NCBI RefSeq assembly: GCF_009834535.1
Contig: NC_045696.1
Span: 41,232,001 to 41,296,000, forward strand
Source of the DNA: Camelus ferus
Taxonomy: Eukaryota
Length of the DNA: 64,000 nt
Direction of reading: 5' to 3'
Shown here: piece by piece, positions 1 to 64,000 of the stretch
Position numbering within the stretch: the first letter of the stretch is position 1
Layout of the letters: every line of letters begins with the position of its first letter
The notes under the pieces: model-generated
What the model saw: the letters and a program-made list of their open reading frames with translations, nothing else
Told to the model about the DNA's origin: nothing
Databases searched by the model: none
Made by a program: the position numbers and the translations under genes

Positions 1-3000
1 CTAACAGCATAACAAAGTCACTCTCATAAAAGTGAGCAACTGAGACTGCGGTCCTAGAGGTAGACTGATGGTACAGATTAGTAACTTCCAAATGGGGACT
101 GTCAGCAGATGATGAAGATCCCAGAGCATTGTGGGAGTTCCTCATTGACCATTTCTGTTTTCTCTTTACCAGAGCAGGAAAGGTCTGGTAACTGTGAAGA
201 CTGATGATGCACCTATGGTAGCACTGGATACTGGTACCCCACGATTTTGGTAAGTAAGTCAGATAGTCTGCCATCATTGGAAAGCCCAGTGTGGGGAAAG
301 CACTATATGAGGAATGGTGGTTTAGTAGAAGCTCATTTCCTGCTCAACAGGGATTTATGATATAGCTGGGGACAGCGTTACTGAATACACAGTACTGCTG
401 CAAAAACTTTGAGTTTAAAACCATAGCAGCAAATAACAATTAACTAAATAATGAACTATACTCTCCTATAACTTGTTATTTTGAACTATAGAATTATGGG
501 ATGTTGGCACCTACTGCTTATGTAAGTTGCATAAGTTTTGCACATACTGTTTACATTGCCCCCTTGATAATTACCCTTTTATTAAAAATAAAATTATGCC
601 CTTAAAGTCTACTTAGAGATCTGCATAAATTTAACTTAAGGACATGTTTCTATGAACTTGCAGTTATCTTCATAATTTAAAAGATAGAATTTCTTTCAGA
701 ATCCTAGCTTTAGAATGTATATTCTTGGGCTTCGTAAATATATCTTTCATTTTTAAGGCTCTAAAGTGATAATGGCTTTTTCACAAATCCACCAACAATA
801 TAAAAATCTACCACCACCAACACAAAAGTATGTGCCTGTATTTCTTATTTTAAAACAGAGGATTTTAGAAATATTTCATTAACAGTAAAGACGTAAAAAA
901 ATCTACAAAGAACTAATACTGAATAATTGGTATCTTCTTTCCCCTCGGAGGGTTTTATTGCCTTATTATGAGATAATTCACTTAGAAAATACTTATTTAT
1001 TACAAAGATTGGGAACAACGCATTCTTGTCAATAGACCATGAAAATAATAATGAGGATAATACCACGTCTATCAGCCCTCCTGCTGTTATTGCTGACAAA
1101 CAGTAATTTAACAGCTTCTAATTTATGCTGAACAAACTCTCTAAGTTTTATACTCACAATAAATTGCTAACACTGCAAACTATCATTATTATTATTAAAT
1201 AAAAACCCTAAAGTTCAAAGAGGCTAATTATACACCTATGTTGGATATCTAGAACACAGCTGGTCTGCAATTTAAATCTATGTCAGGATGCTCTTGACGT
1301 AGAATGAAATGACACCTTTTAAATAACTTGAAGTTGTCCAAGGACCCAGGCTATGGCCAATTTCTGTGGTGCACCTATGTTGGTGTAGAAGAGACATGGA
1401 GAAGCATCTGAATTTGGATGTTTTTACTAGAGGTGAATATATGCTTGTCAATTACTGACAGAGGTCAACCTGGGAATGAAGAGTATGTTTCAGTCTCTTT
1501 TTATCTTTCTCACTCCTTTCTTGCAAAACCATTTTCCAGTGATGTGAGAATTAACCTCTCTCTTATCCAAGCTGCTGGTTTATAAAAGATTACATGTGAA
1601 ATCAAGTGGTATTTAATGTAACACAAAGAAATAAACAAAAATTGAAAAAATAGGACAGATCATTAGGGCATATGGTCCAACATTTAAATATAGACCAGGT
1701 GAGTAATGGTTAGGTATGGACTTATTTCTATTTAGAAAATACTATAGCTATAGATGTGGTCTTTATCCATGAAAATTATTATTATAAGTCCAGTATCTAG
1801 TGAAAGATCTCGTAATAATGTTATAAAAGTAATTGGTTAAAGTATATGCTTTTCATGATTCTTTGAGATTACAGGGTCATGTAAATTTTTAAAAAGTTAT
1901 ATGATGGAAGGAAAATCTAGAAAAGAAAATCCTTCTGCTTTAAAAAGTTGAATCAGCTATTACTGACACACTCAAGTGAATATGTATAGATTTTCAGATA
2001 CTTTAGATTAACCAGTTCTAACTTGATGTTCCTCTGTATTTAAGGCAAGTGAAATTTTATAGATCATTTGGTTTTGTGAGAACTAAGCCTCAGACTATCA
2101 CAGGAACTCCTTACTAGCATTGCATACGAATTGAGAGTTTTGAACTTTTTAATATGGGTAGATAATCAATAATTAGAGATTGATTTTTAGATGTTGGGAA
2201 GACAGCACCTACTGGCGTAGTTCCAAGTAAAGAAGCAAGACTAGTCAGATCCCCAGGAACCACAGGCAGCGGCTGCTTCTCAAAACAAAGGCAACCCTTG
2301 CACGAGAAAGGAAATACATAAAAAAAAAATTTTTTTTTTTAAAGCCAGCTAAGCAAAGATAAGCTGCTTACACTGAAAGTTGCCCAGAACAAAGGATTGT
2401 GTCTGAGGAGAAAGAGCTGCTGTTTCCTCCGTTACTCACAGAAAACTTTTTTGGCAGCTCCTTGAACCTCCCCTCTCCTCACCTTGCATTGTGTACTGCT
2501 TTCTACTCCCCCTGACAGCTTCTGGGTGGGCGCCTCCCCTCACTGTCCACCTGCCCCAGGCACAGGGAGGGGACATGAGCAGCGGGAACCTTGTGGATTC
2601 ACGCTGTTTGCTGTATCTTCTAGCTGATTTAGGCTGCTAGTCTTCCCACCCACCCCTCCCCTCTAGTTTGACTATCCTGTTCACTATGGAGAATTAAAAT
2701 CCCGTACAACAAATTCAAAGAACAACTTATTTTTTATAGTCATTTTTAAAGAAATTGGGTGAGTGATTAGCAGAATTAAAATCTTCTGAGATGAGCAGAA
2801 AATTGACCAGGAATAGAATTAAAAAAAAATTTAACAAAAATGACTGAAATAACTTTTAGCCTGCTTGAAAGTTCTAGGTCCATCTAGAAATTGGGATGGT
2901 GAAAGGAAAACAGACTTAAATACTATCAGCAGTGGTAACTTCCCATATGTTATCTGTAATTTTCTGGTAATGAAATGTGAAGGTATATCGAGTCTGGATG

Positions 3001-3265
3001 GTTTTGAAAAATCTCATCTCGATGGAAGGTATGCAACTTAAAGAGACCTGCCAAATTATCAGGGAGCCCATAGACAGGCCAGAGATTATCTTTCCCCATC
3101 TCATGACACTACTGATAACAGTGTGCCACAGGGACAGCAGAGTCTGCTAGGACCTGCTACTCCTGAGCTATGCCTCGCAGGTCATAGTTGGACTCAAGGC
3201 ACCACACTGAGGTATTGCATTGTCAGCTTCCCACCATAGTGACAGTCCTCATGCCATGATCTTAC

Positions 3266-3475
3266 CAGTGACAGTGTCATTTAATGGCTTATCCCAGTCC
3301 AAGATGACAAATGAAGGACACCCTTCCACAGTGACCACAGTGAGGTTGGTAGGTGGGTTCTGCGGGGGGCTGGTGGCATTCCCCTCGGTGGCCTCTTCTT
3401 TGGGGAATCGTTTGATGGAGTCAGTGATGGAGCAGGGCCTGTTGTCAGGCTTTTGGATATACCGCACGTGAGGAC
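3266..3475 (-). CDS. ABI3BP: ABI3BP exon (210 nt), start of C-terminal FN3 domain
   Basis: ctcttag|GTCCT...ACTG|gtaag; encodes GPHVRYIQKPDNRPCSITDSIKRFPKEEATEGNATSPPQNPPTNLTVVTVEGCPSFVILDWDKPLNDTVT; phase 1-1. Confidence 0.97.
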
Positions 3476-4332
3476 CTAAGAGAGAGACGACGCTGACACT
3501 GAGCATTTTTTGAGCTTGTAAGGAAGGTGGAGGTGAACTCATAAATAAAATTATCTGCTTGAGGACATTGGTCTGACATTTTAAGCAGATGGAATGAAAG
3601 CAGTGATGTGAATGGTCTGAATCTGTGAAAATCTGGAATCCTGTCTTTGGGATGCACGACATGCATGTTATTGTTGATTTACTCTTCTAAATAGGCGTAG
3701 CTTGCGCTCATATCCAAAAGAAACCTGGCTCCCCTGTGCACGGTTTAAACTGCATAATTTATGGGGCACTGGAAAGGGTACTCAAAAGGGTCTTGCCTTT
3801 GTGGTGAGGAATGATCAGCCCTCAGTAAACACAGTTCTGTTCCCACCCAGTAAATCTTAAAAGCTAGACTCAGAAGGATCAAGTGGTTTCAAGTTATTTA
3901 ACTGCACCCCAGAATAAAATCTAAGAAAATTCTAGGAATGAAAAATATATTCTGCACCCAACCAGGTAAAATTACAGGAAAATATTACCCACCATGAGGA
4001 GAAAAATAAATCATTTGAAGCCAGCCTAGAACTTGGGTCGATATTCGAATCATCAGACAAGGACAATAGAACAGTTACTATCACTATAATCCACATGGTC
4101 ATAAAATTAAGAAATGGAAGATATAAAAGAGATCCAAATTAAATTTCTGGAGATATTTAAAGGAAGCAGAGAAGAAAATACATGTTACATACAGAACAAT
4201 AAAGATAAGGATTGTGGCAGATTTGTCACTGGGAAGAATGCAAGTGAGAAGGCAGTAGAGCAATGACTGTGTAGACTAACAAGCCAAACCCAAACCCCTG
4301 TCATCTAGAATTCTGTAACGACTGAAAATCTC

Positions 4333-4503
4333 TCTTTTTTCTTTTCCTTTTCTTCCTTCCTTCCTTTTTCTTTCTTTGAGTGTGGGGAAGGTAATTAGGT
4401 TTATTTATTCATTTACTTATTTTTTAATGGAGGTAGTAGGCATTGAACCCAGGACCTTGTGCATGCTAAGCATGAGCTCTCCCACTGAGCTATACCCTCC
4501 CCC
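4333..4503 (-). mobile_element. tRNA-derived SINE (camelid Vic-1-like) inserted in the L1
   Basis: Reverse tRNA-like head (attgaacccagg...cactgagctataccctcccc) with T-rich tail; possible TSD ctgaaaatctct/ctgaaactatct. Confidence 0.85.
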
Positions 4504-5629
4504 CTGAAACTATCTTTACAAAAAGCAAAGCAAAATACTTTCTAGACATTCAAAAGCTGACAGAATTCATAAGCAGCCGACTCATCCCACAAGAAAAATT
4601 CAAATTCAAGGAAGTCCTTCCAGGCAGAAGGAAAATGGTGCCGGATGGAAATATGGCTCCACACAAAGGGATGAAGACCACTGGAAACAGTAACTCTATA
4701 GGTAAGTAAACATGATATTTTTATTATTTAATTATCTCAAAATAATTTGTTATTTAAACAAAAATAATAATAATTTAGTGTGATGTATATAATATGTAAG
4801 AGTAAACTGTATAATGACAACAGCCCAAAGGCCAGGAGGAGAGAAAAGCTCTATACTTGTGTAAGGTTCTTACACTGTGAAGTTGTCTGGAAAGGTAGAC
4901 TGTGGCAAGTTAAAGATGAAATCTATGAGCCCCAAAGCAACCACTAAAATAACAAAACAAAGAATTATAGCTAATAAGATAACCAGAAAGATAAAATGGA
5001 GTCATAAAAATACCCAGTCCAAAAGAAGGCTGAAAAAGAAGGAAAGAGGGAACGAAGAATAGAAAACAAACAGCAAGATGATGATAAATTTAAACTTAAC
5101 CATCTCATTAGTCACATTAACTGTAAGTTTCCAAACAGCCCAAATAAAACACAGAGATTGTTAGACTGGGTGAAAAAGCAAGACCCAACTATATGTTACT
5201 TATAAGAAAAACATTTTAAATATACAGAGACTAATAGGGTAAGAGTAAAAGGATGAGAAGAAGAGATACCATGATAACCTTTTTCAAAAGAAAGCTTGAA
5301 TGAATATAGAAGTATCAACAAATCAGATTTCAGAGCAAAGAATATTACCATAAACAGAAAAAGTCACTTAATAATGACAAAGGATCAATTCATTAGGAGT
5401 TTATTACAATCCTAAGTAATTTAGGTCTATACCTAAATGCAGGCCTTTAATATACATGTAGCAAAAACTGACAGAGCTGCAAGTAGAAATAAATCCACAA
5501 TCAGAGTCAGAGATTTCAGCATTCTTCTCTCATTAACTGATAGAATAAGCAGACAGAAGATCATTAGGGATATAAAAGAACTGCACAATGCAGCCAAGCA
5601 ACTGGACCTAACTGACATGTACAGAACAC

Positions 5630-5813
5630 TGTATGGTCTGAAATGTGTTTCCCTAAAATTCCTAGGTTGAAGCCTTAACTTCCAATGTGAGAAACCAAAC
5701 CTGGTACCTTGCTCGCAGACTTCTGGCCTCCAGAACTGTAAGAAAATAAATTTCTGTTGTTTAAGCCAGCAAGCCTATGGTATTTTGTATGGCAGCCCTA
5801 GCAAACACATACA
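5630..5813 (+). mobile_element. Internally deleted MaLR LTR (MLT1-like) nested in L1
   Basis: tgtatggtctgaaatgtgtttccctaaaattc...ttctggcctccagaactgtaagaaaataaatttctgttgtttaagcc...ggcagccctagcaaac are typical MLT1 termini. Confidence 0.75.
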
Positions 5814-8800
5814 TCATTCCACTTAAGAACAGCAGAATACACGTTCTTTTCAAGTACACTCAGAATATATATCAAGATAGACTATATTCTGGGCCATAAA
5901 AAGTCTTAATAAATTTAAAAGGATTCAAGTAATACAGAGTATCTGACAACAGTGGAGTTAAATTAGAAATCAGTAACAATAATCTCCAGAAAATCTTGAA
6001 ATATTTAGAAATTAAAAACATACTTCTAATAAGTCAAAGAAGAAACCAAAAGGGAAATTAAAAGTATTTTGAACAGAGTAAAAATGAAAACACAACATAT
6101 CAAAAATGTTTGGATGCTGCTTAAACAATATCCAGAGGAAAATTGGTGGCACTAAATTCCATATTAAAAAAGAAGAGAGATCCCAAATCAATAAGCTCAT
6201 CTTCTACCTGAAGAAATTAGAAGAGAAAATTAAACTCAAATTAAGCCGAAGAAGGAAACAATAAAGATCAGAGTAAAATAAATGAAAGAGAAAACAGAAA
6301 AGCAACAGACCGAAATCAATGAAACAAAAGGTTGAACTTGTCAGAAGATCAAAAGAATTGATAAACCTACAGCCTGACTGATTAGGCAAAAGAGAAAAAA
6401 GACACATTATCATAACAGGAATGAGAGAGGTGACATCAATACAGATTACACAGATATCAAAATAATAATCAGAGAATATGAACAACTTTATGCCAATAAA
6501 TTTGACAACTTAGATGATACAGACCAGTAACTTGAAAGACAAGAATTACCAAAGCTCACTACAGACAAAATATTCTGAACAGTTGCATATCTTTTAACAA
6601 AAGTAAATTATATGAAAAATCCTTCTCACAAAGAGAATGTGTGGTTCAGATGGCTTTACTGGTAAATACTACAAATATTTAGGGAAGCAATACCAATTCT
6701 AAACTCTTCCAGAAAATTGAAGAGGAGAGTTCAGCATTATTTTGATACTAAAACTTGTCCTAGACATTACAAGAAAACTATAGACAAATATCCCACACTG
6801 AATACAATTTCCATACAAAATTTTAGCAAATTGAATCCAACAGTACATTAAAATGAGAATGCACTATAACCAAGTAGAATTTGTCCCTGGAATGAAAAGT
6901 TAGTCCTAAAATTCAAGAATAATTACTCTATCATATTAATACACTAAAAAAAAACCATATAATCATCCCAAGAAAGGCAGAAAAATCATTAGACATAATC
7001 TAGCATAACAATTTCTCACTAAAGGAGGAACAGAAGAAAACTTTCTCAACCCAATAAAGGGCATCTATGAAAAACCTACAGGTAACACCATACTTAATGG
7101 TGAAAGACTAAATGCTTTTCCCATAAGATGTGGAACAAGAAAAAGATGCCCATCCTCACTATTTCTATTCAGTATTTTACTAGAGGTTCTTGCCAGTACA
7201 ATAATGCAAGAAAAAAGTTGGAAAGGAGGAAGTAAAACTTTCCTCTCAGATGACACGATTCTGTATGTAGAAAATCCAATGGACCTACAAAAAACAAAAC
7301 AAAAAACCCCCCAAAAACCAAAAAAACTTACAGAGCTTTGCAAGGTTGCAGAACACAAGATCAATGTACAAAAACCAGTTGTTTTTCTATGTATTAGCAA
7401 TGAATAATTAGAAACTGAAATAAGAAATACTACTTTCACAGTTGTCTTTACACTGAAAACTATAAAACACTGGTGTGAGAAATTGAAAAGACCTAAACAA
7501 ATGGTAAGATATACCATGTTTATAGATAGCAAGACTTAACAGTGTACAGCTGTCAATTTTTCCCAATGGAACTACACATTCAACACAATTCTAATAAAAA
7601 TCTAAGTAGGATATTTCTTTTTTAGACATTGAGAAGCTCATTTTAAAATTCAGATGGAAATACAAAAGGACCAGAGTCACCAAAACAACTTTTGAAAAAT
7701 AAGAATAATGTTAGAGGACTAACACAACCTGATTGCAGCACTTATCATAAAACCACAGTGATCCAGACATGGTGGTATGATGGAAAGGTAGATAAACAGA
7801 TCAGTGGAATAGACTACACAACCTCAAAACAGTTCCACATATATATGGACAACTGATTTTTGACAAAGGTACAAATAAAACTAAGTGGGGAAGGAATAGT
7901 TTTTTCAACAAATGATGCTGGAACAATTGGATAGTCATAAGCAAGAAAATAAACTTGCATTCATATCTTGTATCATATATAAAATTTGACTCAATAAAGA
8001 TCACAGTCCTAAATGTAAAAGTAGAACCCTTCTAGAAGGAAACAGAGGCGAAATTTCTACAAAGAAACAGAGGAGGGCTTTGTGACCTCTGATTAGTCAG
8101 TGATTTCTTAAATACAACACCAAAGATACAATCTATAAAAAACCAAACTGATAAACTGAGCCTCATTAAAATTAAAAAAGAGAAGCCACACACTGGGATA
8201 AAATAGTTGCAAAGCATGTATCTGAAAAAGGTCTTCCACCCAGAAAATATAAAAACTCTTATAACTCAACAATAAGAAAATAAGTAACTGCATAAAAAAT
8301 AGACAAAAATTTGAACAGACACATCAAAAAAGATAATGGATCATAAATAAGGACACAAAAGGATGCTCACCATCCTTAGTCATTAAGGATACGCAAAGTA
8401 AAATCATAATCAGATACTAACACACTAAAGTGGCTGAAATTAAGAAGTCTGACAATACCAAGAGCTGGCAAAGATGTGGAAGAACTGGAACTCTCACACA
8501 CTGCTGACAGGAAGGTAAAACATTACAACTGCTAAGGAAACCAGTTTGGCAGTTCCTTAAAGTGTTAAATATATACTTACATATGATCTAGCCACTTCCC
8601 TTATAGGAATTTGTTGAAAAGAAGTGAAAGCATATGCCTATACAAAGCTTTGGACATGAATGATCATAAGCAGCTTTATTGGTAAGGTAAAAATGTTAGA
8701 AACAACACAAATGTCATGAACAGATTTAATAAATTATTATACATCTGTATAATAGTATACTAGCTGAAGGAACAGACTATTGATACCTGTAGCAACCTGG

Positions 8801-9133
8801 GTGAATCTCCAAATAATTATGTTAGGTGAAAGAAATCAGAGAAAAAAGTTCATACTGTATTTTTTCACTTATATAAAATTCCAAAAATATATACTTAACT
8901 ACAATATGGCAGATGGTTACCCAGGGACTAGAAGTTGGGTGGGATGAGTGAGAAGGAGGGATTATGAAAGTACGTGATACAACTTTTGGAGGTGGTGCAT
9001 GTATTCATTATCTTGATTGGGATGATGGTTTCATGGATATATACATATGCTAAAATTTATCAAATTTAATACTTCAGAAAAACATATTACAAAAGGAAAT
9101 GCTGAGTTCTATATCACATAATACCTCTCCTAT

Positions 9134-9580
9134 TGCAGTAGATTAGATTATTGTTAAAAAATATTCTTTATGTCCATGGAAGGAGCATACTCCCCCAATC
9201 CTTGATTGGAGATATGGCTATGTGATATTCTTTAGCTAATGGATACTGGCAGGTGTAACATAAGAAAGCGCTTGAAATGTGGTTGTGTATTTGCACTCCC
9301 CCCTCTTCATTTTGTATTGTCATGAGAATGGCTTCTCCTGAGTCACTCCTGTTGATCCCTCATCCTAGGCACCAGAATGAGCAGATGTGTAGCAGACCTG
9401 AGCCCAACCTATAAGAGGTCCAGCTGTACCTGCTGCTAGAAGCAGAACCATCCAGCCAAGCATATCCTAGATCAGCTGATCCCCAGGCGAGTTGTAGACA
9501 CATAGGAAATAAATCCTTATCACAGTATGCTACTAAGATTTTTATGGCTGTTTATTACACAGCAACAGCTGACTCATACA
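9134..9580 (+). mobile_element. MaLR LTR (MLT1-type, old)
   Basis: MLT1-like 3' terminus aataaatcc...gctgtttattacacagcaacagctgactcataca. Confidence 0.65.
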
Positions 9581-9634
9581 CCCACCAAAAATAGCTTTGT
9601 TAAAATTGAGATTTGGAGCCAATCATACACATAC

Positions 9635-9703
9635 CTTTGAATCTGGGCTTCCCAAGAGGATCAGTTTCTCTTGTTGGACTTGAGCTAAAGTCAGTCATAT
9701 TAC
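9635..9703 (-). CDS. ABI3BP: ABI3BP exon (69 nt)
   Basis: ttctcag|GTAAT...AAAG|gtatg; GNMTDFSSSPTRETDPLGKPRFK; phase 1-1. Confidence 0.95.
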
Positions 9704-10214
9704 CTGAGAATGGAAGATACAATGAAAAAGTAGTAAAGACTACAAGTTTTTAATATGCCTCCTAGTCAACTGCTTGTAACTTTGATTTCTATTATTATTA
9801 TTATTACTATCATTGTCATCTACAATAAAAGTCTTTTGTGTCCTGCTGCAAGTGTTCTGGAGTGTAATAAGTAATTATTTAAAGATTACAACCAAGTAGC
9901 TAATGTTCACAGATAAATTAAGATGTGTAATTAGTAATGAAATGTGATTTAGTAAGAAGCATTGGCTAATCTAGACTTTTTAAGGAAGACTTTCTTAAAG
10001 ATCTTGGGCACTTTCTTCTGCATCTGCAAAGGGAAGGAGTACCTTCTATAACAAAGTATTAAAATGAAGCATAATTTTTAAATTAAAAAGTCTCATAATT
10101 ATCACAAAATTGAGTAAGATAGATGATCGAAAACTGGAACTCTTTTCTCTCTAATTTGAAATCCTTCAGTACTTCACAGCTAAGCATCCAGTGGGCAGTG
10201 ACTGACATACTAAC

Positions 10215-10343
10215 CAAGATCTTCTCCTGAGGCAGGAGCTGTTGGTAGCTTTCCATCCATCTCTGTTCTCTCCAAGGGAGCTTCAGTAGGTCTGAACGTT
10301 GCCCTCAAGGGTGGGGAAGTTACTCGGCCTGATGAAATGATTC
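10215..10343 (-). CDS. ABI3BP: ABI3BP exon (129 nt)
   Basis: ttacag|GAATC...CTTG|gttag; GIISSGRVTSPPLRATFRPTEAPLERTEMDGKLPTAPASGEDL. Confidence 0.93.
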
Positions 10344-10396
10344 CTGTAATGCAGAGCCAAAGTAGTCAGGCTTTAGAGGGATCCCTGCCAAGTTCT

Positions 10397-10870
10397 CCAT
10401 TCACTTATTCAAGAAATATTTATTAAGCACTTACCATGTGACTTGGCACTATGTGCCAGGATTGGAGAGAAAACAAGACCTGGTGTCCTTGATCGGGAGA
10501 GATGTGTGAGCCAATTATAGTGATGCATTATCGATATTGAGAAAGAATCAGATAAGGTCAGCAAGAGGGCACATCTATGGGGAAGAAGATGAGTGTTGGG
10601 TAGGGGGAGGGTAGGAATGTCTTCCCAGAGGATGCGCCAATGAAGAGGAGGAGTGATCAGGCAGTAGGCATGAGAGCTGTATTCCAGTTGGAGCTTGCAG
10701 GAAGAATCAAGTCAGGGAGGCATGAAATCACTTGGCATGTTTAATTTGAAGGGGTGAGAGAGCCAGGAGCTCTCCAGGGTGCAGAGGCAGCGGAGGGTGG
10801 AGGGGCAGGGAAGGCGGATCATGAAGGGCCTTGCATACTACGGATTTGGACATTATTTTTAGGTGACACG
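10397..10870 (-). mobile_element. L2 LINE fragment
   Basis: cattcacttattcaagaaatatttattaagcacttaccatgtg resembles a reversed L2 3' end, followed by purine-rich L2-like body. Confidence 0.55.
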
Positions 10871-11807
10871 GACCCACTAGGTTTTATAATCCTTCTGGGA
10901 AGAAGAATCATTCTCAGATAGTAAAGAGTCAAAGGGTACAAGACTGACCCCAGGACCGTGGCCCAGCATGGATTCATGGACAAGTGTTTCGAGGACTCCT
11001 AGAACATTGAGTTAATTTCCTGAATTCTGTATGCACTTTCTGCGAGGGCCATCAGGCCAAATCTGTACAACTGCCCTGGTTTTGTTTGACTCCTCAATGT
11101 AACCATTTCTTTTGAGTTAGAGGAGGATGGCAAGAGTTGTGGGGGGGGCTGGGTTAGAATGGGAGGCAAGACTGATGGGAGAGAACAAGGTTTTATTTGG
11201 AAGGAACCAAGCACATGGAGCTGCAGCTGAGGACACACAGGCTTGCAGAGGGGCTTTGTGGTGGGAGGTTCCCCGGACTCTTCCATGGGGGACACTTAGG
11301 TACCACTTTCTGTCTGTGACTCATCCAGTCTGACCCCAAAGCTGCGGAAACCTGAGTCACAGCTGCCCCAGGTTCTAATCAATGAGGAAAAGCTGGTCTT
11401 CTCCCTGGGCCCATGTCCCTGGGCCTCGACTCAAGAAGGCACCAGAGGCAGGGATGAGAGGCTGATTCCTCCTTCAGCTGATGGGAGAAACACTCCAGAG
11501 TTCACTGTGCCCATGGCACCTCATAAAAACTTCTCTATCTCCATCCCCTCCCTTCATCCTGAGAAAAGAGTGACATCCATTCTCTTTCTCATAAATCCTT
11601 ATCACTTTAATCTTTCATAGCTGCTTTACCACCTGTATCCTGCTTCTATTAAAAAAAAAATACATAGGAGGGAGACATGAGTGAAGAGAGAGGAAAGACA
11701 GGGCACGCACAGTGGTTTGGTGGCAGGTCCAGCAGAAGAACCCTTGAGAGAATTAAGGCGAATCTTTGCTCTGAACTTGGTCAGTTTTCTCTGATTCTTA
11801 ATTTCAG

Positions 11808-12150
11808 TCATATATTCACTCAGCAATTACTTACTAAGCATCCTCTATGGGCCAAGCAGTGGTTGGGCTCTGAGAATTCAGAGAATAGGTCCTATGTCAT
11901 CACAGAGCTCATGATCTAGTAGGGGAAGACTAGTCCACAAACAGGTATAGAACAATCTGCTCTTTGCTCTAACAGAGGTTTCTATCAAGAACAAGTGAAA
12001 CAGAGAAGCAATGCTAAGTCTAGTTTGGGGAGCTAGAGATGGCTTCTTTGAGAAAAAGGTGAATCATGGGCGTCACCGGTGACTGGGGGGGTCATTCTAT
12101 GGGAAGGAGACAACACTTGCCAAGGTACAGAGGTGAGAGGCAGATTGACT
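11808..12150 (-). mobile_element. L2 LINE fragment
   Basis: ttcactcagcaattacttactaagcatcctctatgggccaagc...agagctcatgatctagtagggga resembles a reversed L2 3' end. Confidence 0.5.
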
Positions 12151-12672
12151 TTTAAATACATTCCTGCCTTCTTGACAGGCTAGACCTGCCCCATCACCCT
12201 GAATATTTCAGTCCCCAGTCTTTCCCCTGGCACCATAACACTGAGGTCCACATAAAGGCTGGTGGGCCGGGGAGCTTTCAATGAGATGTATAGGATTTTA
12301 TTTCAAGAGACAGAATGTAAGTGGATGATATTTTCCATTACTCCTGGTGGGCGGGTAGCAAAAATCATCTCGTTCAAAATAATCCACTTTTTGAAGAACC
12401 TGAGTCAGCTTCTGTCTCAGCTCCAAGCACACGGCCTCCAAGAAGCAAACTGGCCCAGATGCACAAGGATGGTTTCTTTCACCCCTCCCACCCGGAATCC
12501 GGATATGAGTCCTCAAAGCTGTAATTTACAGAGTCTGATCTTAGGAGCCAATACAGGCACATGTCACATGCACCAAGGGCTTGCCAACTGCTTGAGCTAG
12601 CACACCAAGAAAGGCTTGTGCTTGGCTAGTAAAACTGAAATCAGGGAGGGAGAAGGAAGCTCTGTGACCCAC

Positions 12673-12777
12673 CTGTACTTCCTGGCTTCCCGGTGACATT
12701 ATTTGGCGGTAAAGGCTTTCTTCGTGGGGGCATGGGTCTAGGTGGCAAGAGTGGGCGGCGAGTGCCTGGGATTGGGG
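12673..12777 (-). CDS. ABI3BP: ABI3BP exon (105 nt; alternative acceptor gives 93 nt, 12673-12765)
   Basis: ctcttag|CCCCAATCCCAG|GCACT...ACAG|gtggg; (APIP)GTRRPLLPPRPMPPRRKPLPPNNVTGKPGST. Confidence 0.92.
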
Positions 12778-14299
12778 CTAAGAGATTACATTACAGATAA
12801 AATGGTCATAGGATTTACTCTATAAAAAATCACAGGTTTTAAAAAATATAGTGTTTGATAAGTAGCAGTTGGATGACAGAGAGTAGATTCTATACAAAAG
12901 TGCCTATGAGTAATATTATCTGACATTCTTCTAAATTAGTGTTTGTAATGTACCCAGGGATAATGAAGCACATTAGTGTACACAAATATTCTCTAATTAG
13001 AGATGAAAATGTATCAGTGCATTTGCCTTTTCAAAAACTTTACAGATGTATAGAATTTAACATCTTGAATTTCCCATACAGACTCAACAGTAGCATTTCC
13101 AAGCTTCATTATCTCCAACTGCCTTTGATTTTCAGACTACAGTTCTTACACCCTTTTAGCTTTAGACTGGTATAGCATATAATTTCTCCTCTAGTGTCTG
13201 CTACAAGCCATCCTCCAACTCTATTATGAAATTATAATTAAACACTTTCAGAACTTCTCAAATGATTATAACAAAGTAGACCTGATGGCAGAAACAATAA
13301 GCCTGTTCCCATGGAGAGCAGGGTCAGTACCAAGGGTTGTGCACTGCACAAGGGCAACTGGCCAGGGGGCTGTAAGCGGGAGGCAAAGTTTAACACCCAC
13401 TGTGCTCACTCACCCACCCATGAGCCCTGGGGCAAGGCTGCCAGCCCAGAATAAAGGGACATTTTTCTAAATTGTTTGCCTAAGGGCAGAAGGGAAGAGA
13501 TACCTTTTTATGACAAAGGCTGACAAGGCTAGAGGCATCCAGAACAGCCCACCTTAACTCAATTATTCTTTTAAGTCTTGTGTTATAGCTTAAAAATTCA
13601 TCTTTTTTTTGTATAATAAATCTTCAAGTAGAATTCACAATCCAGGGAAATGCCCTGTGGCTTTAAACACTTCCTTGGATATTAGGAATTGTGCATGTGT
13701 GTGCATGTTGTGTGTGTGCGCTCGGGGACAGTGAGTGGTGGTGACAGGATATAAATCTATAAATCTGTAGTCTAGGCATTCATACAACAGAACAGGTTTT
13801 ACAGAATCCTTTTAAAAAGCACAGAGTTCTTATTCAATTCAAAGACATTCCAGCTTCATAATTTTGACCTATTATACAGAGTACCATCTTAAACTAGGAA
13901 CATAAATCATTTCAGGCAAAAGCATATTATAACAAATCACGTAAGAGCAAAACTTGTATACAATGAAAATTAGAATCCACGTGACTTCTTCGGCGTTTGT
14001 CCATGGTGGCCCCTCAGAACGTTACGTGAAAGTAATTACTAAATTGGTGCCCCATTGGCAGTTTTTATTAATATTCAGTTTGTGCACAAGGCATTTTCAT
14101 TCCCCTGAAGGCAATATTTTAGTATGTTTGTCTAGCAATACCCATGTAGTGTTTGTTAGCATGGTTCTGATGCTTTGGGGACTGTGCGGATGCTGTTTTT
14201 TTTTTTCTTTTTTCTTTTTTCTTTTTCTGCAACAAATGATACTGTGGTTACACATTACAGAGCAGAGCTGAGTGAGGGAGTCAGTGCCTCACTCCTTAC

Positions 14300-14377
14300 C
14301 TGTTTTTTTTGTGGAGTAAGTAGAGTCCACTGACACATTTCTACCAGCACCGGATGGCAGTGGCGTCTGCTTGACCC
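14300..14377 (-). CDS. ABI3BP: ABI3BP exon (78 nt)
   Basis: ctcacag|GGGTC...ACAG|gtaag; GVKQTPLPSGAGRNVSVDSTYSTKKT. Confidence 0.93.
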
Positions 14378-15688
14378 CTGTGAGCAGAGATAATGACAAA
14401 ATAAATAGATAGCAATAATGTGCTAAATATTCTTCATGGAAACTTGGTAGAGTTGTCAGTGACAAGGTGCATTCTTTGCAGAGCAAGGGTACTGGCGTCT
14501 TGTGCCCAGACATTTTGATTGGCTTCTCCCATCTGCATATAGGGAAAAAAAGTAAAGCCTTATCACATTCATTGGTTGTGATATTTTGTCTGAAGAGAAA
14601 ATAGTGTGTGGTTGTGGATGATGGTTTTGTTTTAATTTTCCATCATGCCCACCCTGTGCTGCCTTCCTGGATGGTGTTGGCTTACCAGGATTTTATCTAC
14701 AATGAATGGCTATTTTTGGCCAATATTCATGGGTACATTTTGTGGTTTTTAACAAAAAAATTTCCTCTAACTCCTTGACCCCCATAAAACCCTTAAAATT
14801 CCAACGTGTTTGGGTTTGTACTTAATAAATTGACTTTAAAAATATTTTTTGAGAGGCCTTGGCTAGCAAGCTGGTTAGGCCACAGACTGGATCTATACCT
14901 CTGAGGTTTGTAAATTAAGTCTGGGCAGGCCTAGAACTCCAAATTGCTGTTTGGAAGAAACTGATCTGAAAATTACTTTGTGTGATATTTTATCTCCTAA
15001 GTCTCTCAAACACAATCTGGTGGTTATTTCTAAGTCATTCACATAAATACCCCTGCTAGGATTTTGGGTACCAATCCTAAGGGTAGAGGGAACCAATTTA
15101 GGTTTCATCTTATGTTTTTTTAAAATTATTATTATTTTACATCATAAAATAATCTTCCCTGAAGTGGCTAGCAGTCTTCATTGAGAAAGAATAAAAAGAA
15201 ATTTTTAGAATCTGAAAAGTAAATATTATATTAGCTATAATGGCTCATCCTAAAAAAGAATCCACACTCCAAAGACCTGATGATAATTCACATATTAAAA
15301 CATAAGAATGAAACATTGAATTAATACAGTAGTTAGTACATTAACAAGGACAAGCACAACCGCAATGCTGTTTTGAGCATCATGTTCCAGGACTCTGTGG
15401 GGACATTACACACTCAGTCTTACTTAATGCACGGGGGAGATATACTGATTAAACATATAACTGAAGCTTTGCTTCCCCAAAATTAGAAGATACTTTCACA
15501 TTAATTAATGAAATTATTAATTATAACTAATATAATTAACATTAATCAATACAATATTAATATATTACTAACAATTATTACTGTCATAATTATAATAATT
15601 ATGATTCACATTAATTTATGAAACCTAATATTGCAATCTCACACCCTCTGCGGCTTGAATAAGAGATAATATATAAAATCACGGTGAA

Positions 15689-16785
15689 TGTTGGGATGTA
15701 GCCAGGAATCAAAAGCTGTTTATTTGTGGTAGGAAAAAATATTTCTGGGATCAATGTCTATCTTGTGGCTAATCCAACAGGCATGTGAGAACAAACGGCT
15801 CATCCGCCTTCTTCCTGGGCCCCCCTCGCAGTGGTAACGGGGCAAGAACGGAGCAGGAAATGACTCACTTGGGTGGTTCCTCTGGGCGTGGCCGAGGGGA
15901 ATGGAACGTCCTCTCATTTGTGTCACCGGGATAACCTGGCTTGGTGAGATATGATTTACCATGATTTTCCGAGGTGACCCTGTATTACATCCTTCAGAAG
16001 GCTAGACGCCTAGTAGGCTACATGCGCCTTCAGTAGATCCTTCTTCACAGCCTTTCTCCCAATCTTTCCACCCATAAAAAGCAAAGTATTTTGATCTCAA
16101 TCTGCATAAGCACCGTATACATTCGTTGCCTGGCCTGAGCCTGACAACCTCTCTGTGTAGGAGACACGACCTGGCCCCACAGATGGAAAAAGTCAAGGCA
16201 AGGGGAGATCAAGCAACTCCCCTTGAACGCAGGGACTCACAGCTCAAGTGCAGCCATTCCCACCCACGTGTACACAGCTCCACAGCCAAGCTCTTCAGCA
16301 CTAACTGGCCTAGTACAGACTGCTGTCTGTTTCCTGTCATCTTCTTCCTTCTGTTGAACAGAAAACCACACGCTCCACGTGGCATCACTTGCCTGAAGCC
16401 CATGATACCAAGCCTAGATGTAATACCTGACTTGCCCGCAGTTTGACCTTCCCCAGACATGTAATCTCAACTAACCGGTCAGCACCGCGGAGGTCATCCT
16501 GTCGCCTGGGCCCCGTCCATCCCCTAGAAGACGATAAAACCCTTGCCGTTCCCCCCACCCCACCACTCCAGAAGAAGATATCCTGGCCTAAAAATAAGTC
16601 TTTCTTTTCTTTTGCTAATACCCACCTTGGCTCCATGCTTCTTCCTATAAAAACTTTCATTTTTTTCAACCCCTCGGAGTGTCCCTCTAGTAGCCAGTTG
16701 CCCTTCTGAACTAGCAATTCAGAAATTGTTGAATAAAACCAATTAAATCTTCAAATTTACTTGGTGACTTTTTATCCCCCTAATA
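15689..16785 (+). mobile_element. Probable ERV solo LTR
   Basis: Begins TGTTGGG; richer in GC/CpG than flanks; TATA-like ctataaaa at ~16646 and AATAAA at ~16732 near the end; family not identified. Confidence 0.45.
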
Positions 16786-18244
16786 TTTCTCTTACTCCTC
16801 ACAATGCCTCTAAGTGACTTTAACCCCTGGGCCCTATACTCTGTCTTGTGGGTGGTTTGAAGTGCCACCACTGGGTGAGGGCTAGATAGCCACGGCTGAC
16901 AAGCATGTGCCACTCAACCAGGCCACTGGTGAGTGGGACTCGGAGTGATGCAAAGCTGGCATAGTTTCCCAACCAGGACCATGCAGGTGCACCGCGCCAC
17001 AGGCTGGTGAAATGGAGGCGCAGGGGAGAATCCAAAGTTCTGCAGCATCACTTTACGAATAAGACCAACGATACAAACATCCCCAGCCTCTTGTCTAATT
17101 AAGGGAGAAACCAGTGGAAACCAACCGTTTCCTGTCATCTTTCGTATAGGTAGAGACGGAAGCATCATACTGTTAGGACCCTTAAAGCTAAGTCCCCAGA
17201 TCAACAGAGTGTCAGCTGCTAAACTGGACTTGGCCCAGCTAAGAAACAGAGAAAGCCAGGGGTGGTTGAGCACGTTGGTAAGAGCCACTCAGAAGGCAGC
17301 CGTTAGACTCAGGGAAAAAGCACTGACTGGAGACAGGAGACTGAACTCCAGGTCTGGCCCTGCTTCCACCGAGTTTGGTTTGCTTGGCAGCAGTGTGAAC
17401 ATGGAATCTGGGGACCCATGAACGTCTAGTGCCCTGAACTGAGGAGAGCAAATGAAGGCCAAAAGTAGCAGAGAGGCAATGGGAGGGCAAAGGAGGGAGC
17501 CAGCAAGAGATACTGAAGAGAAAGAATCCTCAGGAATTGGCATCTAATCAGCCAGTCTGGCCCAGGCTGTGACCTGAATTCTTTTTCCCTCAGGCAGGAT
17601 TAATCCACTGTTTTCTCAAGGGCAGAGTTGGCTCTGGAAGCAACAGGACTTGAACTTCACTGTGAGCCCCCAATGGCCATATGGGAATTCTCCAAAAATG
17701 TCTGAATTTTTCACCCCTTAGCAATTTAGTGTCAAAAATGAAGTAACACTTCGGGAATTTTTAACCATGGTAACAGAAACTATGCAAACAAACACAGCAA
17801 ACTGGGAATCAATTTCCCAATGTATTAGAGACAATTCCCTGTGACTGAAAAGGAAGGGTGTTTACGGGTGATTGGTTTCCTCATCCTCGTCTCCAAATCT
17901 TAGCACCTGGCTAAAAAGTCAGGGGTGAAAAGCCAGCAGACTGGAAGATTTAGCCACAGCTCAGACAAACACATTCCTCACCTTGGAGGAGTTTGTGATC
18001 TGGTTGTCAAGCACACTTCAATGTGGGGCCAGTGAAGTGTGGATTCCTCATTAGGAGAGAAAGGAGTAGAGAAAGGAGTCTAGGGTTCAGGTATTTGACA
18101 TATCTGCCAAACCATATGTGCCAAGGTCGTTTCCAAATTACACTCTGGTACATAATGGGCTTTCAATAAATGTTGGTTGAATAAAAGAAGTGTACAGCTC
18201 AGTGGCTTCCTTCTATCGAGAGAAAGCTGGAGAGATTGTCCAGC

Positions 18245-18440
18245 ACATGTTTGGCAAACTTTCTGCCAAGGGACAGATGGTAAATATTTTCAGCTCTGTG
18301 GGCCATACTGCCTCTGTTACAACTATTCAACTTTGCCATTGTATTGCGAAAGCAAGCAATGTTTCCATAAAACTTTATTGACAAAAAAGACAATGAGCTG
18401 GATCTGGCCCGTGAGATTGTACTTTGTTCAGTCCCCTTGT
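18245..18440 (+). mobile_element. MER58A-like hAT DNA transposon remnant
   Basis: ttggcaaacttt...aagggacagatggtaaatattttcagctctgtgggccata...gatctggcccgtgag. Confidence 0.7.
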
Positions 18441-19319
18441 CTAGTGCGTGCTGGTTGCATCTCTGGAGTCAGATCTCAAGTAGGTTATAATATGCAGAAC
18501 ACATCAGTTAAGCTGAGACGTGTCTCTGAAAATCCTGAAAAAGTAGAGTGCTGGAAAGATGACCTACCTACAACTGCATTCTCTGCAGGCTACTTTCTAA
18601 CTTTAAGGTGGAGAAATATTTATACATATAGCCATGAAATGCACTTAAGCCAGGGTAAATATCTATAATGATGTTATAAAGTAAGAAACTTGGCTCAAGA
18701 AGGTTTAAAGACTCCTGGGGTTTATGGAATCATTCTAAGATTTTTATAGAGGCTCAAATAAACAAAGGTTCATGGTTTTGAGGCCTCAGAACCTTTTTTA
18801 GTCTTCCAAAGGCACAGCCCTAAGTGGCCTAAGACCATGAAGAATATGGCCTATAAATCCTAAGCGGATTCTTTATCAACTGATCTTTTTAAAATGTAAA
18901 ATATCTAGGCTGAAAACTTCAGCAAGAAAAACTATAGGAAAATATATATTAGGTGGACAATAAAGATCTGGGCAAGATGTCAAAGTTGGATAATGAATCA
19001 TTTGACACAGAAATGGTGTCTCATTAAATCTTATTAAGACTCAATAGAGGTTAGAAATGAGTATAGATGAGATAGTAGGACTAGGTCAGGAAAGAAAATA
19101 AACTTGCTGTGAATATCTGTATTTCTGTAAACCAATCAAATCAAAACTATGCAGAATCAAAGTAAGGTGAATCCATGTGAGTCTATAAACCTAAAGAGAG
19201 TAGATTTTAAAATACTCTTTTTCTCACCAATTTTTCAAAACAATATTCCCCAGGCAGAGTTTTAGAGCTGTTAAATTTTCCTTTTAAAATATGCTACATA
19301 ATGTCATCTGTGATTTTGT

Positions 19320-19715
19320 GATTTTTATACCATTTACTTCTTTTCATGCCTTATTGCACTAGCTTAACACTCCACTTCTATTTTCAAAGGAAGTGATAAA
19401 AAAGTTAGGAATCCTTGCTTATGTTCTGGATATTAGGAGAAAAACATTCAGCCTTTCAATATTAAGTATGATGTTAGCTGTAGGTTTTTTACAGATGCCC
19501 TTTATCAGAGTGAGGAAAATTCCTTCTATTTCTAGTGTTGAGTTTTCATCATGAATGGATTTTGAATTTTGTCTAATGGTTGATTTTCATATTTACTGAG
19601 ATGATAATTTTTTTCCTTTGCTCTGTTAATGTGGTAAATTGTACTAATTTGTTTGAATGTTGAGCCAACCTTGCATTCCTAAGGTAAGTATCATTTGGTT
19701 GTTAAATGTTGATGT
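19320..19715 (-). mobile_element. Old L1 ORF2 fragment
   Basis: ggagaaaaacattcagcctttcaatattaagtatgatgttagctgtaggtttt...gatgccctttatcagagtgaggaa, a reversed L1 RT-region motif. Confidence 0.75.
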
Positions 19716-21383
19716 GGTAGACAGGGTGATGGACCACTCAAATCTCCAGTTAAGACTCTCTGAGCTGAGGCTGGTCCTGAAGGAGCTGACAGTGGGATGC
19801 TGTCTGCTGACTTTACTCCCTGCAGGTGGGCAGCAAGTCCTTCCTTAAAGAAGGATTCTAATAGACAAACACTAGAACATAGAGCAGGTGAAACACATTT
19901 TGGTTGGAGACTGGTGATAGAGTAAGGAAAAGGGAAACAGTGAACTCAGCTTTGTTTACCTGTGCCCACCAACCTATTTCTAACAGAAACCAACCAACTA
20001 AAACTGAAGCAGCCCTGGCAAGAGACAAACCTTTTAAAGATGAGATAGATGAGTTATTACAAAGTTGACTTCATCTACACAAGAGGGTAACAGATGTCAT
20101 TTTGTATTACAAGTGGCCCTGGAAAAATATTTATACTGTTGATAAACTAAAATATAATAATGCTCTGTTTTCCCTCTGATAGACAATCAGCATTTTCCTA
20201 ATGAGAATCAAGGTGTGATTATGCTGAAGGTTAATGGCTGGCTGTCAAGTTTGATCATAGCTACTTGTTCTTTCATTTGCTTTGTTGACATAAATGCCTT
20301 CTATTTCTACTTAGGCAAACTCCAGGGAATTATTTTGAATATTAAGAAGGTGGCTCTATTTAGAGTCAGATTGTTTACATCTACCTGAGACACTAGGCAC
20401 AGCCTAATCCCACTTAAGGAGCAGCTGAGCACAAATAGATACTGGAATGCTTTCTTGTTTTTCATGAGTTAGGAATTTATAGCATCTGCCTTCATTAATT
20501 GATTTGAAGGGAATTGAATTCCTAGAACTTCTGACATTGTAATAACCTAGTACAAAAACTAAATAAAATCTAAATGGTGTTTAGATTGAATACACATCTT
20601 CAGGTATTACTCACATTTCTTTCTCATTAGGGAACATTATGGGTTGATTAAATATGTAATATGCATTAAACTGTAATTTTCATGTTTTTTCACAGAACCT
20701 GGTATAAGATTTGCATTATTTTAAAAAGTATTTCAAGGGAACAATGCAATCCCATAGTAAGGCATTCAATAACTACCATTTATCCACTTAGTGAGTTGGG
20801 TGTTTGAACTTTTATCAGATCACTGTCCTACTTATCTGTATGTCTACCTCCATAGATCAGATTGGATCAGGACAGTGTCACTGAATCCAAGCTGAGTGGT
20901 TTGGAAACATTAATATGCTTGTAATCTGGGCGATCAACTGCTAATTGCTCTTGTTTAAATAGCATATTCTAGGTGGCTAACAGATGCAGGTATTCAAAAA
21001 AATTATAATGGTACTTGTGAAATTATAAACTTGAAAACCAAGTGATAACAGTCTTAAAGACCAGGCCTGTATTTGCTAAGTGTTTTGGAATAATCAGGAT
21101 CTTTTTAAGAATCAAGACTGTATTTTGTAGCTGATTTAGTGAATTGCATTTAGAAAAATGAAAAAGTCTTTTTTAATGTTTTCAAAGACATTTGAAATTT
21201 TGATTTTGGAATTAATTACAATTGTCAAGTCTATGAACTTCCAAAACTGGTTATATTAAGAACTTTTAAAACTGGTAAAAATAAAAAAAAGAAATTGAAA
21301 TGTGAATTCAATAAATTATAAAAACTGAATGAAAACATTTACAGTTTAACAGGATCAAAAGGAAATAACTCTGTAATCATTAC

Positions 21384-21458
21384 CTGTTCCCATTCCATCC
21401 CATTTGGGCATCCCACTGGGTTTGGGTCTACTAGGTCTCGTAGTCGTCTTATTCAAAA
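21384..21458 (-). CDS. ABI3BP: ABI3BP exon (75 nt)
   Basis: tttgtag|TTTTG...ACAG|gtaatg; VLNKTTTRPSRPKPSGMPKWDGMGT. Confidence 0.88.
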
Positions 21459-22988
21459 CTACAAATAAGCAGGAAATAAACAGTTTAGACATTTTCTTAT
21501 TAAAAACTTGCAGCCAAGGAAAATAAAACTTTCCAAAGAATTGGAAGTCATTTAACTAGGCAATAAAAATATGATGGTGCATCAAAAACTATTGTTCAGA
21601 ATAGAGAAATTACAATTATGGTATAAAAATTATAGGCTTGAATTTGGGAATAGACATCTGAGTTTGGACTCTGAGGTGATCACTAGGCTGGAATAAAAAA
21701 GAAGGGAATTTAAATTTCTGAATGACAGGTATCTTACTTCATTTGTAAGTACTAGATAGATTCCAAAATGGGACTGAAAAAAGATCAGGACTACATATGC
21801 CTAATGAAAACCCAAAACTTAGGTGTATTTATTTTAAAGCCTTAATTCATAACACATAAGGTGGTGGTCCTTCTGGAGGAGTCTCTAGGTACAGAAGCTC
21901 CCTCAGGCCTGCCACAAGTCCATGGTTAAACACAGAATCCACTTCCAAGCTCTTGTTTTGACTTAGCTTCCTCCACTGTACCTCACAGGACACAGGGTAA
22001 GCACCCAGTCACTGTTAGCCATTACTGTTACTGTTTCATTATCTTGTAGACTGCTTAATACTACCAGCCACATATTAAGCCCTCCAGAGCCATCGTGCTA
22101 CAACAGTCCCATGGAGATGTATTTGTTTTTTAAAAGATTTCTGCACCTATTACCTTTAGGAGTTGGAGGATAACTCAAACATATATATATATATATATAC
22201 TAATACATATATAGACTCCTCCGTAAACTAAAGGGTAGAAAAATGTATGTTTTTCTTTTTTCCATGTGTCTGGAGAGATGTTCACCACGAATGTTAGTTT
22301 ACAAGCCAATTTTGTCATTTAGAACTTTAAGACTTCTTAGAATCACAGAGGGAAATAAAAGGGCAGAAACACCAGAGGCTCTGGCCTCTGGACCACGTCA
22401 TCCCTTCAGGTTAACTTTTCCCTAATAAGCTCCCGTAAGTGAGTTCCTACATCCTTTGGTGAATTTAATAAATTTAAAGTATTTTCCAGTTTAATTACCA
22501 CTTTATTTTTGCTGTTTACAAACTGTAAAATGTGTCTGGTTGTTTATCATGTGAAAGAATCAAGTAAAAATATTCTCGCCGAGCAAGAGCCTTTCGTACT
22601 GGAAGAGACCATCTTCTTTTAAAAGATGACATTTGAAAACATGCAAGACATCACAGCTCATGCTAACTGTAACTGCCACTGGAAAACTAAAGGAGAAGGG
22701 GAGAGTGTGTGCGAGTTATGCACAAATGCTATTTTAAAACTGCTTTTATATGGCTAAGTTTCTGTAGTGGTCTCTGAATCTGATTATCCTTAAAAATCTC
22801 AGCAAAGTCTTGTCACTTCCACGAATTCATCATTATCTGTCTATTTATCCACAAGGATCAGGATTTCTGTATGTCATTTATTTCACCTTAAGGGTATCTC
22901 TCCTTTGGTACATTTGGCTGTTTCAGCACATCTGATGTCTTCTTAGATGTGCTGATTATTTAGATCGTCAGAAACAGAAACAACTTAC

Positions 22989-23054
22989 CAGGTCTGAAGT
23001 GTGGTTTGTCGGGTGTTCTGGGCCTCACAGGCGTAGTGTACAATCTGTGTGGTG
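22989..23054 (-). CDS. ABI3BP: ABI3BP exon (66 nt)
   Basis: tttcag|CACCA...CCTG|gtaag; APHRLYTTPVRPRTPDKPHFRP. Confidence 0.93.
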
Positions 23055-23385
23055 CTGAAACAGAGGAAACATTTCATATTTAATAACCAACACCCCACTA
23101 AATGGAGAGGCCCACTAAATGGAAAGTCAGCACCCTACAGACCAGCAACTTTGTACATTTTGTATGGGAGTATCAAGAACATCCTTAAACCTCCAATTAC
23201 GCATTACAGCACTGACGCTAAAGGAAAGCAAAACAAATGAAAATATTCATGACTGGAAATCAAAGATGCACATAAAGTGAGGTAGGCCACTGGTAAGGTG
23301 TGTTCAGGATTAGTCATCATTTAGTCCCTGTTTTTCAAGGACATTTATTTCACCACATAGTTGCTTAACACAGTAAACATATAAG

Positions 23386-23445
23386 CCAACCATCCATCCA
23401 TCCATGTGTCTGTCCATCTGTCCAACAACCCATCCATCCATTCAC
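23386..23445. repeat. Degenerate (TCCA)n microsatellite
   Basis: ccaaccatccatccatccatgtgtctgtccatctgtccaacaacccatccatccattca. Confidence 0.7.
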
Positions 23446-26400
23446 AACTTGTAATTAGGCAGCCACTGTGGAACATTATTTTGACAAAGAAGACAAATAA
23501 TCTTAAAGGCAAAGAGAGGAATAGGTTTAAGTACATGAGAACAAGAGTAGAAACGTGGTCTCTATCTGTCTTAGTTCACAAACCCTTAAGTGAATAAATA
23601 CTCACTTAGTGCTTAATAGCTTTAGGAATAAGAGAAAATGACCTCTGGTGTCCTGCCCATCAAGAGACGATGAGCAAAGACTGAGAACTCAGACAGCCCT
23701 GGGACCAACATGCCCCCTTGTTACTGGCACAGGGAAGACCACTAAGGAAGACTTGTCAAATACACTTAGAAATTAGCGACAGCTGTAATCAGGCAAATTC
23801 ACAAACAACTCAGCTGAATTCGTTTTGCTTCCTAAGCTTTTAAAATGTGCATTCATCCTGGAAACTGTCTATCCTTCCCTCTCCTCCTCTGCCCCCTTGA
23901 CACACACATTGCGTCCGGCCACCAACTCTCTTGGTAATGCTTTAGCTAAGACTGGAAAAAGTTTTTCTCGAAAACTATGTAAGTAGATTACATCGTTTCA
24001 ATGATTTTCTTCACATCTTGAGTGGGTATTTATGTAACTATAAATCAGCAAATGCCTTGCCTACCACATTAAAAAAAAATACACCTGCAAAACAGATTAT
24101 AATGTAGCTCATTTATAAGCCTCCACCGTGAAGACTGATGAGCAGAATTTTGCCACACTTCAGGCCAAAAACAGCAGACACATACTGAAATTCTCTGTAG
24201 GTTTAACAGGGGCCTTGCAAAGTGTAATAACTAGCGTGAACAGAGGTACTGATGTTATAAAAACAGTCAATTCTCACACACCCTAAAATGTGTGATGATG
24301 ATTTGCAAGTGTTTTTCTTAAATTTTCTTTGAGAGTGGTAGGAGTCCCTGTCAATGTAACATATTGCAGATTTGTTTTACATTTCTTCGATGTTAGATTG
24401 CTTTTGCTTAAAGAAATACAAGAACCATGGCTCTTCTTAGTCTCATTCTAGAATATATATCAGTTTTAAAACCTTAGAAAAACTTAGAAATAATCAGCTT
24501 ACATTCATTATTTCAAATTCACAGTATCAGAAATTTTGTTTTATTTACGGTCTTTACTTAAATCTTGAAAGAACTTTGTATAAAAGAGCTGACATATAAC
24601 TTAAGGCTGTGAGTTACTCACATAGCTCATCACCACATAACACACGGCCTTAAGAAAACTGCTCCAGGGTTTTAATTTTAAATTTAAAAACAGACAAAGA
24701 AGCGTTATGAGAATGTAACACTGTGAATGTCATCTCCACAGGGTTTTGGGTGACTAGTAATAAAAATAATTTTAAAAGATGGCTTAATATCTGAATAGTT
24801 TCATAAACAGTATTTTAAAAGAGCATTAAAAATCCTTGATGAAGATAACATCAAACACAAACAAACAGAGATTTCAGGAGAAGTGCCCTGAAGGGCCAGG
24901 TGGAGGGGAAAGTGGATACAACTTTCCCTGGGTGGTGTAAGGACTGGGGAGCTGGAATCAGTCATCAAAATGTCCCCAGAATGGCTCTGGCCAAGTGGAT
25001 TTCTACCAGGGGTTGAGATGAGAGGGGCACAGGAGAGGAGCTTGAATACATCAGGGTTTCCGTTCTAGCTGCAGGGAATTGTCTCAGCAGACAAAGGAGC
25101 AAGGATGCCGCAAAGAAAAGGTGCTGATGATTCTACCAGTGGGTTCATGCCTTTAGGCACTAAGTTTCTTTGGAGCCCTTGGGCTTAGAGAACAAAAAGC
25201 CACACAGGTCCTGGTATGTGGGTGGGTGGGGTGTGCAGATCAAGAGGAACAATTTCACCCCTACAGCATCTCAAATTATTGTGTGCTGTCTTATGTATCT
25301 AATGTCTGCTGTCAAAACCAAACCAAAACACAACACAACACAACAAACCAAACGTAATACAGTGGATTGACCTCCTCCGCAGAGCTCAAGCACACATTTA
25401 TGAGGGCTGGGCCAGAGGGAGATCCCAGGACACAGTGTGCCATTACTGAAGTTGACCCTCTACTCCCCAGAAGGGTTACTGGGCTGGACCAAGTTGGAAA
25501 GAAATTCCTGGTGAGCCCCCTTTAAAGATCCTTGGCACAAGTCTAGAAAAATATGAATCTCAGAGCTGCATAGTTTAGGCTCAAGCTAAGGCTCCTCAGA
25601 ACATAAGAAAATAATTAAAACACAGTATATTATATACATATGTTAAGACAAATCATAGAATGATTTCAGATCCTAGATATACATCCAATCAACTGTGAAA
25701 CCCATCTAATAAAACCATGTTCAAGAAGCAATTTGATGAAAATTCCACATATACTCGTACTGGTGACACAGTGTTGATCTTCCCATGAAAGAAAGGAAAA
25801 GCAAAAACAAGAACAGAACAGGCCTATTATGTTTTTGCCCTCAATTCTGAAATCTACAAAGCTCTAAAAAGCTGAAATCTTTTTCTCACTTGGCAATACA
25901 GCCTGAGTTGAATAGGGTCTGTATTTATCCTGCTTACTATAAACATTTGTGTGTTTTACCATAAGAGCACCAGAGTTTGATTATGAGACTCTAGCTAACT
26001 TCTATTAAGCCAGACATTAAAGGTTTGCAAAAACATTAAAAAATAAACATATCAGGGTGGGGAATGGATGTAACAGGACTGAACATCTGTTGTTAATGGC
26101 TGAGGGTGGTGAAAAGACTTTAGGAGGGCTGTCATTATATTAGGCGCCTTACCTCTGTGTATACTTAAATAAAGAAAGGTTAATAAATAAAAAGGTAATA
26201 AAGTAAATAATAAACATTTAAAACATAAAAATTAAACCAAAGGAGCTAAAAATATTTAGAAAATTTACAAGAACTGTCCTATACCATAGAGTGTATTCTC
26301 AGTCATATTTATTTAGTATAAGTACTACTCTGCTTATTATAAAATGTATACCTTAAAATTAGATTTCTTTTATTGTTATCATCTCCTCATATTATTTTAA

Positions 26401-27000
26401 ATTTCTTTCACCAAATTTCCATCCCAAATTACAACTGACAATTGAGTAAAATAAATTTGTCTCCCAAATCCTTAAAAAATGTTTACATTTTTTTGGGGGG
26501 GTTTCCTCCTGTATGCTAGAGGTAGAGATGGGCACAAGAAGGTAGTTAAGGAAAAAAGAAAGAAAACACGAAAATACTGGAAATCCACAACTGATTACAA
26601 CCCAGCTAGGACAGAGAGATAAAAAGGAGAGACTTCCGAGAGCACGGAGATGAAACAGAGATTTGTGTGGGTGAGTTCATGTCTCAAAAAGTAGGAGGAA
26701 GAAATAAAATGAGGAAATCCCAGAGAAAACCTTCCTGGATGTTTTAATATTAAGTCATCACTAAAAAATGAATTTTCTTGTTACTAATTTCCTTTCTCAG
26801 GCTGCAGTATCAACGTATTCATCAAGTTTGGGAGATGGGACAGAGGGAGAGAAAGGAGGAGGAGAAGGAGGAAGGTGATGAAGATTCTTACTTATCTGAT
26901 GTGGAAAATGAGGCAAAGAAGGTCAAGCAAGGGGAACAAGTGGAAGCTTTCTTAGTTATCAGCATCAAGCAGTTGACCGTACAGTCAACAGTAAAGCCCA

Positions 27001-27126
27001 GGGGGAGGGAAATAGCTCAGTGGCAGAGCACATGCTCAGCATGCAAGAGGTCCTGGGTTCAATCCCCAGCAGTACCTCCCTCAAAATAAAATAAAAAGAA
27101 AAAAATAAAGTGCTAAAAAAAAAAAA
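27001..27126 (+). mobile_element. tRNA-derived SINE (camelid Vic-1-like)
   Basis: A-box tagctcagtggc, B-box ggttcaatccc, A-rich tail; TSD-like agtaaagcc/agtaaagct. Confidence 0.85.
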
Positions 27127-27249
27127 GTAAAGCTCTAACTAAAGATACTGTCTTCATTCAACTGATATTCACATAGATTCCTACTTGGCTGATATCCTGT
27201 ACCTATGAAATGAAAAATAATTAACTCACTGTAATGAAATATTATGTTC

Positions 27250-27401
27250 TTTTTTTGTTTGGTTTTGGTTTTGGTTTTTTGGGGGGTGGGGTGGGGAGGA
27301 GATAATTAGGTTTATTTATTTTTACTGGAGGTACTAGGGATAGAACCCTGGACCTTGTGCATGCTAAGCATGCACTCTACCACTGAACTATACCCACCCC
27401 C
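27250..27401 (-). mobile_element. tRNA-derived SINE (camelid Vic-1-like)
   Basis: Same family as 4333-4503; TSD-like tgaaatattatgttctt / tgaaaaattacattctt. Confidence 0.85.
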
Positions 27402-27491
27402 TGAAAAATTACATTCTTAAAAGAAAATGTGCTTCCTGCTTAAAAAAAAAGGAGGAAAAGTTATTAGCCAGAGGTGGAGAAACAGCATTAC

Positions 27492-27569
27492 CTGGAGTTG
27501 TCTTCACCACTTCAGTTGTTCGTGGAATCTTAGTTGTGAAGAGTTCTTGGGTGAACTGGTCTGTTTCTG
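27492..27569 (-). CDS. ABI3BP: ABI3BP exon (78 nt; NAGNAG alternative 75 nt)
   Basis: ccccag|CAG|AAACA...CCAG|gtaatg; AETDQFTQELFTTKIPRTTEVVKTTP. Confidence 0.93.
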
Positions 27570-29084
27570 CTGGGGAAAACACAGTAAGAGGGCGGGCTTT
27601 AAATAATTATCATTATGTACATGTCAAAAAAAAACCCCCAAAAACCCATACTCTTCTTCCCTATGCAATGATAAAAGGGTAAATTGTATCTGTAACTCTG
27701 CCTAGCAATCATCTTATTTCAAAGTTAATGGTATATTTTAATAGCTCTCATTTATTGTATTTATTGTCTTCTTGTACTATTATTTCAATGATTATTGTAA
27801 GGATTTCCAAAAGCTTTAATTTAGGGTCACTGGACACGGCTATATACTTGGATATGCCTCCTGTCTTCATGTTTATGTATTGCCTTCATGTTTCCTCCCT
27901 ATTCCATGAGCTCAAGTTATTTCGATGAGCTGGAAAAAAAAACAGATCATATGAAAAAATGTGTTTACACCATATAAGAATAAATGAAATCCTTTTTGAA
28001 GGAAAAAATTAAAACTGAATGAGCAAATACACACTTGAAGGAAAAAAATTAAAGCTGAATGAGCAAATTTTCTCAAGTGAAAATCAAAGTTTACTTATTG
28101 ACATGCAGACACATTACTCCTGACAAAATTTTTTAAAAAAAAAGTGTGGCAATACTTCTACCTCGTATTATCTTGAAGTCGTTACAGCATCATACAGACA
28201 CAGCAGATTACACTGATCACTTTGCCACAAAATGGATCCAAGGAAATACTTGGTGCAAATAGTATGTTGTTATCTTATTTTCTGCTTGTCTTATAATCTG
28301 GAGTCTGCTCCTAAGAGAGACACTTGTGATAGTTGTCACAATAAACTAAGACATATTAAAAAAAAAAAAAAAAAAAACAAGCAGGGAGTGGAATGCAGAT
28401 AATCAGCATAACCAGCAGTGCTTCTTGATAAGTACTTCTGATTTTGCCATCATGGGTGATGTCAACTTTGAGGGCCTGGGCTGCAGAAGATGAGTGTTTG
28501 GTCATTAGGATATATTTGCTCATTCAGTTTTAATTTTTCCCTTCAAAAAAGGATTTCATTTTAAAATGGGATCAGTAACTTCATTTCTGCAGACACACAC
28601 AAAGGGTGGGTTTATCTGAAAAGGGATGAAGGGAGGGAAATAAAGCCACTGATTTAAGCACAGCCACATGGGACCTAGCCTGGACAGGGCAGAGGAGCCA
28701 ACAAACACAAGCCAGGAACTCTTGTTTTCTGGTTCATTTTTAGCCAACTGTCAGGCAAACTGGGGTTTCCCACACAGTGGACACATTGATGCTCAACTCC
28801 TCGAAAGCACAGCCTGCTCATCGCAACCAACCTTCCTGACTCATTCATCCATCTGCGTTTGTCCAGGCCACCCACATGCTCATCAGAGCAGTATGGTCTC
28901 CACTCCTGACCTGTGCCTCCTCCTCATCTGCCTTTAACCCGAAAGGACCCTTCACACCTTTAATTTTCAGTCTCATTCCGACTTGAAGACCCAGCGTCTA
29001 TGTCACCTCCTCTGTGAAGCCTTCCCTGATACCCCTAGTAGTTTGCTTGTTCAGCATGCTGCTCATTTCTCTCTGGTACTCACT

Positions 29085-29295
29085 GTAATGTAGAACATGG
29101 GGGTGAATTCCAGGAACTCTGGTGACTGAGTGTGTGGCTTCCAGTTTGGCTCTGACATTAGCTGTATAACTTGGCTAGATTTTTAAATCTCTCTATGCCT
29201 CAATTCTCTAATCTTTAAAATGGGGGCCAGTAAGAGAAACTATCTGACAATGTTGTTAGGTGGCTTAAATTTCAAAATACATGTGGAACCCTGGG
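29085..29295 (+). mobile_element. MIR SINE remnant
   Basis: ggctctgacattagctgtataacttggctag...aatctctctatgcctcaattctctaatctttaaaatgggg resembles the MIR core. Confidence 0.65.
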
Positions 29296-29772
29296 TGGTA
29301 AGAGAAAACACAACTATTGCTAAATCCTGTCTTCATATTAGACAGCAAGCTCTCTGGGATAGACTCACCTTTAAAACAGTTTTATTTGGGGACTCCTGTT
29401 GCTCAGCACCCATGAAATTTTAAATACTAGGTGAAATTTTTCTTCCCAAGTAAAGTTTCAAATATTTGGAAAAAGCAACAAAAAAAGTATAGCACTGATA
29501 TACTTAGGGAACATTCTTCTTTTTCAAGTGCTTGAAATTTTTGTCAAGATGTTTTAAAGTATTCTCATTTCATATTAAAATCAGCATAAATATTAGAAGG
29601 ACAAATATACAGTTAATGTAAAAGAATCAAGTGAAATGTTTTTTTTTATGATGGTCAAAAGAGACCCTCTGTGGTTTTGAAACACATGAACACACTGTAT
29701 GCATGGCTTCCTTAAGGACAATCCCTAAAATGTAAGCCCTCACAGGGAGCTGGAATAGCAAAACAAATTTAC

Positions 29773-29853
29773 CCAGAGTGGTTTGCAGCTCCTCTTGACT
29801 AGAACTCGGTGAAATCATAGGAATGAAAGGGCTGCCTCGTGTCTCTAAAGGAG
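29773..29853 (-). CDS. ABI3BP: ABI3BP exon (81 nt)
   Basis: tttgcag|CTCCT...CTGG|gtaaat; APLETRGSPFIPMISPSSSQEELQTTL. Confidence 0.94.
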
Positions 29854-30663
29854 CTGCAAAAAACAAGTACCAAGGTTGTCAGTCTTTAGATTCAAAGGCC
29901 AGTACCCAGCCAGAATAATATTATATGAGATTCCTTTATTTGAAATAGAAAAATGAAAACGTTGAGTGAGTCATGGAGAAGAAAGTTAAGTGTGCATAGA
30001 ACCTTCAGGAAAACGATCGTGGAATGTTAGAATAATGGTTCTCAACTGTTTTTTTCCACCAGGGTAGATAACAAATGACATTTGGTGCTTGGCACACTCC
30101 ATGACGGTACGCAGTTAAGGTGGGGTGGGTTAGAAGTGGTCCTGGCTGTGTCGGCTGCAGCTCTCCCACCCAAGAGAGTGCACAGGATTACAGCAGGAGA
30201 AAGAATGCCATCACCGCCACCACCATCTGGAAGCTGCTCAAGTTTATTTTTAAAAACAAACCATTGGCAAATCTCAGTACTTTGACCAATATTAACAATA
30301 ATTACTTGCCAGCACCTTTCACAACATGCTAGGGTGTTGTAACACCACAGCCAAGAACCACTAAACCAGCAGAAAATGTTAACTAGACAGACAGGAATAA
30401 GGTGGAATCATTTAGAACACGGAGACAGGTGAGGTAGGTGACGAGGGACCTGGTAGTGAGCTACCTTAAGTTGGTCTTCAGACCACACCTTTAGAACAGT
30501 GAAACCATTGCCTTTCTGTTTTGGAAAGAGTAAAAATAATGAGATGAAATGATGAAGAGGATGGAGAACAGATGACGTTTCCACGTGATCACTTGAGAAA
30601 GACCAGCAATCTTGATGGCAGCCAAGCAAACAATGAGAATGGGTCAAGCAGGAAGACCATTAC

Positions 30664-30711
30664 CTATCGTTGGCTCTGGGAGGTCAGTTTCAAAGGTAAC
30701 AGGTTGCAGAA
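30664..30711 (-). CDS. ABI3BP: ABI3BP exon (48 nt, short type-A module)
   Basis: ggcctag|TTCTG...ATAG|gtaatg; VLQPVTFETDLPEPTI. Confidence 0.88.
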   Translation of the reverse strand, partial: FCNLLPLKLTSQSQR

Positions 30712-31077
30712 CTAGGCCAAAAACAAACCAAAGAAATCGGTTTATGAGGATCACTACCCTGTGAAATAAAGCTGGTTTCTGTGTTTCTACATGAATCCAT
30801 TTGAACATTTAAACATTCTCTTAGACTCATAATAAATATGAGAAAATTCTGTATCTTAGATGCCACCCAGGGAACTTGGTTTAGCTAAAACTTTGAAGTT
30901 CTTATTCCCTGTCACTTTGAGGAAAATTTTTGAGTAGGCACCCAGATTTCTTACTTAAAAGTATATTCACAGTTGGAAGGTAGTTGTTTATATTTTGAAA
31001 GAAGACGAAAGTGGTTGGCTCAGTTAATAATTATGTCTTACAATTTTTTTTAAATTTTAACCTTTTTTTTAACTGAA

Positions 31078-31165
31078 GTATGTGTATGACTGAAATGTTA
31101 TGCAGTACACCAGAAATTGACCCAGCATTGTAAACTAACTATGCTTCAATAAAAAAAAAAAAACA
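31078..31165 (+). mobile_element. L1 extreme 3' end with poly(A)
   Basis: tgtatgactgaaatgttatgcagtacaccagaaattgac...ttgtaaactaactatgcttcaataaaaaaaa; same family as 48990-49210. Confidence 0.75.
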
Positions 31166-31423
31166 AAGGTTAATTTTAGTATGATCTACTATTCAGCCAA
31201 AATACTTCCATGGAAGATGAACCAATTTTATACTATTCCCTACTGAGGAAAAAATTTTAAACAGATCGTGTGATTAACCTTCCTCCAAAGAAATATATAT
31301 CTTATATCCATAATTTTTTCTGAACTTCTTCCACAACACAATCATTACAAAAATATATTTACCTCAGGAAGATTTTTTTGAAAAATATACTACCTAACTG
31401 GGAAGATAAAACAATTCATTTAC

Positions 31424-31483
31424 CAGTTTCTCTCTGAGAGACTTCAGTGTCTGGTTTATGGGGAAGGAGCACATCTCTTGGAA
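31424..31483 (-). CDS. ABI3BP: ABI3BP exon (60 nt)
   Basis: ctttcag|TTCCA...ACTG|gtaaat; VPRDVLLPHKPDTEVSQRET. Confidence 0.92.
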
Positions 31484-34400
31484 CTGAAAGAAAAAGATGA
31501 TAAAACACTGTACTCTAAATGTCATGCCTGGAGGGAAACAACCCCCAGATAAAAAATCCTGGGAAGCATGAGTGAAGCAAAGGTGTTTTCACAACGGTCA
31601 AAGAGCTAAGCCAAGAAGAGGACCGTTCTTTCCAAAATGGGAAAGTGTCACTGCACGGGGAAGGTTCCAGAGGCAGGAGAACAAAGCTGGTTACAGTTCA
31701 TGCTGAAGATTCCTTTGAGGGGTGCGGAAAGGAGGAAGACATGACTGATACAGTTACACAAGGAGGTAGGTCTCCCTCAAGTTGTCTTCAAAGTAATACG
31801 TCAGTTTTTGTCCGAAGTGGTCAGCTACCATATGATATTCCTGCTAAAGTTCCACTGATAGCAAGAGAAAATACATTATCTTAGATAAAGTGCATAAATG
31901 GCCTGCAAGTTGAGGAAAACAGGAAAAAAAAGAAGGCCAAATTCTTGAATATGTAAGAGGAGGACAGAGTTTTATTCTAACAGGCACTAACAGTTTCTAT
32001 GGGGAGAAAACAGAGCAGAAGGAATCAGCCACTCATTAGAAGATACCACATGTAAAGTTCACGAGTGCTTGTTACGTAGTAAGTGCTACGCAAATGTTGA
32101 CATTTTTGGCATTCTTAGTGACATGGCTTCTAGTATAATAGGTGCTAACACAAAAACAAAGGAGAAAATGTGCTAAATGATAAATCTACCCATTGTCAGT
32201 CCTGATGTCCACTGTATTTTTAATGCCTGTGTCCAGTTCTATTTTGGCAAAATAAAACAGTAGGCTGGAAATTTGATATCTTATTTCTCACTGGGGAAAA
32301 AATACCAGGGTGAGCTACCTATTGCTAGTACCAGATTTCTATGGAAAATCTGCTTTCTGGAACAAGATTATGTATTTCTTTGACTCAGTTTCCCCACAAG
32401 GAGGTCCTTCTCAACCCTGCTCACTCAATGAAACGTTTTCCTACCACATTGAATTCATAAATCCTTTGGTATGCAGTGTAGTTTTCTTGCATCTTATATG
32501 ACGCTGGGAGGAAAAAATTAGGATTCTGGCTAGAACTCTGCCACTGGCAAAGATGAAGAAAACTTTTGTACCATGAGGTGGCCAAGCACCACTTTACCAT
32601 TAGTATGGAAAGAGGTTATATAAAACAGACATTCTCTTCTGGGACTTTTGGGGAGCCACATTTAACCTGGATATCACATCTGTTCTTAGTTTAAGCCACT
32701 TAGTAAGTCCCAGTGAAATCATAGTTGTGGAATCTGGTACACAGAGAAGAAACGGGCTCAGTTAGAACTTCCATGTGCTAAAAGGGAACAACCAGGGGAA
32801 CTTGAAGTCAAGAGTTTTCTTTTTATTAAAAAAGGTAACTTCAAAAAGCTTAGTAGTGGACAGAGTTAGAGAAAACCCATCACAACAGTGACCATTTTAC
32901 TTATGCTCTGTAGTATTTTTAAGGATTCAAAGGAGAAAAGAGGAAGAATTTCCAATTGTAAATCAAACAAAATGCTTATCTGAGGGTGAGGAAGAAGGTG
33001 CTTGATGTGGCTCTGGGAAGGTCATGACCATACAAAGCAGCCTGCAGTTTATAAGCACCCTAATGGTTACAGAGCTGGAGTGCACAGAGAGGTGTGGGAC
33101 TCAGGGAAGGAGAAGCTGAGAAGAAATGTGCTACCCATAAACCCACCACACTGTAAAGACATCACTCACTGCCTGCCTTCGTTTACTGAGGAATTTAGAC
33201 GAGGGTAATGGGGATTCCTGCTGCTGCAACTGGCACTTTTTAACCATGAAGTGATGATATAATAATTGCCTTGGCAGGCTTTCTAAAGCAGGTGAAATCA
33301 GTGGAAAGGAAAGAAGTAGAAATATTCACAGGAAAGGGATATGAATCATTCTCATACTTGGTCAACGGCAGCTCCAAGAAATGCCAAGTCTTTTTTTTCC
33401 CCGATGTGGCATTCCTCTGCATATTAAATTGAATAAGAGCAGGGTTCCTAAAACTGAAATCTCTCATGCTGGGGGAACCTTACCAATGTAAATCATGACA
33501 ATTTACTTGAGAAGGCAGTTTTGATTTCCGTACAAGGATACTTATCATTATTATATTTTAGATCCTTTTGAATTAGCCAACTTATCATTTATATAACTAA
33601 CCAATTAACTTACTGGTTGTATTAACTATCTTTTTGAATAAAGGGCACCATTCCAAAGAAAAATTCAACTAACAAGACAATTGTGAAAGGAAATGTCCAA
33701 AATGGACAAATGTAAGTGAACGTGCATGAATGTTTTGCCAGAGTAGATGAAAGAACGAACATGTCACTCAGATACAGGTGGCAGACGTGAAGTCTTCAGT
33801 AAGTTTACCCCTGCAACAGGCTACAAAGAGATTCTCTTAGAAAAGTAATACACGTAGACCACACATCCTTTTCACCTCCGGATTCTCTCTTCCTTTATTC
33901 TAACCTTGTACCCTAAGGTCCAGTCTGAGAGGAAGTGAGGTTCCTGCCCTTTCAGAGGCCACTTTCTGAGCTTCACCTGTGCTCTTGGGCCACCTTCCCT
34001 CCCATCTCCTTTGGGATCTTTTACTTTCCATTATTTCTATTATCTTATATTTTTCTCCATTAGTCAGTATTTCCATTTATCCATGAGTCCCTCCCTCTCC
34101 ACCTACAAAACAGCTCACATCTTCCAACATCCTAAAAATAATAATCATTTCCTTGACGTGGCTTCCCCTTCAAACAATCCCTTTCTTGTTCTCATTTCTT
34201 TAATCTAAAACTTTGCCTGCGCTTCCTGGTCATTTAGCTGCATCTTCTTCACCCACTGTGGTCTGATCTCCTGCAACTGTGGATCCACACAGCCTCAGCC
34301 AGAGTTCTCAAGTTCAAAATGTTCTGCAAATGGAAAGGTTTTTTTCTCTTCACTTATTTGACAGAAAAACCTGACTAGCATTGACCTGAGGCGATTGACT

Positions 34401-37396
34401 GTGCTGTCTCACCTTTCTAAAGTCTGAAAATTGCTGAATTCTGAAGCATGGACCCACAGAGTTTCAGATGCAGGCTTCTGGACCCGACAGTCAAGTCCAG
34501 CAGCCCTTCCTGACCCCTGTCCACCTCACTGACATTGGTGGCCACCCTTCCCTGCCTTGCCTGCCAAGTCCCTCTTTCCTGTACTCTCTGATTTTTGACG
34601 GCAACTTCTGCTGGTTCCTCTTCCTCTATGCACTCCTTAAATATAACTGTGTCCCCTCAGACTCTGATCTCCCATCTCTTAATTTCTCAGCCTATACTTC
34701 CTCCTGGATGTTATCATCCGCTCACAAGTTTTAAGAACCTTCCATATGCAGACAAATGACTCCCAAATCTACATCCTAAAAATGACTTCTGTTTAGAAAT
34801 CCCAAAATACATTTCAACCACCAGTCCTGCTGGCCCTCTAAACCTAGCACATATAAACACAAGCCTTTATTCCTCCTCTGTGTCCCCTGCTGTAGTTAAT
34901 GGCATTATCACTGACCACCTTTTAGCCCAGAGCTAAAAACCACAGTGTCATCCCTTTCTCCATAACACCATTCAGTCATTGTCTAGGTCCCAGCCATTCC
35001 ATTTCCAAAAGACATTTTAGCATTAGTCCCTCCTTTCCTAACTGCAAAAATGCTGAAGTGTGACTGAAAATTAGAATTTGCCGAAGAGAATACTTATAGA
35101 ACATTTGTAGGATTGGTTAGCTTGCTGAAATTGAGATTTTTTTTTTTCTCCTAGTTTCTTCCCAATGACTAAAGTCTATCCAAATACCTGTGGACCAGAA
35201 GAGTCACCACAAAGCCAAGGCAGCCCTTGGTGCAGAACAAATCTACAAAGAAGGCACAGTTCTGTTGAGCCAGGCATCAGGGCAGGCAGAGTTTTAGATC
35301 AAAGCAATGAGAGCAAGAAAGGGATGGTATGAAGGAGAAGCCATGTCAAGGAAATGATGGATCAGAAGAAAAGTCAGTTCTGCTTTATTTCTGGACATGG
35401 TGTGTGGGCTGTTTGTCTAGGTTCCTCCTTAAGTGTAGTAGATAATATAACTGAGTGACTGAAAGATATTTTCTAAAGCCCTAACTGGATGAAACATATG
35501 TTATGCCCAGGAATCTACAGAATGGAAGAGCTGCACAGAGCATTTGAGACAGACTTATTTGATACAGGCCTAAAAATTCAAGTTTGTCACGTTGGCTGTC
35601 TCGCAATACATTTTGAGATAAACATCATGATAAAATATAACTGTCCTGATTTCAGGACTACATTTCACATTTTTAGATTTTTAGAGTGTCTCTCTAGGAT
35701 ACGAGTACACATCAAATATACACATAATTTACCCTGTTTTCTGAGGAGCCGGTAAACAAGGTCTTGGGCTCCTTAGGATGCAAACCTGAGCCTAGATACA
35801 ACCCCAAAATGGGTTGAATCCTGTGTTTGAACACTTGTAAGAAAACTGAAAAGCAGTAATGATTGACTTATGGTTATTCTGGTAGCATCACACCTCCGGA
35901 CCAGCAGGGGAACCTCTGATGGACACAGTGGCAGGATCGGCCCCGGGTTAAGAGACAGAATTCGAACTGAACATTTGGAACTGGAGAGTCAACAGAATCA
36001 GCCCAGTGAAGGCTTCAGGGGAAGTGTTTGTGCCGTTTTACCAGGGCTCAAACTTACGGGTTGGAGTATCTGAAAAATTAGGTGGTAATGGAATTTAAAA
36101 AAGAAGACGTTAAAAAAAAGAAGAAAAAGTTTAACTATTAGAGACACTGGTTTAATGAGATTACATATCAGGACCAACAGTACTACTTTCTCTAACAAAA
36201 AGGAAAAGTGAATAAAATTACTCAAATCTACTGTTGTCATCTGTAATGACTCAATTTCTGTTACACATTCTTCCCACAAGTGAAAACAAGAAGATCTTTT
36301 GCAAGTGGGAAGATTAGCTTTTTTTTTTTTCTTAGTGGTGTTTATACTGACTGCTGCATTTAGCTGTACAAATTTAAATTCTAGACTTCAGGGCAAAAGA
36401 GGCTTTTTGTAGTCCATTACCACTTGCAACAATTTAACAATCCAACAGCAGCCGCAGGAACACCCTCTTCTTATACAACCTGGAAACATGACAGCAAGTG
36501 AACTCACTCGCTTCCAAAATGCCATCATTTCAAGCTACAGCTCAGAAATCCTTTGGTTCTGGAGATGTTCTATATGCCTACAGGGCATCTTGGAATTTAT
36601 AGTCACTGAACCCTTAAAAACTAAGAGGAAAAACTTACAGAATTCTTGGATACTCTAGTTAAAAATTAACTTGGTTTGGCTTATTAGTGAACTAATTACT
36701 GAAGCTAACAGTGGCTTGCTGTGGTCACTTGAAGACTAGAGAAATGCGTGGGTTCTTGCAGTCCCCACTCTAACTACTCGCACAAATGTGAGGTTATTTC
36801 TTCCATTCATGGACAAAAAAAGCCTTCTCAAACGATAGGCAAGAAATAGACTTGTAGCTAAATAAATCATTTTTGGTGTGTGAAACACATTTCTTATTTC
36901 TTAACTCAAGCTATTGCTCCATGGACTGGTAAAAAATGAATTTAAAAGAAAAAAAAAACTTTCAGTGCTGGACAGTGCAAAATTTCTGAACCTGAGAAAA
37001 TGTTTAAACATCATTTTCTCTGTTTGTAAAACATTTTATCATTTTTGAGGAAAAATCCCAAATCCTTTATTTATCTTACTTTGGTGAAACATGAGCAGAA
37101 CATAGTTAACATTGGTAGGTTATTTTTTAGAAGTCAGAAAATGAGAAAACTTTAATTCTAGAAGAAATTTTCTACCCTTGGCATAATTCTCTGCCTTTTA
37201 ATTGTGTAAGTGGCTTACTATATGAGCACTTAGATTACTGTTATGAACATTCCGAAATTGTCATATCATGCATGCTACAACATGGTGCCTGAACATAACT
37301 GAAATAGTGACCTCACATCCATCAGCTTTCATGTTTCATTACAGCAGAGTGTGACAATAGAATGCATTTGGCTTATATAGGAAAGAAAGCATTTAC

Positions 37397-37471
37397 CAGG
37401 TGAAGTATAGGACACTTCTGGACTTGGTGATGTCCTTGGCTTCAGAGTAACACGCTGCAACACCTGAGGAG
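37397..37471 (-). CDS. ABI3BP: ABI3BP exon (75 nt)
   Basis: ctttcag|CTCCT...CCTG|gtaaat; APQVLQRVTLKPRTSPSPEVSYTSP. Confidence 0.93.
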
Positions 37472-37761
37472 CTGAAAGAGAGAGCTCAGATCATGAGTCA
37501 TTTGGTTTCAGCATCTCCCAGTCATACTTAACACATAAGGTATGACAAAGTATAAGCCTGACCACTGATTGAAAAAAAAAAGTACTGAAATGGGAGTTAG
37601 ACTGGAAAAGAAAACCCTTAAGCTCTAGAAATCGACTGGTTAGAATTCCAGATACTTAAAGAAAAATGAAATCTAAGAAACAGCAAAATTTGACTAAGGG
37701 TAGGATGAAGAGTTTTTTTGAAATCTTCATTTCAGAAAAGACAGCAATTAACTTAATGCAA

Positions 37762-38555
37762 AAGGTGTCTTTTTGAAGTAGGGTTCCTTCTAGATATATG
37801 CCCAGGAGTGGGATTCCTGGGTTATATGGTAAGTCTATTCCTAGTATTTTGAGGAATCTCCATACTGTTTTCCACAGTGGCTGCACCAAACTGCATTCCC
37901 ACCAGCAGTGTAGGAGGGCTCCCCTTTCTCCACAGCCTCTCCAGCATTTGTCATTTGTGGACTTTTTGAATGATGGCCATTCTGACTGGTGTGAGGTGAT
38001 ACCTCATCACAGTTTTGATCTGCATTTCTCTGATAATTAGTGATACTGAGCATTTTTTTCATGTGCCTATTGATCATTTGTATTTCTTCCTTAGAGAATT
38101 GCTTCTTTAGGTCTTCTGCCCATTTTTGGATTGGGTTGTTTGTTTTTTTCTTATTATGTTGTATGAGCTGCTTATATATTCTGGAGATAAGCCTTTGTCG
38201 GTTTCATCGTTTGCAAAAATTTTCTCCCATTCCATAGGTTCTCATTTTGTTTTACTTATGGTTTCCTTTGTTATGCAGAAGTTTGTAAGTTTAATTAGGT
38301 CCCATTTCTTTATTCTTGCTTTTATTTCTATTGCTCAGGTAGGCTGCCCTAGGAGAACATTTTTGAGATGTATGTGAGATAATGTTTTGCCTATATTTTC
38401 TCCTAGGAGGTTTATCGTATCTTGTCTTATGTTTAAGTCTTTGATCCATTTTGAGCTGATTTTTGTGTATGGTGTAAGGGAGTGTTCTAGCTTCATTGAT
38501 TTACATGCTGCTGTCCAGTTTTCCCAACACCATTTGCTGAAGAGACTGTCTTTAT
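37762..38555 (-). mobile_element. Relatively young L1 ORF2 C-terminal fragment
   Basis: Minus-strand ORF contains [13 protein letters not shown]...[14 protein letters not shown], the canonical L1 ORF2p C-terminal region; truncated at both ends. Confidence 0.92.
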
Positions 38556-39361
38556 TCTTGGATCAAGTGTAATTTTGATGCTGCTAACATTTTCCTTTTC
38601 CTTTCCCCAGACCATTAGTGAATGGTGAGGGTTCCTTTCCTAGCAAATTGAGTCGGTGAATCTCATGGTTTTTTTGGAAGTGGGCCATGTATAAATGATA
38701 AATATAAATTTAGTGATTCGCCTAGAGTGTAACTTCCTTGACTACGGAAGGATGAAATTTTGTTTCACATCCCTAGTGTCTAGCACATTGTCTGGCACAC
38801 AGATATTTGTTGAGTGACTAACTGATGAAATGGATTAATCAATCACTTAAGCATCAAGGAGTGATAAAATTTTAAATTAGGAGAGAAGAGCAACAGGAGA
38901 TCAGTTGATTAATGACCATGGACTAGGCATGACTGGGTAGATGCTTGAAGTAGGCATCAATGCTAGAGATGTTTGGAAAAACAGATGGACTGCAGAGGCC
39001 GGATGAGAAAAAGAATAAAAACTGAATGGCAAATACTGAGAATCTGCAACAGATGTAAATGAAAAAATGAAAGGAGAAAAAGATAAGCTTTCTTTGAGGC
39101 ATGTCAAGTTTCTGGTAGCCCAAAATGGTGCTCTGTCAAGGCAGTTGGAGAAACTGAACAAGATCTTCATTGAGAAGTTAGGGTAGAGTTAGTTATTCAA
39201 GTAAGAGTTTCTTGAATAGAATAAAAAATAGTTTATATTGACTCTTATTTGGGTCCTTCCCAAAATTTATAGCAAAACAATCAAATCAATATTATGTAAT
39301 CATTACCTTATAGGAAAGGATATATGTTAAAAAATTTCATGAATTAATGTTAAAAAAAACT

Positions 39362-39536
39362 GTCTTGTAATAACATATAATGGAAAAGAATCTGAAAAGA
39401 AAATATATACATGTATGTACATGTACAACTGAATTCTTTTGCCATACACCTGAAACTAATATTGTAAATGAACTACACTTCAATAAAAAAATAGAATAAA
39501 AAAATCTACTGAAAGGTAAAAAAAAAAAAAAAAAAT
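39362..39536 (+). mobile_element. L1 3' end with poly(A)
   Basis: ttgtaataacatataatggaaaagaatctgaaaa...acacctgaaactaatattgtaaatgaactacacttcaataaaaaaa. Confidence 0.8.
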
Positions 39537-39931
39537 TAGCTGATTGGCAGGGGAAGGATATTCAAGGACCATGGAAGGGTTTCTCAAGTTGGGAGAGGCA
39601 AAGGGAATAGGCAGGCTACTCTTTCAAGAAATTCCATTCTTCTCCATCACGCTCTCAAATAATACAACAATACGGAAGCTTTCTGGACTAAGCTACCCCA
39701 ATAATATCCTTTTGGATAAACAGGATAAAATTTATGTAAATATTTAAATATCTAAAATACACAAAATATATGTAAATCTATGTAAATATCTAAAATATAT
39801 GTAAACATTTACTAGATTTCAAACGAAGACTTGTTTTACAAGGATTAAAAACTTAACTGGCTGTAATGCCAACAGAGTAATTCCCCTAACATCAAACTTT
39901 TCAGGCCTAGAATATAAAACACAGCATTTAC

Positions 39932-40006
39932 CTGGCTGTGTTTGTGGGATTCGTGGGTGTGGAGATGTTTTTGGTTTAGGAGGAGCTCGCGGTATCTCCT
40001 TGAGAG
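39932..40006 (-). CDS. ABI3BP: ABI3BP exon (75 nt)
   Basis: tttttag|CTCTC...CCAG|gtaaat; ALKEIPRAPPKPKTSPHPRIPQTQP. Confidence 0.93.
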
Positions 40007-42242
40007 CTAAAAAAACAGGATACAGGTTTGGAGCTCTTGAGCTCTTTAAGAATCACAATACCTAAGCCTCTAGGATTTTAAAGATGTTTGTTGAGTGACT
40101 GAAGACCTAAATACACAGTAATTAATGCAATTAAATCTCCCAAAGAGCCACAAAATATAGGAAGATAATTTTCTTATTAAAATGGAAAACACAAGAAGGC
40201 ACATTAACTGGTATCCGAGATATTCAGCTGGAAAATGAAACTGTTGGAATTTTATAAATATCTACTTCAAGTACATTTTAAGTAGGTTAAAAATAAATTT
40301 CCTAATAAAAAGAATTCACCCTTTTTTATTAGGTAATATCATTCTATCAGAATATCCCAGTATAATATTTTAAGTGCAAAGAGATATGATTTCTTCAAAA
40401 TAAAAAGCATACATTTTTACATTCCAAATGTACCTAAAAAGTGAATGCATCTTAATAGTAAATGCTAATGGGAAAAAAATTCATCTTGTTAAACAAAACA
40501 CAATTTTTACTGGTCATATGGGGAAAAAAACTGAATAGAAATAGAAAGGATACATTATTGAAGAAAATTATTCTTTTGCTGGGCAATTCCCAAAGAAGTT
40601 CCAGGATACTCAGGTTAAAAATCAATTATTTCTTCACCAAGAAAGTTAAAATTATATTCTGCTGGAGGAATAGAATTATCGAACGCAAGGTGGCAGCTTG
40701 TGGAAATAACTCATTTGGTTGGGCTAAGTGTGTTTGGGATAAAGAGAGGTAAGAAGAAACAAAATGGTTTTCACGGTGATGGAGTTTCAGGCACCTTAAG
40801 AAAATCTTGCTGAAAGTAAGTGTTATTAGACAAAAGAAGTTTCTAAAGAGTCTGTAGAGACTTCTTCCTGATATTTAAAATACACAAGGCTTGCAGTGGT
40901 GTCAGTGGACTCTTCTCGCCTGTAGAGAGATGAAACAAGCTACGCAGGAGATGACACAGGTTTAGGAGCCTGGAACCTGGAGATTTAGTGCTCCCTTTGC
41001 TCATCAGTTGGTCTACAGGCTCAGATTTTTCATCAACAGTAACAGGATTTTTAAGAGCTCTTCCAACCCTAAAATTCTACACTGCGAGAGTTTCTGTAGT
41101 CTTGTGATATTCTCTCAACCCCTTTGCTTGCTGAGGTTCCTACTGATAGGCTATCTGCTTCCCTCAGGGTCTAAGAGAGACCATCTGCAGGGAGATGGAT
41201 GTCATGAGGCAATTCTACAAAAAATGATTCAGAATGAATGAGATTAGTATCACTACTAATATTCACAATTCAGTATTTCAATCATATTGATTACAGCTGC
41301 TGAAAACAACTTTGGAAAAGTTACAGATGATTAACACATACCCAGTTAGTGCAGTCAGTGTGGAAGTTTGGTAAAAATTAAACTGCAGAATTGAATAGGC
41401 AAAGTTTAACAGGATATTTCAGAGGACAATGAATGAAATTAATATCCATATCTCCTTTGGAAATAGAACCCTAAGAAATAGTTTAATGGCTACCAAAATA
41501 CAAGTTTGGGCTTATTTCTAACAAACTGCTATGCCAAGAATGCCTGTAGATTGAGGGAAGTTTCCCTTGTAAGAAGCAGCACATTTATCCAAGCTGATGA
41601 TTTGTTTTCCTCAATGTCAGATTCCACCATCAAGTAAATCTTTATGACTTGCCAAGCAACTGGTTTGATTCAAGATTTCTCTTATTTGGATGCAGTGAAA
41701 TGGCCAAACCACCACATGAAGGAGCAGTAGAAACAAGTAAGGGACCTGAATAACGACATGCTGACTGGCCAGTTGTACCCTTCATGTGGACTGCACAGTG
41801 AAACCCACTTCTGGAAGCTTCTGTTACTCTCAAACACAAGTCAGATGCCTAAAGTCCTTTTTACATGGCCAGAGACCTTGTAAAATTAGTCAAGATGACA
41901 AACTATTTAAAATTAGGGTATACATTTATATTTTAAAATAGAATATAAATGTTCTTCCCCAGGAACAGTCCTGTTTCCTGTATAGAAAACTTGCAGAGTA
42001 GCTGAGAGGTGCTTTTCAGTTATGCCCTAAAGAATATTCACAACACTGCTACGTGACTGGCTATAGACTGTGGACAGAAGGAGAAGTGGGGCACAGAACC
42101 GCAGGATCAGCCATCAAAGCCTGTGAGCAGTGATTAAGTTAGGGCTTCTGATAACTAGTAATGGTGCCCACGTATTATCTTTCCATTCTTATAAAATCTG
42201 CAAACACTCACCTTCTACATGAAATACAAAAAATGTATTTAC

Positions 42243-42317
42243 CCGCGTCGGTCTGAGGCTCATCTGGGCTGGGTAGGATTACAGTTTGGGAAGGCAGAGG
42301 TGACGTTTCTATGGTAA
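42243..42317 (-). CDS. ABI3BP: ABI3BP exon (75 nt; alternative in-frame acceptor 9 nt in)
   Basis: ccttcag|TTACCATAG|AAACG...GCGG|gtaaat; VTIETSPLPSQTVILPSPDEPQTDA. Confidence 0.9.
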
Positions 42318-43051
42318 CTGAAGGAAAGTACCCAGGGTTACTATAATGTTTCACACACCTTGAGTACAGAAGACAGAAAGGATGGTAAAAAGATTGGGAA
42401 AAAAAAAAAAAAGAAAGAAAAAGAAAGAAAATAGCAAGTCTGCAGCAAAATAGCACTCCGTCGTAATGCATTTAAAAATTGCTTAGAGATGCCAGATTAC
42501 AAAATACTTTCAAATATCCTTATTTTTTAAAACTGCACTCCACCCTAGTACCTCCCCAACAATGCTAGAAAGATACATTCAATACTACCCATAAAGAGAA
42601 AAACAGTACTAAAAACTGTTAAAGCCTAAGCCGTTTAAGAAGCACTGAATTTTACTTGTCTAATGGAAAAAAAAAACATGTAAATGAATGGGATGAAATG
42701 AGGGTTAATACAAAGTATGTTGCTTGGGCAGAAAGTATAAATGGATTATCACACACAAAATATTATCTGTAATATTCAACACAATACCAAGCTGGCAGAA
42801 TGTTCAATGTTAGAAAGAAGATGCTTTAGATTCGATACTTTGGGTGACTTGAGAGAGAGACCAAGGTCTAAACACAAAACTGAATGGGAGAAGATACTTT
42901 GTGGACAATGGTTATGAAGAGAAGCACCTAGAAAGAAAATTAAGTGCCATGACAAAGACTGATGCTGCAACATGAATTCACAATGACGGAGAACCTGGGT
43001 TCTCCTGTGATGCTGGCAACGCGGACAAAAGTTGCTGAGATGTGTCATTAC

Positions 43052-43099
43052 CTAGCGTGGTCTCGGGCGGTTCAGACACATATGTAATAGATTCCACAG
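43052..43099 (-). CDS. ABI3BP: ABI3BP exon (48 nt)
   Basis: gatgcag|CTGTG...CTAG|gtaatg; AVESITYVSEPPETTL. Confidence 0.9.
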   Translation of the reverse strand: MWNLLHMCLNRPRPR

Positions 43100-43563
43100 C
43101 TGCATCAAAACAAAGGAGAACAATTTAAGAAACTGTAAGATGAAGCTATAGTCAAATATGTCTTTCCTGAATATCAACACACCTAATTCTCTTGAGAATT
43201 TGCATCCTATTTTCGCAGACAGGACAATGGACTTAGATAAGAAGAAAGAGGACCAAGAGGGAAATCGTTTTCTATAACCCCAATCCTCCAATTAATATTT
43301 ACGCTTTAACTGTCACTAACTGACCATCCGATGTTATTCTGCCTCATTATTTACATACCACAGAGAAACTGACACTTATTTCTGTTTTCAGAGCGTCAAC
43401 TATTATTTTTTAAATCCAAGAATTTTGGAAGCTATAGCTCTTCAAAGCCTTTCAGTTGTAGAACAAATACCCTAGTTTGAACTTTCACGTTCCATGAAAC
43501 ACAACAGGTGCTAATAAACATTTATTTTGAATAAATGAATCAAAGCATGAAGACCTTTACCAC

Positions 43564-43635
43564 CTTCAGTCTTTGTCTCCTCTGGCCTGAGTGGTGCTTT
43601 GGCAGCAGGATATACATAATCTGTTCCAGTCAGTG
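43564..43635 (-). CDS. ABI3BP: ABI3BP exon (72 nt; tandem donor gives 75 nt from 43561)
   Basis: ccctag|CACTG...GAAG|gtg|gtaaag; ALTGTDYVYPAAKAPLRPEETKTE. Confidence 0.88.
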
Positions 43636-44298
43636 CTAGGGAAGAAGCAGGGAGTGGCTGGTTAGTGACGGACAACCCACAGCACTCTGAAATGGAATAC
43701 TGGCTAATGTGAGAATAGAGGTTAATTTTCTTCAGTAGATACATTTGTGAGAAGAAATAACATTGAGGTAGATTATGAAGATGATTACAATTTAAGAGGG
43801 CAAAAATGAAGGCAGTGTGCACTGTGGGACACCCTGCCCCCCATACACACACGATAATGGGCAGGGTCTACAGCAATTTCCACCTGGAGCAAAGCAGATA
43901 ATTTCACTTCTTTACATACTTTTTTAAAAAGAACTCTAGTCAGAAAAAGACATACGGTGAGTCCTTTGAAATGAGGAGGAATCCTAAAAACAACGTGAAA
44001 ATGAAAACTAGGACATGCATATCCATATTAAAAAAGTGATCAGAATATTAAAAAATGAAATTGTGTGTTCAGAGTGAGAGGAAACTAAGTGAGGAAACCG
44101 TGAAACTTGCACAGCAATACAGCAGACACAAACGCGATGTGCTGCATACAACATTTGACTCTCAAGATTCACTGGATGAGCACAGACAAGACGTGAGGAG
44201 CTATGAAATGTCACAAAGCATGAGAACATCCCAAGATGACTTCTGCAATGAGATGGAAAAGCGCATATAGCTGACTTCCCCTTAAGGAACACGATTAC

Positions 44299-44355
44299 CT
44301 ATCGCTTCCCTTGATGACTCAGTGCTAAATGTAACCGATCCCAGGACTTCAGAAA
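44299..44355 (-). CDS. ABI3BP: ABI3BP exon (57 nt)
   Basis: ttgctag|TTTCT...ATAG|gtaatc; VSEVLGSVTFSTESSREAI. Confidence 0.87.
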   Translation of the reverse strand, partial: FLKSWDRLHLALSHQGKR

Positions 44356-45244
44356 CTAGCAAAAAATACAAAATGGTGCATTTGATCACAGATGGGTTGT
44401 TGTGAGCATTGAATGAGTTCATACAAACTAAGTATTTAGGCAAGTGCCTTGGACTTGTAAGTGCTCTGTGTCACCTATTATCATAATAACAATAATATTA
44501 TTAACACTAAAGGAAGCTCTAATAACTGAACTGAATTCATAATTTTATAAGTGTTGTAGGTTATCATGAATAATCAATCTTACACCATCAACATAAACAC
44601 CAAAATGCCATTTAGGTAATTAAAAAATACACAAAGGGGATGAAAAGGAATTACAATCCTACACTAGAAAAAAAAAAATAAGATCCAGTGTTTCAAAGTA
44701 AACGTCAAAGGGTTGCAACCACATTTTAAAACTTTGTTTTTAATTTTGAAGGGTAATAATGTTCAGGCTTATATTGTGTAAGGTGAAGTTTTGTTATCTT
44801 CACTGAATTAAGAACTTTCCCCTTCCTTAGTGGTCACTAACAAGTGAGCATTCTTTTCACATAGCAGAGCACAAATTTAGCGTATTACTAAAGAGAACCA
44901 CAAGTTTGTAACTTAGTGAAAAATAAAGGTGAGTAACAAAATCAATTCTTCTAAGTGGCTCTGTTGACTACTTAATTAGGTACATGATTATTCTCTAATA
45001 TGATACAGAGCAAACACAATAAAATGAAGGTAAGTACTTCTATGCAGTTGAATAAAACAATTAATATAAATATAATGTACTACTAATTTAACACCAATAT
45101 GTGCAATCATGGAAAGAACATGTACAATATACAGTTATTAAATGCGTATTTCCTTTTGCATTTTTTAATATTTGGAAATATAACACTTGGAGTGTGTCCC
45201 CTGAAAGTCATGGTGTACCCAAACAGATCTAATAATCTATTTAC

Positions 45245-45319
45245 CGGTTTGACTTTGTGTAATTTCTAGGCTTGGTGATGTCACTGGTTTCAAGATAAGA
45301 GTTTGCAGTTCAGTGGGAG
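45245..45319 (-). CDS. ABI3BP: ABI3BP exon (75 nt)
   Basis: ctttcag|CTCCC...ACCG|gtaaat; APTELQTLILKPVTSPSLEITQSQT. Confidence 0.9.
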
Positions 45320-45453
45320 CTGAAAGAAGAGGGTGTAAGTTGTCAAAGTAATTATGGATAATTTATTTCACAGGATTTAGACAAAGGTAGCAACATGTAG
45401 GTCTTCGAAATTGCAGGGTATGGAGAGACATGCAGAATATGAGTTATTTAAAA

Positions 45454-45798
45454 CAGAGATTGGCAAATTTTGACCCTCTCCAATCCAGCCCTCTTCCTGG
45501 CCTGTGAGCTAAGAATGGTTTTTACATTTTTAAATGCTAGAAAAAAGTTAACAGTGATATTCTGTGACATGTAAGACTGGTATGAAATGCAAATAAATTT
45601 TTACTGCAACAGAACCACACCTACCAACTAAGATGATTCAAGGCATATTTACTTATCACTTATATCCTGGCTTTGGTTATCTTCAAGCTCCAATAGCAGA
45701 ACTGAGTAGTTGTGACAGAAACTGAATGATCTGCAAAGTCTAAAATATTCACTATCTAACTCTTCATATTAAAAAATTTACTGATTTGCTGATCCCTG
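45454..45798 (+). mobile_element. MER58B-like hAT DNA transposon remnant
   Basis: cagagattggcaaa...gcctgtgagctaagaatggtttttacatttttaaatg...gcaaagtctaaaatattcactatct...ttgctgatccctg. Confidence 0.7.
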
Positions 45799-47513
45799 AT
45801 TTTCACCATCCTTCTAGAAAAAACAAGAGCCTATTTGAAAAAATTAGGTTCTCAGTGACTACTGTTATCTGAATCTAAATTCTCACAAGGGCTTTCTAAG
45901 AGTTTCCTACAGCTGATTTCATGACAGTAACGTTAACAAAATGTTCCATATCATCTGGTAGTGTTCTGTTCTGTGTTCCAATTTGACCACCCCATTGGGT
46001 ATCCTCAGTAGGTGTTAAATTTTTTGGTTTTATTTTGCTGTTCTCACCATTCTATCCACTAATTCTAATCCTAGTTATTTCAAAGCCCAACTATTCTCTC
46101 TCAGCCCACATAGATCCTTGACTCCTTCAAATATTTTCTCTATTTTTTAACCAAACAAGCTGCTTTTGTATAAGCAAATTGTCTTATAGCTAAGAAAAAC
46201 TCAAGAACTGGTTTTCTTCACAATTATATTGCACTTTGTTCAAGAGGTAAAACATGCCCTTACTTTTGATCTCCACCTCTGTTCCACACCCCATGCCACT
46301 CAACTGCTAATATGGTGCTGGGACCACAGAGGGCAAGAAAATGTCTGTTTACCTAAGCCAAAGAAAGAGTGCTATTTTAAAAAGATTTGCATGGAATAGA
46401 GTGATCAGAGAACTGAATAGGATACATCTTTTGTCAGAGAAAATCCTTATGCATTTGACTACCTTAGAGATTTCCTCCAAGCGTGAACCTTCTGGTCAAT
46501 AAGCAAGTGTAGAGGTGCTAACCACTCTATGCACCTTCTCTCTTAGAGGGCATGGAGGTGGGAGGTGCCAGTTAGCAAGCCACAACACTGTTACTTTTGG
46601 GACACATCTGCAATGGGCTGGAAGGACTGTTTAAACCAAAATCATTAGATTTTCCTGGTTTCAACTCTGAAGCTTTGAGAAATTTAAAGCTTGGCAGAAG
46701 GATATTTTCCCCCACGTTTCAAAATTAAAAGAAGAAAATCTTGAGCTGCTATTGTATTTGTAGGTTTAGAAACCATCAACAGCAAAGTACAGGGACCAAT
46801 GTTTTCTAAAATATTAGATTTTCTTGAGTTTATTGTCAAAGTTTGAAAAATTTTATTTTAACAAGCTAATTTGTTCCTTATCACTGAGGATCTTTTAGAC
46901 CAAAATAATACCAACATTTGTTAAAGATATAGATATTAATATGTGTAATTAGATACTCAGAGAGATTCCTGCTTAGTACAAGTTCAGAACCAATGCTGAA
47001 CTGTAAGTAAAAGCCACATGCATTGATGATGAGGAAGCCTTTAACTTCTATTCACTAGAATTGATACTTTCAGGAAGCAACTTTTTTTTTTGATAATTAA
47101 ATTTAACAAGGAAACTTCATTCTTCAAAATAGGAAGAGAATAATGAGAATATCACAAAAATCTGATAGAAAGTAAGTTGCTCAGAGAAATTTCATTGTAC
47201 TTAATTATCATTTTACAGGTCTAAATACCAACTATTTAGCGGAACAGTCTGGGCTTCAGACTTTTCACTGAATCACATAATAAAATGTTAAAGGGGGTTT
47301 CATGGAAGATAGATCTCCTCAGCTGAATCCAGGGACATCTGTTAAAAACAACAGGTAGCACTTGAATTAAGACTCCTGACTACTTATAAGACGAAGTACG
47401 AAACAGAATTACAACAGCAGCCTAAGGAAGCAGGAGCCACTCTGGCCACGACAGTGATGAAGTGGCTTTTTAGCAAGTGGAAAAGCATTTAATGAGGTCA
47501 CAAAAATCATTAC

Positions 47514-47573
47514 CTAATGTTGTTTCTGGAGCTTCAGAACTATGAACAACCGGTTCAAAGCTTGTAGCAGGAA
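47514..47573 (-). CDS. ABI3BP: ABI3BP exon (60 nt, type-A acidic module)
   Basis: tggatag|TTCCT...TTAG|gtaatg; VPATSFEPVVHSSEAPETTL. Confidence 0.9.
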   Translation of the reverse strand, partial: FLLQALNRLFIVLKLQKQH

Positions 47574-48170
47574 CTATCCAAAAACAACATGAACACAGGA
47601 AAGTTTAAACACTCATAGAAAGTCTTTAACTTTTCTTTCAAAATGTTAGCTCAAATGACAAGCAATTTTTTTAAACTTTTGAATTCACAGAAAGCTGTCT
47701 CTGTAGCTAGAAACAATTCCTTGCAGAAGGTAAGCACAACCTTCGAACTCTGCTATGAATCTTAGTATCATCAACATGAGGCTTTCCTAGGAAGGGTGTT
47801 TGATTTTCTGGTTCTAATATGAAAGCTTGGTTTGTTCAGGCGATATACAGGAAAAAAAATATGAAAGTAATGTTGCATTTCTGGGAAACGGAAAAAAATA
47901 ACTATGTTTATGTACTCTTGGCTATAATAAATAGATCACATACATTTAGATGTAGATATAGCCATAAATAACCAGAAGTGATTATGCCAATCTTGCTATA
48001 AATAAGAGACACCAAGAACCTCATCCAGGAAGCAACTGCTAACCATACCTCAATGCCTTGACTCTTAGGGAACATGAAGGATATTACTGTCCATCAGAGG
48101 CATTGCTCTGGGACATCACTGGGACAGACTGCTAGGGCTCATCCCTCAAACCATGGAATACCACATTTAC

Positions 48171-48251
48171 CCAGTTTGGTCTGAGGTGCTTCAGGGCTTG
48201 GTGTGGTTTTAGGTCTGGGACGTGGACGGCGAACTCGTGATGTTTTAGAAG
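48171..48251 (-). CDS. ABI3BP: ABI3BP exon (81 nt, type-B basic module)
   Basis: ccttcag|CTTCT...CTGG|gtaaat; ASKTSRVRRPRPRPKTTPSPEAPQTKL. Confidence 0.91.
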
Positions 48252-48876
48252 CTGAAGGAAGAAATGCTGGATTACTCTAGTGAAGGTGGTTTTGGAAATA
48301 ACATTCTAGATTATCTAAACTATGTTACATTTTCTTGAAATTTAAGGCATATATTTTTAAGATTCAAATACTTTATCCTATTTTGTTAATTCTTTTATCA
48401 CTGAAGATTCTTGAGAGGTAAAACTCACACATAAAAGAATCTTGTAAATCTGTAACTTTAAGAAAGGTAAGGACTATAATCAAATCGTAGGTGGTTCACA
48501 CTAACAAATTTAAATATGTAAAAAAATCCATGGTACCAAAGAAATTGTTACGATTTAGTAGAGAGTACAAAGACATTACCAATTTGTTTTAAATTCAGCT
48601 TTAAATGTGATCACAGTTTAGGCAAAAGTATGTGACACAAATTCAAATCAAATTACATGGTAGACAGATATTCTGTCCATGCTTTCCTTTTAAAACCAAC
48701 AGGTAGCTTCTTTTTAGAATCTTCAATACTCTTAATAAAAAGAAAAATAAAGTTGAAGAACAGCAAAGGATGATCAGACCGTCTTATGAAGCTGGTGATA
48801 ATGTGATTATGATGATGATGGAATGGGTTGACAATGAGCAGGAGAAAAAGTGTTGAGGAACATAGAATATCATTAC

Positions 48877-48936
48877 CTAATGTTGTTTCTGGAGCCTTGG
48901 TTCTAAGAGTGACAGGTTCAAGGACTGTAGAGAAAA
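48877..48936 (-). CDS. ABI3BP: ABI3BP exon (60 nt, type A)
   Basis: tgaccag|TTTTC...TTAG|gtaatg; VFSTVLEPVTLRTKAPETTL. Confidence 0.89.
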   Translation of the reverse strand, partial: FSLQSLNLSLLEPRLQKQH

Positions 48937-48989
48937 CTGGTCAAAAATAATAAAGTAAATGAGAGATTTTAAAAACTCATTTGAAGACT

Positions 48990-49210
48990 AATTGCAGATA
49001 CTAACTACTATATATAAAATAGATAAACTACTATATATAAAAGATGCAATAGTTCTACTGTATAGCACAGGGAACTACATTCAATATCTTATAGTAACCT
49101 ATAATGAAAAAGAATATGAAAATGAATATATGTATGTATTTGTATGACCAAAATATTATGCTGTACACCAGAAAACGACACATTGTAAACTGACTATACT
49201 TCAATAAAGT
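48990..49210 (+). mobile_element. L1 3' end
   Basis: ctactgtatagcacagggaactacattcaatatctt...gctgtacaccagaaa...ttgtaaactgactatacttcaataaa. Confidence 0.85.
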
Positions 49211-50120
49211 CAATTTTTAAGCTTCAGAACTGAGAGAAAAGAGACACACACTTGCTCTTTGCAAATTTGACCAAATTGTGGCTACTATCCATTAATCTCA
49301 TAAATAGACATAGCATTGCACCTTGCTCAGTACCACTGTGGTCAGCAAGAATTGTAGATGTTTGATTAGCTGACTCTTGCTAGTATAAAGATTCTGATGG
49401 ACAAGTCTTTTATACATTTATATAATATATACTTTCCTAACTCTACTAGAAAATGCATTTATCAGTCTACTTATGCTTCTAAGCAAGTTGAGATAAATGT
49501 CCACTATTTTGTCTACTATTTCAATACTCATGTGTATAATAATGAGTTCATATGTTTGGACGGATAAGGAGCAATGTGACGAATAGAGTGTGGTCATCAA
49601 AACTTCAAAGTGGTCCCTGATTCGATAAACATAAAGAAACTCTGTCAAGCCCTGTTAGAGAAGGAGAGTCAGCCTACTCTCTCGTGAAAACCCATCATTT
49701 AAGTGTTCAAGACTTAGGCACACTTAAATATTTGACCATTAACTAAAAACATCATTCCCTGAAACAACAGATCCACAAAAATAATCACATAGATCCTAAT
49801 CTGATAAAAAGTAACATGATCAAAGAAACATGGTATTATCACAATTGATGAGGAAAAAGCAAGTGATCAAAATAAGGGATAGATGGAAGTTCACGTTTGG
49901 AAGGAAGCTTAAAATAGCCAGTGTTGTTCTAACAAATGTACATGATCACATGACACAATGTTGAGCAGTTTCCTGGCAGTTGGACATCCTGAAATTAGTA
50001 TATACCCAGTTCTCTTAAGTTCAACAGATAACTTGACACAGAGCTTAGCATAGTTGCAAGATGCAGGAGAACTTGTGGCTACAATGGTATGACAATGAGC
50101 AGGAAAAGCACTATTCGAAG

Positions 50121-50172
50121 ATTTCTGGAGCTTCAGTTCTAGGAGTACCAGGTTCAAGATCTTTAGTAGGAA
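50121..50172 (-). pseudogene. Dead type-A exon copy (pseudo-exon)
   Basis: Encodes VPTKDLEPGTPRTEAPE, but the acceptor reads ttgactgg (not ...cag) and the last codons plus GT donor are deleted relative to paralog 48877-48936. Confidence 0.8.
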
Positions 50173-50587
50173 CCAGTCAAAAGCAATAAAATAAACACTT
50201 GTGAAAAGTCAGCAAATTAAATCTCACCAGTAAAATATTGCTTCAATAGGTATATAACAATCTGAAATTTTTTTCTGAAATTACATACTTCTTAAAGATT
50301 TGTTCACCTAAAGCTAGATAAATGTTCTTTTATGAGACAGTTTCATAGCCTACACAATCTGGTAAATATCTCAATAGAATCAACACGACATTCTCCTAGG
50401 TGTCTAAGCACCTAATTCCAATCACTGTAGAAAACTGACCTAGGAAACTTGTTTAAACATCTCACCAAATATATATTCATGTAACTATTCTGGCAATTGC
50501 TGGCTTTTCTGTAGAAGTTTTAAGATAAAAGCACGTTTAGTTTTCATCACAAGAAAAAGATATATTTTTTCTATTCCTTTAATTTTG

Positions 50588-50735
50588 CATCTATATGAGA
50601 TGATGGATCAAACTAAGTAAAGTTATTGTGGTAATCATTTCATGACGTATGTAAGTCAAATCATTATGCTGTATACCTTAAACTTCTAAGTGCTGTATGC
50701 CAATTAGATATCAATAAAACTGGAAGAAAAAAAAT
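50588..50735 (+). mobile_element. Old L1 3' end
   Basis: tattgtggtaatcatttca...aaatcattatgctgtataccttaaac...tcaataaaactggaagaaaaaaaa. Confidence 0.75.
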
Positions 50736-51765
50736 GGCATGTCTAGAGAAGCCTAGATAAAATAGCTTTTATGTTTGAAAGGAGGCATAGAAAAGAATTA
50801 AGCAAAGTGAACCTGGTAGAGCTTGTTGAGAATTCATACTTGGAAACAGGCTGAGACCTTGTTTGAGGCAAAGTTACTCAGCAAATCAGGATAAGGAACA
50901 TCTAGTATATGGAGCCCTGTAGAGCAACTCTCTGCTCTAATCATAAAAATGGGCACCCTGTATAGGTGGGAGAGACTGTCACAGGAGAGACCACTGATGC
51001 TTCTAGGGTCAGGTCCAGACTTCTGAGTCATACCTTCAAGGACTTTCCTCAGCTGCTCTAATGGACCCTTCCAAACTCAGCACTACCATCATCACTTAGA
51101 AGCAGAACCTCCCTTGTGCCAGAAGCCTGTCATCTCTGGTTGGTCTCTCTATCTCCTCTCTTTCTTTCTCTGTTCTTCTCCATGATTTTAAGACTCAACT
51201 ACTTTCCAACTCTTTATTCCCATCCTTCACAAACTTTCCTCTCTTTAAGCTCAGAGATGCTTACAACCCCTGCAAAACACAGCTCAATTTGTGCAGACAT
51301 ACTGCCTTGGTTCAGTCTTTTAACGTTTCACATTGGGGCAGGTTCTGAATCTGACGATACTACAGACTGAGAAGTAAACACAAGCTGCCTACTTCGGTGA
51401 TATTGTCACAGCTGTCGATGGGCTGTGGGATGATGGAAGGCACTTCATGTTTGTTTCTTGAAACAAAAACACTTGGTTCCATTTAAGACACTCTGTCTTT
51501 AAGAATGGAATGAAATAAGAAAAAGTAAAAAAAACACACAGTAAGAGAGTAAGTCCTTAAGGATAAAGCACAAGGTATTCAGCTGCCACACAAGCCTCCA
51601 CCATCATGTTCTCCTTTGTGACCTCACTGTGGGAGGCAGCAGCAGATCACTTTGTGAGTCTCCCCATAGACAGCTCGCCTGGGCTATCACTCTCACTACC
51701 AGTGTCAATCCCAGACTCCCAAGAGCTGCAAGGACTCACTCCTTTAACAAGAAACCCACATTTAC

Positions 51766-51849
51766 CCAGCTTGGCTTGAGGTGCCTCAGGAGTTGGTGTG
51801 GTTTTAGGTTTGGGACGTGGACGACGGGTCCGTTTTGATGTTTTAGAAG
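51766..51849 (-). CDS. ABI3BP: ABI3BP exon (84 nt, type B)
   Basis: tcttcag|CTTCT...CTGG|gtaaat; ASKTSKRTRRPRPKPKTTPTPEAPQAKL. Confidence 0.91.
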
Positions 51850-52632
51850 CTGAAGAGAGAAAACCTTCAGTTACTATGGAGTCTGTAGTTCAGAATCTAT
51901 GGGTAGCATGACACGTGGCTCTAAATAATATAACTTACTACATTTCCTCCTATTTTAGGAAATGTGGCTTATAGACTTTTTAATTTAAAGCTTTCACCCT
52001 TATTATAATAGTATATATATATATTTACAATTGAAAGTTCATTGGGAGTGAGTCATATATAAAAGTAAGTTACTTATTCAAGAAGTGAAGAATCATTCGT
52101 AGAACTCTTCTTTGAATAAAAAAGATAAGAATCACTTCTAATATATTTTGGCAGTGGTGATAGCCAGGTACAAACTCTTTGACAGTTTACTAAAATCAGA
52201 CCATGTAATTAACTAAAATGTCAGTTAAAGAACAAATACCAGATAGTTAAAAAAAAAAAACAAAACAGTAGACCTTTAGATCCACAAAGAACCCCCCTGA
52301 CAACATAACAGTTATTAGAGTCAAGAGAACTGCTTTAGAAATCCAGCTTTAACAAAACATTGGTTAAGAAACACATAAGATGATGAAAGCAATTTCAGAT
52401 GGTTACATGTACAACAGTTGACCTGAGTTAGGTTCATGCGTGGTTCTCTTAAAAACAAGGGATGCCTTATTTTAAGAGTCAGAGTCTTCAGTGTTTTTAA
52501 GGATGAAGAATATAACGGAGTGACAATATAACGGAGCTTATGAAGCAAAAGAATTTGTAGCTATGATGTTGATGGAATGAACCTGACAATGAGAAGGAAA
52601 AGCACTTACTGAGGATCAGAATGTGTTATTAC

Positions 52633-52692
52633 CTTTTGTTGTCACCCAAGCCTCAGTTCTGAACGTAACAGGTTCGAAGTCTGCAGTGGGAA
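52633..52692 (-). CDS. ABI3BP: ABI3BP exon (60 nt, type A)
   Basis: tggtcag|TTCCC...AAAG|gtaata; VPTADFEPVTFRTEAWVTTK. Confidence 0.89.
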
Positions 52693-53632
52693 CTGACCAA
52701 AAGTATTACAAATAAGCCAAGTGATTGTTTTAAATAAAAGAAAACTCAAAACATTTACTTCAAAAAGAATCTCAAGTTTCTAGTACTACATAGCAACTTT
52801 TAAAAACAGTTAAACTAGAAAAGTAAACAGTTGATTTCCTAAAATTTGGCCATACCTAAGTCAGGTATCTATTTTCTTATTCCTCCATCTTTGATTATTT
52901 GATTTTAATTAATAAGCCCAAGTGGGATGTGTGGTTATTGCTAAGAACTTACCTTTGGAAAGAGACTGAGCTCCTTTTATATCATCTTTTATCATAAAAT
53001 ATTTTTTGAAGACAAAAATCACCTTTTAATTTAAGAAATAAAGATTAGGAATGATAAAGTCTCACAGAGGAGCCTGATTGGGCAACAAAAAGGTTAAGAA
53101 CTGGTGCTCAATTTGAATGGATAATGAAGGAAGGTCTCACTAAATCTGAGATTCATAATTTAATCTTTCAATCTTTGGTACCTGTTCCATATTAACTAGT
53201 AAAATAAGAACATATTATTACCGAAATAGAAACAAAACAACAAAATACTATGCAAGTAGGGAAAAGGTAGAAACATAGATGGGCAGTGAATGGATCCTCT
53301 TGGCCTTATGAGAGCTATTAATGGCTTTATCTGTCTAGATAAGAAGTAGATCTGTGATAAGTTTGAAAACCAGTTTTACCAAAAACGACTGCTGCAATGA
53401 AACACAGAATGGCACTATTTCAAATAGGCTACATGGCAAATAAGTATCCTGAAGTAAGTTCCTGCAGGACTTGTTCTATGAAAAACAGCTGGTAACTTAT
53501 GAGTTTTCATAATTTTAAGAGGAAAATAGATGAACGACCACAAACAATAAAAGCACTGTCACACGAAGCAAGATGAAACCCTGGGTCTGACAATAAGCAG
53601 GATAAAGCTTGTTGAAAACACAGTGTCATTAC

Positions 53633-53689
53633 CTAATGCTGTTCCTGGGGCCTCTGGTCTAAGAGTGACAGGTTCAAGGTCTGTGGGAA
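53633..53689 (-). CDS. ABI3BP: ABI3BP exon (57 nt, type A)
   Basis: tggtcag|TTCCC...TTAG|gtaatg; VPTDLEPVTLRPEAPGTAL. Confidence 0.88.
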   Translation of the reverse strand, partial: FPQTLNLSLLDQRPQEQH

Positions 53690-55009
53690 CTGACCAAAAA
53701 ATAATAACAGTAAATCAAAGAGATTTAAAAATACATGAAAACTTAAAACATTCACATCCCAACAAAACTTGCTTGTGTATCATCCTTTCTACAGAAACAA
53801 AGAAACAAAAAATAATTGAGAGAAAGAGTAGATGACTGTTCTTTGAAGATTTGGCCAAACTATAGTCATGGTCAGTCTTAGGCTTAGCCTTGGAACTATC
53901 TCGAGGATCTTAAACATAAAATTCTCCTAGTTTTTAGCTAATGGATTATAATTAATATGGAAAACTCTATCCTGGAAAATATTTTTAGGCATTTACCTAA
54001 CAGTGAGAAAAGAAACTCTCTTTAAAATAATCTGATCAACCAGTACTCCTGTAGAAGCTGAAAATGAGCACTTACTGTTTTCAAGTAAACATGGGCACAA
54101 CAGACAGTGTAAGTTTGAAACAGACGTAAGAATTACTGGTTGAAGTAGACTCTGATGATCTTGCCAAGAATTCATCTATGGAAAGAGTCTGAGACCTCTG
54201 CCCAAACCAATGGCACATAAAAGAGCAGGATAAAGATGGTTACTCAGGCTGTAAAACTCAGTAGAGCACCTCTCTGGCCTAAGACCAGAAAAAGTGGAAA
54301 TCAAAGACAGTTGCTGTCTCTGTGTCAAACCTAAATTCCTGAATCAGGTCCTCAAAATCCTCTTTCAACTGATCAAATGGACCCATCCCAATGCAGCATC
54401 ATCAACGGCCATGTTTTGACCACCTGAAGTAGGACAGTCTGTTCTGGGCACCCCCCGCCCCAGCCCCTAACCACCACATGTCCTGTCCTGCCCTGGTCCA
54501 CGTTTCCCTCCACTCATTCAAATTCTGTAGTGGGCCCCAAGTCCAAGGTCCAAGTCCAGTCCACTTTGATCTTTCCCTTCATATCGTGCAAACATATTCT
54601 CAACGTTACTGTTTTAGAACTAAAGTAAGTCTCCTACAGCTAGCACATCACCCATAGATGCCAATATTGGTCCAGGAATATGCAAGGGACTTACAATTTG
54701 TTTATTCACTTGAACTGAATCTACAGGCTCTGCTAAAGAAGTTTTACCTTTAAGATGCAAGTGGAATTCGACAGTAAGAAATATACTAAATGTATATCAA
54801 AGAAGACTCTCACATGGAAAGAATAAGGTATTCTGGTACCAACTGTATCTCATCCAGTCATATTCTCCCAGACACCTGGGTAGAGGAGACATCACTGATG
54901 CCACCGCATGACGTCACGCTTAGAGAGAATAAGAGCTTGGCACTGCTTTGGGTTCTCACTGGGACAGGCTACTAGGGCTCACCCTTAAACCAAGGAATCA
55001 CACATTTAC

Positions 55010-55093
55010 CCAGTGTGGTCTGAGGTACTTGAGTGCTCCAAGTGGCTTTAGGTCTGGGATGTGGACAAAGAGGTCTTTGCGATGCTTTGGTAG
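55010..55093 (-). CDS. ABI3BP: ABI3BP exon (84 nt, divergent type B)
   Basis: tctttag|CTACC...CTGG|gtaaat; ATKASQRPLCPHPRPKATWSTQVPQTTL. Confidence 0.78.
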
Positions 55094-55907
55094 CTAAAGA
55101 AAGAATAGCCTTTGTTATTCTATGTCTTATGGCTCTGGATGCTAAAGGAGAGGTTTTTCCAAACCCTATTAGATTTTTCAAAGTTCCATGAAATTGTAGT
55201 TTAAAAGTTTCACTCCTTTTACTGCCAAAGCATCTTGGTTTTATCAGAGGGTACTTTGGAGGCAAACTCATGAATATAGTCAAGTTACTCATTCAAGGCA
55301 TGAAAATTAGCACTTGTAATGAGATACATCATAGAACTTCCTCATTGGGAAAAATGATTAAGAAGGAAGACTCAGTTCTGGTGCAAGGGGAGGGGAAGAG
55401 AGGGTCACACTAAGGAAAAGGCTTACAATTTAAAATTTCAGAATTGGATAATTTCCTATCTATCAAATTAGTAGTAAAACACATCAGTACGTAAAACACC
55501 AACGAAGAAACAAACATACCATGCAAACAGTTTTTTAAAAGTCTAGAAACTTAGATGTGCAAAGGAGCTTAAGAAAAGCTATTATTGCTGGTCAGCTTAG
55601 GTCAGAAATAGATCCCAATTTGCTGTAAACTCAGCTTTAACACAAAACACTGTTCAACGAAGCACAAGACAATGTGACAATGTCAAATACGCTACGTGGC
55701 AGGTAAATGTTTTGAACTCAGCTCATGCCTGCTCTCGTAAAAACAGGAAACTTGTTTTTAAGAGGCTTCCGCACTCTTCAGATGAAGAAAGTGACTGAAT
55801 GGCAATGAAGGATGGTCATCGCGTGAAAGAGGAAAAGCTACATGATGGGGATGGAGACTTAGTGGACCTACGAGCAGAAGTACCAGGGAGGGGCACAGGG
55901 TCATTAC

Positions 55908-55955
55908 CTAGTGCTGTCCCAGAGGTCTCCGTTGTAAAAGTAACAGGTTCAAGGT
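55908..55955 (-). CDS. ABI3BP: Putative ABI3BP exon (48 nt) using an internal acceptor; ancestral 60-nt acceptor lost
   Basis: Donor CTAG|gtaatg intact; ancestral boundary at 55967 is preceded by ttattaca (no AG); internal ttcctgttacag| gives in-frame DLEPVTFTTETSGTAL. Confidence 0.55.
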   Translation of the reverse strand, partial: TLNLLLLQRRPLGQH

Positions 55956-56088
55956 CTGTAACAGGAATGTAATAAACAAAAGAGTTCAATCTTTAGTGTA
56001 TGAAGAGCCATATTGTTCACTTCAAAATGAATCCTGCCACTGTAACATTGCCTCTAGAATAACCTTCAAAATTTTTTTGAATGAAAGG

Positions 56089-56460
56089 TGTTAGGGACTG
56101 AGTTGTGTCTTCCCAAAATCTATGTTGAAGCCCTAACTCCCAAGGTGACTATATTTGGAAATAGGGCCTCTGAAGATGCAGTTAAGGTTAAATGAGGTCA
56201 TAAAGGTGGGGCCCTAAGCCAACAGGACTAATGTCCTTAGAAGAGGGAGCGACACCCAGGATGTGCATATGCAGAGAAAATGCCAGGGGAGGACACAGTA
56301 AGACGGTAGCCACCTATAAGCCAAGGAGAGAGGCCTCAGGAGAAATTAAACCTGCTAATACCCTGATCTTCCAGCCTCCAGAGCTGTGAGAAATAGATTT
56401 CTTCTGTTTCAGCTCCCTAGTCTATGACATTTTGGTACAGGCAGCTCTTACAAACTAACA
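56089..56460 (+). mobile_element. MaLR LTR (MLT1A/B-like), near full length
   Basis: tgttagggactgagttgtgtc...tatgttgaagccctaactccc...ttaaggttaaatgaggtcat...aagccaaggagagaggcctcagg...ccagcctccagagctgtgagaaata...aaactaaca. Confidence 0.88.
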
Positions 56461-57666
56461 GAAAAAGAAATCAATTGTTTTGCTCACACTTGCCCAAACT
56501 TCAGTAAGGGATTTCTTCATCTTACGAGATAGTAATTACCTTTGGTCTCTGTTTAGCAGCACAAGAGGAAAACAGTTCCTGTAGTTAGTGCTTGATGATC
56601 TGAATCTACTGTGGTAGACTTTAGGATAATTTTAGGTATTTGCTTAAATACATTTCTAACAAACCTCAAGAAGCATATGAAAAACTAACCTATACTTCTG
56701 TGGATGCTGAATTTAAAAAATCTTCTATGTATATCAAATAATGGTTGCAGAAAAAGTTCCCAAAGAACCAAGCAGACATTACACTAATAGCCAAAAATAG
56801 CTATGATAATCTTGCTGAGAAAATTCAGCTTTGGAAAGATCTTGTGACTTCTGTCCAAACAAGAAGACTAAGTAAGGGGCAGCCGCTCATCCTGTGGCAT
56901 CCAGTGAAGCATGTGTCCACTCTCAGTGCAGCAAACATTATCCAAGTGTGGGAAGAAGAGGTTTCTGATGCTCATTAAGAACAACATCAATCTCATTCAA
57001 CTTCCCACATTGTCATTCAAATGCATCATCCCAACAAAAATGTTTTGCCTGGCACTTAGAAGAAGCAGGAACTCTGCCCACCTCCGGCTGCATGTACATA
57101 CATCCTATTATTTCATCTTTGCTCATGCTCACCTCTCCACTTGTGCAAATTCTGATATGATTTCAAGGCCCAAACTCCTTCCCTGATGTATTGAAATCCA
57201 TATTGACTTTACTTCTTTAAGACCTGCTATAGAGGTATGAGATGGAAGAATTTGGGGTCCCTCAATCACCAATTAGGGAAGAACTACAGGCACCCATTTT
57301 GGATTACACATGAGTTAGAAGTAAAATATTAAATACTGTCCATTTGAAAAAAAGGATTTAACAAGTCTAACATTTAATGTTTAGGTACCTAAGAAAAACC
57401 TTGATTTTTGAAAACACACCCTGCCGTATTTTCATTCTCTAGGCTTTTCATGCAGTAAAATAATTGTGCTCAACTATCCTGCACACTGAAAAGTGTAACA
57501 CGTCCCCCACTACCTAGAATCAGAGAGAAGATTATGTCTCTTCCAAACATGAACTCCCTGTGAAGCCAAAAATCATTTCACGATTCCCTCACTAGCGGTA
57601 CGTGGTGGTACATTTTCAACCAGTGACAGGCTACCAGGCTCCTTAAACCAAAAACCCTCCTTTGGT

Positions 57667-57750
57667 CTGGTGTGGTCTCAGCTAGATGTGGGCTTGGTAT
57701 GGTTTTAACTTTGTGTTGTGAATGATACGTTCATTGGCATGTTTTTGCAA
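57667..57750 (-). pseudogene. Dead type-B exon copy (pseudo-exon)
   Basis: 84 nt aligns to type-B exons; acceptor reads ctac, donor reads accaaa, in-frame TGA. Confidence 0.72.
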
Positions 57751-58540
57751 GTAGAAGATAAACTTAGATACTTTAAAGCTTAAGCTTCTGCAAATTATAG
57801 GTTTTTGAAAAAAATCTTCTTTAAGTTCTCCAAAACTTGATCAGTTTTCCTTAGTTTGAGGAAATGTATCTTTATAGTCTGCAAGTTTGCCTCTACCATG
57901 CTATTGTATCTTCCTCTGTTATTGAAGGTATTTAGGGGACAAAGTTGACATATAAAATGAAGTTATTAATTCAGATAGCCAAGAATGATTTTTATCACAT
58001 CCTAGAGTTCCCTGACTGCATTTAAAAGGGTAAGAATCATTTCTAAACTATAGAGGAGGGTAAAGGGGAATCACATTCATCTTAAGAATGGGGCTTACCA
58101 TGAAAACTTATTAGCCTTCATCACATTATCTGTTAGAAAATTCACTATAAATGTATTATCAAATGTTGACAAAACAACAAAAAAGTAGGCAGATTAAAAA
58201 CAAAAGGCAGGTGTACAAAGAATATGAAGAGACTTCCCTGTCACAAACTGGTTAGCACAGATCAGGATCAGGGTTCTCCTAAACAGATAAAATTTATCTT
58301 AACAGAGAACACTGGTTGAGCTCAGAGCACTAAATAACATGAAAAAAAATTTAAATAAATTCACAAGGCGGGTAAATATCCCAAACTAGCTCCAGGGCTG
58401 GCTCCCTTTAGAATAAGAGGTAACCTGTTTATGCATGTTTAACTCGCAATAATGTAACTGAACAGCGGTGGAGTGGAAAGAGCAGAGGGTTAGGCAACGA
58501 GCAGAAAAAGTACTTGCTGAAGGTCAGAAAGCAGCATTAC

Positions 58541-58600
58541 CAAATGCTGTCGCTGGAGCCTCTTTTATAGGAGTAACTGGTTCAAAGACTGTAGCCGGAA
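58541..58600 (-). CDS. ABI3BP: ABI3BP exon (60 nt, type A)
   Basis: tggtcag|TTCCG...TTTG|gtaatg; VPATVFEPVTPIKEAPATAF. Confidence 0.88.
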
Positions 58601-59254
58601 CTGACCAAAAAAAAAAAAAAAAAACAATGAATGTTAAACATTTACACAATCTCAGAGGTACATGGTGTATCTGCACGCAGGTACCAATTTATCCCTTAGG
58701 AGGGGCTGTCTATGTACTCAGATAACTGTCCCTGAGAAGTGCCCTAGAAGTTCTTCATTCTGTGATGATGCTCATCTAAGTAATGGACCAAAGTAGACCT
58801 ACCCATCTTGCCAAAAACTCCTCTTTGGAAAGAGACCATGAACTTGGCCCATCTGGGGTCCTTAAGAGAACAAGGCAAGGGGCAGCCATTCATTCTGTGA
58901 TGCAGCCGTATGCCTCTGTCCCTCCCCCAAGGGAAAGTGTACCCAGTATGGACACTGATGATGCTCATGTGAAACCCAAAGTTCTAAGATCAATATTAAA
59001 AATTACTTTCAACTGGTCCTATGAACCTTCTGAGCTGTAGGGGCTTCAATAAAGTATTCTGATCAGCACTTATAAACCTGGTAGCTTTTATCGGTCAGGG
59101 AAGATTCTGTCTCCCTTCACTGGTCCGTCTCCTCTAATGTCCTGTCTTTCTGACACTATTCATCCTTCATCCTCCTAGTTACCAAATTTAGTGATTTCAA
59201 TGCTCAAGTCCTTCCAAACTATTCTGGCCAACCCGGACTGTTTCTTTAAACCAC

Positions 59255-59448
59255 GAATCAAACTATGGCCCTGAGGACAAATCTTGCCTTGTTTTCATAC
59301 AGCACACTTCCCTTCCATGTTTAAGTGATTGTTAAAAAAAAAAAAAAGAAAAAAGAGAAAAATATGTGTCAGAGACTATTTGGGTCACAAATACCCAGTA
59401 TTGACTATCTTGCCCTTTACAGACAATACTTGCCCAACTCCTGCCCTA
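59255..59448 (+). mobile_element. MER58-like remnant (duplicated at ~62750-62940)
   Basis: caaactatggccctgagg...tattgactatcttgccctttacagacaatacttgcccaactcctgccctag. Confidence 0.6.
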
Positions 59449-59704
59449 GGGCTGTACCATGAGTTATACACCACAAGTGCATCACCCTGCAGATAAGTAT
59501 TTTTAACTAAGTTCCAACTTGACTCTCTTAAAAATCGATGAGTTGTTATTACTCTTCAATATATTAAACAGTAACAGAATGACAATAGACAAGAACACAA
59601 GAGTCTTGTGAAGCAGGAGAAGATGAGCTTATGATGGTGATGAAATGATGAAATGGGTCTGAAATGAGCAGAAGCAGATGCTGACGGACATAATGTGTCA
59701 TTAC

Positions 59705-59764
59705 CTACTGTCGTCCCAGGAGCCTCGGTCCTAAGAATACCTGGTTCAGGGATTGTGGCAGGAA
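59705..59764 (-). CDS. ABI3BP: ABI3BP exon (60 nt, type A)
   Basis: tgatcag|TTCCT...GTAG|gtaatg; VPATIPEPGILRTEAPGTTV. Confidence 0.88.
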   Translation of the reverse strand, partial: FLPQSLNQVFLGPRLLGRQ

Positions 59765-60734
59765 CTGATCAAAAGTAATCAAAGAAATCAAAGAGATTTT
59801 TGTGAATGCATGGAATGTCAGCAAAGTCATCCTACCGGTAACAATAATGCTTCTAAGGGAGAAGGGGGAGGGGGAGGATGGATGACACACAAAAGCTGTA
59901 ACACCAAGAGGCAGGAACTCTGGAGGGGGGGGAAGGGGTGGTGATGGGGACGAGGGGGTTATTCTGGGTTCTGTCCTCCACACATAGAACAGAGCTGAAA
60001 AGAAGCCCAGACTCTACTCACTAGGTGACTAAGTCCTTAGTGAAAACAGTGGCATTTAATACATTAAGGTGAGAAACAACCTCTCAGATTGTGGTATCAC
60101 AGTGGACTCGGCATCTCCAGTGCTAAGCAGAGCAAAAGCAGGGGCCTGGCTAGAAGTAAGGATCACTGAAGCCCACTGGATCTCACTTGAGCTCTTGAGT
60201 AGACATCCCAGCCCCCTTTAATTCACCCTACAGGCCTTACCAACAGGCGCACATCAACAAGTCATCCTCTGTCTGGGACGCCGGCTTCCTTCAGCACATT
60301 CCCTGTTTATTGAGTCTTGTTGCCTCATCCTTCCACTCATCCAAATTCTGTACTAATTTTTCCTAATTATCCTGGATCTTTTCCCTCTCCAAGTACTTAT
60401 TCTACTTCTAGCATAAGATTTGGACTATTTGAGACATTATCTTACATTTGTATCAACATGCTGCCTTATGCTATTTTCTACCTGTTTACAAAAGATACAG
60501 CTTTTGATTACAACTATAGCACAAAATGATAGGGAAAGAAAACATAATGCCTACTTTTGATGTGTCTCCCAGCTGCCTATATGGTTATGTGGATATAGAA
60601 GGGTTTAATAGTAAGAGTACGTTTTACCATTAAGAATGTATAGTATAAAGACCGGTATCAATTATGTGCTTAGAATTTAGGGTCCCAACTGAGGTAGAGG
60701 CTTGGATTCCTTAACCCAGAAACCACATATTTAC

Positions 60735-60825
60735 CCAGTTTGGTCTGAGGTACTTCTGGATGGGGTGTGGTTTTAGTTTTGGGACGTGGACGACGGGGTC
60801 TCTTTGTTGTTGTTGTTGTTGGCTG
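60735..60825 (-). CDS. ABI3BP: ABI3BP type-B exon with intact splice sites but frame-disrupting length (91 or 88 nt)
   Basis: ccttcag|CAG|CCAACA...CTGG|gtaaat; family frame reads PTTTTTKRPRRPRPKTKTTPHPEVPQTKL but starts in phase 0 rather than phase 1. Confidence 0.6.
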
Positions 60826-61161
60826 CTGAAGGAAGAAAATTTAGGATTAATATGGTGCTGATGGCTCCATTAACTTGAATAGAATGATGTAACATGGCTC
60901 TAAGCTTTCTAAAACTGGCTGGAGTTTCTTTGAGTGGAGACAGCTTTGTTACTTCAGTTTGATATGTTCCTCTTTAACAGATTGAAAGGTGTTCCTTTAT
61001 AATTAAGAATACTTTAGACATTAAGAGTTACATTAAAGTTACGTTTAAGATGATTGTGAAGCCACAAATTTCTTTACAGTTGCTCCCTGGGGGTGTATGG
61101 TGGTACATTTTCAGCCAGTGACAGGCTACCAGGCTTCTCAAACCAAGGACCCTGCTTTGGT

Positions 61162-61245
61162 CTGGTGTGGTCCCAGCTACACCTGGACTTGTGGTGGTTT
61201 TAGGTTTGTGTTGTGAATTATACGTCCATTGGGAAGTTTTTGGAA
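61162..61245 (-). pseudogene. Dead type-B exon copy (duplicate of 57667-57750)
   Basis: 84 nt, open (PKTSQWTYNSQHKPKTTTSPGVAGTTP) but acceptor reads ctac and donor reads accaaa. Confidence 0.72.
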
Positions 61246-62034
61246 GTAGCGACGATAAAGTTTAGTTCCTTAAAGCTTATGCTTCTTCAAATATTAGGTT
61301 TTTTAAAAAAAAATCTTTAAGTTCTCCAAAGCTTGGTAGATTTCAGTCTGCTTCAGGAAATGTAAGTTCCTAGTCTGAAAAGTTTGCCCCTACCCTGCTG
61401 CTGTATCTTCCTTTCATATTGGAAGTATTTTGGGGACAAAGTTGACATATAAAATGAAGTTAATTCAGAAAGTCAGAATTGGTGTTTTTATCACATTCTA
61501 GATGTCTCTGACTGCATTAAAAAGGTTAAGAACCATCTAAACTATGGTGGAGGGTAAGGGCAGTTAGATTCACCTTAAGGGAGGAGCTACTATGTAAACT
61601 TATTAGACTTGATCACATTCTCTGTTAGACAATTCACTGAAAACATACCACCTGAATATTAACAAAAGAACAAAAAAATGAGGCAGATAAAAAAAGGCAG
61701 CTATACAAAGGATATGAAAAGAGACTTCCCTGCCATGGGCTGGTTAGCACAGATCATGATCAGGGTTCTCCTAAATAGATAAAATTTACCTCAACAGAAA
61801 ACTCTAGTGGAGCTAACAACATTAAATGACATGAAAAATTTTTAAATAGGTTAAAAGGGTGGGTAAATATAGATCCAGGCATAGATTTCTAGTTTTTAAA
61901 ACAATAGGTATCTCACTTTATGCATGTTTAACTCACAAGAAAAAGAACGTAACTGAACAGCAATGCAGTGGAAAGAGCAGAAGTTTGGCAACGAGCAGAA
62001 AAAGCACTTGCGGAAGGTCAGAAAGCGGCATTAC

Positions 62035-62094
62035 CAAATGCTGTCGCTGGGGCCTCTTTTATAGGAGTAACTGGTTCAAAGACTGTAGCTGGAA
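62035..62094 (-). CDS. ABI3BP: ABI3BP exon (60 nt, type A; duplicate of 58541-58600)
   Basis: tggtcag|TTCCA...TTTG|gtaatg; VPATVFEPVTPIKEAPATAF, two synonymous differences from paralog. Confidence 0.88.
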
Positions 62095-63190
62095 CTGACC
62101 AAAAATAACAACAGTAAAAAATGAAATATTAAACATTTATACAATCTCAGACGGGACATGGTGTATCTGCTCTCGGGTACCAATTTATCCCTTAGGAAGG
62201 GTTGTCTTTGTACTCAGATAACTGTCCCTGAGAAGTGCCCCAGAAGTTCACATTCTGTGATGATCCCCGTCTAAGTAATGGGCCAAAGTAGACATACCCA
62301 TCTTGCCAAAAACTCATCTTTGGAAAGAGATCATGAACTTGGCCCATCTGGGGTCCTTAAGAGAAGACGATAAGGGGCAGCCATTCATTCTGTGGTGCAG
62401 CCGTATCCCTCTGCCTTACCCCAGGGAAAGCGTATGGGGTATGGATACTGATGATGCTCACGTGAAACCCAAAGTTCTAAGTCCAGTAGTAAAATTCACT
62501 TTTCAACTGGTTCTATGAACCCACTGAGATGCAGGAGTGTCAATAAAATATTCTGATTAGTACTTAGAAACCTGAGAGCCTTTATCAGTCAGAGAAGCCT
62601 CTGTCTCCCCTCACTGGTCTCCTCTCATGTCCTTGTCTTTCTGATATACTTCATCCTTCATTCTCTGGTTACCAAATATAGAGTGACTTCATGGCTCAAG
62701 TCGTTCCTAACTCTTCTGGCCAACCCTGACTGTTTCTTTAAACCAAACATTGACAGACTCTGGCCCTGAGGCCAAAACTTGCCCATGGCTTGTTTTCATA
62801 CAGCCCATTTCTATCTTTAATTTGTTGTTTAAAAAAAAAAAAAAAAGAGAAAAAATGCATCAGAGACTATTTGGGCCTCAAATCCCCAATATTGACTAGT
62901 CTTGCCCTTTACAGACAATACTTGCCAACTCCTGCCCTAGGGCTGTACCATGAGTTATACACCACAAATATATCACCCTGCAGATACATATTCTTAACTA
63001 AGTTCCTACTTGACTCTCTTAAAAACCAATGAGTTTTTTTTCTAACACTTTTCAATACATTAAGAGGTAAATAAGTGACAATTGACAAGAACATAAGATT
63101 CTCAAGAAGCAGAAGATGAGGTTATGACGGTGATGAAATGGGTCTGAAATGAGCAGAAGCAGATGCTGACAGACATATTGTGTCATTTAC

Positions 63191-63250
63191 CTACTGTCGT
63201 CCCAGGAGCCTCGGTCCTAAGAATACCTGGTTCAGGGATTGTGGCAGGAA
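63191..63250 (-). CDS. ABI3BP: ABI3BP exon (60 nt, type A; identical to 59705-59764)
   Basis: tgatcag|TTCCT...GTAG|gtaaat; VPATIPEPGILRTEAPGTTV. Confidence 0.87.
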   Translation of the reverse strand, partial: FLPQSLNQVFLGPRLLGRQ

Positions 63251-64000
63251 CTGATCAAAAGTAATCAAAGAAATCAAAGAGATTTTTGTGAATGCATGGA
63301 ATGTCAGCAAAGTCATCCTACCGGTAACAATAATGCTTCTAAGGGAGAAGGGGGAGGGGGAGGATGGATGACACACAAAAGCTGTAACACCAAGAGGCAG
63401 GAACTCTGGGGAGGTGGGTGGTGATGGGGACGAGGGGGTTATCCTGGGTTCTGTCCTCCACACATAGAACAGAGCTGAAAAGAAGCCTAGACGCTACTAA
63501 GAGACTAAGTCCTTAGTGAAAACAGTGGCATTTAATATATTAAGGTAAGAAACATCATCTCATATTGTGGTATCATATTCTAGGCATTCTTCATATTCTA
63601 GGCATCTTCAGTTCTAAGCAGAGAAAAAGCAGGGGACTGGGTAGAAGTAAGGATCACTGAAGCCCACTGGATCACACTGGAGCTCTTAAGAGGACATCCC
63701 AATCCCCTTTAATTCACCCTACAGGCCCATTCAATAGATGTGTATCAACAAGTCACCCTCTGTCTGGGACACCAGCTTCCTTCAGCACATTCCCTGTTCC
63801 CTCATCCCTCCACTCATTCAGATTTTGTACTGATTTTTTCCTAATTATCTGTGATCTTTTCCTGCTCCAAATACTGCACTTCTAGCATAAGCATTTGGAC
63901 TACTTGAGAAATCATCTTACATTTGTATCAATGTGCTGCCATATGTTATTTTCTACCCGTTTATACCAGAAAGGCTTTTGTTTACAACTATAGTAGGAAA

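What the first reader, a model, noticed from the sequence alone, without database searches (positions are those of the whole stretch)
29773..63250. Modular stalk built from two paralogous families of symmetric phase-1 exons with family-specific donor sequences
Seen: apart from 60735-60825, every traced exon is a multiple of 3 and phase 1-1. Type A exons (48-60 nt, acidic, VP.T..EPVT..EAP.T) nearly always use a GTAAT(G) donor. Type B exons (75-84 nt, mostly basic, RRPRPKPKTTP.PE.PQTKL, plus older relatives) use GTAAAT. Established: symmetric exons can be skipped or duplicated without frameshift, and ABI3BP is an extracellular matrix protein with a Pro/Thr-rich region. Inference: the array works as a combinatorial length and charge tuner, with Thr-rich acidic spacers interspersed with Arg/Lys clusters that could bind glycosaminoglycans. 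It would be adjustable both by splicing and by duplication.
Basis: partly seen in the sequence, partly recalled or inferred. Interest (0 to 1): 0.7.

Follow-up and report, generated by a model that had tools for sequence, protein, structure and literature searches.

The report
Camel ABI3BP modular exon stalk
This is the known, alternatively spliced spacer region of the matrix protein ABI3BP, built from two old families of small exons that can be dropped without breaking the reading frame; camels and alpacas carry extra copies of some of them, but the proposed sugar-binding role is untested.

Summary
The array is real. It is the Pro/Thr-rich stalk of camelid ABI3BP (TARSH), on the minus strand. 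22 of 23 exons are symmetric phase 1-1; the 91-nt exon is in frame in public camelid models. 11 of 12 A exons use GTAAT and 10 of 11 B exons use GTAAAT; none has +5G. Both families have counterparts in bird, turtle and lizard proteins. Only 6 of 11 B exons are net basic, and all 8 downstream exons are symmetric too.

Much is already in print: ten human B exons listed as a frame 1-1 cluster lost in mouse and rat, and regulated splicing of the block in cartilage and stromal cells. Human junction data show a ladder, neither one block nor free mixing: whole-block skipping (41-52%), two internal exits from B exons, and single cassettes.

Not found in my searches: camelids have 4+4+3 copies of three exons where other mammals sampled have one, lack five others, and show signs of gene conversion.

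It works like titin PEVK. Glycosaminoglycan binding and donor-based charge control are untested, and no camel reads were laid. The scan had no earlier ABI3BP note.

The parts
63191..63250 (-). A exon, 60 nt (third camelid copy of slot 12A); donor GTAAAT through one extra base relative to its paralog at 59705
62035..62094 (-). A exon, 60 nt (slot 14A, second copy), donor GTAATG
61133..61245 (-). decayed B pseudo-exon, splice sites lost, in no model
   Evidence: (E 2.9e-07)
60735..60825 (-). core B exon (fourth copy of slot 11B), 91 nt here, in frame in public models; starts with an (ACA)n poly-Thr tract; donor GTAAAT
59705..59764 (-). A exon, 60 nt (slot 12A, fourth copy), donor GTAATG
59701..59923 (.). 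223-nt run identical to the paralogous unit near 63187-63410; probable gene-conversion tract
57559..63993 (.). tandem segmental duplication, period about 3.49 kb (57559-60519 vs 61055-63993), 87% ungapped identity
58541..58600 (-). A exon, 60 nt (slot 14A, third copy), donor GTAATG
57638..57793 (-). decayed B pseudo-exon, paralog of 61133-61245
   Evidence: (E 3.6e-10)
55908..55955 (-). A exon (slot 15A) shortened to 48 nt: the family acceptor AG is mutated and an in-frame AG 12 nt downstream is used
55010..55093 (-). core B exon, 84 nt (slot 16B), net +4
53633..53689 (-). A exon, 57 nt (slot 17A)
52633..52692 (-). A exon, 60 nt (slot 19A), donor GTAATA
51766..51849 (-). core B exon, 84 nt (slot 20B), net +8; an in-frame donor 6 nt downstream is used in 67 of 70 models that match this junction
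50122..50203 (-). A pseudo-exon (slot 21A): acceptor AG and donor lost; a live module in human, whales and bovids
   Evidence: (E 5.9e-15)
48877..48936 (-). A exon, 60 nt (slot 22A)
48171..48251 (-). core B exon, 81 nt (slot 23B), net +7
47514..47573 (-). A exon, 60 nt (slot 24A)
45245..45319 (-). older 75-nt B-type exon (slot 25), net -1
44299..44355 (-). older A exon, 57 nt (slot 26A), donor GTAATC
43561..43635 (-). exon of unproven family (slot 27); models use three in-frame donors (72, 75, 81 nt); several skips land on it
43052..43099 (-). older A exon, 48 nt (slot 28A)
42243..42317 (-). older B exon, 75 nt, net -4; last exon of the skippable block
39932..40006 (-). older B exon, 75 nt; hub acceptor where whole-block and partial skips land
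37397..37471 (-). older B exon, 75 nt, kept in short forms
31424..31483 (-). 60-nt exon with a B donor; family not shown
30664..30711 (-). older A exon, 48 nt; absent from many short models
29773..29853 (-). 81-nt exon with a B donor, weak B match (p 0.015)
3266..27569 (-). eight further ABI3BP exons (27492, 22989, 21384, 14300, 12673, 10215, 9635, 3266), all symmetric 1-1; the last reaches into the second FN3 domain

Best explanation
The array encodes the disordered Pro/Thr/Ser-rich spacer between the N-terminal FN3 region and the C-terminal FN3/TARSH_C region of secreted ABI3BP. It grew by duplication of exon-plus-intron units from two ancestral exons (a 25-residue KPKTSP-type unit and a 16-20-residue EPVT unit), so each family inherited its own donor. 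Splicing sets stalk length as a ladder: one upstream donor can jump the whole block to the acceptor at 40006, some internal donors exit early to the same acceptor, and a few exons are single cassettes. Camelids added rungs by duplicating a B-A-A unit to 11 exons and lost five other exons, and the copies were later homogenised. Shown: exon structure, families, copy-number change, human junction use. Inferred: the same ladder in camel tissue, O-glycosylation and an extended rod, and a role as an adjustable spacer with about +30 to +36 extra net charge when included.
For: Gene identity. Structure and donors. Families. Whole-block skip in 41 of 287 parsed models from 26 genera; early exit from slot 11B in 9 models from 6 taxa; 48 distinct module strings among 94 camelid models. 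Human cartilage junctions into the hub acceptor: whole skip 52/41%, from 11B 16/13%, from 16B 9/7%, from the last block exon 24/39% in low/high-grade tissue (PMC9239745 suppl. table 8; shares computed; exon names are my mapping by length). Partial splicing-out of the disordered region during stromal-cell differentiation (PMC13518942). Camelids have 4/4/3 copies of 11B/12A/14A; no non-camelid genus exceeded 1 for 11B. Duplicated unit and 223-nt identical run. Loss of the cluster in mouse and rat (PMC5740500). Block length 636-696 aa, net +30 to +36, about 24% Ser+Thr.
Against: No camel RNA reads were laid, so camel splicing rests on computed gene models, listed longest first, whose junctions between near-identical copies may be mis-assigned. 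Donor class does not mark the block edge: exons 39932, 37397 and 29773 have GTAAAT yet stay in short forms. In models, A donors also exit to the hub (15A, 24A, 26A, 28A). Loss in mouse and rat suggests the block is dispensable. My parser mislabelled paralogous slots in distant species, so only copy counts and adjacency were used; it gave 2 for 12A in Rhinolophus and 2 for 14A in Cervus and Dama, not checked by eye. No function of long versus short forms turned up in the passages read.
Confidence: 0.72

Rival explanations
1. Combinatorial charge tuner: A and B exons are chosen independently through their different donors, and B exons bind glycosaminoglycans.
For: 0 of 24 array donors have +5G against 6 of 7 downstream. 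+5 is invariant in 10 of 10 A and 11 of 11 B donors while positions +7 to +30 have largely decayed. 5'SS Balance (bioRxiv 2022.12.07.519539) is negative for 9 of 12 A exons and +1 for all 4 core B exons. Human 12A is a cassette regulated separately: 21% to 39% of 11B donor use. One XBBXBX motif in each of 3 of 4 core B exons.
Against: Balance differences are only one unit, and 5 of 7 older B exons score 0. 5 of 11 B exons are not basic. Whole-block skipping dominates. The older B set was partly defined by its donor. The TARSH + heparin search listed 3 papers, none on binding by title or abstract start. O-glycans could mask or outweigh peptide charge (general knowledge).
Confidence: 0.15
2. Nearly neutral turnover: a low-complexity linker tolerates any gain, loss or skipping of symmetric exons, and most partial forms are splicing noise from weak inherited donors.
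For: Three pseudo-exons in the window and five slots missing in camelids; loss in mouse and rat; unrelated repeat expansions in tailed frog, pit viper and skate ABI3BP; RefSeq lists reach X50 and beyond.
Against: Exon order and both ends of the block are conserved from primates to whales and carnivores, and the same 11B exit recurs in 6 taxa and in human cartilage. Inclusion shifts reproducibly with disease and differentiation. 22 of 23 exons stay open and in frame.
Confidence: 0.2
3. Mutually exclusive cluster: only one B exon is used per transcript, as the listing in Hatje et al. 2017 might suggest.
For: Ten human B-type exons are listed as one MXE cluster, frame 1-1 (PMC5740500).
Against: Human cDNA FLJ56632 (BAG61771.1, P0047) carries six of those ten complete exons in one molecule; the rows are labelled candidates. 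I saw one passage and table rows, not the validation criteria.
Confidence: 0.04

Closest known systems
ABI3BP / TARSH (human ENST00000471714, 67 exons, 1786 aa)
   Same: Orthologous gene, same exon order, same skippable block and hub acceptor; human B exons already listed as frame 1-1.
   Different: Camelids have 11 exons where human has 11B-12A-13B-14A, and lack slots 5b, 10A, 13B, 18B and 21A.
Titin PEVK region
   Same: Disordered spacer of many small exons, with 26-28-residue basic PPAK repeats alternating with acidic polyE, and length set by splicing (PMC8553726).
   Different: Intracellular spring of 114 exons under RBM20. No homology was tested or is claimed. ABI3BP is secreted and Thr-rich, and its acidic units are only mildly acidic. 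The ABI3BP + RBM20 search listed 4 papers, none on such regulation by title or abstract start.
Variable-exon stalks of CD44 and CD45, and class 1-1 exon modules of extracellular proteins (recalled, no call)
   Same: Symmetric exons build an O-glycosylated spacer whose length is spliced.
   Different: Those are membrane proteins with fewer and less repetitive exons; ABI3BP has two interleaved paralog families with recent segmental duplication.
Lubricin (PRG4) KEPAPTT mucin domain (recalled, no call)
   Same: Pro/Thr/Lys/Glu-rich repeats in a secreted matrix protein.
   Different: Its repeats lie in one large exon; here each repeat is an exon.

Membership tests
ABI3BP/TARSH | FN3 domains plus the TARSH_C domain flanking a Pro/Thr-rich region | tested here: met
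   Window exon 3266-3475 is 100% identical to camelid TARSH; camelid models carry PF21731 and PF00041 above cut-off; window exons map to those models.
Symmetric cassette-exon array | Exons 3n with the same phase on both sides | tested here: met
   22 of 23 exons; the exception is in frame in other assemblies.
Symmetric cassette-exon array | Variable inclusion shown in RNA of this species | tested here: inconclusive
   Only computed camelid models and human junction tables; no camel reads were laid.
Mutually exclusive exon cluster | Exactly one exon of the cluster per transcript | tested here: not met
   One human cDNA holds six of the ten listed exons.
Titin PEVK-like element | Alternating basic and acidic exon-encoded repeats | tested here: inconclusive
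   True for the core 47514-63250 (B +4 to +8, A 0 to -3) but not for older B exons; works-like only.
Titin PEVK-like element | Entropic-spring mechanics and a dedicated splicing regulator | not testable with these tools
   Needs force spectroscopy and knockdown RNA-seq.
Heparin/GAG-binding motif | XBBXBX or XBBBXXBX pattern (recalled consensus) | tested here: inconclusive
   One XBBXBX in 3 of 4 core B exons and none of the longer type; no chance control was run.
Heparin/GAG-binding motif | Measured binding | not testable with these tools
   Bench assay needed.
Mucin-type domain | High Pro/Thr/Ser content | tested here: met
   PTS 0.29-0.55 per exon; 164 Ser+Thr and 131 Pro in 696 aa.
Mucin-type domain | Dense O-glycosylation | not testable with these tools
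   The search listed 1 unrelated paper.
LUC7 left-/right-handed 5' splice-site classes | 5'SS Balance clearly negative or positive | tested here: inconclusive
   A mostly -1 and core B +1, older B mostly 0; the paper quotes shares for scores of -2 or less and +2 or more.

The most novel reading that the evidence does not exclude
The two exon families are two separately addressable splicing classes. A donors lean to the exon side (AG|GTAATG) and core B donors to the intron side (G|GTAAAT); all lack +5G, and this has been kept while the flanks decayed. A change in one U1-associated factor ratio (LUC7L2 versus LUC7L3) would then shift the basic-to-acidic make-up and the exit point of the stalk. 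Camelids quadrupled the exon that serves as the main internal exit, adding rungs that gene conversion keeps alike.
Probability: 0.15. Interest if true: 0.6.

Novelty: new variant of a known kind. Interest (0 to 1): 0.3.

Why it matters
ABI3BP splicing is among the leading splicing signals in osteoarthritic cartilage and is a listed breast-tumour splicing marker, yet the passages I read describe the block only as a disordered region. Naming its two repeat families, the hub acceptor and the exit exons turns those signals into defined isoform rungs that can be expressed and compared. The camelid expansion and the reported rodent loss give a natural series, and they warn that mouse models may lack this block. 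The architecture itself is familiar from titin PEVK and other spliced stalks, so surprise is modest.

Tried and rejected
No genome is held for the window, so the upstream part of the array was read from protein models only. Sequencing runs holding the stretch exist (19 of 24 rows, 9 studies), but none was laid, so they are not used as evidence. One primary paper was not held. DNA-level similarity could not place exons 45245, 43561 and 29773 in family B and showed no A-B similarity. Profiles from bird, turtle, lizard and echidna repeats placed 45245 (p 0.001) and weakly 29773 (p 0.015), but not 43561 (0.21), 31424 (0.12) or 55010 (0.084; placed by DNA instead). Those profiles were picked with motifs seen in mammals, so the test is partly circular, and the A profile had 4 units; downstream exons 22989 (p 0.01, B) and 21384 (p 0.006, A) also scored. 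No tree was built; clades rest on pairwise Z scores and profiles. A candidate 84-nt symmetric exon at 59836-59919 / 63322-63405 is in none of the 61 camelid models mapped and was not counted. SH3-ligand patterns are absent from the four core B exons. Literature searches without a paper on the camelid expansion or the donor classes: judged from listings; most subscription papers are not in the library, including early TARSH splice-variant work that I recall but could not read. No folding job was run because the region is expected to be disordered. Earlier scan notes held no ABI3BP entry and were not used.
Full report
Identity. The window holds part of a minus-strand gene. Its 210-nt exon at 3266-3475 is 100% identical to ABI3BP/TARSH of Camelus and Vicugna, and camelid models carry FN3 and TARSH_C domains. 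No genome is held. The gene runs off both ends of the window.

Observation. De novo scans and a 7-mer map of 61 camelid models give 31 coding exons, 23 of them in 29773-63250. 22 of 23 are 3n, phase 1-1 and open. Exon 60735-60825 is 91 nt from the first AG. 62 stored models contain its exact peptide after an Ala, which needs 90 nt, so this copy has one extra base; error or allele cannot be told. Of 12 A exons, 11 have GTAAT; the exception (63191) has one extra base relative to its otherwise identical paralog. Of 11 B-type exons, 10 have GTAAAT. A exons carry net 0 to -3; only 6 of 11 B exons are net basic. All 8 downstream exons are also symmetric 1-1, so symmetry belongs to the whole stalk. 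Models use other in-frame donors at 43561 and 51766.

Families. On exon DNA without splice sites, 9 core A and 4 core B exons group cleanly (mean Z 9-15 and 13-16 within, near 0 between), and intron flanks agree, as expected for duplication of exon-plus-intron units. Profiles from turtle, bird, lizard and echidna repeats match all 10 A exons tested (p 0.013 or less) and 7 of 11 B exons at p 0.003 or less, with one more at 0.015; 43561 and 31424 stay unplaced (partly circular). Both units therefore probably predate mammals. Tailed frog, pit viper and skate ABI3BP have their own, different repeat expansions in the same region.

Donors. No array donor has +5G (0 of 24, counting 27492), against 6 of 7 downstream. 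Position +5 is invariant in 10 of 10 A and 11 of 11 B donors while most later positions agree in about half of the copies, which hints at selection; the copies are not independent and the older B set was partly defined by its donor. By the 5'SS Balance score (bioRxiv 2022.12.07.519539; abstract and passages seen), 9 of 12 A donors are negative and the 4 core B donors are +1. The difference is small, and donor type does not mark the edge of the skippable block.

Copy number. I parsed 287 mammalian models into modules (the middle of the output was cut from view, one search used all rows). Bactrian, dromedary and alpaca models have up to 4, 4 and 3 copies of slots 11B, 12A and 14A, in the order BAA-BA-BAA-BAA. 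No other genus exceeded one 11B; counts of 2 for 12A or 14A in three genera may be parser errors. None of 94 camelid models has slots 5b, 10A, 13B, 18B or 21A; 21A survives as a pseudo-exon at 50122-50203, and two decayed B copies lie at about 57700 and 61190. The window shows the last five exons of the expansion as a 3.49-kb tandem duplication with 87% ungapped identity. Inside it is a 223-nt identical run (chance about 1e-11). All four alpaca 12A copies have Arg where three of four Camelus copies, and whale and buffalo, have Pro. Both point to gene conversion or unequal crossover; strong local constraint is the alternative for the identical run. Hatje et al. report loss of the cluster in the mouse-rat ancestor (PMC5740500, one passage; not tested here).

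Splicing. No camel reads were laid, so camel evidence is indirect. Among the models, 41 from 26 genera skip the whole block onto the exon at 39932-40006, 9 from 6 taxa exit there from 11B, and 94 camelid models give 48 module strings. These are computed models sampled by my searches, not frequencies. Measured junctions come from human cartilage (PMC9239745; passages; supplementary table 8, ABI3BP rows 1-31 of 41 seen). Mapping exons by length (my inference), the hub acceptor is fed by whole-block skipping 52% / 41%, by 11B 16% / 13%, by 16B 9% / 7% and by the last block exon 24% / 39% in low / high-grade tissue; 12A is a separate cassette. Stromal cells partly splice out the region during differentiation (PMC13518942; passage; supplement places 1-24 of 62). 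ABI3BP is also a listed splicing marker in breast tumours (PMC4446417, table passage) and a differential cassette gene in sheep muscle (PMC10682031, passage); which exon is meant was not seen in either. The ten human B exons were listed as a mutually exclusive cluster with frame 1-1 (supplement rows), but one human cDNA holds six of them.

How it most likely works. A graded spacer: including the block adds about 640-700 disordered residues, about a quarter Ser/Thr, net +30 to +36, between the folded ends of a secreted matrix protein. Length is chosen mainly by whole-block skipping and a few exits, and finely by cassettes and by alternative sites a few codons apart. Structure, families, copy change and human junctions are shown; glycosylation, reach and binding are inferred. 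The nearest working analogy is titin PEVK (PMC8553726, passage); no homology is claimed. Glycosaminoglycan binding rests on one short motif in 3 of 4 core B exons; a review of ABI3BP has no occurrence of heparin (PMC6426741, word search).

Verdict. The gene, its frame-1-1 exon cluster and its regulated splicing are known. The two-family donor pattern, the ladder reading and the camelid expansion with conversion were not found in ten searches of the held library. PMC7242645 (passages) concerns only intron 1. Supplements of the bioRxiv paper were not requested and could show whether ABI3BP exons respond to LUC7 loss. Interest 0.3.

Noticed in passing
window 59836-59919 and 63322-63405, minus strand: An 84-nt open, symmetric 1-1 candidate exon with a pyrimidine tract and donor GTAGGA lies inside the converted tract in both copies; it is in none of the 61 camelid models mapped.
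   Followed up: partly
window 60800-60822, minus strand: An (ACA)n tract encodes poly-Thr at the start of slot 11B; it varies from 3 to 7 Thr among copies and species, and one alpaca copy has a poly-Pro run.
   Followed up: partly
A exons, e.g. 58541-58600, 52633-52692, 48877-48936: Many A exons have an internal in-frame AG 9-12 nt after the acceptor, a ready route to 48-nt forms; it has replaced the lost acceptor at 55908.
   Followed up: partly
window 55010, 51766, 48171 donors: Three core B donors have a second GT 6 nt downstream, in frame; the one at 51766 has +5G and is used in most models.
   Followed up: partly
window 16266-16340, minus strand: A 25-residue stretch matched a camelid protein but fits no standard exon; probably the predicted start of the 300-aa Camelus ferus model.
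   Followed up: no
window 4421-4529 and 27319-27427: Two 109-nt copies at 81% identity, 22.9 kb apart, probably a dispersed repeat.
   Followed up: no
P0197, P0198/P0353, P0238: Tailed frog (2185 aa), pit viper (1959-2013 aa) and skate (2289 aa) ABI3BP carry independent long repeat expansions in the stalk.
   Followed up: partly
window 21384-21458: The only exon downstream of 27492 without +5G is absent from both human proteins examined.
   Followed up: no
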